A stretch of DNA of 55,209 nucleotides. It comes from an uncultured Christensenellaceae bacterium (lineage in GTDB: Bacteria > Bacillota > Clostridia > Christensenellales > UBA3700). Location: positions 1 to 55,209 of the forward strand of contig CALWKR010000020.1 in the NCBI GenBank assembly GCA_944381315.1, read 5' to 3'. Below are positions 1 to 55,209 of this stretch, piece by piece. The position numbers and the translations under genes were made by a program. Position 1 is the first letter of the stretch, and every line of letters starts with the position of its first letter. The notes beneath the pieces are model-generated. The model searched no databases. It was not told the origin of the DNA and was given only the letters and a program-made list of their open reading frames with translations.

Positions 1-26
1 TTTGCGCGGTTAACGAATTTTTGCAT
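1..26 (-). CDS. 5' end of a gene running off the window, possibly an AAA/ATPase_2-type ATP-binding protein
   Basis: Minus strand GGAGG RBS, then ATG CAA AAA TTC GTT AAC CGC GCA (MQKFVNRA), resembling the M-x-F-V-N/G-R start of archaeal-type ATPases. TTGCAA-N16-TATAAT lies upstream. Confidence 0.45.
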
Positions 27-269
27 GGCGCACCTCCGAAATGCTTATATCTATATTATACTCAAAATTATAATAATTGCAAGTATAATCTTCCAGAACG
101 ATAAAATTATTTGTCGGTTCGCCAAAGGTTGATATCAGAGAACGGGTAAATGCGAATTGATTTATTGCGATAAATTTACCATAGTAACGTTATAAACAAC
201 CCGGAGAGAAACCGACAATCAATTAGTGCCAATGCTTATTACACTGAATTATGCTTTTTCGACGAAATT

Positions 270-346
270 TTGAAAAGTGTGATTTTATCCATTCATTTTT
301 ATTTGAAAAGTGTATATTTTGGTGTATATAGATACTTGAAAAGTGT
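270..346 (+). repeat. TTGAAAAGTGT x3 with exact 33-bp period
   Basis: Identical 11-mers at 270-280, 303-313 and 336-346. Confidence 0.9.
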
Positions 347-619
347 TTGCTATTTGTTTGCTATTACTTCGCGGAAACCACACGAAAACAGCCTTAAAAT
401 GGCTATTTTACCTTGTATTTGCCCTTAAAAAAGACTGCCTTTTACGCTCTAAAACGGTCTAAAACGCAAAAATAGCAAACGGAAGCAAACAAAACGGCAT
501 TTTTAGGTGTTTGCTATAAAAATCAGAACAGCCCCAAATTTGAAAATTTCTACTATATATTGTTGTCAATAGCAAACAATTTATCGAGATATTGTGGCGT
601 GTTTTTCCTTGGCGTATTT

Positions 620-676
620 TAGAGCACTTCCTTGGTAAGGACGAGGTCACCGGTTCGAATCCGGTTAGCAGCTCCA
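620..676 (+). pseudogene. 3' 57-nt fragment of tRNA-Thr(GGT), att core
   Basis: TAGAGCA-CTTCCTTGGTAAGGACG-AGGTC-ACCGGTTCGAATCCGGT-TAGCAGC-TCCA: anticodon GGT, T-arm, acceptor 3' strand and CCA present. The 5' acceptor strand (GCTGCTA) is absent upstream. Confidence 0.85.
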
Positions 677-677
677 T

Positions 678-710
678 AAAAATGCGACACATCTTCGTGT
701 CGTATTTTTT
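678..710 (+). terminator. Intrinsic terminator-like hairpin after the first tRNA fragment
   Basis: AAAAATGCGACAC-atcttc-GTGTCGTATTTTTT. Confidence 0.65.
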
Positions 711-807
711 ATGCAAACTGATACCGATATTCGAACAGGTGACCGAGTCCAAGGACGAAGCGCGACGCGTTAAGAAAACAGTCCGGTGGACTGTTTTTAG
801 CAAAGCG

Positions 808-832
808 GGTTCGAATCCGGTTAGCAGCTCCA
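808..832 (+). repeat. Second 25-bp duplication of the tRNA-Thr 3' end
   Basis: GGTTCGAATCCGGTTAGCAGCTCCA, identical to 652-676. Confidence 0.9.
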
Positions 833-1198
833 GACGAGAAACCACAAGATATTGTGGTTTTTCACATTTTTGCCCCTTAAAAACCACAACTCAATCGTAA
901 AAATGCACCATTACCAAAAGTTGTAGCAAACAAAATTTGCTACAACATATAATTATATCCTTAAATTTATACCACATTTGCGGCTAATTGCACTTTTCCT
1001 CAATCCGCCTGATTTTCGCCCTGCCTAAACCGCTCTAAAACTGCCTTTTTCGGGTGCGGTAGCAAATAATAGCAAACACCTTCTGCCCGATGTTTGCTTA
1101 AATCGGCAAAAAATTTTTCTCACTCAGCCAATAGAAATCCCTTCTTTTTTTGTGCGGTAGCAAATGGTAGCAAACAATTTTTTGGGGTAAGCAAGCAT

Positions 1199-1229
1199 AA
1201 AAAAAAGCCGCCGCACTCGGCGACGGCTT
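1199..1229 (-). terminator. Terminator-like hairpin for a minus-strand gene remnant
   Basis: A-tract plus AAGCCGCCG-cact-CGGCGACGGCTT. Confidence 0.55.
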
Positions 1230-1246
1230 GACTTACTTTTAGACAC

Positions 1247-1357
1247 CTATTTTTTGGGTTTGTCCTCGTCTATCGCTTTCAAAAGCTCGTCTATGGAAGA
1301 TACTCCGTATCCGCTCATCATATCGTTTATGCTGTTGGGATTGGATCTTGTGTTCTT
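1247..1357 (-). pseudogene. C-terminal remnant of an unknown gene (KNTRSNPNSINDMMSGYGVSSIDELLKAIDEDKPKK*)
   Basis: Protein-like C-terminus followed by a terminator. An in-frame stop lies ~26 nt upstream and there is no RBS. Confidence 0.35.
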
Positions 1358-1358
1358 G

Positions 1359-1589
1359 GTCGAACACAACAACAAAATCCTCTACCCCGTCGAGCGCATA
1401 GACAGGATAAACAAGGAGTTTGACAAGATAATCGAAGTCTGTCACAAAAACGCAGTAAAAACCATACAGGCGAATGCGGAGCTGATCAAAAATTTGATAC
1501 CCGAACTCGTGGACAAAAAGAACATCTTCAAAACAGAATGCGAGAAGATATTGCAGGACCTCGGCGGCATCAAAAAGCCCGAAGAGTGA
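1359..1589 (+). pseudogene. C-terminal remnant resembling an FtsH/peptidase M41 tail
   Basis: RINKEFDKIIEVCHKNAVKTIQANAELIKNLIPELVDKKNIFKTECEKIL matches the helical pattern of the M41 C-terminus. No credible start; strong hairpin follows at ~1607-1639. Confidence 0.4.
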
Positions 1590-1863
1590 GTGAGTCCTCA
1601 AATCGGGCACGAGGCGGAGCCAAAAGCTCCGCCTCGTGCTGTCGACAGACGAGGTATTCGATGTTTGCGCATACCTCGTTGATTTTGCTGATCGTCGTCG
1701 CTTTGTTGCTGCTTGCGTCTTTCTCTTTATTTTATAGAAAGCGCGGTAACTCTTCCATGCTTATGCGTTTCTCAAATTCTCAAATTTGTCGCACAGGCGC
1801 GAAATTTTGCGATCGAAAATTCGTGCCCGTGTCGATCGCGAAATAAATCGCTCTGTTTGCGGC

Positions 1864-4800
1864 TCATCCGTACAGGGCGTCGTATTTGGCACCGTTGGCG
1901 GCGTCGGCGGTTTGTTGAGCGAAGCTGTTGGGGCTGTCGTTGGGGTACATAAAGAAGCGGAAGTCCTGCGTGCCTGCGGCGAGGGGCAGGAAGTCTCCTT
2001 GGTCGAGCAAGACGGGGTCGTCGGACTCTTTGAGGATGGAGATGTTGACTTGGTAGACATTGAAGTCGGCGAGGTCGGGGTCGAGGTCGGAGAGGACGAC
2101 TTGGGCATAGTTTTTTCCGCCGCCGTACAGCGCTATCCCGCCGTGGACGACGTCGCCGTTGTCGGATGCGGCGATGATGTCGCCGTATTTGTCGGGAGCG
2201 AACGCTGCGGCGAAGCGGAGCATTGCGCCGAGGTCGAGGCTGAATCTGTCGATCTGCGAGTCTATCAATGTGGAGCTGTCGATGAGGTCAAGGCTTTTCC
2301 AATCATAGAGCCGCACGTCGCCTTTGAGGCGCAAGACGCTTGCGAACGACGTACCGCCCGTGCCTGCCCAGCCGTCGAAATCTACGCCCGACTCGGCGGC
2401 GTTGCGGGCGAGGACGGGCCCGGCGAAGTTGCTCTCGACGCCGATCGAAAAGAGTCCGCTCCTTTCGAGCACGCAATCTTCCACCGTGAGATCGGTCATC
2501 ACATAGCGGCTGTAAAAATAATCGTCTTGCCACAGCCCGTCAGTGCGCGGCGCATAGGGATCGCCCGACGCGTCGACGAGGTCGGGCTCGGCATTGGCAT
2601 ACAGATCGGCGGCGAGCGCGCGGTCGGAGCCGAGCTTGATCAAAAATTCTCTGCCCTGAGAGATCAGGCACTTTTCGATCGTCACGATCGCTCTGTCGGA
2701 GTCGGAGATAGGCGCGCCGTCCAACGCGTCGCGCATATAGTCGTTGCCCGACGTGTTGCCGCCGTAGACGCGTACCACGGTACGGCCGTTGCGGATGCGG
2801 CAGCTGCGGAGCGCGCAATCGGCGTTGACTTCGAGCACCGTGCCGACATTGTTGAGTTTTTCGAGCTTGGTCTGCCCGTCCTCCTCTATCGCGGCATCGC
2901 TGCAGCCGAGCAAGGTGACGTTGGAGATCTCCACGCCGTCGGTGCGGATCAAGAATGCGGAATTGTCCTGCCCTGCGACGGACGCGGAATCGCCGAGGCT
3001 GACGAAGTCGAGCGGGCCTTTGAACAAAAGCGGCATGCCCGTGCCGTCGGCGGCCGTCGTGAACAGTTCGGCATTGAGCGTATGCCCGTTGCCGTAGAGA
3101 TCGTTTTTGAATTCCAAGACATAGTTGATGACGGCTTCGCTCTCCCTGCCGGTGTTGGAATAGAATTCGGCATTGTAGGTCGATCTCATGCTTCCGAGCC
3201 GCGCGCGCATTGCGGAGACGTTGCCTCCAAACTCCTCGCCGAGCATGATATCCGCGTCGAGCACGATCGCGAGACCTTTGTCGGCGGCGTCGAACACCTG
3301 CGCCGACGTAGTGCATGAGACGGCGTCGGCGGCGACTTTAAGCGTGATCGACGAGGCGACGTTCCTGCCGAAAGCGCCGTTGCCCTTCCATGCGGCGGTG
3401 ACGGTGACTTCGCCGTTCTCGACGGGGCGAAGAGAAACGGAATTGCCGTCCGTCACAAGCTCGGCGATCGCCGGATCGGAGACTGAGAATTCGAGATCGT
3501 CGACGCAATCGGCTATCGGCCGAGCGCCGAAAAACGCGCGCAGATCGAAAGTAAACGTATTGGACACGGTCTTGCCGTCGCGATATGCCGAGCCCGCTAT
3601 GACGAGCTCGCGCGCCAAGCCGAGATCGGTGCGGTCTGCGATCTGAACAGACGTCAGCTCGTCGATCGCCGAGATCTGAATCTCTATCGGATAGACGTCG
3701 AGCGGATAGCCGCCGCGCGTCGGCCTAACGACGAGTTTGAACGACGCCGCGCTGCTCGCGCCTATCGTGCAGCTGTCGCCGTGCGTCTCGATCGATATGT
3801 CGTCCGAAGTGGCATCCTCGATCGTCCAAACGTATTCTACATCGTCGGCGAGCACGGACGGCACGGCAAAGAACGTGACTTCTCCGCCCGTCAAAATGAC
3901 GGCGTCCGCGCCCTGTACGGGCAACGTGGACGACACAGAGAAAGCGAAGTCGGCGTTCGCGATAGCAACGGTCGCGCTGCCATCGGCGCCGCAGACTTGG
4001 ATCTCGATGTTGTCGGGCCTGTCGGGAGCAAGTATCGCGTCGACACGGTAGCAATGCTCGCCTGCTCCGTCGATTTGAGTTATCGTTTTTGAAGATATGT
4101 ATTCGCTTTTTAGCTCGATCTCGCTCTTTGCCTGCACAAAGAAGGAGATGTCGGAGCTGCCGCTCTCGACGGCAAGAGAGGCGTTTGCAGAACCGTTGAC
4201 GACAATGCCCGACACCGTCTCGGGGACGCTCACGTCCACGGTCACACTGTGCGAAATGGCGCCGAACGCGCCGTCTTGCACGCAAAAATCCAAAGTCGTC
4301 CTGCCCGAGAACGGGAATGTCAGCGTGCCTGCTTGAACGACGGCGAAGCCTGACGTCACCTGCACTTGCGCCTCGGCGAAACCTGCCGGGACGGCGTCTG
4401 TTCCATAGGCATATGCGCCTGCGGCAACAGAGGCATACAGTCCGTCGGAGGACGACGTCAGCAACTGGACGTCGTCGCCGACGGCGGTCAAAGACAATTC
4501 AAAGTCATACGGCTTGGACGAGGACGCAAGCACGACGAAGCTGTCGGTATAGCCGCCGTCCTTGGTCGCTACGACTACGCGCGCGGAGCCTGCGCTCTTT
4601 GCCGTCACTCTGCCGTGTTCGTCGACGGACACGTCGGCGAGGGGCGCACCCTCGACTGCCTCGACGCGATAGACGACGCTCTTGTCGCTCGCGTTTTCGG
4701 GTGTGACGAGCGCGTCAATGACAAAGTCTTCTTGAGGATCGGCGATGTCTATCGCGAGCACGTCCCCGTCCGGAGCGTTGAGGATCTCGACGCCGTTGAC

Positions 4801-4902
4801 GGCGATGGACACGCCGAGCCCTGCGACTTGCCCCGATGAAAATACCGCAAACACGAACAGCAGCGGCAATATCAGCATCAAAGCCACTACGGTCTTCCTC
4901 AC
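1864..4902 (-). CDS. 1012-aa N-terminally anchored surface protein with Ig-like (Big_2-type) domains and a probable C-terminal beta-helix-like domain
   Basis: N-terminal hydrophobic helix; VTPENASDKSVVY...G.VTAKSAGSARVVVATKDGG and FSVSDPAIAEL...GEVTVTA Big_2 signatures; 4-bp overlap with the upstream permease. Confidence 0.8.
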   Translation of the reverse strand: MRKTVVALMLILPLLFVFAVFSSGQVAGLGVSIAVNGVEILNAPDGDVLAIDIADPQEDFVIDALVTPENASDKSVVYRVEAVEGAPLADVSVDEHGRVTAKSAGSARVVVATKDGGYTDSFVVLASSSKPYDFELSLTAVGDDVQLLTSSSDGLYASVAAGAYAYGTDAVPAGFAEAQVQVTSGFAVVQAGTLTFPFSGRTTLDFCVQDGAFGAISHSVTVDVSVPETVSGIVVNGSANASLAVESGSSDISFFVQAKSEIELKSEYISSKTITQIDGAGEHCYRVDAILAPDRPDNIEIQVCGADGSATVAIANADFAFSVSSTLPVQGADAVILTGGEVTFFAVPSVLADDVEYVWTIEDATSDDISIETHGDSCTIGASSAASFKLVVRPTRGGYPLDVYPIEIQISAIDELTSVQIADRTDLGLARELVIAGSAYRDGKTVSNTFTFDLRAFFGARPIADCVDDLEFSVSDPAIAELVTDGNSVSLRPVENGEVTVTAAWKGNGAFGRNVASSITLKVAADAVSCTTSAQVFDAADKGLAIVLDADIMLGEEFGGNVSAMRARLGSMRSTYNAEFYSNTGRESEAVINYVLEFKNDLYGNGHTLNAELFTTAADGTGMPLLFKGPLDFVSLGDSASVAGQDNSAFLIRTDGVEISNVTLLGCSDAAIEEDGQTKLEKLNNVGTVLEVNADCALRSCRIRNGRTVVRVYGGNTSGNDYMRDALDGAPISDSDRAIVTIEKCLISQGREFLIKLGSDRALAADLYANAEPDLVDASGDPYAPRTDGLWQDDYFYSRYVMTDLTVEDCVLERSGLFSIGVESNFAGPVLARNAAESGVDFDGWAGTGGTSFASVLRLKGDVRLYDWKSLDLIDSSTLIDSQIDRFSLDLGAMLRFAAAFAPDKYGDIIAASDNGDVVHGGIALYGGGKNYAQVVLSDLDPDLADFNVYQVNISILKESDDPVLLDQGDFLPLAAGTQDFRFFMYPNDSPNSFAQQTADAANGAKYDALYG

Positions 4903-6584
4903 AGCACGCCTCCTTCAAAGCGATAGTAACGTTCTTTGAGCCTAAATACAAGGAATATCCAGCCGCCTGCAGCGGCGACGACGGCGAGCGCTCCGCCGAT
5001 CAAATATGTCAAGAAGCCGTACTCCTGCGCAAGTCCGCGCAGCGATAGCGCCATTCTCGACGCGAGGACCGCGCCGCCGACGGCGAACGCAGTCAGCATA
5101 CCGACAACGACGACGAGGGCTGCGGTGTTGCTCTGCTCCTTGATCTCGCCGTCCGGTTGGGAAGAAAACTTGGCATGATCGAAGTCTATCCTCGTCGCGA
5201 AGCAGATCTGCGAAAAAGAGAATGCGCTCGCAACGGCGAAGACGAACAGCGCGTGCAAGACGTCGAGTCCTCCGGCAGCGCAAAGCAATATCGCCGTGAG
5301 CAGCTGCGAGAGCACGGCGACGACGAGACACAGCAATACCTTGGAGAACACGACGGAGCGATAGCCGAGCGGCATCACCTTGACGGAGTAGAACATCATT
5401 CCGTCGCGGCTTATGTTGGTCGTGCAGAACACGTTGGCGAGCGAGCCGAACAACAGCGACAAAAACAGCGCCAGCTCCAAGTCGCACGATATGCCGATCA
5501 GGCGCACGACGAGCGCGGAGCTTATCGACATGCAGAAGTAGACCAAAAGAGGCACGACGAGCGCGACCGAGAAGTAGGAGAACATATAGTCGGGAGTGCG
5601 GAAGATCAGCAAAAATTCCTTTTTTATCAAAGCTGCGAGCGGCGACAGAGCACGCCTCTGCGCCCTCGCCGTCAAGTGTCGGACGCCGCCGGAAGAGACT
5701 TGAGCTTTGAGCGCGCGCGTCAATATAAGCTTGATGAAGATCAGCGACAGGGCGAAGCATACGACGAGCACCGCCGCTATGACGAGCGCAGAAGACAGCA
5801 CGTCCTTGCCCGTGAGCAACGCAGCGAAGAGATCCGCAGGATGCAGCCATGCGACTACGGCGGCTATCTTTGCCATCACCGCGTCGTTGAAAAAGTAGCG
5901 CAAGTCCTCGCCGAGCAGCATAGAGCTGACCAATCTCAGCAGATAGGCATAGGCGAACAGCAACGCGGCGGTGACGAGAGTTATCAGCACGAACGTCGCC
6001 GCAAATCTGTCTTTGAGCAACACTTTGAGCGCGTGGATCGGCAGCGCCAAAACGGACGCTATGCCGACCGACAGCATCGGCAACAGCGGACACGACAGCG
6101 CGGTGACGAGCCAAAAGTACCACTCCACGCTCGCGTGGGCGGCGACGGTGATGTTGGCGGTCAACACGCAGACGGTGCAGACGAGCGTCTGCCTGGCATA
6201 GATGACGATCGCCTTTGCGGCGAAGATCGTATTGGCGCCTATCGGGAGCGCGGAAAAGATCCTGACGTCCTCGCTCGAAAACAGCTCGCGCTCGAGCGCC
6301 GTCATCGCTCCTATCACTGTCAGCGCCATGATCGCGGCATAGACCATCGTCATCAGTTCGAACGCTCGCGTCAACGGCGCCGGCTCGCCGTCCGTCGTCA
6401 CAGCGAGATAGACGTCGGCGAAGTCGCCGAAAAAGACGACGAAGATCGCGATCAGCGCGACGATGAGCAACGTCCTGACGGCAAAGCCGACGACGTTGAA
6501 GTTGCCCTTGGCGAACGAAGCGGCGCTCTCGCAAAACTGCTTGCGCAGCAGCGCGCCGAGGACTTTGCGGCTTTCAGCTTTCAT
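4899..6584 (-). CDS. ABC exporter-type multi-pass permease (561 aa)
   Basis: About 14 hydrophobic segments; LF.SED..IFSALPI and ISRDG..FY.VK.MP.....VVFSK motifs; overlaps the ATPase gene. Confidence 0.85.
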   Translation of the reverse strand: MKAESRKVLGALLRKQFCESAASFAKGNFNVVGFAVRTLLIVALIAIFVVFFGDFADVYLAVTTDGEPAPLTRAFELMTMVYAAIMALTVIGAMTALERELFSSEDVRIFSALPIGANTIFAAKAIVIYARQTLVCTVCVLTANITVAAHASVEWYFWLVTALSCPLLPMLSVGIASVLALPIHALKVLLKDRFAATFVLITLVTAALLFAYAYLLRLVSSMLLGEDLRYFFNDAVMAKIAAVVAWLHPADLFAALLTGKDVLSSALVIAAVLVVCFALSLIFIKLILTRALKAQVSSGGVRHLTARAQRRALSPLAALIKKEFLLIFRTPDYMFSYFSVALVVPLLVYFCMSISSALVVRLIGISCDLELALFLSLLFGSLANVFCTTNISRDGMMFYSVKVMPLGYRSVVFSKVLLCLVVAVLSQLLTAILLCAAGGLDVLHALFVFAVASAFSFSQICFATRIDFDHAKFSSQPDGEIKEQSNTAALVVVVGMLTAFAVGGAVLASRMALSLRGLAQEYGFLTYLIGGALAVVAAAGGWIFLVFRLKERYYRFEGGVL

Positions 6585-7311
6585 TGCTCAGATAGTACTC
6601 CTCAAAGTCAAAATCGGGATCGCTCGCGGCGATCTCGCGCACATTGAGATCGGACACCTGTTTGCCCTTGCGGATCAGCACGACGCGATCGCACAATTTG
6701 GCGACGGTATCGAGCGCGTGCGACGAGAAGAGTATCCCGTTGCCGCTCTTTGCATAATCGGTCATAAGCTCGCGCACCGCCCTCATCGTGCGCGGATCGA
6801 GCCCCGTCATCGGCTCGTCGAGCACCCACAGCTTGGGACGATGGACAAGCGAGCCCATCATGCATATCTTCTGTCTCATGCCGTGCGAATAGGACGCGAT
6901 CAGATCGCGCACGCTGTCGCCGAGAGCAAAGACGCTCTCGAGCTCGCGATAGCGCTCTTTGCGCACGCCGACGGGCACCTTGTAGACGTCGCAGATAAAG
7001 TCGAGATATTGGACGCCCGTCATCTTGACGAACACGGCGTGGTCGTCGGTGACGAATCCCATCTGCGACTTGGCTCCTATCGGGTCGCGGACGATGTCTC
7101 GGCCGCAGATAGAGATGTTGCCGCGATCGAACGGCAACATGCCTTCCAGACAGCGCAAAGTAGTGCTCTTGCCTGCGCCGTTGTGTCCGAGCAAGCCGAC
7201 TATCTCGCCGGCTTTGACGTCAAAGGACACATCCTCGACAGCCCACTCTGCGCGTTTGCCGTACTTCTTGAACAGCCTGTCTACCTTGACGATCTCGTCG
7301 CTCATGCCCAC
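6574..7311 (-). CDS. ABC transporter ATP-binding protein
   Basis: Walker A GHNGAGKST, signature YSHGMRQK, Walker B WVLDEP, H-loop SSH. Confidence 0.95.
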   Translation of the reverse strand: MGMSDEIVKVDRLFKKYGKRAEWAVEDVSFDVKAGEIVGLLGHNGAGKSTTLRCLEGMLPFDRGNISICGRDIVRDPIGAKSQMGFVTDDHAVFVKMTGVQYLDFICDVYKVPVGVRKERYRELESVFALGDSVRDLIASYSHGMRQKICMMGSLVHRPKLWVLDEPMTGLDPRTMRAVRELMTDYAKSGNGILFSSHALDTVAKLCDRVVLIRKGKQVSDLNVREIAASDPDFDFEEYYLSNES

Positions 7312-10300
7312 ACTCCTTGGGTGCAGACATATGTCTTGCCGGCAGTCACGTCGGCAGGAGCATAGCCGTCGCCGCTCTTGTTTTCGAGCTTGGCGGTAAA
7401 TGTTATGTCGTAAGTACTGCTATCAAACAAACTTGTAGCATAATCTTCCTTTATCGTCCCCGAAAGCTCCGCTCCCGAGTTGACGACCAGCTTGCCGCCG
7501 TCCTCGCCGTAAGTGCCGATAGCGAACACGGATCCCGAATTTACGTTTACCGTTCCGCCGACGACGAGCGTCGCAGCAGAGGAAGTCGTGTACGAAGGCG
7601 TGGGCGTGATCCTGTGCGTCTTGGCGAAGATGCTGTGCGGATAGCCTCTATTCAGCGTGCCGTCCACCCAAGTCGTCTTGTCGGAAGGCAGTGTGAAGTT
7701 GCCGTCGCTGAGTCCGTACAAATTGCCGCTGACATTGAGAGTCGCGCCCTGCTCGACGACAAGCTCGGCGCCGGGCAGCATCTTGATCTGCACGTCGGCG
7801 GGTATCGTCGCGGTGCTGCCATCCTTGACACTGAGTTTGAAATGTCCGGCAAGCGGAACTTGCAGTCCCTCGGTGGACATGTTATATATCGACGAAATCG
7901 ATACACTCAAATTGTTGAATGTACTGCTGCCGTACAGATCGAAATGCACGTCGCCGTTCTTTTCGTCTACATATTTTACTAGCTTACCGCTGTCCAATTG
8001 CATAAACGCATCGCTGGTGTCCGAAACAAAATCAACATCCGCTGTTTGAATACCCGCAGCATCAACAACTGCGGACGCCTTGTACTGCGCGCCGCTCTCG
8101 ATCGTACTCTTGGCGATCAAGCTGTTGAGCGTGAACTGATTGATCGGGAAGACTTTTCTCATTATCGCAACCGAAATTGAACCGCCCTTCCAGCCATAGA
8201 GATTGAAGGTCTCATAGAGATTTGAGCCGCTCTTGAAAGTCAGCTCGCCGTCGCCGTAGATAAAGCCGTAGACATATGTCGACGAGCCGCTCTCGGCGAC
8301 GATCGTCGCGCCCTCCTGCACCTCGATGTCGCCGTGCGCGACGGGGGAGCCGGAATACGAGCCGCCGACCGTAGCCCTCTGCGCGTGCGCTCTCAAAGTG
8401 CCGTTGACGACAAGATGCGTGCCCTCGGGCAGCGTCAGCAATACATATGGATCTGCGGTCACTCCTGCGGAATTGCTGACGGTATCCTTTGCGCTGTTGG
8501 TATAGTCGGCGCTGAAAGGCACAAGCAGCTCAACTCCGCTCTTGATCGTGCGATAGCCGTCGCCGACATAGGCGATGTCTCTGACGTCGGGATGAGCGAA
8601 CGAAGTGTCGTGCGCGATGATGACTTGACCATCGGTAGCGACGTTGAGAGCGTCCTCGATCGTATAGAGCGCATCGCCGACTTTGACGGACTTGATCTTG
8701 ATCGGCACGATTGCGCTTTTTGTGCCGTTGGCGAACACGGGCTCGTAAAAGTCCATCGTGCCGTCCAGGGTGAGATCTATCGGATAGGTGCCGCCGACGG
8801 CGGTGTTGACGCGGTCGGAAGAGACTGTTATCATCTGCGACGGGAGCTCGCGGACGACGCCGCTCTCATCGACTGAGGTATATGCCAAAGAGAGCTCGGG
8901 CAAAGCCGCGCCATACTCGATCTCGAAGGTATTGGCGACGGTGACGGTCAGGCGCTCCTTGCGAGCGTCGAAGTCGACGGTGAGCGGATATGGCTCATAG
9001 TGCTGCGGATCGCCGCACCAGGTGAGCTCGACAGATTTGTTGGCTCCGACGGCATAGCTCTCGCTCGGGTATGTCCACGCAAAGCCTTCATTGAGCACGA
9101 TGTCGGCGAGAGTCTTGTCGGCGCCAGCAACGATGTCGTCGTTTGCAAAGACATCTGTCGGGACGTCGCTCTCGTCATAGAGCGCCTTGATAGTGTCGAC
9201 GCTGACTGTCAGCTCTGCGTCCGTCCAGTTGTTAGACTCGGCGACGACGAGCGTGAACGAATGCTTCCCGACGCTGTCCACGATCGCGGACGAGCCGTCG
9301 GAAAGCTCGACCGTGCCGAACTTCGCCGTGACGTTGGAGCGCCAGTCTATCGTCTCGCCCCAGCTGTATGTACCCCACTCGCCAATCGTTTCGATGGCGT
9401 TTTGGGCAGGGCTGATGCGAGCGTTATATCTGCCGCTATAATCTTGATAGTTGGGCGCGGAGATCGCATAGTAGACGGTGTAATCGCCTGCATCGGTCGC
9501 CGTCGGCACGCTTTCCGTCATCGCGTCCTCGCTCAAGCCGTAGACGATCGTCAAGCCCTCGGGCGCGTTGTTGACGACGATGCCGTTGCCGAGAGCGATC
9601 GCGTTGCCGTTGTACTCTGCTTCGAAGTCGTCTATCTGCCCTATCCCGAACGGGATAGCCTCTACGCTCACAACGACGTCTATCTCAAAGACGAAGTTGT
9701 CGGTGACGTCCTCGCCGTCCGAGACGACTCTCGGCTCGACGGTCCAATCGAACATATCCTCGTGCAACGCGTATTTGTATTCGCCGACGTCGGCGCCGCT
9801 CATCGTGAGCGTACCGACAAACGAATGCCCGTCGGGCAGCGTCGGCGCAAAGTCGGACTTGCTCCAAGCCGCGCCGGCATTGACCGTCGAGCTCGCCCGG
9901 ATCGCCGCGCGATACGGCTCGACGCTCAAACTCGCGGTCTGATATTCTATGATATAGTTGGCGGCGCTCAGCCCGCTCATCACGACCGAATAGTCTCCGA
10001 CGGGAAGTAGTCCTTGCGGCGCCTGCTCTCCCTGCGCGTCGACGATGACGTAGTCGGCATCGCCTGTGACTGCGTCGTCGAAGTCGTCCCCTTGCACGAT
10101 GCCGAGATAGGACATAAACACGGACGGCTCGTCGCCGTAGTCAATTCTCGACGCCGTGACGGGAGTGATCGTCAACGTCGCGACAGTCACGTTGAAGTCA
10201 GATTCTGCGTCTGCGATCGTATAGTTGCTCGCGCTCCAGCCGGACGCAGTGACTTTGTGCTCGCCGACATCCAGCAAGCCGCTCGCGGACATATCGGGAT

Positions 10301-11672
10301 AGCTGAATTCTCCTGCCGTCACGACGCTCGCGTCGTCGTCATAGGCAAAGCCGCTCAAAGAGATCTCGGGCGTCGGAGATTCGCCGTACACGACGTCGCC
10401 GACTGTGATCGTCATGGTCAAAGCCTTGGGAACGATCGAGAACTCGCCCTCGCCGACCATCACTTGATAGTTGGTCAAAGCGGACACGTCCGCGCCTATC
10501 GAATAGTCGCCGACTGCGGGACTGTCGCCTATCGGCGAGCCGTCTGCGGTCTTGTAGACGAATGTCATCGTCTGCGACAGCGATGCGGCGTCGTCGCCTA
10601 TCCAGCCCAATATCGAACAGGACGCTTCGGGGAGCGGATCGCCGTAGATCACGCTTGCCGCATCGGCAGTCACGCTCACGCTCAAAGGCGCCTTGGCGAC
10701 TTGCGCGTCGGCGGCAAAAGTCTTGACATCGGTGATGACGACGTCGCCGACGGCATAGCGCGCCTCGACTTGCGCCGAAAGCTCTGTCTCGCCTGCCGCG
10801 GCAAAGACAAAGTCGGCGTCCGCCGTGCCGTCCTGCCATTGATATTTGAATTCCAGATCGGGGATCTCGGGCAAGATCATGCCCACACTGCCGCCGTAAA
10901 CTGCGGCGGCGACGTCGTCGGAGTCTATCGCGACGCCCGTCCAATCTATCGCAAAAGCCGCGACTGCAGTCACGTCGTGCGACGGCATTGCGGCGTATTG
11001 CTGCTGCAGCGGGACGCTCTCGCCGTCGACGTCGACGAACCAGCCGACAAACGTCAAGCCCTGCGGCGCGACGGGATCGGCAAGCATGATCTCGGAGCCG
11101 TACTCAACGCTGTCGGACGACTTTGCGCCGAGCACGTCGGCAGTGAGCTGATAGCTGTCGATCGAGTATTGGGCGGTGACTTCGGTGCGTCCGACGATCT
11201 CGTCGAACGGCTTGTCCCAGCCGACGAACGTGTAGCCGTCGTGGCTCGGAGCTTTGGGCGCAGTAGCCGCGCCGCCGTATTGCACCTTGACCTCGTCGAT
11301 CGTCTCGCCGCTCAGTCCGTCCTTGAAAGTGACGGTGTATGTGGGCAGCCGAAGATCGCCCTCTTCGTCTCCGTCGTCGACTTGCTCGAACACGGCATAG
11401 TAAGTCGCCGCGGCGCTCACAGTCACCGCAGAGAGATCGACGACGTCGCCGTTCTCGTCGTCGCTCCAACCGACAAAGCGAGATCCGTCCTCCGCGACGG
11501 GATCAGTCTCGGGGAGCGGCACAGGCTGACCTATCTCGGCCTGAATGACGGCGAAGGTCTCGCCGTCGCCGACGAATGTGATCGTGACCTCTGCGTCGTC
11601 GACAGACTCGCAGCCAAACAACGCGCACAGCGAAAGCGCGATGACGATCATCGCGATCGCGAATTTTTTCAT
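7302..11672 (-). CDS. 1456-aa lipoprotein with InlB B-repeats, MBG-like repeats and a C-terminal beta-helix-like region
   Basis: Lipobox LFG-C; B-repeat motifs FVGW (P..DGYTFVGWDK); MBG-like YG...P......G...GDD.....G...NY repeats; GGAGG RBS. Confidence 0.85.
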   Translation of the reverse strand: MKKFAIAMIVIALSLCALFGCESVDDAEVTITFVGDGETFAVIQAEIGQPVPLPETDPVAEDGSRFVGWSDDENGDVVDLSAVTVSAAATYYAVFEQVDDGDEEGDLRLPTYTVTFKDGLSGETIDEVKVQYGGAATAPKAPSHDGYTFVGWDKPFDEIVGRTEVTAQYSIDSYQLTADVLGAKSSDSVEYGSEIMLADPVAPQGLTFVGWFVDVDGESVPLQQQYAAMPSHDVTAVAAFAIDWTGVAIDSDDVAAAVYGGSVGMILPEIPDLEFKYQWQDGTADADFVFAAAGETELSAQVEARYAVGDVVITDVKTFAADAQVAKAPLSVSVTADAASVIYGDPLPEASCSILGWIGDDAASLSQTMTFVYKTADGSPIGDSPAVGDYSIGADVSALTNYQVMVGEGEFSIVPKALTMTITVGDVVYGESPTPEISLSGFAYDDDASVVTAGEFSYPDMSASGLLDVGEHKVTASGWSASNYTIADAESDFNVTVATLTITPVTASRIDYGDEPSVFMSYLGIVQGDDFDDAVTGDADYVIVDAQGEQAPQGLLPVGDYSVVMSGLSAANYIIEYQTASLSVEPYRAAIRASSTVNAGAAWSKSDFAPTLPDGHSFVGTLTMSGADVGEYKYALHEDMFDWTVEPRVVSDGEDVTDNFVFEIDVVVSVEAIPFGIGQIDDFEAEYNGNAIALGNGIVVNNAPEGLTIVYGLSEDAMTESVPTATDAGDYTVYYAISAPNYQDYSGRYNARISPAQNAIETIGEWGTYSWGETIDWRSNVTAKFGTVELSDGSSAIVDSVGKHSFTLVVAESNNWTDAELTVSVDTIKALYDESDVPTDVFANDDIVAGADKTLADIVLNEGFAWTYPSESYAVGANKSVELTWCGDPQHYEPYPLTVDFDARKERLTVTVANTFEIEYGAALPELSLAYTSVDESGVVRELPSQMITVSSDRVNTAVGGTYPIDLTLDGTMDFYEPVFANGTKSAIVPIKIKSVKVGDALYTIEDALNVATDGQVIIAHDTSFAHPDVRDIAYVGDGYRTIKSGVELLVPFSADYTNSAKDTVSNSAGVTADPYVLLTLPEGTHLVVNGTLRAHAQRATVGGSYSGSPVAHGDIEVQEGATIVAESGSSTYVYGFIYGDGELTFKSGSNLYETFNLYGWKGGSISVAIMRKVFPINQFTLNSLIAKSTIESGAQYKASAVVDAAGIQTADVDFVSDTSDAFMQLDSGKLVKYVDEKNGDVHFDLYGSSTFNNLSVSISSIYNMSTEGLQVPLAGHFKLSVKDGSTATIPADVQIKMLPGAELVVEQGATLNVSGNLYGLSDGNFTLPSDKTTWVDGTLNRGYPHSIFAKTHRITPTPSYTTSSAATLVVGGTVNVNSGSVFAIGTYGEDGGKLVVNSGAELSGTIKEDYATSLFDSSTYDITFTAKLENKSGDGYAPADVTAGKTYVCTQGVWA

Positions 11673-11826
11673 GGTCGATTACCTCCAAACGATCTTTGCC
11701 GCCAACGGCGCCCTCTCTGCCATACCTATCAAACTTGCACCATATGCAAAATTTTGCGTAAATACGCAAGCGAGCGCGCGCCGTCTTTTTGCACAAAGAC
11801 GGTGCGCACAATATTTTTCTGTTATG

Positions 11827-11855
11827 AATATATCTCTGAATAATGATTTTGTCAA
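11827..11855 (-). promoter_or_regulatory. Sigma-A promoter of the surface/ABC operon
   Basis: TTGACA-N17-TATATT; ~150-nt 5' UTR containing a hairpin at 11776-11807. Confidence 0.7.
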
Positions 11856-12470
11856 GCTTTTTTCGGTACAAAAGTATTGATTTTCAAATTTTCTTCTTGT
11901 TATTTTTTTAACACAGATATTAATGGTTATATTTACGAGAATTTCTCGTACCAAAACGGAGTTTGCGGACATATTTTCTCTTTTTGCGACAAATTTTGAA
12001 AATCGGCGAAAAATGTCGAAAGGTAAGCTGAAAATGTACCGAAATAAGTACATTGATGAATATTTATACATAATATCGTGAATTTTTATCCACGATTATA
12101 GCCTCCGCCATGCACTAAAACGGAAAAATCGGTCCGTCGCTCGGCGCTCCGTATACCGTCTTTTGGTTCTATAAGTTTTATCTGTTAGTTTGTACCAAAC
12201 AACGCTGCCTTGCAGAATATCTCATTCCACCGAACGAGTGCCGTTGCAAGTGCCGACATTGATGTCTCCGCGCGCCTATGCGCTGTCATAATGGACTATT
12301 TTCGAAAATATTGCGCTTTCGCGCCGCTAAATGAAAAAATCGGCGCAGCTCGGGCAAAAAATACATTAAAATTAAATCATTATTTTCGTCGAAAATATTC
12401 GCGCATTAGTGTTGCGCGCCAAAATTATTTATAAAATTTGCGCCCCGCTCTCGCGAGGCGCCGACGGTCG

Positions 12471-13664
12471 TCACACCTTTTTCGGTTTGCGCGCTCTGTT
12501 GCCGCTCCCCCTCTTGCGCCGTCTCGGCGGCTCGGGGACAACGATCTCCTCAGGCAAGCTCGTCTTGGGCGCGCGCATCTTGCGCTCTCGCACCTTGGGC
12601 TCGCGCAGATCCAATTCCGGATCTACGATCGGGGGCATATAGACGGGATCCGTGTTCTCGGGCTTGTGCGACAGATAGAGCCTGCGCACGGCGAGGACTT
12701 CGTCCTTGACTTCGCTGACAAGCTCGGTCGGCGCGAGGACCTTGACGTTTTTGCCGAATTGCATGATCCATATCTTCATCGCGGACGGGCTGGCATACAC
12801 CGAGAAGTACGTGTCCTCGTCCCTCTTCCAAATGTCCACGTTGGAACCGAACGTATCGATGACAAAGTCGATCATCGACGGCGGCGCATACGGCGTCGTG
12901 CGGAAGACGACCTTGACGGGATCCTCGACATAGAGATAGGGCGACGTGTTGGAGATCTTGCCCAGATTGATCCCTCTCTCGCAATTCTTGACAGTGTGCA
13001 CGTCGCGTACGGGATCTTGCGTCTGCCTGATGTATGTGATCTTGTCTATGCGGCAAAATGCGAGATTGTCGTGCCTGTCAAAGTTGCAGACGACGTAATA
13101 GTGCCCGTTCTTGAAAAAGAGCGCGTACGGATTTACGATATCGGGAGCGCTGTGCGTCGGATGCAGCCGCTTGTCCGTGCCGTAGCGATTGTAGACGATC
13201 GCGACCTTGACCTTCTTTTCGATCGCCTCGCCGAGTACTTCGATGTTGAAGAAGAAGTCGCGGTTGTCCTCTTTGCGCCAATCGTCGAGATTGACGACTC
13301 CCTCCGCGTAGTTGTGATAATATCTGCCGCCCTCGGCGACGAGTTTTTTGATCAAGTCGCGCGTATATTGGACGCAGACGTTGCGATTGGCGAGCAGCGA
13401 ATCGGTCAGCAGTCTGAGCTCTCCGTGCTCGAATCTGCGCGAAGCAAGATAGCACCCCCTCTTGTCCGCGACGATGTCAAAACCCGCGCGCTGCAAAAAA
13501 TCGATGTTGCGCGCGACCGCCTTCCTCTCGCACTCTATGCCGTAGAGCGACGACAGCTTCTCGATTATGTCTTGCTGGCGAAGCTTGTGATCGGCGTCCG
13601 AGTATTCGCCGAGCACCTGCAAAATGCGCAAGATGGTCAATTTTTTCGGTTCGAAATCTTCCAT
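12471..13664 (-). CDS. wHTH-WYL-WCX transcriptional regulator with a basic C-terminal tail
   Basis: KKLTILRILQVL.EYSD.DH.L.QQDII..L...YGI.CERKAV.RNI HTH; VNPYAL....GHYYVV...FCRIDKI WYL core; GAGG RBS before MEDFEPKK. Confidence 0.9.
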   Translation of the reverse strand: MEDFEPKKLTILRILQVLGEYSDADHKLRQQDIIEKLSSLYGIECERKAVARNIDFLQRAGFDIVADKRGCYLASRRFEHGELRLLTDSLLANRNVCVQYTRDLIKKLVAEGGRYYHNYAEGVVNLDDWRKEDNRDFFFNIEVLGEAIEKKVKVAIVYNRYGTDKRLHPTHSAPDIVNPYALFFKNGHYYVVCNFDRHDNLAFCRIDKITYIRQTQDPVRDVHTVKNCERGINLGKISNTSPYLYVEDPVKVVFRTTPYAPPSMIDFVIDTFGSNVDIWKRDEDTYFSVYASPSAMKIWIMQFGKNVKVLAPTELVSEVKDEVLAVRRLYLSHKPENTDPVYMPPIVDPELDLREPKVRERKMRAPKTSLPEEIVVPEPPRRRKRGSGNRARKPKKV

Positions 13665-13721
13665 ATGTGCCTCTTTCTCTTTAGTGTAACACATTGTGCG
13701 TACCAAAAAAGCCGCAATAAT

Positions 13722-13750
13722 ATTATAACATGGCACTATGGTTTTCGCAA
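13722..13750 (-). promoter_or_regulatory. Sigma-A promoter of the WYL gene
   Basis: TTGCGA-N17-TATAAT with extended TG. Confidence 0.7.
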
Positions 13751-13768
13751 CTTATTTTTCAAAGTTTT

Positions 13769-13795
13769 GCGGACGGGAGATTCTCTCCCGTCCGC
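13769..13795 (-). terminator. Hairpin after the GH35 gene
   Basis: GCGGACGGGAGA-ttc-TCTCCCGTCCGC. Confidence 0.65.
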
Positions 13796-13824
13796 ACGCG
13801 TTTTTATTTACGAAAATTTCTCGT

Positions 13825-15567
13825 TTAGCCCAAATCGGGTCTCGAATCTATCACGACGCTCCCCTTTGCCTTTTCGAGCTCGAGAATGACAATCTCGTTG
13901 TCGCCTTTGAGCAGACTGCCCGGCAGATAGAGCGCCCTCTGCGGCCCGATCTCCCAATATCTGCCGAGGTTGAAGCCGTTGACCCAAACGACGCCCTTGC
14001 CGAAGCCCTTCATATGCACAAAGCAGTCGCCGTCGTTGTCGGCGCGGAACTTGCCGCGCAAGAACAGAGGATAGCGCTCCGAGCCGCCGTATTTGACGCC
14101 CGAGACGTCGTCGAGCGGCAGCGTCGTGACTTTGAAATTGGTCAAGTTTTGGTTGATGAGCCTCATTCCCGAAACGCCCTTGCGGTCCTTGATGTGCTCG
14201 CCGTAGTTGACGTGCCCCATCACGTCGACGAGCAGATCGAAGCGCTTGACGCCGCTGAACGGCGGTATGATCGCCGCAGGCTTGCCGTACAGCTTGGAGA
14301 CGGCGTCGCTCTTGCGGTAGTCGAACGTCTTGTGCAGCGCGCCGTCGACGAACAGATAGCCGCGGTCGCGCAGATCGTCAAAGGTCATGAACGAGCGGCA
14401 ATATTCGCCCTTGACGTCGACGGAATAGAGAATGAGCCCCGACGACTGCCCGTAGTGCTCCATCGGCTCGGGCACGGGCGAAAAATGCTCTTCGCCCAAC
14501 ACGTCCAAGTTGTCCCAAAGACTGCCCTTCTCGTCCAAAGTCACCGTGCCGACGTCTTGCAGCCGCGGCGACGGAGGCAGCTGCCCGAGAGGCTCGCCGC
14601 TCGCGTCATGCAGCATCTTGCGCACCGCGTGGTAGTTGGGGGTATAATCTCCCCACTCGGTCAGCAGAGCGCCGTAGTCGTAGCTCGTCACCGTGGGCTG
14701 ATATTTTTTGGCATAGTTGGCGCCGGCGGTGAAGCCGAAGTTGGTGCCGCCGTGGAACATATAGACATTGAAGTTGATGTCGTGATCGAGCATATAGCCT
14801 ATCTCTTTGACAAACTTCTTGTTCTGCCTGTGATGGACGTCGCCCCAATGGTCGAACCATCCGCACCAAAACTCCATGCACATCTTGGGCATCTTTTCGC
14901 CGAATCTGTCCAGCGACGAAAACGCGCCCGCGGCACCCGATCCGAAGTTGAGAGTCTTCCAGACGCCGTCCATCGCGCCTCCCGACAGCATCCAGTTGTC
15001 GGGGCCGTCCGACGTGAATCTGAGCACGTCGACGCCGCACTCGTCCAAAATGCCGTTTACGGCGGCGAGATAGGACTTGTCGTTGCTGTAACTGCCGTAC
15101 TCGTTCTCTACCTGCACGGCGATGACGTTGCCGCCGTTGCAAGCCAAGCGCTTGCCCACTCGCGAGAACAGCTCGCGGAAATAGTCGCGGACGTGTCCGA
15201 CAAAGACGGGATCGTTGCAGCGCAGCCGCACCGTGCCGTCTCTCAGCAGCCATGCAGGCAGTCCGCCGAGATCCCACTCCGCGCAGATGTACGGTCCCGG
15301 ACGCAGGATGACGTCCAGTCCGAGCTGCGCGGCCTCGTCGATGAATCTCTCTATGTCGAGCCGCCCCGAAAAGTCGAACCGCCCCTTGCGCGGCTCGTGC
15401 AGGTTCCAGCAAGTATAGGTCTCCACGGTGTTGAAGCCGGCGGCTTTGAGCTTGCGCAATCTGTCGCCCCAATACTCGGGCAGAGTGCGGAAATAGTGGA
15501 TCGCTCCCGACCATATCCTGTGTCTCTTGCCGTCTTTGAAAAATTTGCCGTCGTCGATAGTCAACAT
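13825..15567 (-). CDS. GH35 beta-galactosidase
   Basis: SGAIHYFR, GFNTVETY, LRPGPYICAEW, QVENEYG, MEFWCGWFDHWG, YMFHGGTNFG, TSYDY, NLGRYWEIGPQ. Confidence 0.95.
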   Translation of the reverse strand: MLTIDDGKFFKDGKRHRIWSGAIHYFRTLPEYWGDRLRKLKAAGFNTVETYTCWNLHEPRKGRFDFSGRLDIERFIDEAAQLGLDVILRPGPYICAEWDLGGLPAWLLRDGTVRLRCNDPVFVGHVRDYFRELFSRVGKRLACNGGNVIAVQVENEYGSYSNDKSYLAAVNGILDECGVDVLRFTSDGPDNWMLSGGAMDGVWKTLNFGSGAAGAFSSLDRFGEKMPKMCMEFWCGWFDHWGDVHHRQNKKFVKEIGYMLDHDINFNVYMFHGGTNFGFTAGANYAKKYQPTVTSYDYGALLTEWGDYTPNYHAVRKMLHDASGEPLGQLPPSPRLQDVGTVTLDEKGSLWDNLDVLGEEHFSPVPEPMEHYGQSSGLILYSVDVKGEYCRSFMTFDDLRDRGYLFVDGALHKTFDYRKSDAVSKLYGKPAAIIPPFSGVKRFDLLVDVMGHVNYGEHIKDRKGVSGMRLINQNLTNFKVTTLPLDDVSGVKYGGSERYPLFLRGKFRADNDGDCFVHMKGFGKGVVWVNGFNLGRYWEIGPQRALYLPGSLLKGDNEIVILELEKAKGSVVIDSRPDLG

Positions 15568-15745
15568 ACTTTCTCTCCTTGGGCGACGCCCTGCGTAGAT
15601 ACTATCATATTACCATGATCGGGCGCGCCCGTCAAGCGCAGATCCGCGCGCTCTTGCACCGCCTTGAAAACAAGAATTTTGGCGCGCGTGTCGTTACGGT
15701 GCAAAAATCACTTTGCGCCATCTCGGCAAGATCTCGGCTTTGAAC

Positions 15746-15773
15746 AAAAAAATGCCCGTGCAAAGGCACGGGC
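15746..15773 (-). terminator. Intrinsic terminator after the second ABC permease
   Basis: GCCCGTGC-cttt-GCACGGGC followed by a T-tract on the minus strand. Confidence 0.7.
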
Positions 15774-15790
15774 GACGACGCCTTGACTTG

Positions 15791-17482
15791 TCAAGGTTCT
15801 ATGTCGCGAAAATCGCGGTCGGCATGCCTGAGAGGCAATATGCCCATCACGATGAAGGACGTGATCGAGACGGCCGCCATGGGCAGCCATACGATCAATT
15901 GCACCGCATACGGCGGCAGCGCCGCGCCGGCGAACGCAACGATCATCGCAGGCAGTCCCGCGACGAGACCGAGCGCTACGCCGATGATCATCATTATGAA
16001 GTTGGTGCCGCTGTTGGCTGCCTTGGTCAGCTCCTTGACCGTCACCCAATTGAACTTGGGACGGCGCAGATCGCGCGACATCGAGAAGGTGTTGCAGCCG
16101 ACGAGATAGAGCGCGAGGAACACCGGGAACAGGACATAGGTATACCACGGCAGAGAGATCGCGAACGGCAGTACGATCGCGACGAGCGCCACCGAGATCA
16201 GCGACACCGCGTCGGCGATCGCGAGCTTGGTCAGCACCATGTTCCTGCCCGAGATCGGCATGCTTTTGAGCGTGCAGATGTTGTCCTTTTCCAGCGAGAA
16301 CGCGTACGACGCGCAGATGTTGGACGTCGGCGACGAGATCATCAGCGTCATCGCGATGAGCCCGATCGTAAAGTAGCCGATATAGTCGAACATATCGAGC
16401 GTCGCCTCGGGGTCGTCCGCGACGAGTTCCTCCGCCGACGGCATTATGAAACACATCAGCGCCGCGATTAGCACGGGCATGAGCAGCGTCAAAAGCAGGT
16501 TGACGAAGATGTCGGGCGAGCGCGCCATCGTCTTGAGCTGAGTCATGACGAGCGACTTGGACGCGCTCCTTTGGACGACGGTTTTCTCTTTGGTACGGCG
16601 CTTTTGAGCGCCGCCGCCGTCTACGCTCATCGAGATCGCTCTGCGATAGAGCAGCACGGACAAGCCGAGCGCTGCCGCCGCCATCGCGACTGTTATCCCC
16701 AAGAACGCGAAGAAGTTGCCTGCCGACGAGAAGCCGAGCATCGCGTCCGCCAAAAACGCCGTATAGAACGAAACGGAGCCGAGAGCCGTGAAGGCGCTCG
16801 TGTCCGTCTGCCCTTCGCCGCCGAGGCTCATAGTGCTCGAATAGCTGAAAAAGTAGACGACGCCGACGAAAGCGAGGACGAACACCGCCTGCAAGATCGC
16901 GGAGATCATGGGCTTTTTGGACAGCTTTTGCGCGAGCATCGCGATCGGGAAAGCCACGACCGACAAGATCAAGAGCGGCATCACCGGCAAAAGCACGATC
17001 GCGAACGGGATCAAGATCCAATATTGGGCGCCGAACAGATGCCCGTAACCGCCCTGGATGCCTGCCGCCGCCGTGACGATCGTGATCGGCAGCACTACGA
17101 TCGCGCTGACTACGAGCTCGTTGAGATAGGTGCACATCAGCTTGGACGCGAACACCTCGACGCCGCGCACGGGCAAGTTGAGGACGATCTCGTTGTCCTT
17201 GGCGAAGAAGATGGACGAGATGTAGGTATAGATCGAAAAGAAGATGACCAGCACCTGCGACATCGTGAACACGCCGGCGAGCAGCTGCGAACACATCCCC
17301 ATCGCAAGCATCGCCTGCGCGGCGAACCACAGCGTCATGCAGATCATCGCCAGCGGCGCAAGGAACGCGACGAATGTCAGCGCGGCGAGCGCGATGAAGC
17401 GCGTCCGCGACTTCTTGCTGTCGAACTTGGGCAGCACATAATATTTCAGATTGAGTTTGAGAAGAGCGGCGAACTGTTTCAT
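15791..17482 (-). CDS. ABC exporter-type multi-pass permease (starts MKQFAALLK)
   Basis: Many TM segments; IFFAKDNEIVLNLPV and FSLEK.....LKSMPIS motifs; ATGA overlap with the ATPase. Confidence 0.85.
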   Translation of the reverse strand: MKQFAALLKLNLKYYVLPKFDSKKSRTRFIALAALTFVAFLAPLAMICMTLWFAAQAMLAMGMCSQLLAGVFTMSQVLVIFFSIYTYISSIFFAKDNEIVLNLPVRGVEVFASKLMCTYLNELVVSAIVVLPITIVTAAAGIQGGYGHLFGAQYWILIPFAIVLLPVMPLLILSVVAFPIAMLAQKLSKKPMISAILQAVFVLAFVGVVYFFSYSSTMSLGGEGQTDTSAFTALGSVSFYTAFLADAMLGFSSAGNFFAFLGITVAMAAAALGLSVLLYRRAISMSVDGGGAQKRRTKEKTVVQRSASKSLVMTQLKTMARSPDIFVNLLLTLLMPVLIAALMCFIMPSAEELVADDPEATLDMFDYIGYFTIGLIAMTLMISSPTSNICASYAFSLEKDNICTLKSMPISGRNMVLTKLAIADAVSLISVALVAIVLPFAISLPWYTYVLFPVFLALYLVGCNTFSMSRDLRRPKFNWVTVKELTKAANSGTNFIMMIIGVALGLVAGLPAMIVAFAGAALPPYAVQLIVWLPMAAVSITSFIVMGILPLRHADRDFRDIEP

Positions 17483-18213
17483 TTCCCCTCCTGCTCCTCC
17501 GTCAGAGAGAGGAATACGTCTTCGAGCGAACTGTTGGCGCGGATCTCGTCCAGCTCGTCGATGCCGAAGTCGGCGATGATGCCGCCGTTGTCGATGATCG
17601 CGACGTGATCGCACACCTTCTCGACGACTTCGAGGACGTGCGAAGAAAAGAACACGCTGTTGCCCTCTTCGCAATGCTTGCGCATGAGCTCTTTGAGCTC
17701 GAACGCGGACTTGGGATCGAGTCCCGTCATCGGCTCGTCCAAGATCCACAATTTGGGGGCGTGGATCAGCGCGCCTATCACGCAGATCTTTTGCTTCATG
17801 CCGTGCGAGAACGTCTTTATGTCGCTGTCCCACGCGTGCGACAGCTCGAACATCTCCATGTACATCTCGCCGCGCGTCTTGCGGTCGTTGGCTCCCACGC
17901 CGTAGATATCGCAGATGAAGTTGAGATATTCGCGCGCGGTCAGCTTTTCGTAGACTGCATGGTTGTCGGACACATAGCCGAGCTGCATCTTGGCGGCTAT
18001 CGGATCCTTGGCGAGGTCGACGCCGCAGATCTCGATCGTCCCTCTCTCATAGGGCAATATGCCCGCGACGCACTTGATCGTCGTGCTCTTGCCCGCGCCG
18101 TTGGGGCCGAGGAAGCCGAATACTTCGCCCTCCTTCACGTTCAGCGAAACGCCGTCCACGGCAAAGCGGTCGCTGCCGCGATAGCGCTTGCCGAGATCAG
18201 TGATGTTCAACAT
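17479..18213 (-). CDS. ABC transporter ATP-binding protein
   Basis: GPNGAGKST, FSHGMKQK, WILDEP, SSH. Confidence 0.95.
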   Translation of the reverse strand: MLNITDLGKRYRGSDRFAVDGVSLNVKEGEVFGFLGPNGAGKSTTIKCVAGILPYERGTIEICGVDLAKDPIAAKMQLGYVSDNHAVYEKLTAREYLNFICDIYGVGANDRKTRGEMYMEMFELSHAWDSDIKTFSHGMKQKICVIGALIHAPKLWILDEPMTGLDPKSAFELKELMRKHCEEGNSVFFSSHVLEVVEKVCDHVAIIDNGGIIADFGIDELDEIRANSSLEDVFLSLTEEQEGK

Positions 18214-18225
18214 AACTCCTCCGTG

Positions 18226-19518
18226 TCATCCCTTGTTTTTGCGTATTTTTTTGGCTCTCACCAAATTTTTTTCTTCGCCGTTGGACGACGGGCGATATAT
18301 CTCCGCCCCCTCGAGAGACTCGGGCAGATAGCTCTGCTCCACCCATCCGCCGAAGTCGTGCGGATACTTGTATCCCGTCTGCGGCGCGCCTGCGTAATGC
18401 GTGTCGCGCACCGCAAGGGGGACGTCGTCGTCCTTGTGCTTTTCGACCAGCTCTTCCGCCGCCTCCAAAGCCTTGATGACGCTCGGCGACTTGCTCGCCT
18501 CGCACACATATATTATCGCCTCGTACAGCGGTATCTTGCCCTCGGGCATCCCCAGATTTTTGAGCGCGACCAGCGCCGATACCGCGACCGTAAGCGCGCG
18601 CGGATCCGCCATCCCGACGTCCTCGGCGCTGTGCACGACCGTGCGCCTCGCGATCGAGAGCGGATCGCATCCCGCATGGATGAGCCGCTCCGCCCAATAG
18701 ATCGCCGCATCGCTGTCGCTGCCCCTCAGCGACTTGCAGAAAGCGGAGAGCATATCATAGTACATCCCCTCGTCCACGCTCATCGCCTTTTTTTGGATGG
18801 ACTGCTGCGCGGCGGTCAAGTCGATGACGATCTTGCCGTCGCTGTCGGGATCTGTCGTCAGCGCCGCCATTTCCAGCGCGTTGAGCGCGTTGCGCAGATC
18901 CCCGTCCGCCGCCCAGACAAAGTGTTCGAGCGCCTTGTTGGTGATCGTCAGATCCAAGTTGCCCAGTCCTCTCTCCTTGTCGGCGGCGGCGCGCAAAAGC
19001 GCCTTGCGCACGTCGTCGGGCGACAGCTTTTTGAACTCAAAGATCCTGCACCGCGACACTATCGCGCGCGTCATATTGACATTGGGATTCTCGGTCGTGG
19101 AACCGATAAAGACGATGTAGCCCTTCTCGATCGCCGCGAGCATGCTGTCGGACTGAGCCTTGTTCCAGCGATGGCACTCGTCCAGCAACAAATAGGTGCG
19201 CCTGCCGTACAGCTCCAAGTTGTGCTTGGCGTCCTCTATGACGCGCTTGGCGTCGGCGACTCCGCTCGACACCGCGTTGAGCTGCACGAAGTCGGAGCCC
19301 GTCGTCCCGGCGATGATCTCGGCAAGCGTGGTCTTGCCGCAGCCGGGCGGACCGTAAAATATGCAGCTGCCCAATCTGTCCGTCAAGATCGCGCGGCGCA
19401 GCATGCTGCCCTTGCCGACGATGTGCTCTTGACCGACGAACTCGTCGAGCGAGCGAGGACGCATCCTCTCGGCGAGAGGGGCGTTGCCTTTGATGTTGAG
19501 ATCGAACAATGAGTCCAT
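18226..19518 (-). CDS. rarA: Replication-associated recombination protein A (MgsA/RarA AAA+ ATPase)
   Basis: PLAERMRPRSLDEFVGQEH, YGPPGCGKTTLA, LDECHRWNKAQSD, GSTTENP, SAFCKSLRGSD, YKYPHD. Confidence 0.95.
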   Translation of the reverse strand: MDSLFDLNIKGNAPLAERMRPRSLDEFVGQEHIVGKGSMLRRAILTDRLGSCIFYGPPGCGKTTLAEIIAGTTGSDFVQLNAVSSGVADAKRVIEDAKHNLELYGRRTYLLLDECHRWNKAQSDSMLAAIEKGYIVFIGSTTENPNVNMTRAIVSRCRIFEFKKLSPDDVRKALLRAAADKERGLGNLDLTITNKALEHFVWAADGDLRNALNALEMAALTTDPDSDGKIVIDLTAAQQSIQKKAMSVDEGMYYDMLSAFCKSLRGSDSDAAIYWAERLIHAGCDPLSIARRTVVHSAEDVGMADPRALTVAVSALVALKNLGMPEGKIPLYEAIIYVCEASKSPSVIKALEAAEELVEKHKDDDVPLAVRDTHYAGAPQTGYKYPHDFGGWVEQSYLPESLEGAEIYRPSSNGEEKNLVRAKKIRKNKG

Positions 19519-19524
19519 ATCTTC

Positions 19525-19553
19525 ATTATATAAAAGCTCCGAGCAGATGTCAA
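19525..19553 (-). promoter_or_regulatory. Consensus sigma-A promoter; leaderless rarA transcript predicted
   Basis: TTGACA-N17-TATAAT-N6-ATG; no SD. Confidence 0.75.
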
Positions 19554-19768
19554 CAACAACGGCGCGCAAGCCTACCGTCGGCGCTCTTTTTGCGGGCTGC
19601 GCTCGAAGAAAGGCGAAAATTTGCCTCGAATGTGCAATTTTGGGCGACCTGTTTTGATTTTTTTGTAAAATTTTTCGCATTTTGCTTGTATTTTCAAGGA
19701 CGGTATTGCAATGCACGATGTGCAATGATATAATAATGATATATGGGCAACGCGCCCAAGGAGGAACT

Positions 19769-20911
19769 ATGAAAAAATTCGCAAAGATATTCGTGTGCGT
19801 ATTGGTCGTCGCGGCTTTCGCCGTCATGGCTTTTGCCTGCAACGGCGACAGCGGCAACGAGAACAACGACAAAAAGCCCGTCGCAGAACCTCATGAGATC
19901 ACCGTCTCCGCTCCCGACGGCGTCGACGTCACGACTAGCGCGTCAAGCGCGACCGAGGGCGTCGTCGTCACCGTCACGGTCGACGCTCCCGCTTGGTATG
20001 AAGTCACCGGCGTCACCGCAGGCGACGCAACCTGCACGAGCGGTGCGGACGGCTACACCTTTACCATGCCCGACGAGGACGTCGAGGTCGTCGTCACGGT
20101 CGCCGACTCCGGAGTCGACGTCAACGAGGCGGACGGCATGACTTGGGTCACCGCTCCGAGCCAGATCGCCCCCAACTCCTACAACAGTCAATACTTTGAG
20201 GTTTCGTTCGGAAATACTGCCGTGACCAACACCATCACCCAAGAAGGCATGTCCAATGTCCGAGTCGTCTCCACCAATCAAGCCGTCATCCCCGAGGACG
20301 CGATCTCGGGCGTTGATTCTACGAACGACGGAGCTTCCGCTTTCGGAGCAGTCTTTGGGATCGACTTGTCGCAGGTCGCCATCGGCTCTACGACGCTGAT
20401 CTTCACCGATACCCAGCATGACCGCACGATCGCCAAGTACGTCACCGTCTGCGAGGCGGGCACCATACAGCCCGAGCGCGCCTGCGTCGCCGAATTGACC
20501 ATTCAATTCAACGACATCGTCCAAGACGCCGATCTCGGCGACTTCACCGCCGACAACGTAGTTGTCCTCATCTCCGTCAACGACCAAGACTACATCTACG
20601 GCACCGATCCCGAATACGGCAAGCAATATGCTCAACAGCGCTTTGTATTGTCGTCCGAGGGCAGCCACTTGATGAACGTATCCATCCTCAAAGACCACTC
20701 CTACACCGTCAACGCGTCGCTGTGGGGATTTGAAGAAGGCGAAGATCCCGAGACTGCACAGCTCCAACAGCTCTACACCGGTCAGTCGCTCAAGATCTAT
20801 AACAACGTAAATTCCGCCTATTCGCTCACGACGGCGACGGGCAACTCCGTCAGCATGGAGATCTATGATCTCGCAAATCCGGAGATCTTGATCTCGCTGT
20901 ACATCGAGTAA
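19769..20911 (+). CDS. Lipoprotein with an N-terminal InlB-like/bacterial repeat domain, function unknown
   Basis: AGGAGG RBS; lipobox AFA-C; YTFTMPDEDVEV repeat signature; TTGCAA-N17-TATAAT upstream. Confidence 0.8.
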   Translation: MKKFAKIFVCVLVVAAFAVMAFACNGDSGNENNDKKPVAEPHEITVSAPDGVDVTTSASSATEGVVVTVTVDAPAWYEVTGVTAGDATCTSGADGYTFTMPDEDVEVVVTVADSGVDVNEADGMTWVTAPSQIAPNSYNSQYFEVSFGNTAVTNTITQEGMSNVRVVSTNQAVIPEDAISGVDSTNDGASAFGAVFGIDLSQVAIGSTTLIFTDTQHDRTIAKYVTVCEAGTIQPERACVAELTIQFNDIVQDADLGDFTADNVVVLISVNDQDYIYGTDPEYGKQYAQQRFVLSSEGSHLMNVSILKDHSYTVNASLWGFEEGEDPETAQLQQLYTGQSLKIYNNVNSAYSLTTATGNSVSMEIYDLANPEILISLYIE

Positions 20912-20958
20912 AAAACGTGCGCGTCCCAAACAGGGCGCGCGTCGGATAGCACAAACGA

Positions 20959-20994
20959 GAGGCGTTCTCTGTTCGGGAGAACGCCTCGCTTTTT
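20959..20994. terminator. Terminator between convergent genes
   Basis: GAGGCGTTCTC...GAGAACGCCTC followed by a T-tract. Confidence 0.7.
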
Positions 20995-21012
20995 GTCTCA
21001 TTCCGTCGAGCT

Positions 21013-22167
21013 TCAGCCGAGGACGAGATCGACGAGATAGCTCGAGCCTATCAATACGGCGAGATACGAAAAGTTGATCAGCGAAAACAAGCCGAGATAG
21101 CGCAGCGTCCTGCCCGGCATACGCTTGCGGTACTCGCCGAGAGTGATGAGGCTGGCGAGCGACGAGATCGGCGTGCCCAAGCCGCCAATGTTGACGGCGA
21201 TCAACAGATGCCGATAGTCGTCGGTGAACCGCGACAGCAGCACCGCCGACGGCACATTGCTGATCACCTGACAAGTCGCCGTCCCGACGAGCAGCGGAGA
21301 CATCGCGACGAGCGAGCCGAGTGCGTCTCTGACAGCAGGGGTGCGCGCGAGATTGCCCGAAAAGACAAAGAACGCGCAGAACGTGAGCAACAAGCCGTAA
21401 TCCACGCGCAAGAAGCACTTGGGCTCCAAGACGAGCAGCGCGACCGTGACGACGATGAGCCCGATGTAGAACTCAAAGACGCGGAAGACTATCATCACCG
21501 ACAGCGCGAACAATATGAAATAGACGACCATGCGCCATGCCGGCGGGGCCGCTTCGGGCGACGCGGTCAGTCTGATCGGCTCGGGCTTGACGATCATGCA
21601 GGTACCTGCGATCAGCACGAAGGCGACCGCAAACGGGATCGCCATGATCGCAAAGAACTCCCCCGCTCCGATCGAGTAGTAAGAATAGAGATAGAGATTT
21701 TGCGGATTGCCGAACGGCGTGAGCATGCCTCCGAGGTTGGCGGCGACATTCTGCATCACAAAGACGAACGCCGCATAGCGAGTCTGTCCGCACGACGAGA
21801 GCACGAGCCAGCCGAGGGGCAAGAACGTGATCAGCGCCATATCGTTCGCCATCACCATGGATCCGAAATAGGTGACGAACACGAGCGCGAACGTCACGCG
21901 GCGCATGTTGCCGAACGCGGAGACGATCTTGACCGCCAGCCACTCAAAGAAACGGCGGCGTTTGAGCGCGCTGACGACGGCGAGCGTGCAGAACAGACAC
22001 GAGAGCGTGTCGAGGTCGAAGTAGTCCGCGTAGCCGCTGTCGGGCGGCACGAAAAAGCAAGTCACGGCCGCCGCGACGATCGCAACGATCAACACGATGC
22101 GGCTCTTCAATATCCCCTTGATCTGATACCATCTCGACGCCCTGGCGACGTCTTTGTCACTGTTCAT
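21013..22167 (-). CDS. ArsB/CitMHS/SLC13-type ion-transporter superfamily permease
   Basis: NDMALITFLP, AANLGGMLTPFGNPQNLYL, QVISNVPSA, VNIGGLGTPISSLASL. Confidence 0.85.
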   Translation of the reverse strand: MNSDKDVARASRWYQIKGILKSRIVLIVAIVAAAVTCFFVPPDSGYADYFDLDTLSCLFCTLAVVSALKRRRFFEWLAVKIVSAFGNMRRVTFALVFVTYFGSMVMANDMALITFLPLGWLVLSSCGQTRYAAFVFVMQNVAANLGGMLTPFGNPQNLYLYSYYSIGAGEFFAIMAIPFAVAFVLIAGTCMIVKPEPIRLTASPEAAPPAWRMVVYFILFALSVMIVFRVFEFYIGLIVVTVALLVLEPKCFLRVDYGLLLTFCAFFVFSGNLARTPAVRDALGSLVAMSPLLVGTATCQVISNVPSAVLLSRFTDDYRHLLIAVNIGGLGTPISSLASLITLGEYRKRMPGRTLRYLGLFSLINFSYLAVLIGSSYLVDLVLG

Positions 22168-22213
22168 AACACTCCTTCTCTCCGACAAAAACTCAAACTA
22201 TCGACACGGGCGC

Positions 22214-22954
22214 CTAAATTTCGACAGCCTCGCCGCCTTGGGCGAGGATGATCTTGTGTCGCCTCTCGCGCAGTATCGCCGCAAGATCGCGCTCATCCTT
22301 AGGCGCGCGCGGCAACACCGTGCCGCCGCCCTCTCCGCCGCGGTAGTGGAAGTCGCTGCCGCCGGTCGGGACAAGTCCCGTGCGCTTGCACAATTCGAGC
22401 GCAAGCGCGTTGCGCGAATCGTGTCCCGGATGCGTATTGGCGACCTCTATGCCGTGCAAAAAACGCACGTCCATGACGTCGCAGATCTCGCGATAGGGAT
22501 GCGCCTGCACGAGCAATATGCCGCGCTCGTCGCACCAACGGAACAGTTGCTCTTGATCCATCGTCAAAAAGCTCTGCCCGTACTCTCTCAGCTCGTCTGC
22601 GGTGACGCCGTAGAGCAGATATTCGGCATACGGATGACCGGGCTTGTAATAAGTCACCTGATCGGGCGAGACTTCCGCGCCTGCGAACACGTCTATCCCG
22701 AACGCGGCGCACTCGTCTTTGAGCTCAAAAAAGTCGCGCAGATAGCACCCCATCACTCCCCTCGACAGCCTCTTCCACGGCGGCGCGACATAGCCGTAGA
22801 GATCGTTGCGGTTGAGGTGGTTGGTGCAGACGATGCCGTCGTAGCCTGCGTCCGCATAGATCCGCGCGATATCCTTGGGGCACTCCTTGCCGCAATCGCT
22901 GTTGCGAGAAGTGTGCAGATGCATCTCCAATTTGTAGCCTCGAGTCTCTTGCAT
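22214..22954 (-). CDS. PHP-domain metal-dependent phosphoesterase
   Basis: EMHLHT..SD, TNH, AHPYR, GGSDFH; GGAGG RBS; TTGACA-N17-TAGAAT upstream. Confidence 0.85.
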   Translation of the reverse strand: MQETRGYKLEMHLHTSRNSDCGKECPKDIARIYADAGYDGIVCTNHLNRNDLYGYVAPPWKRLSRGVMGCYLRDFFELKDECAAFGIDVFAGAEVSPDQVTYYKPGHPYAEYLLYGVTADELREYGQSFLTMDQEQLFRWCDERGILLVQAHPYREICDVMDVRFLHGIEVANTHPGHDSRNALALELCKRTGLVPTGGSDFHYRGGEGGGTVLPRAPKDERDLAAILRERRHKIILAQGGEAVEI

Positions 22955-23041
22955 ATCTCCTCCGTCCCCCTGTCCGTGCGATATTCTACCACCGCCGCAT
23001 AACTCTGTCAACAAAGCGCGCGCGATTGATGCGCGCCAAAC

Positions 23042-23072
23042 AAAAAAAGCACCGCCCCGAAAGGGACGGTGC
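23042..23072 (-). terminator. Intrinsic terminator after the GH18 gene
   Basis: GCACCGTCCC-tttc-GGGGCGGTGC-TTTTTTT on the minus strand. Confidence 0.75.
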
Positions 23073-23087
23073 GGCCGTTGCAACGCG

Positions 23088-24611
23088 TCAGCGCTCTATG
23101 TATCTGTCAAGAGCGTTCTCTATCCCCCTCGCGACGGAGTCGGGATGATCCATCGTCTTGTCGCACGCGAGCCTGAACACCATAACGCCGCCTGCGCCGC
23201 TCAACAGCGCATATGCGGTCTTATCCCCTGCGAGCGCGGGCGCGCAGAACGTGAAGTCGGCGAGCTGTCCTTCGCAGACGACGTTGTATTGCATGCTGTT
23301 CCAATAGTCCTCGCGCTCGACATCGCGCCAATTGGCCCAATACGTCGCGCCGTCCACAGGTCTGCCGTATGCGGCGATGCCGATGTTGATCTGTTCGAGC
23401 TTGACGCCCTTGTCGAGGAAGTCGAGCAGTCCTATTTGAGCCTGCTCCAGCGACGACTGATAGCCGTCCTCGTCGTTGCCGTCATACGCCATATATTGGA
23501 TCTGATCGAATCGCGCGAGCGTATCTTCGCTCATCCCGAGCGCTCCCGCCGAGAGCGCGGCGGACAAGATCGCGTCCTGCTTGAATTCCTTCATCCCGTC
23601 GTCAAGACGCGCGATGAAGTTGTCATAGCACTTCCAATCGTCCTTGGACTGCGGATATTCCCAATCAATGTCTATGCCGTCGAGGTCGTACTTCTTCATG
23701 AACGCGACGATCTGATCGGCGACACTGCTCCAATGCTCCGCCATGAACACGTTTACGCCGGTATGCCCTGCGCCGCCCGCGCCGTCGGCGAGCGCCGTGC
23801 AGACGATCTTGACTTCGTGATCGAGATCGCTGCGGCGACCGATCAACTCTTTGAGCGCGGCGAGCTCGCGCGCAAAGCCCTCTTCGCCGTCTTCGAAGCC
23901 GAAGGTCATCTCTCCCTCTTGCCAATTGACTGCGCCGAAGATGAGCACGGTGTCATAGACGTCGTAATAGCGCGCATAGGTCGCGATCTCCTCGTCGGAG
24001 CGCTGCAAGATCTCGGACGGCACGTCGCCGTCGAGGCGCTGATAGACGGTGACGTTGAAGTCGTCGGCGGCGCGCTTGGGCTCGTTGTACAGTTGGATGC
24101 TGTCTATCTTGGCGCCGCCTCCGCGGAACTTGTCGATCGACAGCCTGATCGCGTCGGCGGTCACGGCGTCAAAACTCATCAATCTGAGAGATTGGATCTT
24201 TTCGCTCTGATAGACGACTTGCCACTCGCCGTCCACGCGCGCCATCAGTCTGAAATATTGCACCTCGTTGCCGACTTCGCGGACGACGGCGGTGTTGAAC
24301 GTGCGCTCGCCGCCGAGATCGATCTCGACATAGCTGTTGCAGACTTCGGGCTGTCCGTCGGCAGGATCGCGGTCGGGATAGGACGGAGTCCAGCATTTGC
24401 CGTCGACGGCAAGGATGTTTTGGGCGTCGGCGCGCTCGTTCTTTTTGAGCGTTTCGTAGGTGACGGAGCAAGCTCCGTCGATGAGGTTGGGTGAAGAAAA
24501 TTGCGGTTGGACAAAGTCGTCCGCACTCGGCGTACAGCCGAACAAGAGAGTTCCGCCTATCGCGACGAGCATGGCGAGCACAAAGAGCCGCAGGCAAGAC
24601 TTGGTTCTCAT
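23088..24611 (-). CDS. GH18 lipoprotein (chitinase/endo-beta-N-acetylglucosaminidase family) with an N-terminal discoidin-like domain
   Basis: Lipobox LFG-C; catalytic DLDGIDIDWEYP; YMAYD; AAGGAGG RBS; TTGAAA-N17-TATCAT promoter. Confidence 0.88.
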   Translation of the reverse strand: MRTKSCLRLFVLAMLVAIGGTLLFGCTPSADDFVQPQFSSPNLIDGACSVTYETLKKNERADAQNILAVDGKCWTPSYPDRDPADGQPEVCNSYVEIDLGGERTFNTAVVREVGNEVQYFRLMARVDGEWQVVYQSEKIQSLRLMSFDAVTADAIRLSIDKFRGGGAKIDSIQLYNEPKRAADDFNVTVYQRLDGDVPSEILQRSDEEIATYARYYDVYDTVLIFGAVNWQEGEMTFGFEDGEEGFARELAALKELIGRRSDLDHEVKIVCTALADGAGGAGHTGVNVFMAEHWSSVADQIVAFMKKYDLDGIDIDWEYPQSKDDWKCYDNFIARLDDGMKEFKQDAILSAALSAGALGMSEDTLARFDQIQYMAYDGNDEDGYQSSLEQAQIGLLDFLDKGVKLEQINIGIAAYGRPVDGATYWANWRDVEREDYWNSMQYNVVCEGQLADFTFCAPALAGDKTAYALLSGAGGVMVFRLACDKTMDHPDSVARGIENALDRYIER

Positions 24612-24790
24612 AATTCCTCCTTTTCGAGACAATGATAACATAAGTCGGAGGATATTTCAAGATATATTCGCAAGATCGCGAGCGTCGGATATGCATTTTT
24701 GCTCAATGCGATCGGCAATGTCTCGCCGTTCGCTTGATTTGCAACGGCTCTCGTTCTTTGCAAAAAAACGAGCGCATTTGCTGCGCTCCA

Positions 24791-24939
24791 AAAAACCGAG
24801 GCGATAGTTTAACCCCGCTGGTAAGCAGGTGGGTATGCTGTGTCGAAGTTCTGTAATCCTCAACGGGGAGGCACGCCATCCCTCCGCCAACTCCGCATTC
24901 CCGTATTGATTTCTGCGGTTACACGCATCGCTTCGGTCA
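24791..24939 (-). ncRNA. ssrS: 6S RNA-like ncRNA
   Basis: TTGAAA-N17-TATAAT promoter at 24945-24973; 5' ACCGAAGCGAT pairs with 3' ATCGCCTCGGT plus a T-tract; Clostridial 6S-like ACCCACCTGC...AGCGGGGTTAAA segment; no ORF. Confidence 0.75.
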
Positions 24940-25067
24940 ACTATATTATATCCTATCTATCGCAAGATTTCAATACCCTTTTTGCAAATTTTACATTTGA
25001 CTCAAAAATTGATCGTCAAATCGTTGATTTTGCAAAATTTCCGTCGTTTCATAGCGAAATAAATTGC

Positions 25068-25892
25068 TCACTCCGCGCTATTTTCGCCGTTCTCCGCCGC
25101 GTCGCCGCCGTTTTGCGAGTCGACGGCACCGCTCTTTTCCTCGCTCTTCGGCTTCTCTTTTTGCTTCTTGCCGCTCTTCTTGTCCTTCTTTTCGGGCTTG
25201 GCGACTTGCGCTCCAAGACGCTCTGCGAGCTTGAGCGACTCCGCTTCTGCCTCTTTCCTCTCCTCTTTTTCGCGATCCCTGATCGCCTTGCGCTCCTCCT
25301 TGGAGAGCTTGGGCTGTTCCTTGGCTTGCTTTGCCGCCTCGGCAAGCGACTGCTTGGCCTTGGCGCGCCTGTCCGCCCTCTCCTCCTTGGTCAGCAAGAA
25401 GTCCGCCCAGCCCTCGGGCTCAGGCGGATTTTTGGCACAGGTGTCGATTATGCCCTTGATGCGTTCTATCTCCCTGTCGACTTCTTCGCATCCGGTATCC
25501 CCGTTCTTAGCGATAGCGACGGCTGTCAGTCCATAGCAGACCACGCCCATCGCGTGCTTCGGCGTATGCACTACGGACGCCGCCTGCGCCACCGCTCGCG
25601 CCGCCGCGCAAGCCGTAGGGCTGTATGCCGCCCGCGCCGCCGAATGCGCCGCGAGGATCTTGATCTTGGCGGCAGGCATCTTGATCCGTCCCTTTGCCCA
25701 AAGCGCTGCGGCTCCCATCGCCTCGCGCACGCTCGAACGGTGCCTCTCCTCTGCGAGCTCATAGAGCTTGCAATATTTTTCGGCGATCGTCAAAGCCGCG
25801 ACTATCGCCGCGCGCCGTCCGCAATTCGCGAACGCCTGCGACACTTCGGCGAGTTTTGCGTCGTTGGGAGCAAAGAGCAGCTTTTTTCTCAT
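25068..25892 (-). CDS. Imm5-like helical protein with a Lys/Glu-rich C-terminal tail
   Basis: REA..AA.LWAKG.IKM..AK..ILAAH.AAR......A.AAARAVAQAASVVHT..HA pattern; ATGA overlap with deoC. Confidence 0.65.
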   Translation of the reverse strand: MRKKLLFAPNDAKLAEVSQAFANCGRRAAIVAALTIAEKYCKLYELAEERHRSSVREAMGAAALWAKGRIKMPAAKIKILAAHSAARAAYSPTACAAARAVAQAASVVHTPKHAMGVVCYGLTAVAIAKNGDTGCEEVDREIERIKGIIDTCAKNPPEPEGWADFLLTKEERADRRAKAKQSLAEAAKQAKEQPKLSKEERKAIRDREKEERKEAEAESLKLAERLGAQVAKPEKKDKKSGKKQKEKPKSEEKSGAVDSQNGGDAAENGENSAE

Positions 25893-26509
25893 AATCTTGC
25901 GCTGGCTCCTATCCTCGTCGCGCCTGCGGAGATGAACGCCTCGGCGGTCGCGGCGTCGCGTATGCCTCCGGCGGCTTTTATGCCGCAGTTGCCGCAGTTG
26001 CGGCGGATAATGTCGACTGCGTGCAATGTCGCGCCCGACTTGGAAAAGCCCGTGCTCGTCTTGACGATGTCGGCGCCTGCACGCACGCATACGCGCGTCG
26101 CCGCCGCTATCTCGTCGTCGGTCAGCAGACACTCTTCGATGATGACTTTGAGCGTGACGCCGCAAGCCTTTTTCACTGCGGCGATGTCGCGCTCGGCATA
26201 TTCGAGATCGCCCTCTTTTATCGCGCCGATCGCGATGACCATATCTATCTCGTCCGCGCCGTCGCGCACAGCCGTCTCCGCTTCAAAAGCCTTGACTTGG
26301 GTCGCCGCCGCGCCGAGAGGGAATCCCACGACGCACGCGACTCCGACGCCGCTGCCCTGCAACTGCCGCTTGCACTGCGCGACGAATCTGCCGTTGACGC
26401 AGACGTTGGCGTAGCCCCGTTCACGCGCGACGTCGCACAGCTCGACGATGTCTGCGCCGGTCGCGTCGGGCTTCAGATCGGTGAAGTCTATGTACTTGGC
26501 AATATTCAT
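25889..26509 (-). CDS. deoC: Deoxyribose-phosphate aldolase
   Basis: VVGFPLGA, GADEIDMV, LKVIIE, VKTSTGF, KAAGGIR, RIGAS. Confidence 0.95.
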   Translation of the reverse strand: MNIAKYIDFTDLKPDATGADIVELCDVARERGYANVCVNGRFVAQCKRQLQGSGVGVACVVGFPLGAAATQVKAFEAETAVRDGADEIDMVIAIGAIKEGDLEYAERDIAAVKKACGVTLKVIIEECLLTDDEIAAATRVCVRAGADIVKTSTGFSKSGATLHAVDIIRRNCGNCGIKAAGGIRDAATAEAFISAGATRIGASARL

Positions 26510-27774
26510 AAGTCCTCCTTGTCTATCTTGCAAATTATCCTACTCTTGCGCGGCGGCTCTTGCGCCGCGATCGAAAACGCGTCCGCGAGCAATGCGGCGA
26601 GCTCTTCGTCGCCGGGGCGGCTGAAATACAGCGTCGCGAGCGGCATTCCGCGCTCCGCCCTGTCGCCGACCGCGACGTGCAGCCTTGCGCCGACTTCGGG
26701 CAGGATGGGATCGCCCTTGCGCTTGCGTCCGCCGCCCGCTTCCAGCACCGCGCGAGCGACTTTGAGCGCGTCGACATCCGCTACGTATCCGCTCTCGCGC
26801 GCCTCGACGGTGACGCTGTACTTTGCGACGGGCAGCCTGTCCAAACACCCGGGCTTGCCGCCCTGTGCCGCGATCATGCTCTCGAACTTGGCGTACGCCG
26901 CGCCCGACGCTATCGCGCGGTCAAAGGCTCCTCCGTCCACTCCGAGAGCGGCGCAAAGCGCCTTGGACACGTCATAGACTTCGCCCCTCTCTTCGCCGCG
27001 CAAAATGCGGAGCGCGCACTGCACTTCGATCGCGTTGCCTATACAATTTTCGAGCGGAGAGTCCATGTCGGTGACGAGCGCGGACACGTTGCTCCCTACG
27101 CGCGAGCCTATGCCGACCATGATCTTGGCGAGGGTCTCGGACTCTTCGCGCGTCTTCAAAAACGCGCCTCTGCCCGTCTTGACGTCGAGGACGATGTTGC
27201 GCGCGCCGGCTGCGAGCTTTTTGCTCATCACGGACGACGCGATCAGCGGAATGCTGTCCACGGTCGCGGTGACGTCGCGCAACGCATAGAGATATTTGTC
27301 CGCAGGGCAAAGGCTGTCCGTCTGCCCCGCGATCGCGATGCCTGTCTTGTCGATGATGTCAAAGAATTCTCTTTGCGAAAGATCGGTGCGCACGCCGTCG
27401 ACAGATTCCAGCTTGTCGAGCGTGCCACCCGTATGCCCAAGGCCTCTGCCGCTGAGCTTGGCGGCGATCTTGCCGCAAGCCGCGGCGACGGGCATGACGA
27501 TCAAGCTCGTGCCGTCGCCGACGCCGCCCGTCGAATGTTTGTCCACCGTCACGTCGCCGTAGCGCGAGAGATCTAGCGAACTGCCGCTTTGCAGCATAGC
27601 TCGGGTGAGCGTCGAAGTCTCGCGAAAGCTCATGCCGTTGATGACGATCGCCATCAGCAGCGCGGAATTTTGGTAATCGGCAAAGCTCTCCAAGCCGTCG
27701 ATCCAAAAGCCGATCTGCTCGTCGGTCAGTTCTTCGCCCCTGCGTTTTGCGGCAATGACGTCGGTGATCCTCAT
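26506..27774 (-). CDS. pdp: Pyrimidine-nucleoside/thymidine phosphorylase
   Basis: DKHSTGGVGD, SGRGLGHTGGTLDKLES, YALRDVTATV, SSVMSKKLA, LDVKTGRGAF. Confidence 0.95.
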   Translation of the reverse strand: MRITDVIAAKRRGEELTDEQIGFWIDGLESFADYQNSALLMAIVINGMSFRETSTLTRAMLQSGSSLDLSRYGDVTVDKHSTGGVGDGTSLIVMPVAAACGKIAAKLSGRGLGHTGGTLDKLESVDGVRTDLSQREFFDIIDKTGIAIAGQTDSLCPADKYLYALRDVTATVDSIPLIASSVMSKKLAAGARNIVLDVKTGRGAFLKTREESETLAKIMVGIGSRVGSNVSALVTDMDSPLENCIGNAIEVQCALRILRGEERGEVYDVSKALCAALGVDGGAFDRAIASGAAYAKFESMIAAQGGKPGCLDRLPVAKYSVTVEARESGYVADVDALKVARAVLEAGGGRKRKGDPILPEVGARLHVAVGDRAERGMPLATLYFSRPGDEELAALLADAFSIAAQEPPRKSRIICKIDKEDL

Positions 27775-28094
27775 GATGCTCCTCTCCTGCGTGCGATGCC
27801 GTCGCACAGCTGCTCTATCTCGTCGCGATCGCCGTCGGCGCTCGCGATGCGATAATAGAGATCTGCGTCGGTCGTGACTTCGGCGCGGACGTATCCCAGC
27901 TCGATCAGATCGGCTCTGACCTTGTCGAGGAATTCCCTCTTTTGGCTGAGCGAGAACATGGGCCGAGTCATCAGTCCCACGACTATGCGGTCATCCGCGG
28001 CGGCGATGCGCCAAGCGGTGACGGCGTCCAGCGAGGCGAGATAGCCCTCCGCGCTCGCGTATTGCACCTGTACGGTATGAATGTCGATGTCCAT
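27771..28094 (-). CDS. 107-aa hypothetical protein, weakly resembling the YhcN/YlaJ sporulation protein core
   Basis: IVVG...VTTDADLYYRI pattern; ATGA overlap with pdp; no signal peptide. Confidence 0.55.
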   Translation of the reverse strand: MDIDIHTVQVQYASAEGYLASLDAVTAWRIAAADDRIVVGLMTRPMFSLSQKREFLDKVRADLIELGYVRAEVTTDADLYYRIASADGDRDEIEQLCDGIARRRGAS

Positions 28095-28122
28095 ACCGAA
28101 AATATGCCCATGGCGCGGCTGT

Positions 28123-28482
28123 TTATTCTCTGCCTTCGTCGTATCGGGACACGTTGCCGCCGTCTCCCCAGAGCTGTTCGAGCGAATAGACCTTGCGCGT
28201 CTCCTCCTCGAAGATGTGGACAATGACGCTGCCGTAATCGAGCACTATCCACTTGCCGCCGCTCCTGCCTTCTGTGCGGAGCGCGCGCACGTCGTACTGC
28301 TTCTCCATTATCTCTTCGAGATTTTCGGACAGCGCCTTGACCTGAGTGGTCGAGCGGCCGCTCGCGATGACGAACCAGTCGGCGATCTCGGTCAGACCGT
28401 TGAGGTCGACGGTGGCGACGTCGACGGCTTTCTTTTCGTCCAGCGTCTTGCAAATCAAGTCTTTGAGTTGTGTAGTCTGCAT
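28123..28482 (-). CDS. rsfS: Ribosome silencing factor
   Basis: LDEKKAVDV..DL...TEIADWFVIASG.S..QV; WIVLDYGSVIVHIF....R..Y.LE.LW. Confidence 0.95.
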   Translation of the reverse strand: MQTTQLKDLICKTLDEKKAVDVATVDLNGLTEIADWFVIASGRSTTQVKALSENLEEIMEKQYDVRALRTEGRSGGKWIVLDYGSVIVHIFEEETRKVYSLEQLWGDGGNVSRYDEGRE

Positions 28483-28498
28483 ATATACTCCTTTGTCG

Positions 28499-29620
28499 TT
28501 ATGCCGAATAATATTTGACTGCGTCGAGAGTGAGCGGATAGATGTCCGCGCCCTTCTCGACAAGGTATCGATAGGATCGGTCAAGGCACGCCCTGAATCC
28601 CGCCTCGAAGTCGCGGCGGATGAGCTTGCGCAAGTCATCGACGCCGTCGAAGTCGCGCGCCTGCTCCAACATGTCGGCGCAAAAGATCAGCTTGTCGAGC
28701 GCGGTCATATCGGGCTTGCCCGTGCAGTGGCACGCTATCGCGCCGATCACCGCCTCGTCGTCTATCCCGTACTTGGCGCGCGCGAGATATGCGCCCAAAA
28801 ATTGGTGCTCTACTTCCGTCCCCACGCTGTCGGGCGGACACGGCGAGCCGTCGTGCGGCTGTCGGCAGATCTTCTTGGCGCAGTCGTGGAGCATCGCCGC
28901 CAAAAACACTCTGTCCGTATCTTCGCGCAAGCCGCACTCGGCGTTGAGCGCGAGAGCGCAGACAATGGTGCGCTTGATGTGCGCGTAGGTCTTGGGCTCC
29001 ACGTCGGCGGCGAGCATGTCGGCGAGCGGCGTGAAGTAGGAATACAGTCCCCTCTCTCTGACATAGTCGGCGACGACGGGCATGAGCTCCGTATAGTCGC
29101 GCATGGACGCGAGATAGCGCGCCGACGTGGAAGACAGCGCGTCCGGGACAAAGTCGTCGGCGTATATGCGCGCGCCTCTGCCTGTCCAATGGTCGCGCGC
29201 CGCGTCAAACGCCGCGTCGCGGTCATTGCGCGGAAAGGCGAGGATGGGCATGCACGCGATCACCTTGTCGGGCTCGCGCCATCTGCAGAGATCGACGAGA
29301 CTGTCTCCGCCGATGACGAAGACGCAGTCGCCGTACTTGCGCGCAAGACGCGGCAGCGTCCGATAGCTGAAGTGGACGTCGTCGTCGCCGTTCTCGATCT
29401 CGTCGACGGACATATGCTCTCTGCCGCCGATCGCGGCGCGGAGCATCGCGGCCCTGTCGCGAAACGACGCCGTGCAATGCTTGTGCGGCGGATTGCCCGA
29501 CGGGACGAACACGACCGAATCGCACCCGAGCGCCAGCGCGCGCTCAGCCATCTGTATATGCGCCGAATGCGGCGGATCGAAAGCTCCGCCGAGCAGCGCC
29601 GTACCATGCAAAGGCTTCAT
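28499..29620 (-). CDS. nadD: NadD nicotinate-nucleotide adenylyltransferase fused to a YqeK HD-domain Ap4A hydrolase
   Basis: GGAFDPPHSAH, PSGNPPHK, IGGDS, LSST; then AAMLHDCAK, HQFLGA, HCTG, IFCADMLE. Confidence 0.88.
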   Translation of the reverse strand: MKPLHGTALLGGAFDPPHSAHIQMAERALALGCDSVVFVPSGNPPHKHCTASFRDRAAMLRAAIGGREHMSVDEIENGDDDVHFSYRTLPRLARKYGDCVFVIGGDSLVDLCRWREPDKVIACMPILAFPRNDRDAAFDAARDHWTGRGARIYADDFVPDALSSTSARYLASMRDYTELMPVVADYVRERGLYSYFTPLADMLAADVEPKTYAHIKRTIVCALALNAECGLREDTDRVFLAAMLHDCAKKICRQPHDGSPCPPDSVGTEVEHQFLGAYLARAKYGIDDEAVIGAIACHCTGKPDMTALDKLIFCADMLEQARDFDGVDDLRKLIRRDFEAGFRACLDRSYRYLVEKGADIYPLTLDAVKYYSA

Positions 29621-29626
29621 ACGTCC

Positions 29627-29655
29627 ATTATATAACATTCTCGCCTGAGAGGCAA
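29627..29655 (-). promoter_or_regulatory. Sigma-A promoter; leaderless nadD transcript predicted
   Basis: TTGCCT-N17-TATAAT-N6-ATG; no SD. Confidence 0.65.
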
Positions 29656-29764
29656 TGGATTGACGCAAAAGGCGGCGTCGGACAACGAAAAAAGCGGCGA
29701 TCTTCGCCGCAAAGACGCAACAAAACACTTGCCGCCGATCGGCGACACTTGCCGCGAAGCCCGC

Positions 29765-30034
29765 TCAAAGATTGGCGAGCAACACGCGATAGACCTCGAT
29801 CGCCTCCGCGATCTCCTTCTCTCGGCGGCAGCACTCGTTGAAGCGCCACACCATCGGATGCCGCGGATCGGTGACTGCCATCATCGCCGCATTGGCGCGA
29901 TAACGGGGATCGTTCATCTCGTTTTGAGCGATCTCGAGCCTTCTGAGCCTGTCCCGCAGGTCGTCGCTCTTGAACAAGAAATCGAGGATCTCGTCGAGGT
30001 CGGTCTTGCGAAGTTGTGCTTGTTCGAATGTCAT
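29765..30034 (-). CDS. 89-aa hypothetical helical protein
   Basis: GGAGG RBS; own TTGACA-N17-TATGCT promoter; terminator-like hairpin at 29688-29710. Confidence 0.75.
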   Translation of the reverse strand: MTFEQAQLRKTDLDEILDFLFKSDDLRDRLRRLEIAQNEMNDPRYRANAAMMAVTDPRHPMVWRFNECCRREKEIAEAIEVYRVLLANL

Positions 30035-30130
30035 ATGCGCCTCCAAAGTCCGTATCCTTTCCGCTTTCAGCATATTGCCATGCGCGCGCGTTGTCAATGG
30101 AGAGCGCAACGATTTTACACAAATTTTACA

Positions 30131-32830
30131 TTAGGACAGTTCAAAAGTCACCGTCTGCGCATTTTCGCCGTCCATTTTCAGCTCCGTCGTCTTGCCCGAC
30201 GCGCCGCACGACACGACGATCGTCTGCGGCGAATCCGCTTCGATGACCGCGGTGACCTTGCCCGTCGTCCTCGACCACTCCAAGCTGACCAACGTCGCGT
30301 CGGTGCGCAGTCTCAGTCCCGTGATCTTGCCCTTGTCAAAGCCCTTGGTCGGCAGCGCCGGCAGCAACTGCACTTCGCCCAGCGCGGAATAGACGAGGCT
30401 CTCGTTGACGATGCCGACATAGCCTATCGCGAAGTCGGTGCAATAGCCGCTCTCGCGGTTGGTATGGTGATTGGTCATCAGCGAATCATAATAGATCATC
30501 GAATTCATCAATTGGGCGAGCGCGTCCGTGACCGTCTCGGCGTCCTCGAGCTTGGCGCCGATCAGCGCGCGGTGGACGAGCGCGTGGCTCGCCTCGTTCT
30601 CGCTGGCGCGCACCTCGACGGCTTTCAGCGCCGCCTGTCTGAGTTCTTCGTCCTGCTTGGTCAGATCTACGGGCCATGCGCAATAGAGATGGCTGAGATG
30701 GCGGTGCTCGTTGTTCTCTTCAAAGTCGTAGCAAGCCCATTCTTTGAGCGCGCCGTCCTGCGTCAGGAAGGGCGGCAAGCTGTCGGCGAGCGCGTCCCAC
30801 TCGCTCGTATCGACGGACGCGTCCACAGACTTTGCGACGTCTTTGAGCATCTCTATGCAGCTGAGGCACGCGGCGATGTCGACCGCGGAATTCGCCGCCG
30901 CCGGCGACGGATAGTTGCGCGGAGTGTTTTCGGGCGAATAGGAAGGGATGATGCAATAGCTCTCCCCTTGTTCGAGCCGAGTCTTGCCCTGCTCGTAATG
31001 GATGTATCCGTCCGCGTCGGTATAATACTCGGGGGTGAGCAGCTGCGCCCAATAGTTGTAGGTCTTGATCAGCAGCGGATAGAGGATCTCGGTGCGCAGA
31101 TCGAGATAGCCTCTTTGCTTTATCTCGGCGATGTCCGAGTCGGTCAGATCATCCTGCGTCGGCGACAGCACGGAGCGCAATTTGTCAAGCTCGAACTGCG
31201 GCGACAGCGGCACGCGTATGTCGCCGTAACATTGAAGCGCTTCGTAGAGCGGCTGCAGCAGCCACGACGCGCCGGCATTCCAATATCTGAACGGATATGG
31301 ATACGCAGACTCGGTCATCAGCGCCATGTCGCCGTCGCTGTTGACGGGCGCTTGGATAGCGTCGACATAGCCGTGCGTGGCGCGCGCGTTGTCCTCCCAA
31401 TCGTCGACTTGGCGCAATATGAAATTGGCATAGCCTATCGGCGCGCTCGCGATGTTGGACGTATTGAGCGCGGAGACTTGCAAGTTGACGTTGGCGTCCA
31501 TCGTGTACTTGGAGCCCCACGACGCGCCCCACTCTCCCGTCCACATTCCGTACAGGCGCGGCGCGCTGCCGACAGAGCAGCAGATCTGCTCGTATCTGCC
31601 CGAATAGTAAGTCTTTTGGGCAAGAGAGCTGTCTATCTTGTCCTTGGTGACGAGATCGGTGATACTGACCGAGATCAGCTCTTCATTTGGCTCATAATCG
31701 GAGCCGCCGATGTCGAACGTGACGGCTTGATATTGCGGCGAATATATCTTCGCGTGAGCGAGCAGCGCCGCGTCGAAGTCGAATCCCGCCGAAGTGGCGT
31801 ACTTGTCTGCGACAGCCTTTGCCTTGGAGGCGAGAGCTATCGCAAGATCTGTCCCCGACGGATCGGAGACGTCGCCTTGCAGATCGTATGTCCTGTCCGA
31901 AACGGTGATCAAATAGACGTTTTGCGCGCCCTCTATCTCGACGGCAAAGTCATCGGACGCGCGATATTGCTCCTCGTCGGGCGCAGCCGTCGAAAGCACG
32001 TCGACCGAGCCGCCCTCGACGACGAGATAGCTGACCGTGGCATAGCCGCCGTCTTTGAGCTCGCTGCCCTCATAATCTTGATAGTGCGCGACAAAGTAGA
32101 GCAGCTTGCCGTCGCCGGAAGCCTCCTTGCCATAGCTCAGATCGTCGGACGTGTCGCGGTCTCTCTCGTTGACGGGATAGTCGGTCAAGTCGTCGTAGGA
32201 CAGAGTGACGTCGACCGCAGAGCCGCTGTCGGACGCCGAGATGCGCGTGATCGTCGCGTCGTCGGCAAAGGACGTGAACGTCTGCCTCAGCCACTCCCCT
32301 CCGCTGTCGGAATAGCGCACTCCGACGACCGCGCTGCGATAGTCGGTGTAGCGGATGTAGTCGCTCGTCTCCTTGGCGTCGGAGACTATGCGCAGCGTCG
32401 CGCCGGGGTGGTAACAATAGACGTCGTCATACGACTGCGTGTCGACGATGTCTTTGCCGTTGACGATAGCTTGGCGCACGTCTTCGAGCTGATAGGCGCT
32501 CTCGGGATTGACGCGAGGATTTTGGTTGGGCAAAATGAAGTTGATGTTCTGAAAGATGATCGTGTCGCTATATGGCGAACCGGCTATGACCGCGCCTTGG
32601 GTGCCGTTGCCCGTGACCATGCCTTGGCGCCAGCGTTTGGTGCCGTGTCCTCCCTCGTAAAGCTCATAATATTTTTCGGAAAAAGAGGACATCGCGCACG
32701 GCTCGAACCTTTGGGTCAAAAAAGAATAATCTATCACTTGGGGCGCGGGCTCGTCGTCGCACGCCGTCAACGAGACGGCGCACAGCGCGACCAAAGCTAT
32801 GCATATAAATACGGAAACTATCTTTTTCAT
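30131..32830 (-). CDS. GH95-family alpha-L-fucosidase-like lipoprotein
   Basis: Lipobox LTA-C; GNG..GA; GRY......P.L.G.W....WGSKYT.DAN; PSYSPEN; LKEW; HRHLSHLY; LLPALP. Confidence 0.88.
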   Translation of the reverse strand: MKKIVSVFICIALVALCAVSLTACDDEPAPQVIDYSFLTQRFEPCAMSSFSEKYYELYEGGHGTKRWRQGMVTGNGTQGAVIAGSPYSDTIIFQNINFILPNQNPRVNPESAYQLEDVRQAIVNGKDIVDTQSYDDVYCYHPGATLRIVSDAKETSDYIRYTDYRSAVVGVRYSDSGGEWLRQTFTSFADDATITRISASDSGSAVDVTLSYDDLTDYPVNERDRDTSDDLSYGKEASGDGKLLYFVAHYQDYEGSELKDGGYATVSYLVVEGGSVDVLSTAAPDEEQYRASDDFAVEIEGAQNVYLITVSDRTYDLQGDVSDPSGTDLAIALASKAKAVADKYATSAGFDFDAALLAHAKIYSPQYQAVTFDIGGSDYEPNEELISVSITDLVTKDKIDSSLAQKTYYSGRYEQICCSVGSAPRLYGMWTGEWGASWGSKYTMDANVNLQVSALNTSNIASAPIGYANFILRQVDDWEDNARATHGYVDAIQAPVNSDGDMALMTESAYPYPFRYWNAGASWLLQPLYEALQCYGDIRVPLSPQFELDKLRSVLSPTQDDLTDSDIAEIKQRGYLDLRTEILYPLLIKTYNYWAQLLTPEYYTDADGYIHYEQGKTRLEQGESYCIIPSYSPENTPRNYPSPAAANSAVDIAACLSCIEMLKDVAKSVDASVDTSEWDALADSLPPFLTQDGALKEWACYDFEENNEHRHLSHLYCAWPVDLTKQDEELRQAALKAVEVRASENEASHALVHRALIGAKLEDAETVTDALAQLMNSMIYYDSLMTNHHTNRESGYCTDFAIGYVGIVNESLVYSALGEVQLLPALPTKGFDKGKITGLRLRTDATLVSLEWSRTTGKVTAVIEADSPQTIVVSCGASGKTTELKMDGENAQTVTFELS

Positions 32831-32930
32831 AATTTTCTCCGTCTTTATTTTAGCAAAATCGCGCGCGTCGGTCAATGCAATATTCGCTCAATATTATGGA
32901 GAAAAGCGCGTCTGCGCCGCGCTCGCATAC

Positions 32931-32960
32931 AAAAGCGGCATCCGCAAAAGCGAATGCCGC
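32931..32960 (-). terminator. Terminator after aroF
   Basis: GCGGCATTCG...GGATGCCGC-TTTT on the minus strand. Confidence 0.6.
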
Positions 32961-32991
32961 GTCGCTAGCTCTGTCGGATCGCTCCGAACGC

Positions 32992-34020
32992 TCACAGCTT
33001 GTCCGCGATCTCGGTCAGCAGTCTCTCCGTCTTTTCCCAGCCCAGGCAGGGATCGGTGACGGACATCCCGTACTCGCATCCCGTGACGGGCTGAGCGCCG
33101 TCCTTGATGTAGCTCTCGATCAAGAATCCCTTGACGAACTTGCGCAATCTCGGGTTGTGACGGATGTTGTCGGTCACCTCTTTCGCGATGCGGATCTGCT
33201 CGATGAACTTCTTGCCGCTGTTGCTGTGATTGGTGTCCACGATGACGGCGGGATTTTTCAGCCCCTGCGCCTCGTACATATCGGCAAAGCGCATCAGATC
33301 CTCATAGTGATAGTTGGGGATATTGTTGCCGTAGACGTCCACGCTGCCGCGGAGTATCGCGTGCGCATAGGGGTTGCCCTCGGTGCGGACTTGGCAGGTG
33401 CGGTACTTGAACTCGTTGGGTATTTGCGCCGCATAGATCGAGTTGAGCGTAACGGGGAAGCTGCCGTTCATCGGATTCTTGATGCCGCACGGAATGTCTA
33501 CGCCGCTCGCGACAAGGCGGTGCTGTTGGTCTTCGCTCGATCTCGCGCCGACGGCGACGTAGGTCAAGAGATCGTCCAGATAGACGTGATTCTCGGGATA
33601 GAGCATCTCGTCGGCGGCGGACAGTCCGCTCTCTCCGATAGCGCGCAGATGCATCTTGCGCAGCGCGATGATGCCGGCTTGGATGTCGGTCTCGTTCTTG
33701 TGCGGATCGGGGTTGTGCAATATGCCCTTGTAGCCCTCGCCCTTGGTGCGCGGCTTGTTGGTGTAGATGCGCGGAATGACAAAGATCTTGTCCTTGATCT
33801 TGTCGGCGAGCACGGCGAGCCTGGACACATAGTCACAGACTGCGGTCTCATTGTCGGCGGAACATGGCCCGACGATCGCGATGAGTCTGTCGTCCTCTCC
33901 GCGCAAGATCGCCTTTGCCTCTTCGTCGCGGCGCGCCTTTACGGCGGCGATCTCGGGCGTCACGGGCTCGAGTTGCTTGATCTCCTCGGACGACATGATC
34001 TGTTTGACTTTGACAAACAT
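32992..34020 (-). CDS. aroF: Class I-alpha DAHP synthase (AroF/G/H family)
   Basis: IVGPCSAD, RIYTNKPRT..GYKG, AVGARSSE.Q.HR..ASG, KNP, HAILRG, DTNHSNS.K, IES, YGMSVTDPCLGWE. Confidence 0.9.
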   Translation of the reverse strand: MFVKVKQIMSSEEIKQLEPVTPEIAAVKARRDEEAKAILRGEDDRLIAIVGPCSADNETAVCDYVSRLAVLADKIKDKIFVIPRIYTNKPRTKGEGYKGILHNPDPHKNETDIQAGIIALRKMHLRAIGESGLSAADEMLYPENHVYLDDLLTYVAVGARSSEDQQHRLVASGVDIPCGIKNPMNGSFPVTLNSIYAAQIPNEFKYRTCQVRTEGNPYAHAILRGSVDVYGNNIPNYHYEDLMRFADMYEAQGLKNPAVIVDTNHSNSGKKFIEQIRIAKEVTDNIRHNPRLRKFVKGFLIESYIKDGAQPVTGCEYGMSVTDPCLGWEKTERLLTEIADKL

Positions 34021-36545
34021 CAGTCGACCACCTCGTATCCTGCGTCCTCTATCGCCTTGGCGATGTCCGCTTTCGCGACGTCCTTGTCCATGGTCACGAC
34101 TGCCTGTTCGGCATCCTTGTCCGCCTTGCAGTCGACGACGCCGTCCAACGCTTTGACCGCGTCGGAGACGTGCTTTTCGCAATGAGCACACATCATGCCC
34201 TTGACTTTTACCGTCATTGTCTTCATTTCTCTTTCCTCCTCGGGAGCAACGGCGCACGCGTTGCACGCGCAAGCGCGCGGCTGCTCTGCCGCTTTGTTTT
34301 CAATTATATTATCTTTGCCGCGATTTTTCAACCGTTTGGGCTTGAACAAACTCAATCTCAACGCGTTGAGCACGACGCTGACGGACGACAGACTCATCGC
34401 GAGCGCCGCGATCATCGGATCGAGCAGCAGTCCGCCGAGCGCATATACGACGCCTGCGGCGAACGGGATGCCCAAGATGTTGTAGATGAACGCCCAAAAC
34501 AAGTTCTCCTTGATGTTGCGCACGGTCGCCCTGCCGAGCTCGGTCGCGTATGCGGCGCCGCATACGTCGCCTCCGACGAGCACTACGTCCGCGCTCTCGA
34601 CTGCTATGTCGCTGCCCTCGCCGATCGCTATGCCCACGTCGGCGGTGGACAGCGCCGGCGCGTCGTTTATCCCGTCGCCGACCATGGCGACCTTCTTGCC
34701 CTCTCTCATCAATGCGGCGACTTTGTCGGCCTTGTCGCCGGGCAGCACCTCGGCGATGACTTCGTCGATGCCTGCCTCCTTTGCTATCGCGCCTGCAGTC
34801 GCGGCATTGTCGCCGGTCAGCATGATCGCCTTGATGTGCTGCGCGTGCAAGTCCTCGACAAGTTCTTTCGCGCCGCTTTTCAGTCCGTCCGCAAGAGCGA
34901 TCGAGCCTATCGCCTTGCCGTCATATGCGGCGGCGACGACGCTCGCGCCCATTTGATATGCGCGTCCCAACGCGTCCGCGATCGGCGCTACGTCCACGCC
35001 TTCGCGCTCCAAAAATGCCTGCTTGCCGCACAACAAGACCTTGCCGTCCACCTTGGCCTTCACCCCATAGCCGCTGATGTTCTCCACCTCTTCCGCGACA
35101 GCGGCGTCGGCGCCGTTCTCGGCAGCGTATTCTGTGACCGCCTTGGCGAGAGGATGAGTGCTCAAACTCTCGGCAGACGCACACAGGCCCAAAAATTTTG
35201 TTGCGTCGATCGTCGAGAAGACCTCTTTGACCTTGGGGATGCCCTCGGTCACCGTGCCCGTCTTGTCGAGCACGACGGTGTCGACGTGCGCGCACCTCTC
35301 CAACGCCTCGGCGCTCTTGAACAAAATGCCTATCTTGGCTCCCGCGCCGCTGCCGGTGATGATCGCCGTCGGCGTCGCAAGTCCGAGCGCGCAGGGGCAG
35401 GCTATCGTCAATACGGACACGAACACTTTGATGACGAACGCGCTGTCCTCGCCGCCTGCGGTCGCCCAAATTATCGCCGCGACGACTGCGATCGCCATGA
35501 CCGACGGGACAAAGATCTTGCTGACTTTGTCGGCGAGCTTGGCGATCGGCGCCTTGCTGTTTTGCGCGTTTTCGACGAGCTTGATTATCTTGCTGAGCAT
35601 CGTGTCGCCGCCGACTCCCGTCGCGCGGAACTTCAATGTCCCGTCGCCGTTGACGGTGCCGCCGATGACTCTGTCGCCGACCTTTTTGTCGACGGGCAAA
35701 CTCTCGCCCGTGATCATGCTCTCCTGCACCGCGCTCTCGCCCTCAATGACTTCGCCATCGCAGCAAAAACTCTCGCCTGCACGCACGAGCACTATGTCGC
35801 CGACGGCTACGTCCGCCGCGTCGACCTTGACGAATTCGCCGCCGCGGAGCACATATGCCTCCTTGGGCGCGAGCATCGTCAGCTTGGAGATCGCCTCGCC
35901 CGTCTTGGCGAGCGCGCGGTGCTCCAAATACTTCCCCAGCGAGATCAATGCGAGTATGACTGCCGCCGACTCAAAATAGAGATTGTGGACCGCATGCGTA
36001 TCTCCGCCGCAGATGAGCACGAATCCGTAGATGCTGTACGCGAACGCCGCCGTCGTGCTGATCGCGACGAGCGTGTCCATGTTGGGGTCGAGTCTGAAAA
36101 GGTTGCGATAGCCGCGCAGATAGATCTTGTAGCTGACCGCCATGACGGGTACGCAAAGACAGATCTGCACGATCGCAAAGACGAGCGGATCGCCGTCCGG
36201 GGAGATCGCGTCGGGATAGGGCACGCCGATCATGGGCAACATCGACCACAGCAGCAGCGACAACCCCAGCACGATGCGGACGATCGCAAGCACGAGATCG
36301 GCGTCGACTTTGGTCGCCGTCCTGCCGCTCTTCTCTGCAAATTCTGCCTGATAGCCCGCCTTGGCGACGGCCGCGGCGAGCGCGTCTTTGCCGGCGAGCT
36401 TTTCATCATACTCGACGACTGCCTTGCCGCTCGCAAAGTTGACGTCGGCGCGCGAAACGCCGTTGACTTTGAGCAACGCCTTTTGGCAGCTCGCGCTGCA
36501 TACGACGCAGCTCATGCCTTTGATGTTGAAAATCACGCTCTTCAT
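34020..36545 (-). CDS. copA: Cu(I)-translocating P1B-type ATPase with N- and C-terminal HMA domains
   Basis: GMSCVVC; TGES; [10 protein letters not shown]; DKTGT; HP; GDGINDAP; YN and MSLSS; C-terminal GMMCAHC. Confidence 0.92.
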
Positions 36546-36582
36546 TTCAATCCCTATCAAATCAGTAGACTTTGTTTTCTCT

Positions 36583-36611
36583 ATGATAACATTATGCGCG
36601 CAGGATGTCAA
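36583..36611 (-). promoter_or_regulatory. Sigma-A promoter of copA-aroF
   Basis: TTGACA-N17-TATCAT with extended TG. Confidence 0.7.
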
Positions 36612-36746
36612 TAAAAATACGCCGGCATACGCGACTTTGTGTACTGCGACGCCTTTTCGGAGAACTTGAAAAGGCGGTCTCTGTGCAGACAAAGCCTTCG
36701 CTTTGCAAAAAAAATCGCGATATGTATCGCGATATCCCACTTTTGC

Positions 36747-36776
36747 AAAAAAACGGGGCAGGTCGCCCTGCCCCGT
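36747..36776 (-). terminator. Terminator ending the hexuronate operon
   Basis: ACGGGGCAGG-gcga-CCTGCCCCGT-TTTTTT on the minus strand. Confidence 0.8.
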
Positions 36777-36787
36777 CTCTCGATCCG

Positions 36788-38098
36788 TCAAAGCGTGGGT
36801 ACGGATACCGCGCCGCCGTCCTCGCCGTAGGCGATGTCGATGACGATGTGCATGCTGTCAAAGACGTCCGCTTTGAGCACAAGCTTTTGGTTGACCGCGT
36901 TCTCCTCGACATAATAAGGCATGATGCGCTCGACGTAATAGTCGATCTGATCCAGCCTGCTGTGCTTGTTGTTGTAGTCGTAGGTATAGCGCGCGGTGGT
37001 CATTGCGCCGATGTTGTCCCAGACATAGGAGATGTCCTCGTCAAAGTTGCTCCAATACTTGTTGCCCGACTCGATGTTCTCCTCAAGATTGATCCTCAGA
37101 GCCTCGTCGAAGTATGTCTCGATCCCGACCTGCCACTCTGCGACCGACTCTTTGAGACTGTCGAGATATTGCGGGATCGTCTGTTCGATCGCCGTCGTCC
37201 AGCCGGCGTCCGACGTGGAAGCAGGCACTTCCGGCACCGTCTCGAAGCCGATCACGGGCGCGTTCTCGGGCATGGCGTAAACCGATCTGTACTGCGCCTG
37301 CATGACATGGGTATAGATCTTGTTGCCGTTGGAGAAGCCGACGCAGTCTTCGGACAGGAAGGTGCCGACGTGCACGCCGTATTCTTCGAGCAGAGTGAGC
37401 CCGTCCTCGATCGTCTCGAACACGACGGGATCGCCGCCGTTGACGGAAGTCTTGGTCACTCCGTCCTCGCTCGCGACGACATAGACGATGCTGTTGTCTA
37501 TCGCCGCCTTGATCGTGTCGTATCTGTACTTGTCGCTCTGCGATTCTGCCGCCTTGGTCTGCAACTCTTCGAGTTTCGCTGCCCCGTCCTCGCCTATGCA
37601 ATCGGTGAAGTCGTCATAGAAGTTCTCCCAGATCTCGGGATAGACGGTCAGCTTGAAGTAGAAGTTGTCCGAGCCGTTCTGCGCGTACTGAACATACGAA
37701 TATTGGTCGTACCACGCATTGGTCTCTCTGCCGAGATCGGCGAGGGCTTGCTGTCTGTCGCTCTTGGTGCCGAACAGGTCGTCCAAGAAGTTGCTGTCCT
37801 CGTCGGCGAGCTCGTCGCTGAGAGCGTTGTACATCTTTTCGTATCGATCCCAACCCTTGTCGGACGAAGTGCCGCGCTCGATCGCCGCGTTGAAGTGTCT
37901 CTCGACGGCGAACTCTGTCGTGAAGGACGCCTGCTGCAAGTTGGCGAGAATGGACTCGTACTTGCTCTCGAAATCCTTCATATCGTCCTCGATGGACTGA
38001 TAGTACTCTTCTTCGCTCTGCGAGCAGCCGACGAACACGGTCGCAAGCAGGCATATGACGGCAATGATCGCCGTGAGGATAACGTATCTCTTTTTCAT
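36788..38098 (-). CDS. Acidic lipoprotein of unknown function (436 aa)
   Basis: Lipobox FVG-C; starts 3 nt after the transporter stop; no recognised domain. Confidence 0.8.
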
Positions 38099-38101
38099 AG
38101 C

Positions 38102-39703
38102 TCACTCCTCCCCGTCAAAGTGCACCGTCTCGGCGGCGACCGCCTCTTTGAATTCGACGACGTCTTTGCCGTCGATGACGACTTTGCCGTCCTCGGTGAC
38201 GGGAGCTTCGGCGCCCTGCTCGGCAGCCTTCTTGGCTTCGTACTCCGCCTTTCTCTTGTGCGCGAGCCTGACTTCGATCTCAGCCATCTTCTTGCCCGAG
38301 AGGTTGTAGAACAGCATCGGGATGATGGACACGAGGTTGGTGATGGCAGGTATGATCGTGAAGATCATGAAGATGCCCATCTTGGTGAACTCGGTCTGCG
38401 CCGGCGTATGGTCGTTGAGGAAGCCGAGCGGCTGCGAGAACAGGAAGAACGCGAGCAGCCAGGACAGGAAGTAGTCCTTGAATCCCGACGAGACCTTGCT
38501 GCGCAAGCTCATCAGCGAGAACGTGATGCCCTCGAGTCTCTCGCCCGTCTTGTCTTCCCAATAGTCGAGCGTATCGGTCGCCATGAGGTGCGGCACGACG
38601 TTGAGCACGCCGACTGGCAGCATTGCGAAGAACATCAGCACCGCGACGAGTATGAAGTCGGTGCCGCCCAGCAGATATATGATGAAGATGAGCGCCAGCG
38701 CCGCTGAATGCCAAACCGTAGCCAAGATGAACAGCCGCTTGGAGTCCATCTTGCGTTTCAGCCGCGGAGCGAACAGCATGCCTATCATCGACGCGATCGC
38801 GCTCGGGAGCGCAAACGCTATCTGCAGCGAGCCGTTGCTGTATATGTATGCGACGACGTACATGATCGCCGCGCTGACGAGGTTGCGGAAGAACGTCAGC
38901 AAATTGGACAAGATCAGCAGCAGGAAGGGCTTGTTCTTGAACATATACTTGAATCCTTCCAACAAGCTCGGCGTGGTCTCGGTAGGTTCGCATCTCTCCT
39001 TGACGCGGATGCCGCCGAGCACCATGAACAGAGGTCCGAGCACGCCGATGATGATCGCCGTGATCATATAGGTATTGGTGTAGTCGTCGTTGCTGAGCAG
39101 CAAGCCGAGCGAGATGAGCACGAGCGCGGACTGCTCGCCTATCGATCCCAGCACACGGCTGACCGAGATCAGCTTGGATCTCTCGTCCATATTGGGCGAC
39201 GCGACTGCCGGGATGCCGTCCAGAGGCACGCCGACGATGGTACCGGTGATGTCATAGAGGATATATGTGACGTACATCCACGCGATCTTGCCGCCGGAAG
39301 AGAATCCGGTGACCGGCATGAACATCAAGATCGTAACTATCGCCCACGGCACCGCGCCGATGACGAGGTAGGGGCGCATCTTACCCCAGCGCGTACGGGT
39401 CTTGTCGACGATCATGCCCATGACGGGGTCGTTGAGGCCGTCGAAGATCTTGGTGATCAGGAACATCGTGCCAACATCCGTTGCATTTATGCCCACGCAC
39501 GCTGTGTAGAAGAACAACAGGTAGCCCTGAACAAGACCGGTGACCGCGCTGCTTGCGAAACGCGCGAGCGCGAACAGGATGTAATCCTTCTTGGACAGGA
39601 ACTTTTCGTTGATCAGCTTGCTGTCTTCGGCGGCATTGTTGTCCGCGCCGCCGTCAGGAGCGAGCTGAGCCAACTCTTGGTTGGTGTCGATCGTATTTTC
39701 CAA
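38102..39703 (-). CDS. MFS glycoside-pentoside-hexuronide (GPH) cation symporter
   Basis: KIFDGLNDPVMG.IVDKTRTRWGKMRPY; DTLDY.E.KTGER.EG; TTG start with GGAGG 7 nt upstream. Confidence 0.9.
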   Translation of the reverse strand: MENTIDTNQELAQLAPDGGADNNAAEDSKLINEKFLSKKDYILFALARFASSAVTGLVQGYLLFFYTACVGINATDVGTMFLITKIFDGLNDPVMGMIVDKTRTRWGKMRPYLVIGAVPWAIVTILMFMPVTGFSSGGKIAWMYVTYILYDITGTIVGVPLDGIPAVASPNMDERSKLISVSRVLGSIGEQSALVLISLGLLLSNDDYTNTYMITAIIIGVLGPLFMVLGGIRVKERCEPTETTPSLLEGFKYMFKNKPFLLLILSNLLTFFRNLVSAAIMYVVAYIYSNGSLQIAFALPSAIASMIGMLFAPRLKRKMDSKRLFILATVWHSAALALIFIIYLLGGTDFILVAVLMFFAMLPVGVLNVVPHLMATDTLDYWEDKTGERLEGITFSLMSLRSKVSSGFKDYFLSWLLAFFLFSQPLGFLNDHTPAQTEFTKMGIFMIFTIIPAITNLVSIIPMLFYNLSGKKMAEIEVRLAHKRKAEYEAKKAAEQGAEAPVTEDGKVVIDGKDVVEFKEAVAAETVHFDGEE

Positions 39704-39755
39704 TTCATAACCTCCCGATTATCACTTTTGTGATATCTCTATTTGGTGACTTGCG

Positions 39756-41702
39756 TCACTTTGTCCTTTGGGTGAGCTGCTTGTCGAAGAACTTGCCGTC
39801 CGCATAGCTCATTACGAACGCGCCCGTACTGCTCCAAGCCTGCAACAGACTGCCCTGCTTGTGCAGCGGAGAGAAGAACTCCACCGGAGTGTAGTTGCCC
39901 TTCTCGAAGTTGTATTCGAACCAGCGCGTCAGCGGATAGACATAGTCCATGCCGTGCATCAGCTTTGCGTACGCATAGACGCAGGACAGATAGGGCCAGT
40001 CTCCGCCGTTGTGATAGTAGTACGGCAGCGAGGACTTCTGAACGATGTCCGTCGCGCGCTTGTAGAAAGGATAGACGCTCAGCGTGCCGAAGTCGCCTGC
40101 GATCTGCTCGCCGTTCTTGTCCGACTCCAACCACTTCTCCATGGCCGAGAGCACCGATACGGCGCGCTTGTCGTCGCACAGTCCGAACAAAATGACCGGC
40201 ACCGTGTCAATCGACAGGTTGTCCTCGACGAAGTCTGCGTCCTTGTAGTTGACGAACCACCCCTTGGCGTCGTCCCAGAGCAAGGCGTTGATGGACTCCT
40301 TGACTTTGCGATATTTGGCATACCACGAGTCCCCCGACGCGCCGACGACGTCGCACATCTCCGCCATCGCGAACAGCGCGCGCGCATAGAGAGCTTCGTC
40401 GTAGGTGACATAGCCGCAGCGGAACACGTTGTCGCACCAATCGCGGCGGTTGAACTCTCCGCTCTTGACGAGCAAGCCGCTCGCGTCCGTCTCTTCTCCG
40501 AGCCTGTCGAGGACGAGCCGCGCGGCGTCCAAGACGGTGCCGCAGTCGCACTGCTCGCTCAATATCGACTTGTCGCCCGTGTGGCGCAGATAGTCATAGA
40601 TCATTATTACAAAGAAGGACGGCGAATCGTAGTGGTTGCCCCAATAGTTGCGGAAGTTGAACTTGACCGCAGACGGACACTCGCCCTTCTTGTTGATGCC
40701 GCACGCGAGAGTGACGATCTCGTTGCGGACGAGGTCGGGCCTGACGGGCAGCACCGACAGCACCGTCCAATAGGCGTCGCGGTAGTACGTCCTTGCCGGG
40801 AACTGATAGACTATGCCGGCGAGGAAGCCCTTGAACTTGCCCAGCTCCTTGTAGTTGGACAGCGAGCAATTGAGCAGCGAGCGGTAGTAAGCGTCCGCAA
40901 ATTCCTGCCCCTTGACCTCGGCGACCTTGCCTCCGTCCGGGCACGCGAGCGAATCGACGTATGCGTCGGCGTCCGCGAGCGCGCGGTCAAAGGAGTCGAA
41001 CGCGTCGTCCACGCTGCTGAAAGTATAGTCGTTGCGCGTCCCGGCGCTGACGACATAGCGCATCTTCTTCACTTCGCCGGCATTGAGTCGCGCGCCGTAG
41101 GCGAATTGATTGAAGAATCCTCTCTCATGTTCGAGCGCAACGGCCTTTTCGCCTATCGCGAAGTCTATGTAGAAATCGCCGAGCACGTCGCCGTGCAGAC
41201 GATAGTGCGAGCCGACTTGCGTCAAGCCGTTCTTCTTGCTCTTGACAAATCCGGCAAGCAGCGTCGCGATCGTCTTGGGGCTAAGTCTGTTGGCGAGCAG
41301 CTGCTCGACATAGGAGCTGTAATTCACGCCATAATTGACCGTGTCCGAAAACTCGATCGCCTGCTTTGCCGCGACCTGCGTCTGCACGAAGATCGCATTG
41401 GTGCCCGAGTCGAGGAAGAGCGTGATCTCGATGTCGCACTTGGGGTGAGCGATGCGCACGACCTGCTTTTTGCCGACCATCGTGACCGTCTTGGGCTCGG
41501 AATAATCGAGCGGCACTCCGTCCACCGAGTAGACGGAATAGAAGTTGCTGAACACGGAAAACTTGTTCATCACCGCATACTTGGAGACGGCGCCTCTGCC
41601 GTCGAACTGCGCGGTGATGCGATTGTTGCTGACGTCGTATTCCGCGATGTCGGCGAGGACTCCCTCGACTACCATCGCGCCGCCCTTGAAGTACTTTTTC
41701 AT
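39756..41702 (-). CDS. (alpha/alpha)6-barrel glycoside hydrolase (GDE_C/GH78/GH63-like fold), family uncertain
   Basis: RTYYRDAYW, DSPSFFVI..YDY...TGD, DWCD, LWD....WF, YHNGG.WP, LQAWS. Confidence 0.75.
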   Translation of the reverse strand: MKKYFKGGAMVVEGVLADIAEYDVSNNRITAQFDGRGAVSKYAVMNKFSVFSNFYSVYSVDGVPLDYSEPKTVTMVGKKQVVRIAHPKCDIEITLFLDSGTNAIFVQTQVAAKQAIEFSDTVNYGVNYSSYVEQLLANRLSPKTIATLLAGFVKSKKNGLTQVGSHYRLHGDVLGDFYIDFAIGEKAVALEHERGFFNQFAYGARLNAGEVKKMRYVVSAGTRNDYTFSSVDDAFDSFDRALADADAYVDSLACPDGGKVAEVKGQEFADAYYRSLLNCSLSNYKELGKFKGFLAGIVYQFPARTYYRDAYWTVLSVLPVRPDLVRNEIVTLACGINKKGECPSAVKFNFRNYWGNHYDSPSFFVIMIYDYLRHTGDKSILSEQCDCGTVLDAARLVLDRLGEETDASGLLVKSGEFNRRDWCDNVFRCGYVTYDEALYARALFAMAEMCDVVGASGDSWYAKYRKVKESINALLWDDAKGWFVNYKDADFVEDNLSIDTVPVILFGLCDDKRAVSVLSAMEKWLESDKNGEQIAGDFGTLSVYPFYKRATDIVQKSSLPYYYHNGGDWPYLSCVYAYAKLMHGMDYVYPLTRWFEYNFEKGNYTPVEFFSPLHKQGSLLQAWSSTGAFVMSYADGKFFDKQLTQRTK

Positions 41703-42871
41703 GCCTGCTTGACTCCGCCCTGTTTCTCTTCTTCTATCCTCTGCTCGAGACCTGCGATGAACGCGTCCTCGTCGATCGGATAGACGACTTGCTTGCCCGT
41801 CCAGCTCGAGAGATGGATGGCGTTGCTGAACGTCAGTCCGTTGAGTCCGTCCGCATACGGCGCGATCAGCTTGCTCTCTTTGCCGAGCACGACGAGAGAG
41901 AAGTTGCGGATGACGTTGATGTGCTGCTGCTCTATCGCTCCCTTGATCATGTCGATCAAGTTGAGCTTGTACTTGTATGTCTTGTTGGGGATCTTGCCCA
42001 TAAAGACCTTGTTGGTGGCGCTGAATTGAGGTTCGGGCATACTGTTCTCGACAAAGGTGAGCTTCATCGTGATGTCGCTGCCCCCCTCAATGATCATCTT
42101 GCCGCCGTCGCCGCTGATCTCGAGACGGTTGGTGCCGGGCGCGTCGTGGGTGGATGTGATGAACACTCCCTCCGCGCCGCCTTCGAACTCGCAGACCGCG
42201 GTCACGTCGTTCTCGACATTGATCTTGCGCCCGACGGTCTTTGCGACGCTCCACACCTTGGTGATGGGCTTGCCTGCCAACCATGTGAACAGATCGAGCT
42301 GATGCGGATCTTGATTGATCAGCACGCCGCCGCCTTCGCCCGCCCAAGTGCCGCGCCAGCCGCCTTGGTCGTAGTACGCCTGCGGTCTGTACCAATTGGT
42401 GATGATCCAGACTATGCGTTTGAGATTGCCGAGCCTGCCGGAATCGATGATCTCTTTGGCCTTGACATACACCTTGTTGGTGCGTTGATTGTAGAGCAAT
42501 CCGAATTTGAGCTCGGGCTTGGTCTTGCCGTGTTCCGCCGCCTCGCGCACCGCCTTGGTATAGACGCCTGCCGGCTTGTCGCACAGCACATGCTTGCCTG
42601 CGTCGAGAGCCTCGATCGCGATGCCGGGATGCGCATAGTGCGGAGTGTCGATGATGATCGCGTCGACGTCCTTGTCTGCAAGCAGCTGCTTGTAGTCGTC
42701 AAAGACTTTGACCCCTGCGAGGTTGCTCTTCGCCCACTGTCTGCGATCTTCCTTGATGTCGCAGACGGCGGCGAGAACGCCGTTTTTGTCCATGCCCTTG
42801 AAGAGCCTCTTGGCATAGTTGCTTCCCTGCTTGCCTATGCCGATGATCCCGTACCTGACCTTGTCCATCAT
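41699..42871 (-). CDS. Gfo/Idh/MocA oxidoreductase (3)
   Basis: GIIGIG.QG, TPHYAH, GKHVLCDKP, NQR, GGGVLINQDPHQLD. Confidence 0.9.
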   Translation of the reverse strand: MMDKVRYGIIGIGKQGSNYAKRLFKGMDKNGVLAAVCDIKEDRRQWAKSNLAGVKVFDDYKQLLADKDVDAIIIDTPHYAHPGIAIEALDAGKHVLCDKPAGVYTKAVREAAEHGKTKPELKFGLLYNQRTNKVYVKAKEIIDSGRLGNLKRIVWIITNWYRPQAYYDQGGWRGTWAGEGGGVLINQDPHQLDLFTWLAGKPITKVWSVAKTVGRKINVENDVTAVCEFEGGAEGVFITSTHDAPGTNRLEISGDGGKMIIEGGSDITMKLTFVENSMPEPQFSATNKVFMGKIPNKTYKYKLNLIDMIKGAIEQQHINVIRNFSLVVLGKESKLIAPYADGLNGLTFSNAIHLSSWTGKQVVYPIDEDAFIAGLEQRIEEEKQGGVKQA

Positions 42872-43815
42872 GCCTTCTCCTTTTCCGCTCTTTCGAGGAT
42901 ATCTTTGAGTCCGCGGTATTGCCATGTGAAGATGTCTTTGCGCGTGACTTTCTGCATCGGCTCGATGCCTTTCGCCTCGTCGATGCGTTTGAATATCTTG
43001 TTCCAATTGCCGACATAAGGCAGCATCCAAGTGAACCATCCGAAGATGTGGAACAGCACCTTGTGATCCGCATACTTGCCGGTGTGCGGCTCCAGCGTCA
43101 TGAAGCCGTCATAATTCCTGTTGACGACGAGATCGCGGATCATCTCGTTGTAGCCGCCAAGACCGAGCCCGATCGGGACCTCGACCTTCTCGGGCGAGCA
43201 GTCCTTGATATGATAATAGACGACGTAGTCTTTGAGCATTTGATACGCCATCGGCGCGTTGACTCCGCATTGGATGAAGTTGGACGCGTCATATGCGAGC
43301 TTGAATTGGGGATCGTTGATCTCGCTGTACAATTGCAAGCATCTCTCGGGAGTGTCGCCGTAGATGCGCTTCTCGTTCTCGTGCAAAAGGATGACGTCCT
43401 TGCCTTTGACTCTTTCGAGGAAGCCGCGCAACTTCTTGACGACTTCGGGGAAGTAGGCGTCATAGTCGCCGCCCTGCTTGACTCTGAACGAGAAGATGCG
43501 GATGTACTTGCAACCCATAATCTCGCAGATCTTGACCAGCTCGTCCAGCTTGGTGAGCTGAGCCTCATAGGCGGCGTTGTCGTGCAGCCCTATCTTGCCT
43601 ATCGGCGAACCTATCGACGAAAAGAGTATCCCCGCCTCGTCCAAGCGCGGCTTGATGTCCCTCGCGAACTCCTCCGCGGTGTAGTCGGCGATGTTCTTGC
43701 CGTCGACGACGCGCGGGCACAGATACTTCTCTCCGAACTCCTTGATCAGAGCGATCTGGTCGTCCAGCTTGGAGCTGACCTCATCGTAAAAACCCGATAT
43801 CTTTACCTGTGACAT
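42868..43815 (-). CDS. AP_endonuc_2/xylose-isomerase-like TIM-barrel sugar isomerase/epimerase/lyase
   Basis: SGFYDE, GSPIGK, IRIFSF, LLHENEK.IYG, YDASNF, HIKD, TLEPH. Confidence 0.85.
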   Translation of the reverse strand: MSQVKISGFYDEVSSKLDDQIALIKEFGEKYLCPRVVDGKNIADYTAEEFARDIKPRLDEAGILFSSIGSPIGKIGLHDNAAYEAQLTKLDELVKICEIMGCKYIRIFSFRVKQGGDYDAYFPEVVKKLRGFLERVKGKDVILLHENEKRIYGDTPERCLQLYSEINDPQFKLAYDASNFIQCGVNAPMAYQMLKDYVVYYHIKDCSPEKVEVPIGLGLGGYNEMIRDLVVNRNYDGFMTLEPHTGKYADHKVLFHIFGWFTWMLPYVGNWNKIFKRIDEAKGIEPMQKVTRKDIFTWQYRGLKDILERAEKEKA

Positions 43816-43826
43816 AATTCCTCCAC

Positions 43827-44978
43827 CTATTTGCTTATTCCGGCTTTGCCGTTCATTTCCTCTTTGATCTTGGCGGCGAGCGCGTCGGCATACGCCCCCT
43901 CGTCGACGGGCAAGCTCACCTTGCCTCCCGACCAATCCGAAAAGTTCATCGCATTGATCATCGACAGCGCGCCCATCCCCTCTTCGCCTCTCGCGACGAG
44001 CAGCGAGGGATCGTGCCTCTCCGCCGCGCGCACGAATGCGCGCAATACCTTGCATTGCTGCCCCATCCGCCAGTCGAACAGATAGTTGTCTATCCCGTAG
44101 AACTTGCGCACGGTGCGATATTTTTTGTCCTCTTTGTTGCCGTAATCGCGCTTGGAACGCGCGTTGATCTCGCTCTCGTCCATTTTGAGCAGCTTGGCGG
44201 TCAGCATGCCCCTCGTGACCGTCAGCAAACCCTTGGTGCCGGCTATCTCCAATCTGTTCACTCCCGGCAGCTCGTGCGTCGACGCGCGGAAAGAACAGTC
44301 AAAGCCGTCGTATCCGAACAGCGCCGTCACGTCGTTCTCGGTCGAGATGTGCCTGCCCACGGTCCTGCACTTGCAGGTGACTTCGGACGGCATGCCGAGG
44401 ATCCACTGCAACAAGTCGAGCTGATGCACGCATTGATTGATCAGCGTGCCGCCGCCCTCTCCCGACCAGCTCGCACGCCAGCCGTTCATGTCATAGTAGA
44501 ATTGCGAGCGGTACCAATCTGTGACCGTGAAGTCCGCGCGCACTATCTCGCCCAGCTGTCCGCTGCCGACGAGCGCCTTGGCTCGGGCATAGAGAGGATT
44601 GGTGCGTTGGTTGTAGACGATCCCGAAAATTACGTCCCCGTGTCGATGAGCGACGTCTATCAGCTGTCTCGCGCTCTGCGCCGTGACGGATATGGGCTTC
44701 TCCACGAGGGTGTGTACGCCTGCCTCTATCGCGTGCGAGCAGATCTCGACGTGCGAATAGTGCGGCGTCGCTACGACGACTGCGTCGGCGGCTCCCGAAT
44801 CTATCAATTCGCGATGATCGGCGAAGGTCTTGACTCCCCACTTGCTCTCGGCTTTGGCACGGACGGACGGATCGATGTCGCAGATCGCGGCAAGCTGCGC
44901 CCCGGGCACTGCTCCCGACGCGAGATTCGCCGCATGGCGCGACCCCATCCTTCCTGTTCCGATGACCGCAACTCTCAT
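43827..44978 (-). CDS. Gfo/Idh/MocA oxidoreductase (2)
   Basis: AVIGTGRMG, ATPHYSH, LVEKP, NQR, GGGTLINQCVHQLD. Confidence 0.9.
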   Translation of the reverse strand: MRVAVIGTGRMGSRHAANLASGAVPGAQLAAICDIDPSVRAKAESKWGVKTFADHRELIDSGAADAVVVATPHYSHVEICSHAIEAGVHTLVEKPISVTAQSARQLIDVAHRHGDVIFGIVYNQRTNPLYARAKALVGSGQLGEIVRADFTVTDWYRSQFYYDMNGWRASWSGEGGGTLINQCVHQLDLLQWILGMPSEVTCKCRTVGRHISTENDVTALFGYDGFDCSFRASTHELPGVNRLEIAGTKGLLTVTRGMLTAKLLKMDESEINARSKRDYGNKEDKKYRTVRKFYGIDNYLFDWRMGQQCKVLRAFVRAAERHDPSLLVARGEEGMGALSMINAMNFSDWSGGKVSLPVDEGAYADALAAKIKEEMNGKAGISK

Positions 44979-45628
44979 TGTTTTTCCTCTTCTTTTTGGC
45001 TCAACTCATATCTTATCGCGGACGCGACCACGGGCAGATTGGTCGTCACGTTGGCGACGCCCCAGCGCATGAATCGCGACAGCTGTCTGTACGAATCGAG
45101 CGTGAACACGGACAACTTCACTCCGTGATCGCGGCAAGCGGCGAGGAAGTCGTCTCTTGCCATATACTTGTTGACGTTGAGTCCTGCGAAGTGCGGATTG
45201 CCCGATTCTTCGAGCGCGCGCTTGATCGCAGGGACGTTCTTGGCGATGTACGGCAGACCCTTGATCTTGTTGAGCCAAGCGTCGCCGGCGGTCAGCACGT
45301 CGCTGTCCGTCAGTCTCACCGCGCCGGTGAAGATGAGATTCTCCTTCACACCGAGCTCTGTCGCGAGATCTATGACGTCGCGGACGAGTCCGCTCATCTT
45401 GAGGTCGCAGTTGATCTTGAGACCGCGCTGTTTGACGATCGCGAACGCCTCGGCGAGAGTGATCTTTTTGCGATACAGGAAGAGCGACGGCAAGTGGCTG
45501 AGATACAAGACGCCTCCGCGCTTGTATACGTCCACCTCGATCGCGTCGGCGTTGTAGGCGCTTATGTTCTCAAAGTACATACGCGAATTCCTGCCGGTGC
45601 CAAGTGCTCCTCCGTGTGCTGTGATCAT
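44975..45628 (-). CDS. Glycerophosphodiester phosphodiesterase (GDPD) family protein
   Basis: ITAHGG...NS, IEVDV, LSH, NCDLK, VFTLD, VTTNLP. Confidence 0.75.
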   Translation of the reverse strand: MITAHGGALGTGRNSRMYFENISAYNADAIEVDVYKRGGVLYLSHLPSLFLYRKKITLAEAFAIVKQRGLKINCDLKMSGLVRDVIDLATELGVKENLIFTGAVRLTDSDVLTAGDAWLNKIKGLPYIAKNVPAIKRALEESGNPHFAGLNVNKYMARDDFLAACRDHGVKLSVFTLDSYRQLSRFMRWGVANVTTNLPVVASAIRYELSQKEEEKQ

Positions 45629-45644
45629 GCTGTCGACGCTCTCC

Positions 45645-46922
45645 TCACTTTTGTATGTCCGGGATCTCGGACATCTCAACCTTTGCGCCGCCGCGGTGTC
45701 TGGACAGTTCCGCAGCGGTGACTATGCGGTGGCTCTCCACCGTATCCTCTATCCAAGTATATTGTCCGTTGGGATCGAGCTTGCCGCGCAGCAGATCCGC
45801 GGTGGCCTTGCTTATCCCCTCGTCGCCGCCGTAATGTCCCTTGATCACGGGGATGATGTTGACGACGATCTTCTTGGTGCGCTTGTCGAACAGCCTCAGC
45901 TCGATGACGCTGCCCCTGTCGTCGGCGATCAGCTCGCCCTTGGTGCCGCGGATCTCGGTGTGGCGATGGTCTTTTTCGTTGAACGCGTTGGCGGTCATCA
46001 CGATCTTGACGCCGTTCTCCATCTCCATATTGACCGTCTGGCAGTCGACGACGTCGTTGTCGCACGCAAAGACGCATCTCGACCACAGCTTGCCGCGCTC
46101 GCCGTTTTTGAGCGCGTCGATGACCGCGTCCTTCTTGGGACTGACGCTGAAAGCATACGTCCCCCACGGGAACTTGTGCGGTCTCAGCCCTCTGCCCACA
46201 TATTGATAGGTGCATTCATAGATGCACTCGTTGCGGTACTTGCAGTCAAAGCAGTTGTCCGCCGCACCCTGCGGCGCGTTGGCGGAATTGAAGAAGGACA
46301 GATCTCCGTACGACGACAGGCTCTTGCACTTGGCTCCGGCGAACCAATAGAGCAAGTCCATATCGTGACAGCACTTGGCGAGCAGCATCGGCGAAGTCTC
46401 CTCTTCGCGGCGCCAATTGCCTCTGACATAGCTGTGACAGAAGTGCCACCACGAGATATGCTCGTCATGCTTGATCAGCTTGATGTCGCCGAGCACGCCT
46501 TGATCGATCAGCTGCTTTATGCGGCGATAGTAGTTGGCATAGCGCAACACATGGCAGACAAGCACTTTTCTGCCGTGCTCGCGCGCATACTTCTCTATCT
46601 CCAAGCACTCCTCGATGTTGGGGCTGACCGGCTTTTCGAGCAACAGGTCGTAGCCGAGCGCGAGCGCCTTCATCGCGTGTCCGTAGTGGTCGCGGTCTTG
46701 AGTTGCGATGACCATGACGTCGGCGACTTTGCCTTGACCGAAAAACTTGTCCTCGTCGACGAAACACTTGTCGTCGGGGACGTGCCAAGCCGTCTTGACG
46801 TTGTCGATCTTGGCTTGATATTTGTCGCAGATCGAGACGATCTGCACGTCGGGGATCGCGTTGAGATGATTGCCGTAATTGCGGCCTCTCGACCCGAGCC
46901 CTATCACCGCGACCTTGTGCAT
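45645..46922 (-). CDS. Gfo/Idh/MocA oxidoreductase (1)
   Basis: VIGLGSRG, ATQDRDH, LLEKP, CHVLRY, HSYVRGNWR, LAKCCHDMD, GHYGGD. Confidence 0.9.
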   Translation of the reverse strand: MHKVAVIGLGSRGRNYGNHLNAIPDVQIVSICDKYQAKIDNVKTAWHVPDDKCFVDEDKFFGQGKVADVMVIATQDRDHYGHAMKALALGYDLLLEKPVSPNIEECLEIEKYAREHGRKVLVCHVLRYANYYRRIKQLIDQGVLGDIKLIKHDEHISWWHFCHSYVRGNWRREEETSPMLLAKCCHDMDLLYWFAGAKCKSLSSYGDLSFFNSANAPQGAADNCFDCKYRNECIYECTYQYVGRGLRPHKFPWGTYAFSVSPKKDAVIDALKNGERGKLWSRCVFACDNDVVDCQTVNMEMENGVKIVMTANAFNEKDHRHTEIRGTKGELIADDRGSVIELRLFDKRTKKIVVNIIPVIKGHYGGDEGISKATADLLRGKLDPNGQYTWIEDTVESHRIVTAAELSRHRGGAKVEMSEIPDIQK

Positions 46923-46923
46923 A

Positions 46924-47757
46924 TCAAACCCCCGAATAGGCGGAGAAGCCTCCGTCGATCGGCACGACGATGCCCGTGACGAATCCCGCCTTGCTGTCGT
47001 CGGTGAGCCATGTCAGCGTGCCGAGGATCTCCTCGGGCTCTCCGAATCTGCCCATCGGAGTGCTCGCGATGATCTTGCGCGCTCTCGCGGTGGGCGCGCC
47101 GTCCTTGTCGAACAGCAAGACGTAATACTGCTTGGTGACAAAGAAGCCGGGCGCGATCGCGTTGACTCTGATCCCCTCTTTGGCAAAGTGAACGGCGAGC
47201 CACTCGGTGAAGTTGCTGACCGCCGCCTTTGCGCCGCTGTAAGCCGGGATGCGCGTGAGCGGACGGAAAGCGTTCATCGAAGAGACGTTGACGATGTTGC
47301 CGCCCCTGCCGACCATATCGGCGGCAAAGACCTGCGTGGTCAGGAAGGTGGCAAGGAAGTTGAGCTTGAACACGAAGTCCACGCCTCCCCCGTCGAGATC
47401 GAAAAAGCTCTTGACGTCGGGATCGTTCATGTCCTTGACGTCGAAGTAGTCGTTGGTCGTCGTCCCCTTGGGATTGTTGCCGCCGGCGCCGTTGATGAGG
47501 ATGTCGGTCAAGCCGAGATCCTTGTTGATCTGCGCCTTTGCCGCGATCATCGTCTCCTTTTCGAGACAATTGACGGCATATGCCTTGGCGATCCCGCCGT
47601 CCGCGACGATCTCGTCGGCGACCTTTTGCGCCGCGTCGAGATTGAGATCGAGCACGGCTACCTTTGCGCCGAGTTTCGCATACTCATTTGCCATCATGCT
47701 GCACAGGATGCCTCCTGCGCCGGTGATGACTGCGACCTTGTCCTTGTAGATATCCAT
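46924..47757 (-). CDS. uxuB: SDR-type D-mannonate oxidoreductase (fructuronate reductase)
   Basis: TGAGGILC, NGAGGNNP, SSMNAFRPLTRIPAYSGAK, NAIAPGFF; directly after uxuA. Confidence 0.88.
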   Translation of the reverse strand: MDIYKDKVAVITGAGGILCSMMANEYAKLGAKVAVLDLNLDAAQKVADEIVADGGIAKAYAVNCLEKETMIAAKAQINKDLGLTDILINGAGGNNPKGTTTNDYFDVKDMNDPDVKSFFDLDGGGVDFVFKLNFLATFLTTQVFAADMVGRGGNIVNVSSMNAFRPLTRIPAYSGAKAAVSNFTEWLAVHFAKEGIRVNAIAPGFFVTKQYYVLLFDKDGAPTARARKIIASTPMGRFGEPEEILGTLTWLTDDSKAGFVTGIVVPIDGGFSAYSGV

Positions 47758-47781
47758 TTTCTCCTCCCTGTGTATGTTATC

Positions 47782-48849
47782 TCACTTTATTGTCGGCACA
47801 TACTCGCCGCGCTGTTTGCCCACTGCTTCGATGATCCCGTCAAGATACATCGCGCCGAGCGCACGGTCGTACAGTCCGTATCCGCCTCTGCCCTCTTCGC
47901 CCCAGATCATGCGGCCGTGGTCGGGTCTGACATAGCCGTCGAACTTGGCGTCATAGAGAGCGTTGACGATCTGATACATGTCGAGGCTGCCTCTTTCGGA
48001 GACGTGTCCGCTCTCTTCGAAGCAGCGGTCGCCCGTGATCTTGACATTGCGCAGGTGGGCGAACGAGATGCGGTCGCCGCACATGCGGATCATATCGGGC
48101 AAGTTGTTGGCAGGATCGACTCCGAGCGATCCCGTGCAGAAAGTCACGCCGTTGAACGGAGTGTCCTCGATCGCGAACATGCGCTTGTAGCTCTCCGCGC
48201 CCGTGATGATGCGCGGCAAGCCGAAGATGCCCCACGGCGGATCGTCGGGATGGATCGCCATGCGCACGCCGTACTCCTCGGCGACGGGGATGACTTCGTG
48301 CAAGAACGTCGCGAAGTTGCTCCACAGCTTCTCTGCGTCGACGTCGGCATATCTGCCCAGCAATTCTTTGAGCCCGTCCTTGGTGTAGCTCTCGTCCCAG
48401 CCGGGGAGACTGAGCTCGCTCTTGACCGGATCGAGCGCGAGCACGGTGTCACGGTCGTATGCGAGCGCATGCGAGCCGTCGGGGAGCTGCTTGGAAAGGT
48501 CGCTGCGCAGCCAGTCGAATACGGGCATAAAGTTGTAGCAAATGCATCTGACGCCTGCGTTGCCGAGACGGCGCACGTTCTCCTTGTAATTGTCGATGAG
48601 CCTTGCGGCGTCGGGGCCGCCCAGCTTGATCTCTTCGTGGACGGGCACGCTCTCGACCACCTCGAACTCCAAGCCCTTCGCCTCGGCAAGGGTCTTGAGC
48701 CTGTTGATGCTCTCGTTGCTCCACACCTCGCCTACGGGGGTATCGTAGACGGCGGAGACGACGCCGGTCATGCACGGGATCTGTCTGATCTCGTCCAGCG
48801 TGATCCTGTCTTTTTCGCCATACCAGCGGAATGTCATCTTGAATGCCAT
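47782..48849 (-). CDS. uxuA: Mannonate dehydratase
   Basis: MTFRWYG, ESVPVHEEIK, CYNFMPVFDW, HPDDPP, FAHLRN, RPDHGR, GYGLYDRALG. Confidence 0.96.
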   Translation of the reverse strand: MAFKMTFRWYGEKDRITLDEIRQIPCMTGVVSAVYDTPVGEVWSNESINRLKTLAEAKGLEFEVVESVPVHEEIKLGGPDAARLIDNYKENVRRLGNAGVRCICYNFMPVFDWLRSDLSKQLPDGSHALAYDRDTVLALDPVKSELSLPGWDESYTKDGLKELLGRYADVDAEKLWSNFATFLHEVIPVAEEYGVRMAIHPDDPPWGIFGLPRIITGAESYKRMFAIEDTPFNGVTFCTGSLGVDPANNLPDMIRMCGDRISFAHLRNVKITGDRCFEESGHVSERGSLDMYQIVNALYDAKFDGYVRPDHGRMIWGEEGRGGYGLYDRALGAMYLDGIIEAVGKQRGEYVPTIK

Positions 48850-50229
48850 TTATCTCTCCTCCAAAAGGGCTTTTGCGTTGCCGTAACAGAGCGCGTATGC
48901 GACTTGCTTTGCGGCGTCCGTGCTGCCGTCCGCGTGATCGGCGAGCCAATTGCAGACGACTTGACGATAGTAGTCGTGTCGTGTATAGGACAAGAAACTG
49001 CGGCTGTCGGTCAGCATGCCGACGAGCGAGCAGATGTGTCCGAGCTCTCCGAGCGCGTCGAGCGTCTCGGTCATGCCGCGCTTGTGGTCGCAGAACCACC
49101 AGCTTATCCCGATGTGCACTCCCCTGAACGCGCCTGCAAGCGTGATCAGCGGATAATACGCGATCGGATTGAGCGAATAGATGACGGTCTCGGGAAGAGC
49201 GTGCGCGTCGTTCATCGCGTCGAGCATGCGCCTGACGCTCTCGACGGGAACGGGATCGGCGACACAGTCAAAGCCGCTGTCCGCGCCGAGCTCGCGGAAG
49301 CCCTGCGAGTCGCAATTGCGCGCAACGGACAGGTGCATCTGCATGACCATGCCGCGCGCCGCGTATTCTTTGGCGAGCGCGAGATAGAGCGCGCCTTTGT
49401 AGGCGTCGACGTCCTCCGCGCTCGGAGTCTGTCCCGAAACGAGCTGCGCATATATGCGCGCTGCGCGCTTGTCGTCGGCGATCGCGGACGGGAAGCCCTC
49501 CACTCCGACGTCCGAGAACTTGCATCCGTGCTCGACGAACGTATCCATGCGCGCCGCGACAGCCGCCTTGAACTCGTCCCATGTGTCCACGCTCATGCCT
49601 GCCGCCGCGCCGATCGCGCGAACGTAGTCGGCATATCCCGGCTTGTCTGCTCCGACGAGCTTGTCGGTGCGGAATGACGGCACGACTTTGACGTCGAGAT
49701 CTTTGTCTTCGGCAATGAGTCTGTGCCAATGCAGATCGTCGCACGGGTCGTCAGTCGTCGCGACATAGACGACGCCCGACATCTTCATGAGCTTGCGCGG
49801 CGAGAGTTTTTCTCTCGCGATGACGTCGTTGGCTTTTTGCCAAATGACGTCCGCGTTTTGGGCGTTGAGCTCCTCCGTTATCCCGAAGAAGAAGCCCAGC
49901 TCCGACTTGACCCAATCGCGCATGGGATTTCCGAGCGCGAGTCCGGTCGCTTTGGCGAACGCGCGGAACTTGTCCTTGATGTCCGCGTCGCCGGTGATGT
50001 ATTTTTCGTCTATGCCGAAGCCGCGCATCAGTCTCCATTTGTAATGATCCGCGGCGAGCCACATTTGCCCGATGTCGTCAAACGGCTTGTCCTCAAAGAT
50101 CTCCTTGGGCGAGAGATGGCAATGATAGTCTATGATCGGCAGCGACTGCACGCCGTCATAGAGCTCTCTCGCGAGCGCGTTCTTCAAAATGTCCGCCGTC
50201 TTACCTTTGAACTCTGCCACTTCCGTCAC
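48850..50229 (-). CDS. uxaC: Uronate (glucuronate) isomerase
   Basis: PIIDYHCHL, DHYKWRLMR, TTDDP, WWFCD, GMLTDSRSFLSY.RHDYYR; GTG start. Confidence 0.93.
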   Translation of the reverse strand: MTEVAEFKGKTADILKNALARELYDGVQSLPIIDYHCHLSPKEIFEDKPFDDIGQMWLAADHYKWRLMRGFGIDEKYITGDADIKDKFRAFAKATGLALGNPMRDWVKSELGFFFGITEELNAQNADVIWQKANDVIAREKLSPRKLMKMSGVVYVATTDDPCDDLHWHRLIAEDKDLDVKVVPSFRTDKLVGADKPGYADYVRAIGAAAGMSVDTWDEFKAAVAARMDTFVEHGCKFSDVGVEGFPSAIADDKRAARIYAQLVSGQTPSAEDVDAYKGALYLALAKEYAARGMVMQMHLSVARNCDSQGFRELGADSGFDCVADPVPVESVRRMLDAMNDAHALPETVIYSLNPIAYYPLITLAGAFRGVHIGISWWFCDHKRGMTETLDALGELGHICSLVGMLTDSRSFLSYTRHDYYRQVVCNWLADHADGSTDAAKQVAYALCYGNAKALLEER

Positions 50230-51226
50230 CCTGCATGAGTTTGAGCACTTCTGCCTCGGTCACCGCGTTGAAGTCTCCCTCGATCGTATGTTTGAGGCAA
50301 GACGCCGCGACAGCGAATTCGAGCGATCTCGCCTCGTCCCAACCGTTGGACAGTCCGTGGATGAGGCCTGCTCCGAAGCTGTCTCCGCCGCCGACTCTGT
50401 CGACGATGTCGATCTCGTAGTGCTTGCTCGTCAGGACTCCGTGCCTCCCGACGAGGATCGCAGACCAACCGTTGGAGTCCGCATTGTGACTCTCGCGCAG
50501 CGTGAACGCGACAGCTTTGAGCGAAGGGAACTTGGCGAGCAGCTGCGCGCCTATCTCGGAATAGCCGTCCTTGGACAGCTTGCCCGAATCGATGGAACTG
50601 CCCTTGGCTTCGATGCCGAAGACGTCCTTGCAGTCCTCCTCGTTGCTTATCAAATATGTAACGCCGTCGAGCAGCTCCGTCATGACCTTGTTGGCTTTTT
50701 CGCGGCTCCACAGCTTTTTGCGGAAGTTGAGATCGCACGACACGTCGATGCCCTTGCTTCTCGCCTCTTTCATCAATTCGCCGATCATCTTTGCGGCGTT
50801 GTCCGAGATCGCGGGCGTGATGCCTGTCCAATGCAGCCACTTGGCGCCGTCCAGCACCTTGCGCGCGTCATAGTCGGCCTCCGAGATCTCGCTTATCGCG
50901 CTGTGCGCGCGGTCATATATGACTTGCGACGCGCGTTGCGAAAAGCCTTTTTCGCAAAAATATATGCCCATGCGCTCGCCGCCGCGGACGATCTTGTCCA
51001 CTCCGACGCCCCATCCTCGCAGCGTGTTTACGCAGGCGTCGGCAATGGGATTGTCGGGCAGCTTGGTGAAGAACGCCGCGTCGTCGCCGAATTGGGCGAG
51101 CGACACCGCCACGTTTGCCTCGCCGCCGCCGTAGACGGCTTCGTAACTGTCGGTCTGCACGATGCGCTTGTAGCCGGGCGGCTGCAACCTGAGCATGATC
51201 TCTCCTGCGGTGACTATCTTGCTCAT
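50201..51226 (-). CDS. kdgK: 2-keto-3-deoxygluconate kinase (PfkB family)
   Basis: GEIMLRL, YGGGEANVA, DLNFRKKLW, DRVGGGDSF. Confidence 0.92.
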   Translation of the reverse strand: MSKIVTAGEIMLRLQPPGYKRIVQTDSYEAVYGGGEANVAVSLAQFGDDAAFFTKLPDNPIADACVNTLRGWGVGVDKIVRGGERMGIYFCEKGFSQRASQVIYDRAHSAISEISEADYDARKVLDGAKWLHWTGITPAISDNAAKMIGELMKEARSKGIDVSCDLNFRKKLWSREKANKVMTELLDGVTYLISNEEDCKDVFGIEAKGSSIDSGKLSKDGYSEIGAQLLAKFPSLKAVAFTLRESHNADSNGWSAILVGRHGVLTSKHYEIDIVDRVGGGDSFGAGLIHGLSNGWDEARSLEFAVAASCLKHTIEGDFNAVTEAEVLKLMQGDGSGRVQR

Positions 51227-51873
51227 CTCGCGCCTCCTCTGACTCTCTCTATCTCGGCGACGAGATCGCGCGCGGTCTGCTCGACCGCCGCATAGTCGCC
51301 CGTCTTGGCGCCTTTGGTCAAAAAGCTGCCTGCTCCGACGGCGCAGGCTCCCGCCTTGAACCAGTCGGCGACATTGGACAGATCGACTCCGCCCGTCGGC
51401 ATGATGTCGAGCTGCGGCAGAGGGCCTTTGAGGGCTTTGAGTCCCTTGGGGCCTGCGACATCGCCCGGGAAGAGCTTGACGAGATCCACTCCTGCCTCGA
51501 GCGCCGCGACCGCCTCGGTCGGGGTGAAGATCCCCGGCACGACGGCAACGGCATATCTGTTGCACAGCTTGATCGTATCTGTGTTGAGCGCGGGCGAGAA
51601 CACGAATTGCGCTCCCGCGAGTATCGCTGCTCTCGCCGTTTCGGGATCGAGCACGCTGCCTGCGCCGACAATGACGTCTTGGCAGTCGTACTTGGCGCAC
51701 AGCTCGGCGATGAGCTTGTCCGCCCCGGGCACGGTGAACGTGACTTCGATCAACTTGATCCCCCCTCTCACGCAAGCGTCGACGGACGCCAACGCCTTGT
51801 CATGGCTGTCACCGCGGATGACCGCGACGACGCCGCACCGTTTGATTGCTGCCAAAACCTGCTGTCTGTTCAT
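51223..51873 (-). CDS. eda: KDPG/KHG aldolase
   Basis: VAVIRG, IEVT, VGAGSV, PG..TPTE, KLFPG, MPTGGV. Confidence 0.93.
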   Translation of the reverse strand: MNRQQVLAAIKRCGVVAVIRGDSHDKALASVDACVRGGIKLIEVTFTVPGADKLIAELCAKYDCQDVIVGAGSVLDPETARAAILAGAQFVFSPALNTDTIKLCNRYAVAVVPGIFTPTEAVAALEAGVDLVKLFPGDVAGPKGLKALKGPLPQLDIMPTGGVDLSNVADWFKAGACAVGAGSFLTKGAKTGDYAAVEQTARDLVAEIERVRGGAR

Positions 51874-51924
51874 TCTACCTTCCTTGAGGACGCGCCTTGC
51901 GCCCATCATCATTCTGTTGATATT

Positions 51925-52002
51925 ATTATAAAATAAACACACACGAATTTCAAGTATTTGATTTTCAAAATTATGGACAAAACGGTTGAGTTCTGCTATA
52001 AT
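51925..52002. promoter_or_regulatory. Back-to-back sigma-A promoters for the eda operon and araC
   Basis: Minus strand TTGAAA(51953-51948)-N17-TATAAT(51930-51925); plus strand TGGACA(51974)-N17-TATAAT(51997-52002). Confidence 0.75.
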
Positions 52003-52026
52003 CAAATCGAAAGGAGGTGCACCGTA

Positions 52027-52791
52027 ATGCCCGTGATCAACTATATCGGCAAAAATATGAAGACCTACAACGTCTCCAGCCACCAGCACGACTATTGGGA
52101 GATCATCTATTGTACGAACGGCGACGGCAAGATCGTTTTTGAAGACGAATCCGTCATCGAGTATACGCGCAACCAAATGGTCATCATCCCGCCGCACGCC
52201 GTACATTCCAACATTTCCAAGTCGGGATTCCGCAACATCTACCTCACCGTCGCCAATTGGACTCCGACGTTCAAGCGGCCCCAGATCGTCTCGGACAACC
52301 CTCAACGCGACATCTACAACGTGCTCAACCTCTGCTATCGCTACTTCAATTCCGAGACGGGCAACCAAGGCAACATCATCGTCTCGTTCACAGAGCTGAT
52401 CATCAACCTGCTCGCCGCTTTCGCCGGCACCAACAACTGCTCTCGCCACGTCGAGATCATTGCGTCCGCGATCGTCGAAAACTTCTCCGATCCCAACTTC
52501 TCCCTCGACGACGTCTATGCGAGCTTCCCTCTCAGCAAAGACTACATCCGCAGACAGTTCATCAAAGAAAAAGGCATCTCGCCGCTTCAATTCCTCAACA
52601 ACACTCGCATCGCCTTTGCCCAAAAACTGCTGCTCGGCAAGACCGTCAACAACTTCAAGATCTATGAGATCGCCGAGATGTGCGGCTTCTCCGACCAGCT
52701 CTACTTTTCGCGAGTGTTCAAAAAGATCACCGGCGTCAGCCCCAAAGAATATACGAGCATACCGAGAGCGGAGCATTACAATAGTATTTAG
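52027..52791 (+). CDS. AraC-family regulator with an N-terminal cupin domain
   Basis: HQHDYWEI cupin; IYEIAEMCGFSDQLYFSRVFKKITGVSPKEY; AAGGAGG RBS. Confidence 0.93.
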   Translation: MPVINYIGKNMKTYNVSSHQHDYWEIIYCTNGDGKIVFEDESVIEYTRNQMVIIPPHAVHSNISKSGFRNIYLTVANWTPTFKRPQIVSDNPQRDIYNVLNLCYRYFNSETGNQGNIIVSFTELIINLLAAFAGTNNCSRHVEIIASAIVENFSDPNFSLDDVYASFPLSKDYIRRQFIKEKGISPLQFLNNTRIAFAQKLLLGKTVNNFKIYEIAEMCGFSDQLYFSRVFKKITGVSPKEYTSIPRAEHYNSI

Positions 52792-52795
52792 CTTT

Positions 52796-52941
52796 AAGGG
52801 GGGCGCCACGCCGCGTATAGCGGCACACCTTTGCGCCTTACTGCAGACTTAGGTGCGGTCACGTATTTCATATACGCTTGGCCGCGCCTCTCGCTTTTGT
52901 ACGGCGCAAATCTGCACCACTCTCCGCGGCGTGGTACCCTT
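52796..52941. repeat. ~145-bp imperfect palindrome (REP/MITE-like)
   Basis: Nested stems: CCACGCCGCG/CGCGGCGTGG, TTTGCGCC/GGCGCAAA, AGGTGCGGTCA/TGGCCGCGCCT, CGTAT/ATACG. Confidence 0.75.
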
Positions 52942-53065
52942 GCGATACCGTAGTATGGTGAGCTTATCCGAGTAAGCGGTTACGCTTAGATGTATGTATG
53001 TTGCCTTTACAAGTAGTATTGGGTGAGCGATTTTGCGGCGATACTTCAACACGAAAATTAAATAA

Positions 53066-53223
53066 GCGCACGAGCGGAAACCGCGTTTTTCGCCGTGCGC
53101 ACTATGCGGAGCCGCGAGCGGTGAGCGAACGTGCTCCGTCGGAGGGGATCATTGAAGGGGAACCAAAATGCCTCCGTATATAAGCGAAGCGATTTAGGAG
53201 ATAGCATTTTGGTGCCCCTTCAA
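53066..53223. repeat. Second REP-like palindromic element
   Basis: GCGCACG...CGTGCGC (53066-53100); TTGAAGGGGAACCAAAATGC...GCATTTTGGTGCCCCTTCAA (53152-53223) with AAGCGAAGCG in the loop. Confidence 0.65.
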
Positions 53224-53228
53224 AGAGG

Positions 53229-53260
53229 AAGAGAGCTATCGCTTTCGCGACAGCTCTCTT
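53229..53260. terminator. Terminator hairpin after rpsR
   Basis: AAGAGAGCTATCGC-tttc-GCGACAGCTCTCTT. Confidence 0.7.
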
Positions 53261-53300
53261 TGATTCGAAGCGTTATTTTGGGTTGTCTCCCCAAAATATG

Positions 53301-53552
53301 TTATTCCGCCACATACGGCAGCAATCCCATATATCTCGCTCTCTTGATCGCCTGGGCGAGCAGTCTTTGGTGCTTGGCGCAAACGCCGCTCATGCGCTTG
53401 GGGATGATCTTGCCCTTTTCGGTAATGTACTTGCGCAATTTGGCGACGTCCTTGTAGTCGATGTCTTGCGCTTTGTCTACGCAGAAGTTGCAGACCTTCT
53501 TGCGCGGAACTCTCTTGATAGGTCTTTTGACCGTAGTCTTTTCTTCGCTCAT
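53301..53552 (-). CDS. rpsR: 30S ribosomal protein S18 (Cys-containing, Zn-binding type)
   Basis: [34 protein letters not shown]. Confidence 0.97.
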
Positions 53553-53567
53553 TGTTGTTCTCCTTGA

Positions 53568-53987
53568 TTAAAACGGAAGATCTTCTTCGGAAGAATCTAT
53601 CCTTTCGAGCTTGGGCGCGGGAGCGTCTTCTTTGCGGGCGGAATAGCCGCCGGAGGGAGCTCCTTCTTCACTGTTGCGCGAGCCCAAGAACTCGACTTCG
53701 TCGGCGCTGACTTCGACCGACGTGCGTTGTTTGCCGTCCTGACCCTCGTAGTTGCGGATCTGAATGCTGCCGACGACGCACACCTTTCTGCCCTTGGTAA
53801 GGCTCTTGGCGCAGGAGTCGGCGACGCCTCTCCATGCGACGACGTTGAAGAAATCGACTTCGTTGTCGCCGCCGCGGCTGAAACGCCTGTTGACCGCAAG
53901 CCCGAACCTGCACATCGACACGCCGGACGCGGTGGTCGTATGCTCGGGGTCGCGAGTTAGGTTGCCAATCAAAATTACTCTGTTCAT
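53568..53987 (-). CDS. ssb: Single-stranded DNA-binding protein
   Basis: MNRVILIGNLTRDPE; acidic C-terminal EEDLPF. Confidence 0.97.
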   Translation of the reverse strand: MNRVILIGNLTRDPEHTTTASGVSMCRFGLAVNRRFSRGGDNEVDFFNVVAWRGVADSCAKSLTKGRKVCVVGSIQIRNYEGQDGKQRTSVEVSADEVEFLGSRNSEEGAPSGGYSARKEDAPAPKLERIDSSEEDLPF

Positions 53988-53994
53988 AGATCCC

Positions 53995-54276
53995 TCACTT
54001 CTTGATGATCATGATCCTGACGATCTCGTCCATGATGCGGCTGAGACGGTTGATCTCGGCAGGAACGGTCGCAGGAGCGGTGAACGTCATCAATACATAG
54101 TAGCCTTCGGTCTTGAAGTCGATCGTGTAGGCGTACTTGCGAGTGCCCCATTTGTCGAGAGAGACGACTTCGCCGCCGGCTTCGGTGACGACTGCGCTGA
54201 GTCTGTCGATGACAGCCTGCTTTGCGTCTTCGGACAAATCGTTGTCGATGATGTACAAAAGCTCGTACTTGTTCAT
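53995..54276 (-). CDS. rpsF: 30S ribosomal protein S6
   Basis: MNKYELLYII, WGTRKYAY.I, EGYY; AAGGAGG RBS. Confidence 0.97.
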   Translation of the reverse strand: MNKYELLYIIDNDLSEDAKQAVIDRLSAVVTEAGGEVVSLDKWGTRKYAYTIDFKTEGYYVLMTFTAPATVPAEINRLSRIMDEIVRIMIIKK

Positions 54277-54279
54277 ATA

Positions 54280-54330
54280 AACCTCCTTTTGGTCTGATGT
54301 CTCCGTCTCTGAGGGCGGAGCAAGGAGCAA
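54280..54330 (-). promoter_or_regulatory. S6:S18 ribosomal leader RNA
   Basis: CUCCUUG...CCC...GAC-CAAAAGGAGG: anti-SD pairing with the SD and an unpaired CCC; TTTACA-N17-TATATT promoter upstream. Confidence 0.7.
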
Positions 54331-54413
54331 ATCTTTCGATTCGCCTAACTAATATAGCACAACTTTTGGCGCTTGTAAAGCGTTTTGGGGCACGAAATGC
54401 CCTTTTCGCGCGC

Positions 54414-55208
54414 CTATCCTATCGTGTGCGCGGCGAGCCACTCGGCATACTTGCCCCACGCGCTCGCGCTCGTGTTGGTCATGTCGCCCGCTCCTGCGAA
54501 CGCGAACATCCTGAGCACTGCGATGAGCTTGCGGAAGTTGTCGGTCACGAGATCGCCGTCGCCGTTGATTGCGACAAGAGCTGTGTTGAACACATAGTCG
54601 TTGACGACAGCCGTGATCTCGGCGTTGTCGCTCCAAACGATCTTGGCGCTCGCCTCGTCTGCCTCGGCGACTTTTGCGCCGTCCTTGAAGGCGACGTCTT
54701 GGACGAAGCCGTTGTTGCTCGCGGAGCCGCTGCCGATGACTGCGCCGCCTATCTGCGCCGTAGCCGCGCCGTATGCGCGCAGCGTCGCGACGGTCGCGTT
54801 GTCTGTCGCCGACGCCGCTCCGTCCGCGCCGATCGCTATGCCGACTGCCGCAGAGCTGCCGCTCGCCGACGCCCAAACTTGGCCGTTGATCACGCTGACG
54901 CAGCCGTCGATCGCACCGTAGTTGTTGACTGCGACGCCGCCGAATTTGGCGCTTGTCGCGTCGGATGTGCCGCTCGCGATCGTGCCCTCGACTGTGCAAT
55001 CTTGGATCGTACCGTGGTTGTCGATCGCGACGCCTGCCGCCGCCGCATTGTCGCCGTAGGCGTCGAACACGGAGTCGACGATCTTGACATTGACGATCGT
55101 ACCGCCGTTGCTCTCGATCAATGCGGACTTGGCTCCGTCGCCGACGTTGAACTCGAAGATCTCCGCAAGCGTGAAGCCTGCGCCGTCAAGTGTGCCCGTG
55201 AAGTCGAG
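54414..55208 (-). CDS. 3' part of a large surface protein with GLUG/beta-helix-like repeats (5' end outside the window)
   Basis: Frame open to the window edge; FTGTLDGAGFTL, GGVAVNNYGAI and N.GTI.DCTVEGTI motifs. Confidence 0.75.
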   Translation of the reverse strand, partial: LDFTGTLDGAGFTLAEIFEFNVGDGAKSALIESNGGTIVNVKIVDSVFDAYGDNAAAAGVAIDNHGTIQDCTVEGTIASGTSDATSAKFGGVAVNNYGAIDGCVSVINGQVWASASGSSAAVGIAIGADGAASATDNATVATLRAYGAATAQIGGAVIGSGSASNNGFVQDVAFKDGAKVAEADEASAKIVWSDNAEITAVVNDYVFNTALVAINGDGDLVTDNFRKLIAVLRMFAFAGAGDMTNTSASAWGKYAEWLAAHTIG

Positions 55209-55209
55209 C

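Follow-up and report, generated by a model that had tools for sequence, protein, structure and literature searches.

A 13-gene Christensenellaceae operon probably devoted to the use of glucuronides without hydrolytic release of glucuronate

Gene content and layout of the operon

The window, a 55,209-nucleotide stretch of DNA from an uncultured Christensenellaceae bacterium of the chicken gut, contains 13 tightly packed minus-strand genes between positions 36788 and 51873, divergent from a gene for an AraC-family regulator. Pfam and NCBIfam searches, together with refinement of the start codons, bear out the unit and the gene order proposed in an earlier note on this DNA. The note extended the span to 52791, which is the stop of the plus-strand AraC gene; its start at 36788 holds. 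With the refined starts, the spacing ranges from a 29-base overlap to a gap of 52 bases, and four junctions are 4-base overlaps. The features are as follows:

51958..52791, plus strand: AraC-family regulator, divergent (Pfam HTH_18 2e-16, HTH_AraC, AraC_binding)
51925..51953, minus strand: promoter-like site TTGAAA-17-TATAAT upstream of eda (consensus match, 11/12)
51223..51873, minus strand: eda, KDPG/KHG aldolase (Pfam Aldolase 2.5e-45; TIGR01182 188 bits, cut-off 156; start set by RBS)
50201..51226, minus strand: kdgK, PfkB-family 2-keto-3-deoxygluconate kinase (Pfam PfkB 4.3e-31)
48850..50229, minus strand: uxaC, glucuronate isomerase (Pfam UxaC 2.2e-143; NF002794 499 bits, cut-off 387)
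47782..48849, minus strand: uxuA, mannonate dehydratase (Pfam UxuA 1.5e-141; TIGR00695 403 bits, cut-off 199.55)
46924..47757, minus strand: uxuB, SDR-type D-mannonate oxidoreductase (NF006132 406 bits, cut-off 281)
45645..46922, minus strand: Gfo1, a distinct type of Gfo/Idh/MocA oxidoreductase carrying a Cys-rich insertion (Pfam)
44975..45628, minus strand: GDPD-fold protein, HGG replacing HRG (Pfam GDPD below cut-off; structure model)
43827..44978, minus strand: Gfo2, P2B11-type glucuronide 3-dehydrogenase paralog (PDB 8tdi, E 5.6e-73)
42868..43815, minus strand: TIM barrel (AP_endonuc_2), candidate 3-keto-glucuronide lyase/hydratase (Pfam 2e-21)
41699..42871, minus strand: Gfo3, P2B11-type glucuronide 3-dehydrogenase (PDB 8tdi, E 6.9e-98)
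39756..41702, minus strand: GH, predicted cytoplasmic six-hairpin (α/α)6 glycosidase or phosphorylase (weak Pfam, fold matches)
38102..39703, minus strand: GPH:cation symporter (Pfam MFS_2 5.4e-71; TIGR00792 276 bits, cut-off 231)
36788..38098, minus strand: fast-evolving lipoprotein (signal peptide and Cys24)
36768-36756 and 36733-36714, minus strand: two terminator-like hairpins with T runs (consensus match)

Consensus-like sites are present where a promoter and a terminator had been claimed, and the hairpin at 36768-36756 is the claimed terminator, but matches of both types are not enriched over shuffled sequence. Near-identical contigs from two metatranscriptome libraries span four gene junctions, a weak hint of transcription, as contigs from RNA libraries may include DNA and cannot show a single transcript.

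The family assignments of the operon proteins are established, and all five enzymes of the expected UxaC/UxuB/UxuA/KdgK/Eda route are among them. UxaC, UxuA, UxuB and Eda exceed their NCBIfam cut-offs; the best NCBIfam matches of KdgK are KDG kinases, every one below its equivalog cut-off. The lipoprotein gave no match in Pfam, NCBIfam and atlas searches, and two large ORFs elsewhere in the window (1864-4902 and 4899-6584) have no Pfam match. GH2, GH67 and GH115 enzymes, reported as absent, were not found among the window ORFs scanned. Five GH2-type matches occur on other contigs of the same genome.

Gfo2 and Gfo3 match a glucuronide 3-dehydrogenase

Cleavage of glucuronides by oxidation and elimination was first described in 2024 (Nasseri et al., bioRxiv 10.1101/2024.03.25.586180). 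According to the available part of that preprint, P2B11 is an Iso1-Oxido1-Oxido2-Iso2 cluster on a human-gut fosmid, whose four enzymes cleave α- and β-glucuronides and need Mn/Co-stimulated 'sugar phosphate isomerase' proteins; the same part reports no transporter or regulator near these genes, and names Asn147, Trp179, Arg181, Tyr185, Asn205 and His209 as active-site residues. Oxido1, deposited as PDB 8tdi (‘P2B11 glucuronide-3-dehydrogenase’), is matched over residues 2-385 of 390 in Gfo3 (against 1-395 of 405) and over the full length of Gfo2 (residues 2-374). The next-best PDB matches reach about 1e-30 to 1e-33, and those to DgpA/DgpC about 1e-15 to 1e-21. All six P2B11 residues are identical in Gfo3 and Gfo2, provided that the paper's numbering and the chain index differ by 10. 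Judged by sequence, Gfo2 and Gfo3 appear to be glucuronide-type rather than inositol-type, at odds with the suggestion that the Gfo dehydrogenases process inositol.

The TIM barrel encoded between them shares the AP_endonuc_2 Pfam family with the P2B11 'sugar phosphate isomerase' proteins. In profile searches of the PDB, AsbF scored best (2.1e-7) and IolI reached 0.006; the motifs HENE, DASN, HIKD and LEPH, with their acidic and His residues, are invariant. The 8tdi match and the six residues give good support to the proposal that Gfo2, Gfo3 and the TIM barrel cleave glucuronides by 3-keto oxidation/elimination. P2B11, not the DgpA/DgpC systems originally named, is the closer precedent; the chemistry of the three proteins would be that of the characterised P2B11 enzymes.

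Conservation of the operon and its two modules

Among 30 related loci, 24 share the order uxuA/uxuB-Gfo1-...-GDPD-Gfo2-TIM-Gfo3-GH, some with a GH only about 60% identical, far more than chance would give. A lipoprotein gene comes after gph in 23 of 24 loci, and homologs of the divergent AraC regulator also lie beside uronate genes in L044, L045, L060 and L063. In relatives the operon falls into two modules. One, the glucuronide module, holds uxa/uxu, GH2, Gfo2, Gfo3 and an Iso gene; the other, the accessory module, holds Gfo1, a protein of 150 aa, PHP, GDPD, TIM, GH, GPH and lipoprotein. The modules are separate in G001, G002 and G003, where the Gfo2/Gfo3 genes are grouped with uxaC-uxuA-uxuB-eda-kdgK. 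A GUS-like GH2 gene, best matched by a β-glucuronidase model (2e-167), stands beside Gfo2/Gfo3 in G001 and G003. No relatedness is detectable between the TIM barrel and the 258-aa Iso protein accompanying Gfo2/Gfo3 in G001-G003, and where the modules split in L025 and L030 the TIM gene stays with the accessory module, so it may serve Gfo1 instead.

These separations, in G001, G002 and G003, would fit two functionally unrelated modules packed together with only a promoter in common: Gfo2/Gfo3 and uxa/uxu for glucuronides, and Gfo1-GDPD-TIM-GH-GPH-lipoprotein for a non-uronate glycoside such as an inositol glycoside or phospho-glycoside. In L026 and L061 the GH and a GPH-family (MFS_2) gene also form a pair by themselves; in G268, a distant relative, a LacI regulator accompanies the pair. 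G472 carries GH20-148aa-PHP-GDPD-Gfo2-GH with uxa/uxu not nearby. However, in the window and the 24 loci genes of the two modules alternate (GDPD-Gfo2-TIM-Gfo3-GH) and stop codons overlap start codons, and the window operon has no transporter besides the GPH symporter, so glucuronides would have to enter through it. A minimal version in G644 (araC<>eda-kdgK-uxaC-uxuA-uxuB-Gfo2-TIM-Gfo3-GH) joins the GH to uxa/uxu without Gfo1 and GDPD. Of 301 genomes surveyed in the order, 16 encode a full-length GH, and 15 of these also carry a Gfo3-like gene; among the 279 without any GH match, 22 carry one. Two unrelated modules are quite unlikely.

The accessory proteins

The GH (39756-41702) gives weak Pfam matches to GDE_C, Trehalase and GH94. 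An N-terminal β-sandwich followed by an (α/α)6 barrel likens it to six-hairpin hydrolases and phosphorylases and upholds the fold previously proposed, yet no single family stands out: fold matches are tied (Z 20-23, identity 9-15%) across eight, namely GH94, GH116, GH63, GH37, GH100, GH15, GH78 and GH133. No solved glucuronidase is among the fold matches listed. The best sequence match (5.8e-7) spans about 150 residues. The family is small: a search of 1.84 billion representatives gave 305 relatives at E<=1e-3, and public annotations name such relatives 'hypothetical protein' or debranching enzyme.

The earlier note made the GH the enzyme that releases glucuronate; nothing marks it as a glucuronidase, and no family can be assigned. 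An (α-)glucuronidase role for the GH, with the Gfo and TIM proteins doing something else, such as a Thermotoga-like conversion of inositol to hexuronate, would account for an operon without classical GH2, GH67 or GH115, and a family that is uncharacterised leaves every activity open to it. This arrangement is nonetheless highly improbable. Gfo2 and Gfo3 retain every named active-site residue of the characterised P2B11 glucuronide 3-dehydrogenase. A classical IolG-E-D-B-C-J-A cluster is present elsewhere in the genome, so the Thermotoga-like route, which the earlier note had invoked, is not needed; that route yields tagaturonate, and the operon has uxuA/uxuB for the fructuronate branch and no uxaA/uxaB for tagaturonate.

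The GDPD label needs qualification, as the window protein falls below the Pfam cut-off (18.3 bits against 23.6; E 0.0027), but an ortholog passes it (30.4 bits) and the structure model (pLDDT 92.6) predicts the fold with confidence, its top PDB fold matches all being GDPDs (TM 0.75-0.79). It shares the fold of GlpQ/UgpQ-type enzymes (PDB 3ks6, 2pz0, 5t91) and keeps two His, Glu and Asp in the positions expected, but is shorter (217 aa) and only 18% identical. Across 13 sequences there is no variation at H5, R13, N14, E31, D33, H45, D75 or K77. All 13 have HGG in place of HRG, with Gly for the phosphate-binding Arg of GDPDs; mapped by eye, the invariant Arg13-Asn14 presumably sits at the position of the GDPD E-N, and Asp presumably replaces the Glu of the E-x-K motif.

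Gfo1 carries a Cys-rich insertion of about 72 residues, with six Cys invariant in 27 sequences. Its PDB matches are weak (~1e-11) and comprise the GH188 sulfoquinovosidase 8qc2, NanOx 6z3b and inositol dehydrogenases; about two of the six P2B11 site residues are kept. A gene for a PHP-type metallohydrolase, of the CehA/McbA family and not necessarily a phosphatase, belongs to the accessory module in 20 of 26 relatives and is absent from the window.

A possible inositol link

The window's own 1.48-Mb genome has the full set of a Bacillus-type iolABCDEGJ operon on contig C78, not within the window; the 11 ORFs scanned on that contig included no recognisable transporter. In G678, an iolC-B-D-E-A-G operon directly adjoins araC/pfkB genes and the whole eda...lipoprotein operon; in L025 and L030, iolD/E/A/G precede the accessory module alone (Gfo1-153aa-PHP-GDPD-TIM-GH-GPH-lipoprotein). 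IolD scores above cut-off in 11 of the 16 full-length-GH genomes and in 20 of the 279 without a GH match. A functional link is suggested by adjacency and co-occurrence only.

The iol adjacency, the GDPD fold, the PHP gene in relatives and the IolD enrichment lend circumstantial support to the core of the earlier note's first hypothesis, a substrate with glucuronate and inositol(-phosphate), which is compatible with oxidative cleavage. Merged, the two would give a glucuronosyl-inositol(-phosphate) glycan, e.g., the plant GIPC headgroup (sugar-4-GlcA-α1,2-inositol-1-P), a special case of the preferred reading with the substrate named. The GH would take the sugar off GlcA O-4. Oxidative cleavage of the α-glucuronide would fall to Gfo2/Gfo3/TIM, the phosphate ester to the GDPD-fold enzyme (in relatives, along with the PHP hydrolase) and the inositol part to Gfo1; glucuronate would enter the Ashwell route and inositol the iol route. 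The available descriptions present the GIPC head as GlcA-α(1->2)-inositol that bears one more sugar at GlcA O-4 (PMC12498067) and include α-glucuronides among the substrates of P2B11-type enzymes (bioRxiv 10.1101/2024.03.25.586180).

A chicken gut receives plant material as feed, and the complete iol cluster and the confidently modelled GDPD fold also speak for such a glycan. On the other hand, the three iol-adjacent lineages form one clade, so that one or two rearrangements would account for all of them; IolD above cut-off is lacking in five of the 16 GH-bearing genomes, at completeness of 84-98%, and kin are not independent. The absence of the HRG Arg from all 13 GDPD-fold sequences, the CehA/McbA affiliation of a PHP protein missing from the window and the cytoplasmic location of GDPD and GH also weigh against it, and phosphorylated glycans are not a known cargo of GPH symporters. 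Literature searches for the breakdown of GIPC heads by bacteria found no paper. So specific a substrate is, on balance, unlikely.

Proposed pathway

The preferred reading, to which we give a probability of roughly 70%, is that the operon serves glucuronide/glucuronate utilisation, with glucuronate released without hydrolysis and an accessory set for the rest of the substrate. Under control of the divergent AraC regulator, the GPH symporter would import a glucuronic-acid-containing glycoside; the most likely task of the six-hairpin GH is to take another sugar off it in the cytoplasm. NAD-bound Gfo3 and Gfo2 would oxidise the glucuronide at its C3-OH; the TIM barrel, a metal-dependent enzyme, would then remove the aglycone by β-elimination and hydrate the resulting 2-hydroxy-3-keto-glycal, and the reduced Gfo enzyme would return 3-keto-glucuronate to glucuronate. 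UxaC would form fructuronate, UxuB mannonate, UxuA KDG, KdgK KDPG, and Eda pyruvate and glyceraldehyde-3-phosphate. Gfo1, the GDPD-fold protein and the lipoprotein form a conserved accessory set, which may deal with what is left of the natural substrate; the roles given here to these three and to the GH are our own conjecture, and these four conserved genes hint at a substrate perhaps containing inositol.

Comparison with known systems

Classical glucuronide use combines a GH2 β-glucuronidase, a glucuronide transporter and the Ashwell pathway UxaC-UxuB-UxuA-KdgK-Eda. The operon has the same five catabolic enzymes and a GPH-family transporter, but no GH2, and its UxuB is of the SDR type.

According to the available part of the Nasseri et al. 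preprint, the 3-keto-glycoside clusters AL/BT, from Alistipes and Bacteroides thetaiotaomicron, follow the same stepwise logic of oxidation, elimination and hydration. Unlike them, the operon is expected to act on glucuronides, not neutral glucosides; Gfo1-3 score 38-58 bits against the NCBIfam BT_2158/BT_2159 models (cut-offs 650-750), and no DUF1080 protein was seen among the operon ORFs scanned.

The closest likeness is to P2B11, and it comes from the Oxido1 (8tdi) sequence for the oxidoreductases and from the Pfam family for the TIM barrel. As far as the available part of the preprint describes P2B11, both have two paralogous Gfo/Idh/MocA oxidoreductases and an AP_endonuc_2 partner in a Gram-positive gut bacterium, and C3 oxidation, elimination, hydration and reduction of α- and β-glucuronides would be expected here as well. 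In contrast to that description, the operon has a single AP_endonuc_2 gene, which lies between the oxidoreductase genes, where P2B11 has Iso genes on both sides; connects the oxidoreductases with a GPH symporter and an AraC regulator as well as the full UxaC-UxuB-UxuA-KdgK-Eda route; and interleaves them with Gfo1, the GDPD-fold protein, the six-hairpin GH and the lipoprotein.

Organization of the operon

We read the operon as a predicted glucuronide-utilization system, in which an oxidative route of the type described for P2B11, a characterized glucuronide-cleaving gut fosmid set, replaces GUS and feeds the Ashwell pathway, with a conserved accessory set for the rest of the substrate; we put the probability of this reading at roughly 70%. 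Two Gfo/Idh/MocA oxidoreductases (Gfo2 and Gfo3), predicted to oxidize glucuronides at C3 using tightly bound NAD, and a TIM-barrel protein would free glucuronate for the Ashwell enzymes, while the accessory set would process the remainder of the natural substrate. This accessory module comprises a third oxidoreductase (Gfo1), a GDPD-fold enzyme, a six-hairpin protein (GH), a GPH symporter and a lipoprotein, joined in most relatives by a 150-aa protein and a CehA/McbA-type PHP protein.

Pfam, NCBIfam and start-codon/RBS checks confirmed the earlier note's order of 13 genes in one minus-strand unit. Its upper limit of 52791 had to be given up, as this position is the stop codon of the divergent AraC-family gene. 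Neighboring genes overlap by up to 29 bases or lie at most 52 bases apart, with a 4-base overlap at four junctions.

Features of the operon and its flanks (operon genes from Pfam/NCBIfam scans with a start-codon/RBS check; promoter and terminators are consensus matches only)
51958-52791, plus strand, araC-family gene, divergent from the operon
51953-51925, minus strand, promoter-like site
51223-51873, minus strand, eda
50201-51226, minus strand, kdgK
48850-50229, minus strand, uxaC
47782-48849, minus strand, uxuA
46924-47757, minus strand, uxuB, SDR type
45645-46922, minus strand, Gfo1
44975-45628, minus strand, GDPD-like protein
43827-44978, minus strand, Gfo2
42868-43815, minus strand, AP_endonuc_2 TIM barrel
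41699-42871, minus strand, Gfo3
39756-41702, minus strand, six-hairpin GH
38102-39703, minus strand, GPH symporter
36788-38098, minus strand, lipoprotein
36768-36756 and 36733-36714, minus strand, two terminator-like hairpins

The Ashwell genes are recognized by family models: UxaC (NF002794, 499 versus a cut-off of 387), UxuB (NF006132, 406 versus 281), UxuA (TIGR00695, 403 versus 199.55) and Eda (TIGR01182, 188 versus 156) score above their cut-offs, and KdgK passes Pfam PfkB (108.8 versus 25.8), but its top NCBIfam models, which are KDG kinases, stay below their cut-offs (228.6 versus 440 and 129.9 versus 400). The symporter passes TIGR00792 (276.4 bits, cut-off 231.35) but stays below the cut-offs of all specific equivalogs, including the glucuronide transporter and MelB.

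The source genome (1.48 Mb, 91% complete) has its closest public relatives among chicken-gut Christensenellales MAGs (‘Candidatus Ornithoclostridium’), and the stretch is present in chicken-gut metagenomes. In two metatranscriptome libraries, contigs nearly identical to the operon span the gfo2/tim, uxuB/uxuA, gfo1/gdpd and eda/kdgK junctions, a weak hint of expression, as such libraries can hold DNA, the contigs cannot prove one transcript, and uncovered operon parts and depth figures are uninformative.

The redox core resembles P2B11

Gfo3 matches the P2B11 enzyme Oxido1 (PDB 8tdi, ‘P2B11 Glucuronide-3-dehydrogenase’) with an E-value of 6.9e-98 and 331 bits, over residues 2-385 of 390 versus 1-395 of 405, its second-best PDB match being 6e-33. 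Gfo2, 39-40% identical to Gfo3, matches the same structure at 5.6e-73 (residues 2-374 versus 5-392), with other PDB matches near 1e-30. The P2B11 active-site residues Asn147, Trp179, Arg181, Tyr185, Asn205 and His209 are all identical in the aligned Gfo3 and Gfo2, a mapping for which we deduced that the residue numbers in the paper are shifted by 10 relative to the chain index.

The TIM barrel belongs to Pfam AP_endonuc_2 (77.3 bits, cut-off 31.1). Its motifs HENE, DASN, HIKD and LEPH, which we take to be metal ligands, are invariant in 14-29 sequences. Among solved structures the barrel comes closest to AsbF (2.1e-7), a metal-dependent dehydratase that acts next to a ketone, with IolI at 0.006. 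Neither a homolog of the relatives' 258-aa Iso (by tblastn) nor a close ortholog of their GUS-like GH2 was found in the window's 91%-complete genome, which leaves the TIM barrel as the sole candidate lyase for Gfo2 and Gfo3.

According to the preprint, the P2B11 genes Iso1-Oxido1-Oxido2-Iso2 split both α- and β-glucuronides by C3 oxidation, elimination and hydration (bioRxiv 10.1101/2024.03.25.586180). Judged from sequence, the redox core of the operon is such a known system. The proposal that the front-end enzymes cleave glucuronides by 3-keto oxidation and elimination thus gains support for three of the five, Gfo2, Gfo3 and the TIM barrel, because of the 8tdi matches, the six site residues, the Pfam family of the TIM barrel and the Ashwell genes; as a precedent, P2B11 stands nearer than the DgpA/DgpC-type systems originally invoked. 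Literature searches on glucuronide 3-dehydrogenase or 3-keto-glucuronide found no paper, that on P2B11 found the preprint alone, and that on Gfo with xylose-isomerase-like enzymes and 3-keto chemistry found nothing.

The six-hairpin GH

GH, a candidate glycosidase or phosphorylase, carries no signal peptide. Its Pfam matches are weak and overlap one another (GDE_C 26.6 bits, Trehalase 23.2, GH94 22.1), and the top profile match in the PDB, to GH78 (5.8e-7), covers only about 150 residues. The predicted model is middling (mean pLDDT 65, pTM 0.70, active-site loops below 50); Foldseek places GH94 on top at a TM of about 0.6, while VIA-align gives a tie at Z 20-23 across GH94, GH116, GH63, GH100, GH15, GH78, GH133 and GH37, and the protein atlas returns six-hairpin families only. 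Comparison with six-hairpin families by Pfam, PDB profile and structure, along the lines that the earlier note had suggested, singled out no one family. The evidence places GH in a small six-hairpin family that carries no CAZy assignment: a search of 1.84 billion representatives yielded 305 relatives at E<=1e-3, a sample of 400 further genomes across the phylum gave only two matches, both weak, and residues 290-648 retrieved only close Clostridia relatives labelled ‘hypothetical’ or ‘debranching enzyme’. The GH alignment leaves out the sequences of the related loci L006 and L026, which contain internal stops.

A role as rhamnosidase, prompted by the GH78 match, was set aside, given the short span of that match and the failure to find RhaA in the 91%-complete genome. 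A distant GH relative in genome G268 neighbors LacI, an MFS_2 transporter, GH31, an FGGY kinase and a KduI/IolB gene; this neighborhood was dropped as a guide to function, being too distant and ambiguous.

The GDPD-like protein, Gfo1 and the lipoprotein

The GDPD-like protein scores 18.3 bits with PF03009, below the gathering threshold of 23.6, which its ortholog in the related locus L025 passes (30.4 bits). Its model is confident (pLDDT 92.6), and GDPDs make up nearly all of the top solved structures that share its fold (TMq 0.75-0.79, 18% identity). H5, R13, N14, E31, D33, H45, D75 and K77 are kept in 13 orthologs; all 13 aligned sequences have HGG in place of the HRG motif, whose Arg binds phosphate in GDPDs. 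The family is small, with 104 clusters from Clostridia MAGs only.

Gfo1 matches solved Gfo enzymes weakly (~1e-11), among them GH188 NAD-dependent sulfoquinovosidase, NanOx and inositol dehydrogenases, and retains roughly two of the six residues of the P2B11 site. An insertion of ~72 residues (within about 215-295) holds six Cys invariant in 27 orthologs, spaced C-x2-C-x5-C ... C-x3-C-x6-C, and a further invariant CC pair precedes the catalytic His. These Cys might form a Zn or Fe-S site, which would be unusual in the Gfo/Idh/MocA family.

A lipoprotein gene comes after gph in 23 of 24 loci, in versions that barely align; relatives beyond the clade were detectable in neither Pfam, NCBIfam nor the protein atlas (best atlas score 0.77).

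Conservation and division into two modules

The suggested comparison of synteny with the uxu genes came out positive: the order uxuA/uxuB-Gfo1-...-GDPD-Gfo2-TIM-Gfo3-GH recurs in 24 of 30 related loci. Identity to the closest relatives is highest for TIM, Gfo3, Gfo1, uxuA/B and gph (86-93%) and lowest for the lipoprotein (53-58%). Two added genes stand between Gfo1 and GDPD in 20 of the 26 GDPD-bearing loci, encoding a 150-aa protein without a family and a PHP-domain CehA/McbA metallohydrolase (194-209 bits, cut-off 80). They are always paired (L007:4644-6091, L025:6899-8300 and 18 further loci) and are missing from the window, its nearest relatives and loci L020/L021, lineages in which we consider the pair lost.

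Three related genomes, G001, G002 and G003, have the operon split. The first locus of G001 and G003 reads araC<>uxaC-uxuA-uxuB-eda-kdgK-GH2-Gfo2-Gfo3-Iso(258 aa); that of G002 is shorter and lacks GH2. The top match of this GH2 (L044:9029-11296 in G001; L045 in G003) is a LacZ4-type beta-glucuronidase model, at 2e-167 and below cut-off; as the gene adjoins Gfo2-Gfo3-Iso, hydrolytic and oxidative glucuronide cleavage are predicted to coexist in one operon of G001 and G003. The second locus, Gfo1-153aa-PHP-GDPD-TIM-GH-GPH-lipoprotein, directly follows iolD-iolE-iolA-iolG in L025 and iolE-iolG in L030.

In G678, from a sister lineage, iolC-B-D-E-A-G, pfkB/araC and the entire eda...lipoprotein operon are contiguous. 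G644 has a minimal araC<>eda-kdgK-uxaC-uxuA-uxuB-Gfo2-TIM-Gfo3-GH, G472 (locus L062, C3:84000-103900) a variant GH20-148aa-PHP-GDPD-Gfo2-GH, and G609 and L026 GH and GPH only. Next to the L062 variant, after GH, come genes for a 1224-aa surface protein with Big_3/MBG domains, a class-III aminotransferase, two class-II aldolases and a GPH transporter.

The link to inositol

Elsewhere in the window's genome, on another contig, lies a complete cluster for myo-inositol catabolism (L058, C78:7749-15841), with an aldolase and iolC, B, D, E, A and G. IolC (387 versus 300), IolD (869 versus 715), IolE (413 versus 290) and IolG (453 versus 355) exceed their equivalog cut-offs; IolB falls below its own (79.7 versus 205) and passes Pfam KduI/IolB (147.6 versus 23.9). 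No transporter was recognized among the 11 ORFs scanned there. A GH38-like 988-aa gene lies upstream of the cluster, and the contig ends 1.8 kb past iolG. The PfkB gene that relatives carry between iolG and the module lies, in this genome, on contig C55 beside a 1405-aa ORF.

In a sample of 301 genomes of the order, 22 have a GH match, full length in 16; 31 have IolD above cut-off, and 40 have a Gfo3-like gene (E<=1e-100). Gfo3-like proteins accompany full-length GH in 15 of the 16 genomes and IolD in 11, against 22 and 20, respectively, of the 279 genomes without any GH match, counts that come from a hand intersection of lists and in which kin are not independent. They make the tie of GH to the glucuronide dehydrogenase near-obligatory; its tie to inositol catabolism is frequent, not obligatory.

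GIPC are plant sphingolipids whose headgroup is very abundant. The GlcA of the headgroup is linked α(1->2) to inositol and bears another sugar at its O-4, according to an abstract (PMC12498067), and the preprint reports that P2B11-type enzymes cleave α-glucuronides (bioRxiv 10.1101/2024.03.25.586180). The earlier note's two proposals, a GlcA-inositol(-phosphate) substrate and 3-keto cleavage of glucuronides, can thus both hold. The accessory module and oxidative trio might then make up a bacterial pathway devoted to glucuronosyl-inositol(-phosphate) glycans, this headgroup among them, yielding glucuronate for the Ashwell route and myo-inositol for iol. The iol genes adjoining the module or operon in L025, L030 and G678, all evidence from one clade, and the IolD counts agree with such a pathway. 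However, the GDPD-like protein misses the Arg of the HRG motif, the window lacks the PHP gene, GDPD and GH are cytoplasmic, behind a GPH symporter, and in five genomes with GH no IolD exceeds the cut-off, and we consider the proposal unlikely. The corresponding division of labor, in which GH would take the distal sugar, the redox trio part GlcA from inositol, and GDPD/PHP treat the phosphate, seems improbable to us. If true, such a pathway would be without precedent for the catabolism of the GIPC headgroup, and roles would fall to three groups of enzymes: a new glycosidase family, a GDPD subfamily that lacks the Arg, and a Cys-rich subfamily of Gfo. Searches of the literature for bacterial catabolism of the GIPC head found none, and one on Christensenellaceae with glucuronate and inositol gave nothing relevant.

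Other genes in the window

The window also encodes a fucosidase-type GH95 (30131-32875), a GH35 beta-galactosidase (13825-15567) and a GH18 protein that also bears an F5/8 type C domain (23088-24581). A block of very large minus-strand ORFs at 1864-11672 might encode a surface or adhesin system: two of the proteins (1012 and 561 aa) lack any Pfam match, another is an ABC ATPase, and one of 1456 aa combines Listeria-Bacteroides repeat and MBG domains. GC content is 0.42 at 1-2000 and 0.52-0.62 elsewhere, and no tRNA was found across the entire window. An Imm5-like putative immunity protein (25068-25892, 1.1e-23) adjoins a DeoC aldolase and a pyrimidine-nucleoside phosphorylase.

Comparison with known systems

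Recycling of drugs, hormones and bilirubin in the gut is governed by bacterial removal of glucuronate, usually credited to GH2 beta-glucuronidases, and GUS-centered gene surveys would overlook an oxidative route. The P2B11 set comes from a fosmid of a Gram-positive gut bacterium, and the preprint describes no transporter or regulator near its four genes (Nasseri et al., bioRxiv 10.1101/2024.03.25.586180). The predicted glucuronide operon ties this oxidize-and-eliminate route of 2024 to a transporter, a regulator and the full glucuronate pathway in small-genome chicken-gut Christensenellales, so that it looks like a main nutritional pathway, not a side activity, in these organisms. The conserved extra genes and the inositol link in relatives offer a testable lead to the natural substrate and to the functions of three enzyme subfamilies. 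The TIM barrel shares its Pfam family with the P2B11 ‘sugar phosphate isomerases’, but the arrangements differ: P2B11 has two AP_endonuc_2 genes flanking the two oxidoreductases, in the order Iso1-Oxido1-Oxido2-Iso2, whereas the window has a single one, in the order GDPD-Gfo2-TIM-Gfo3.
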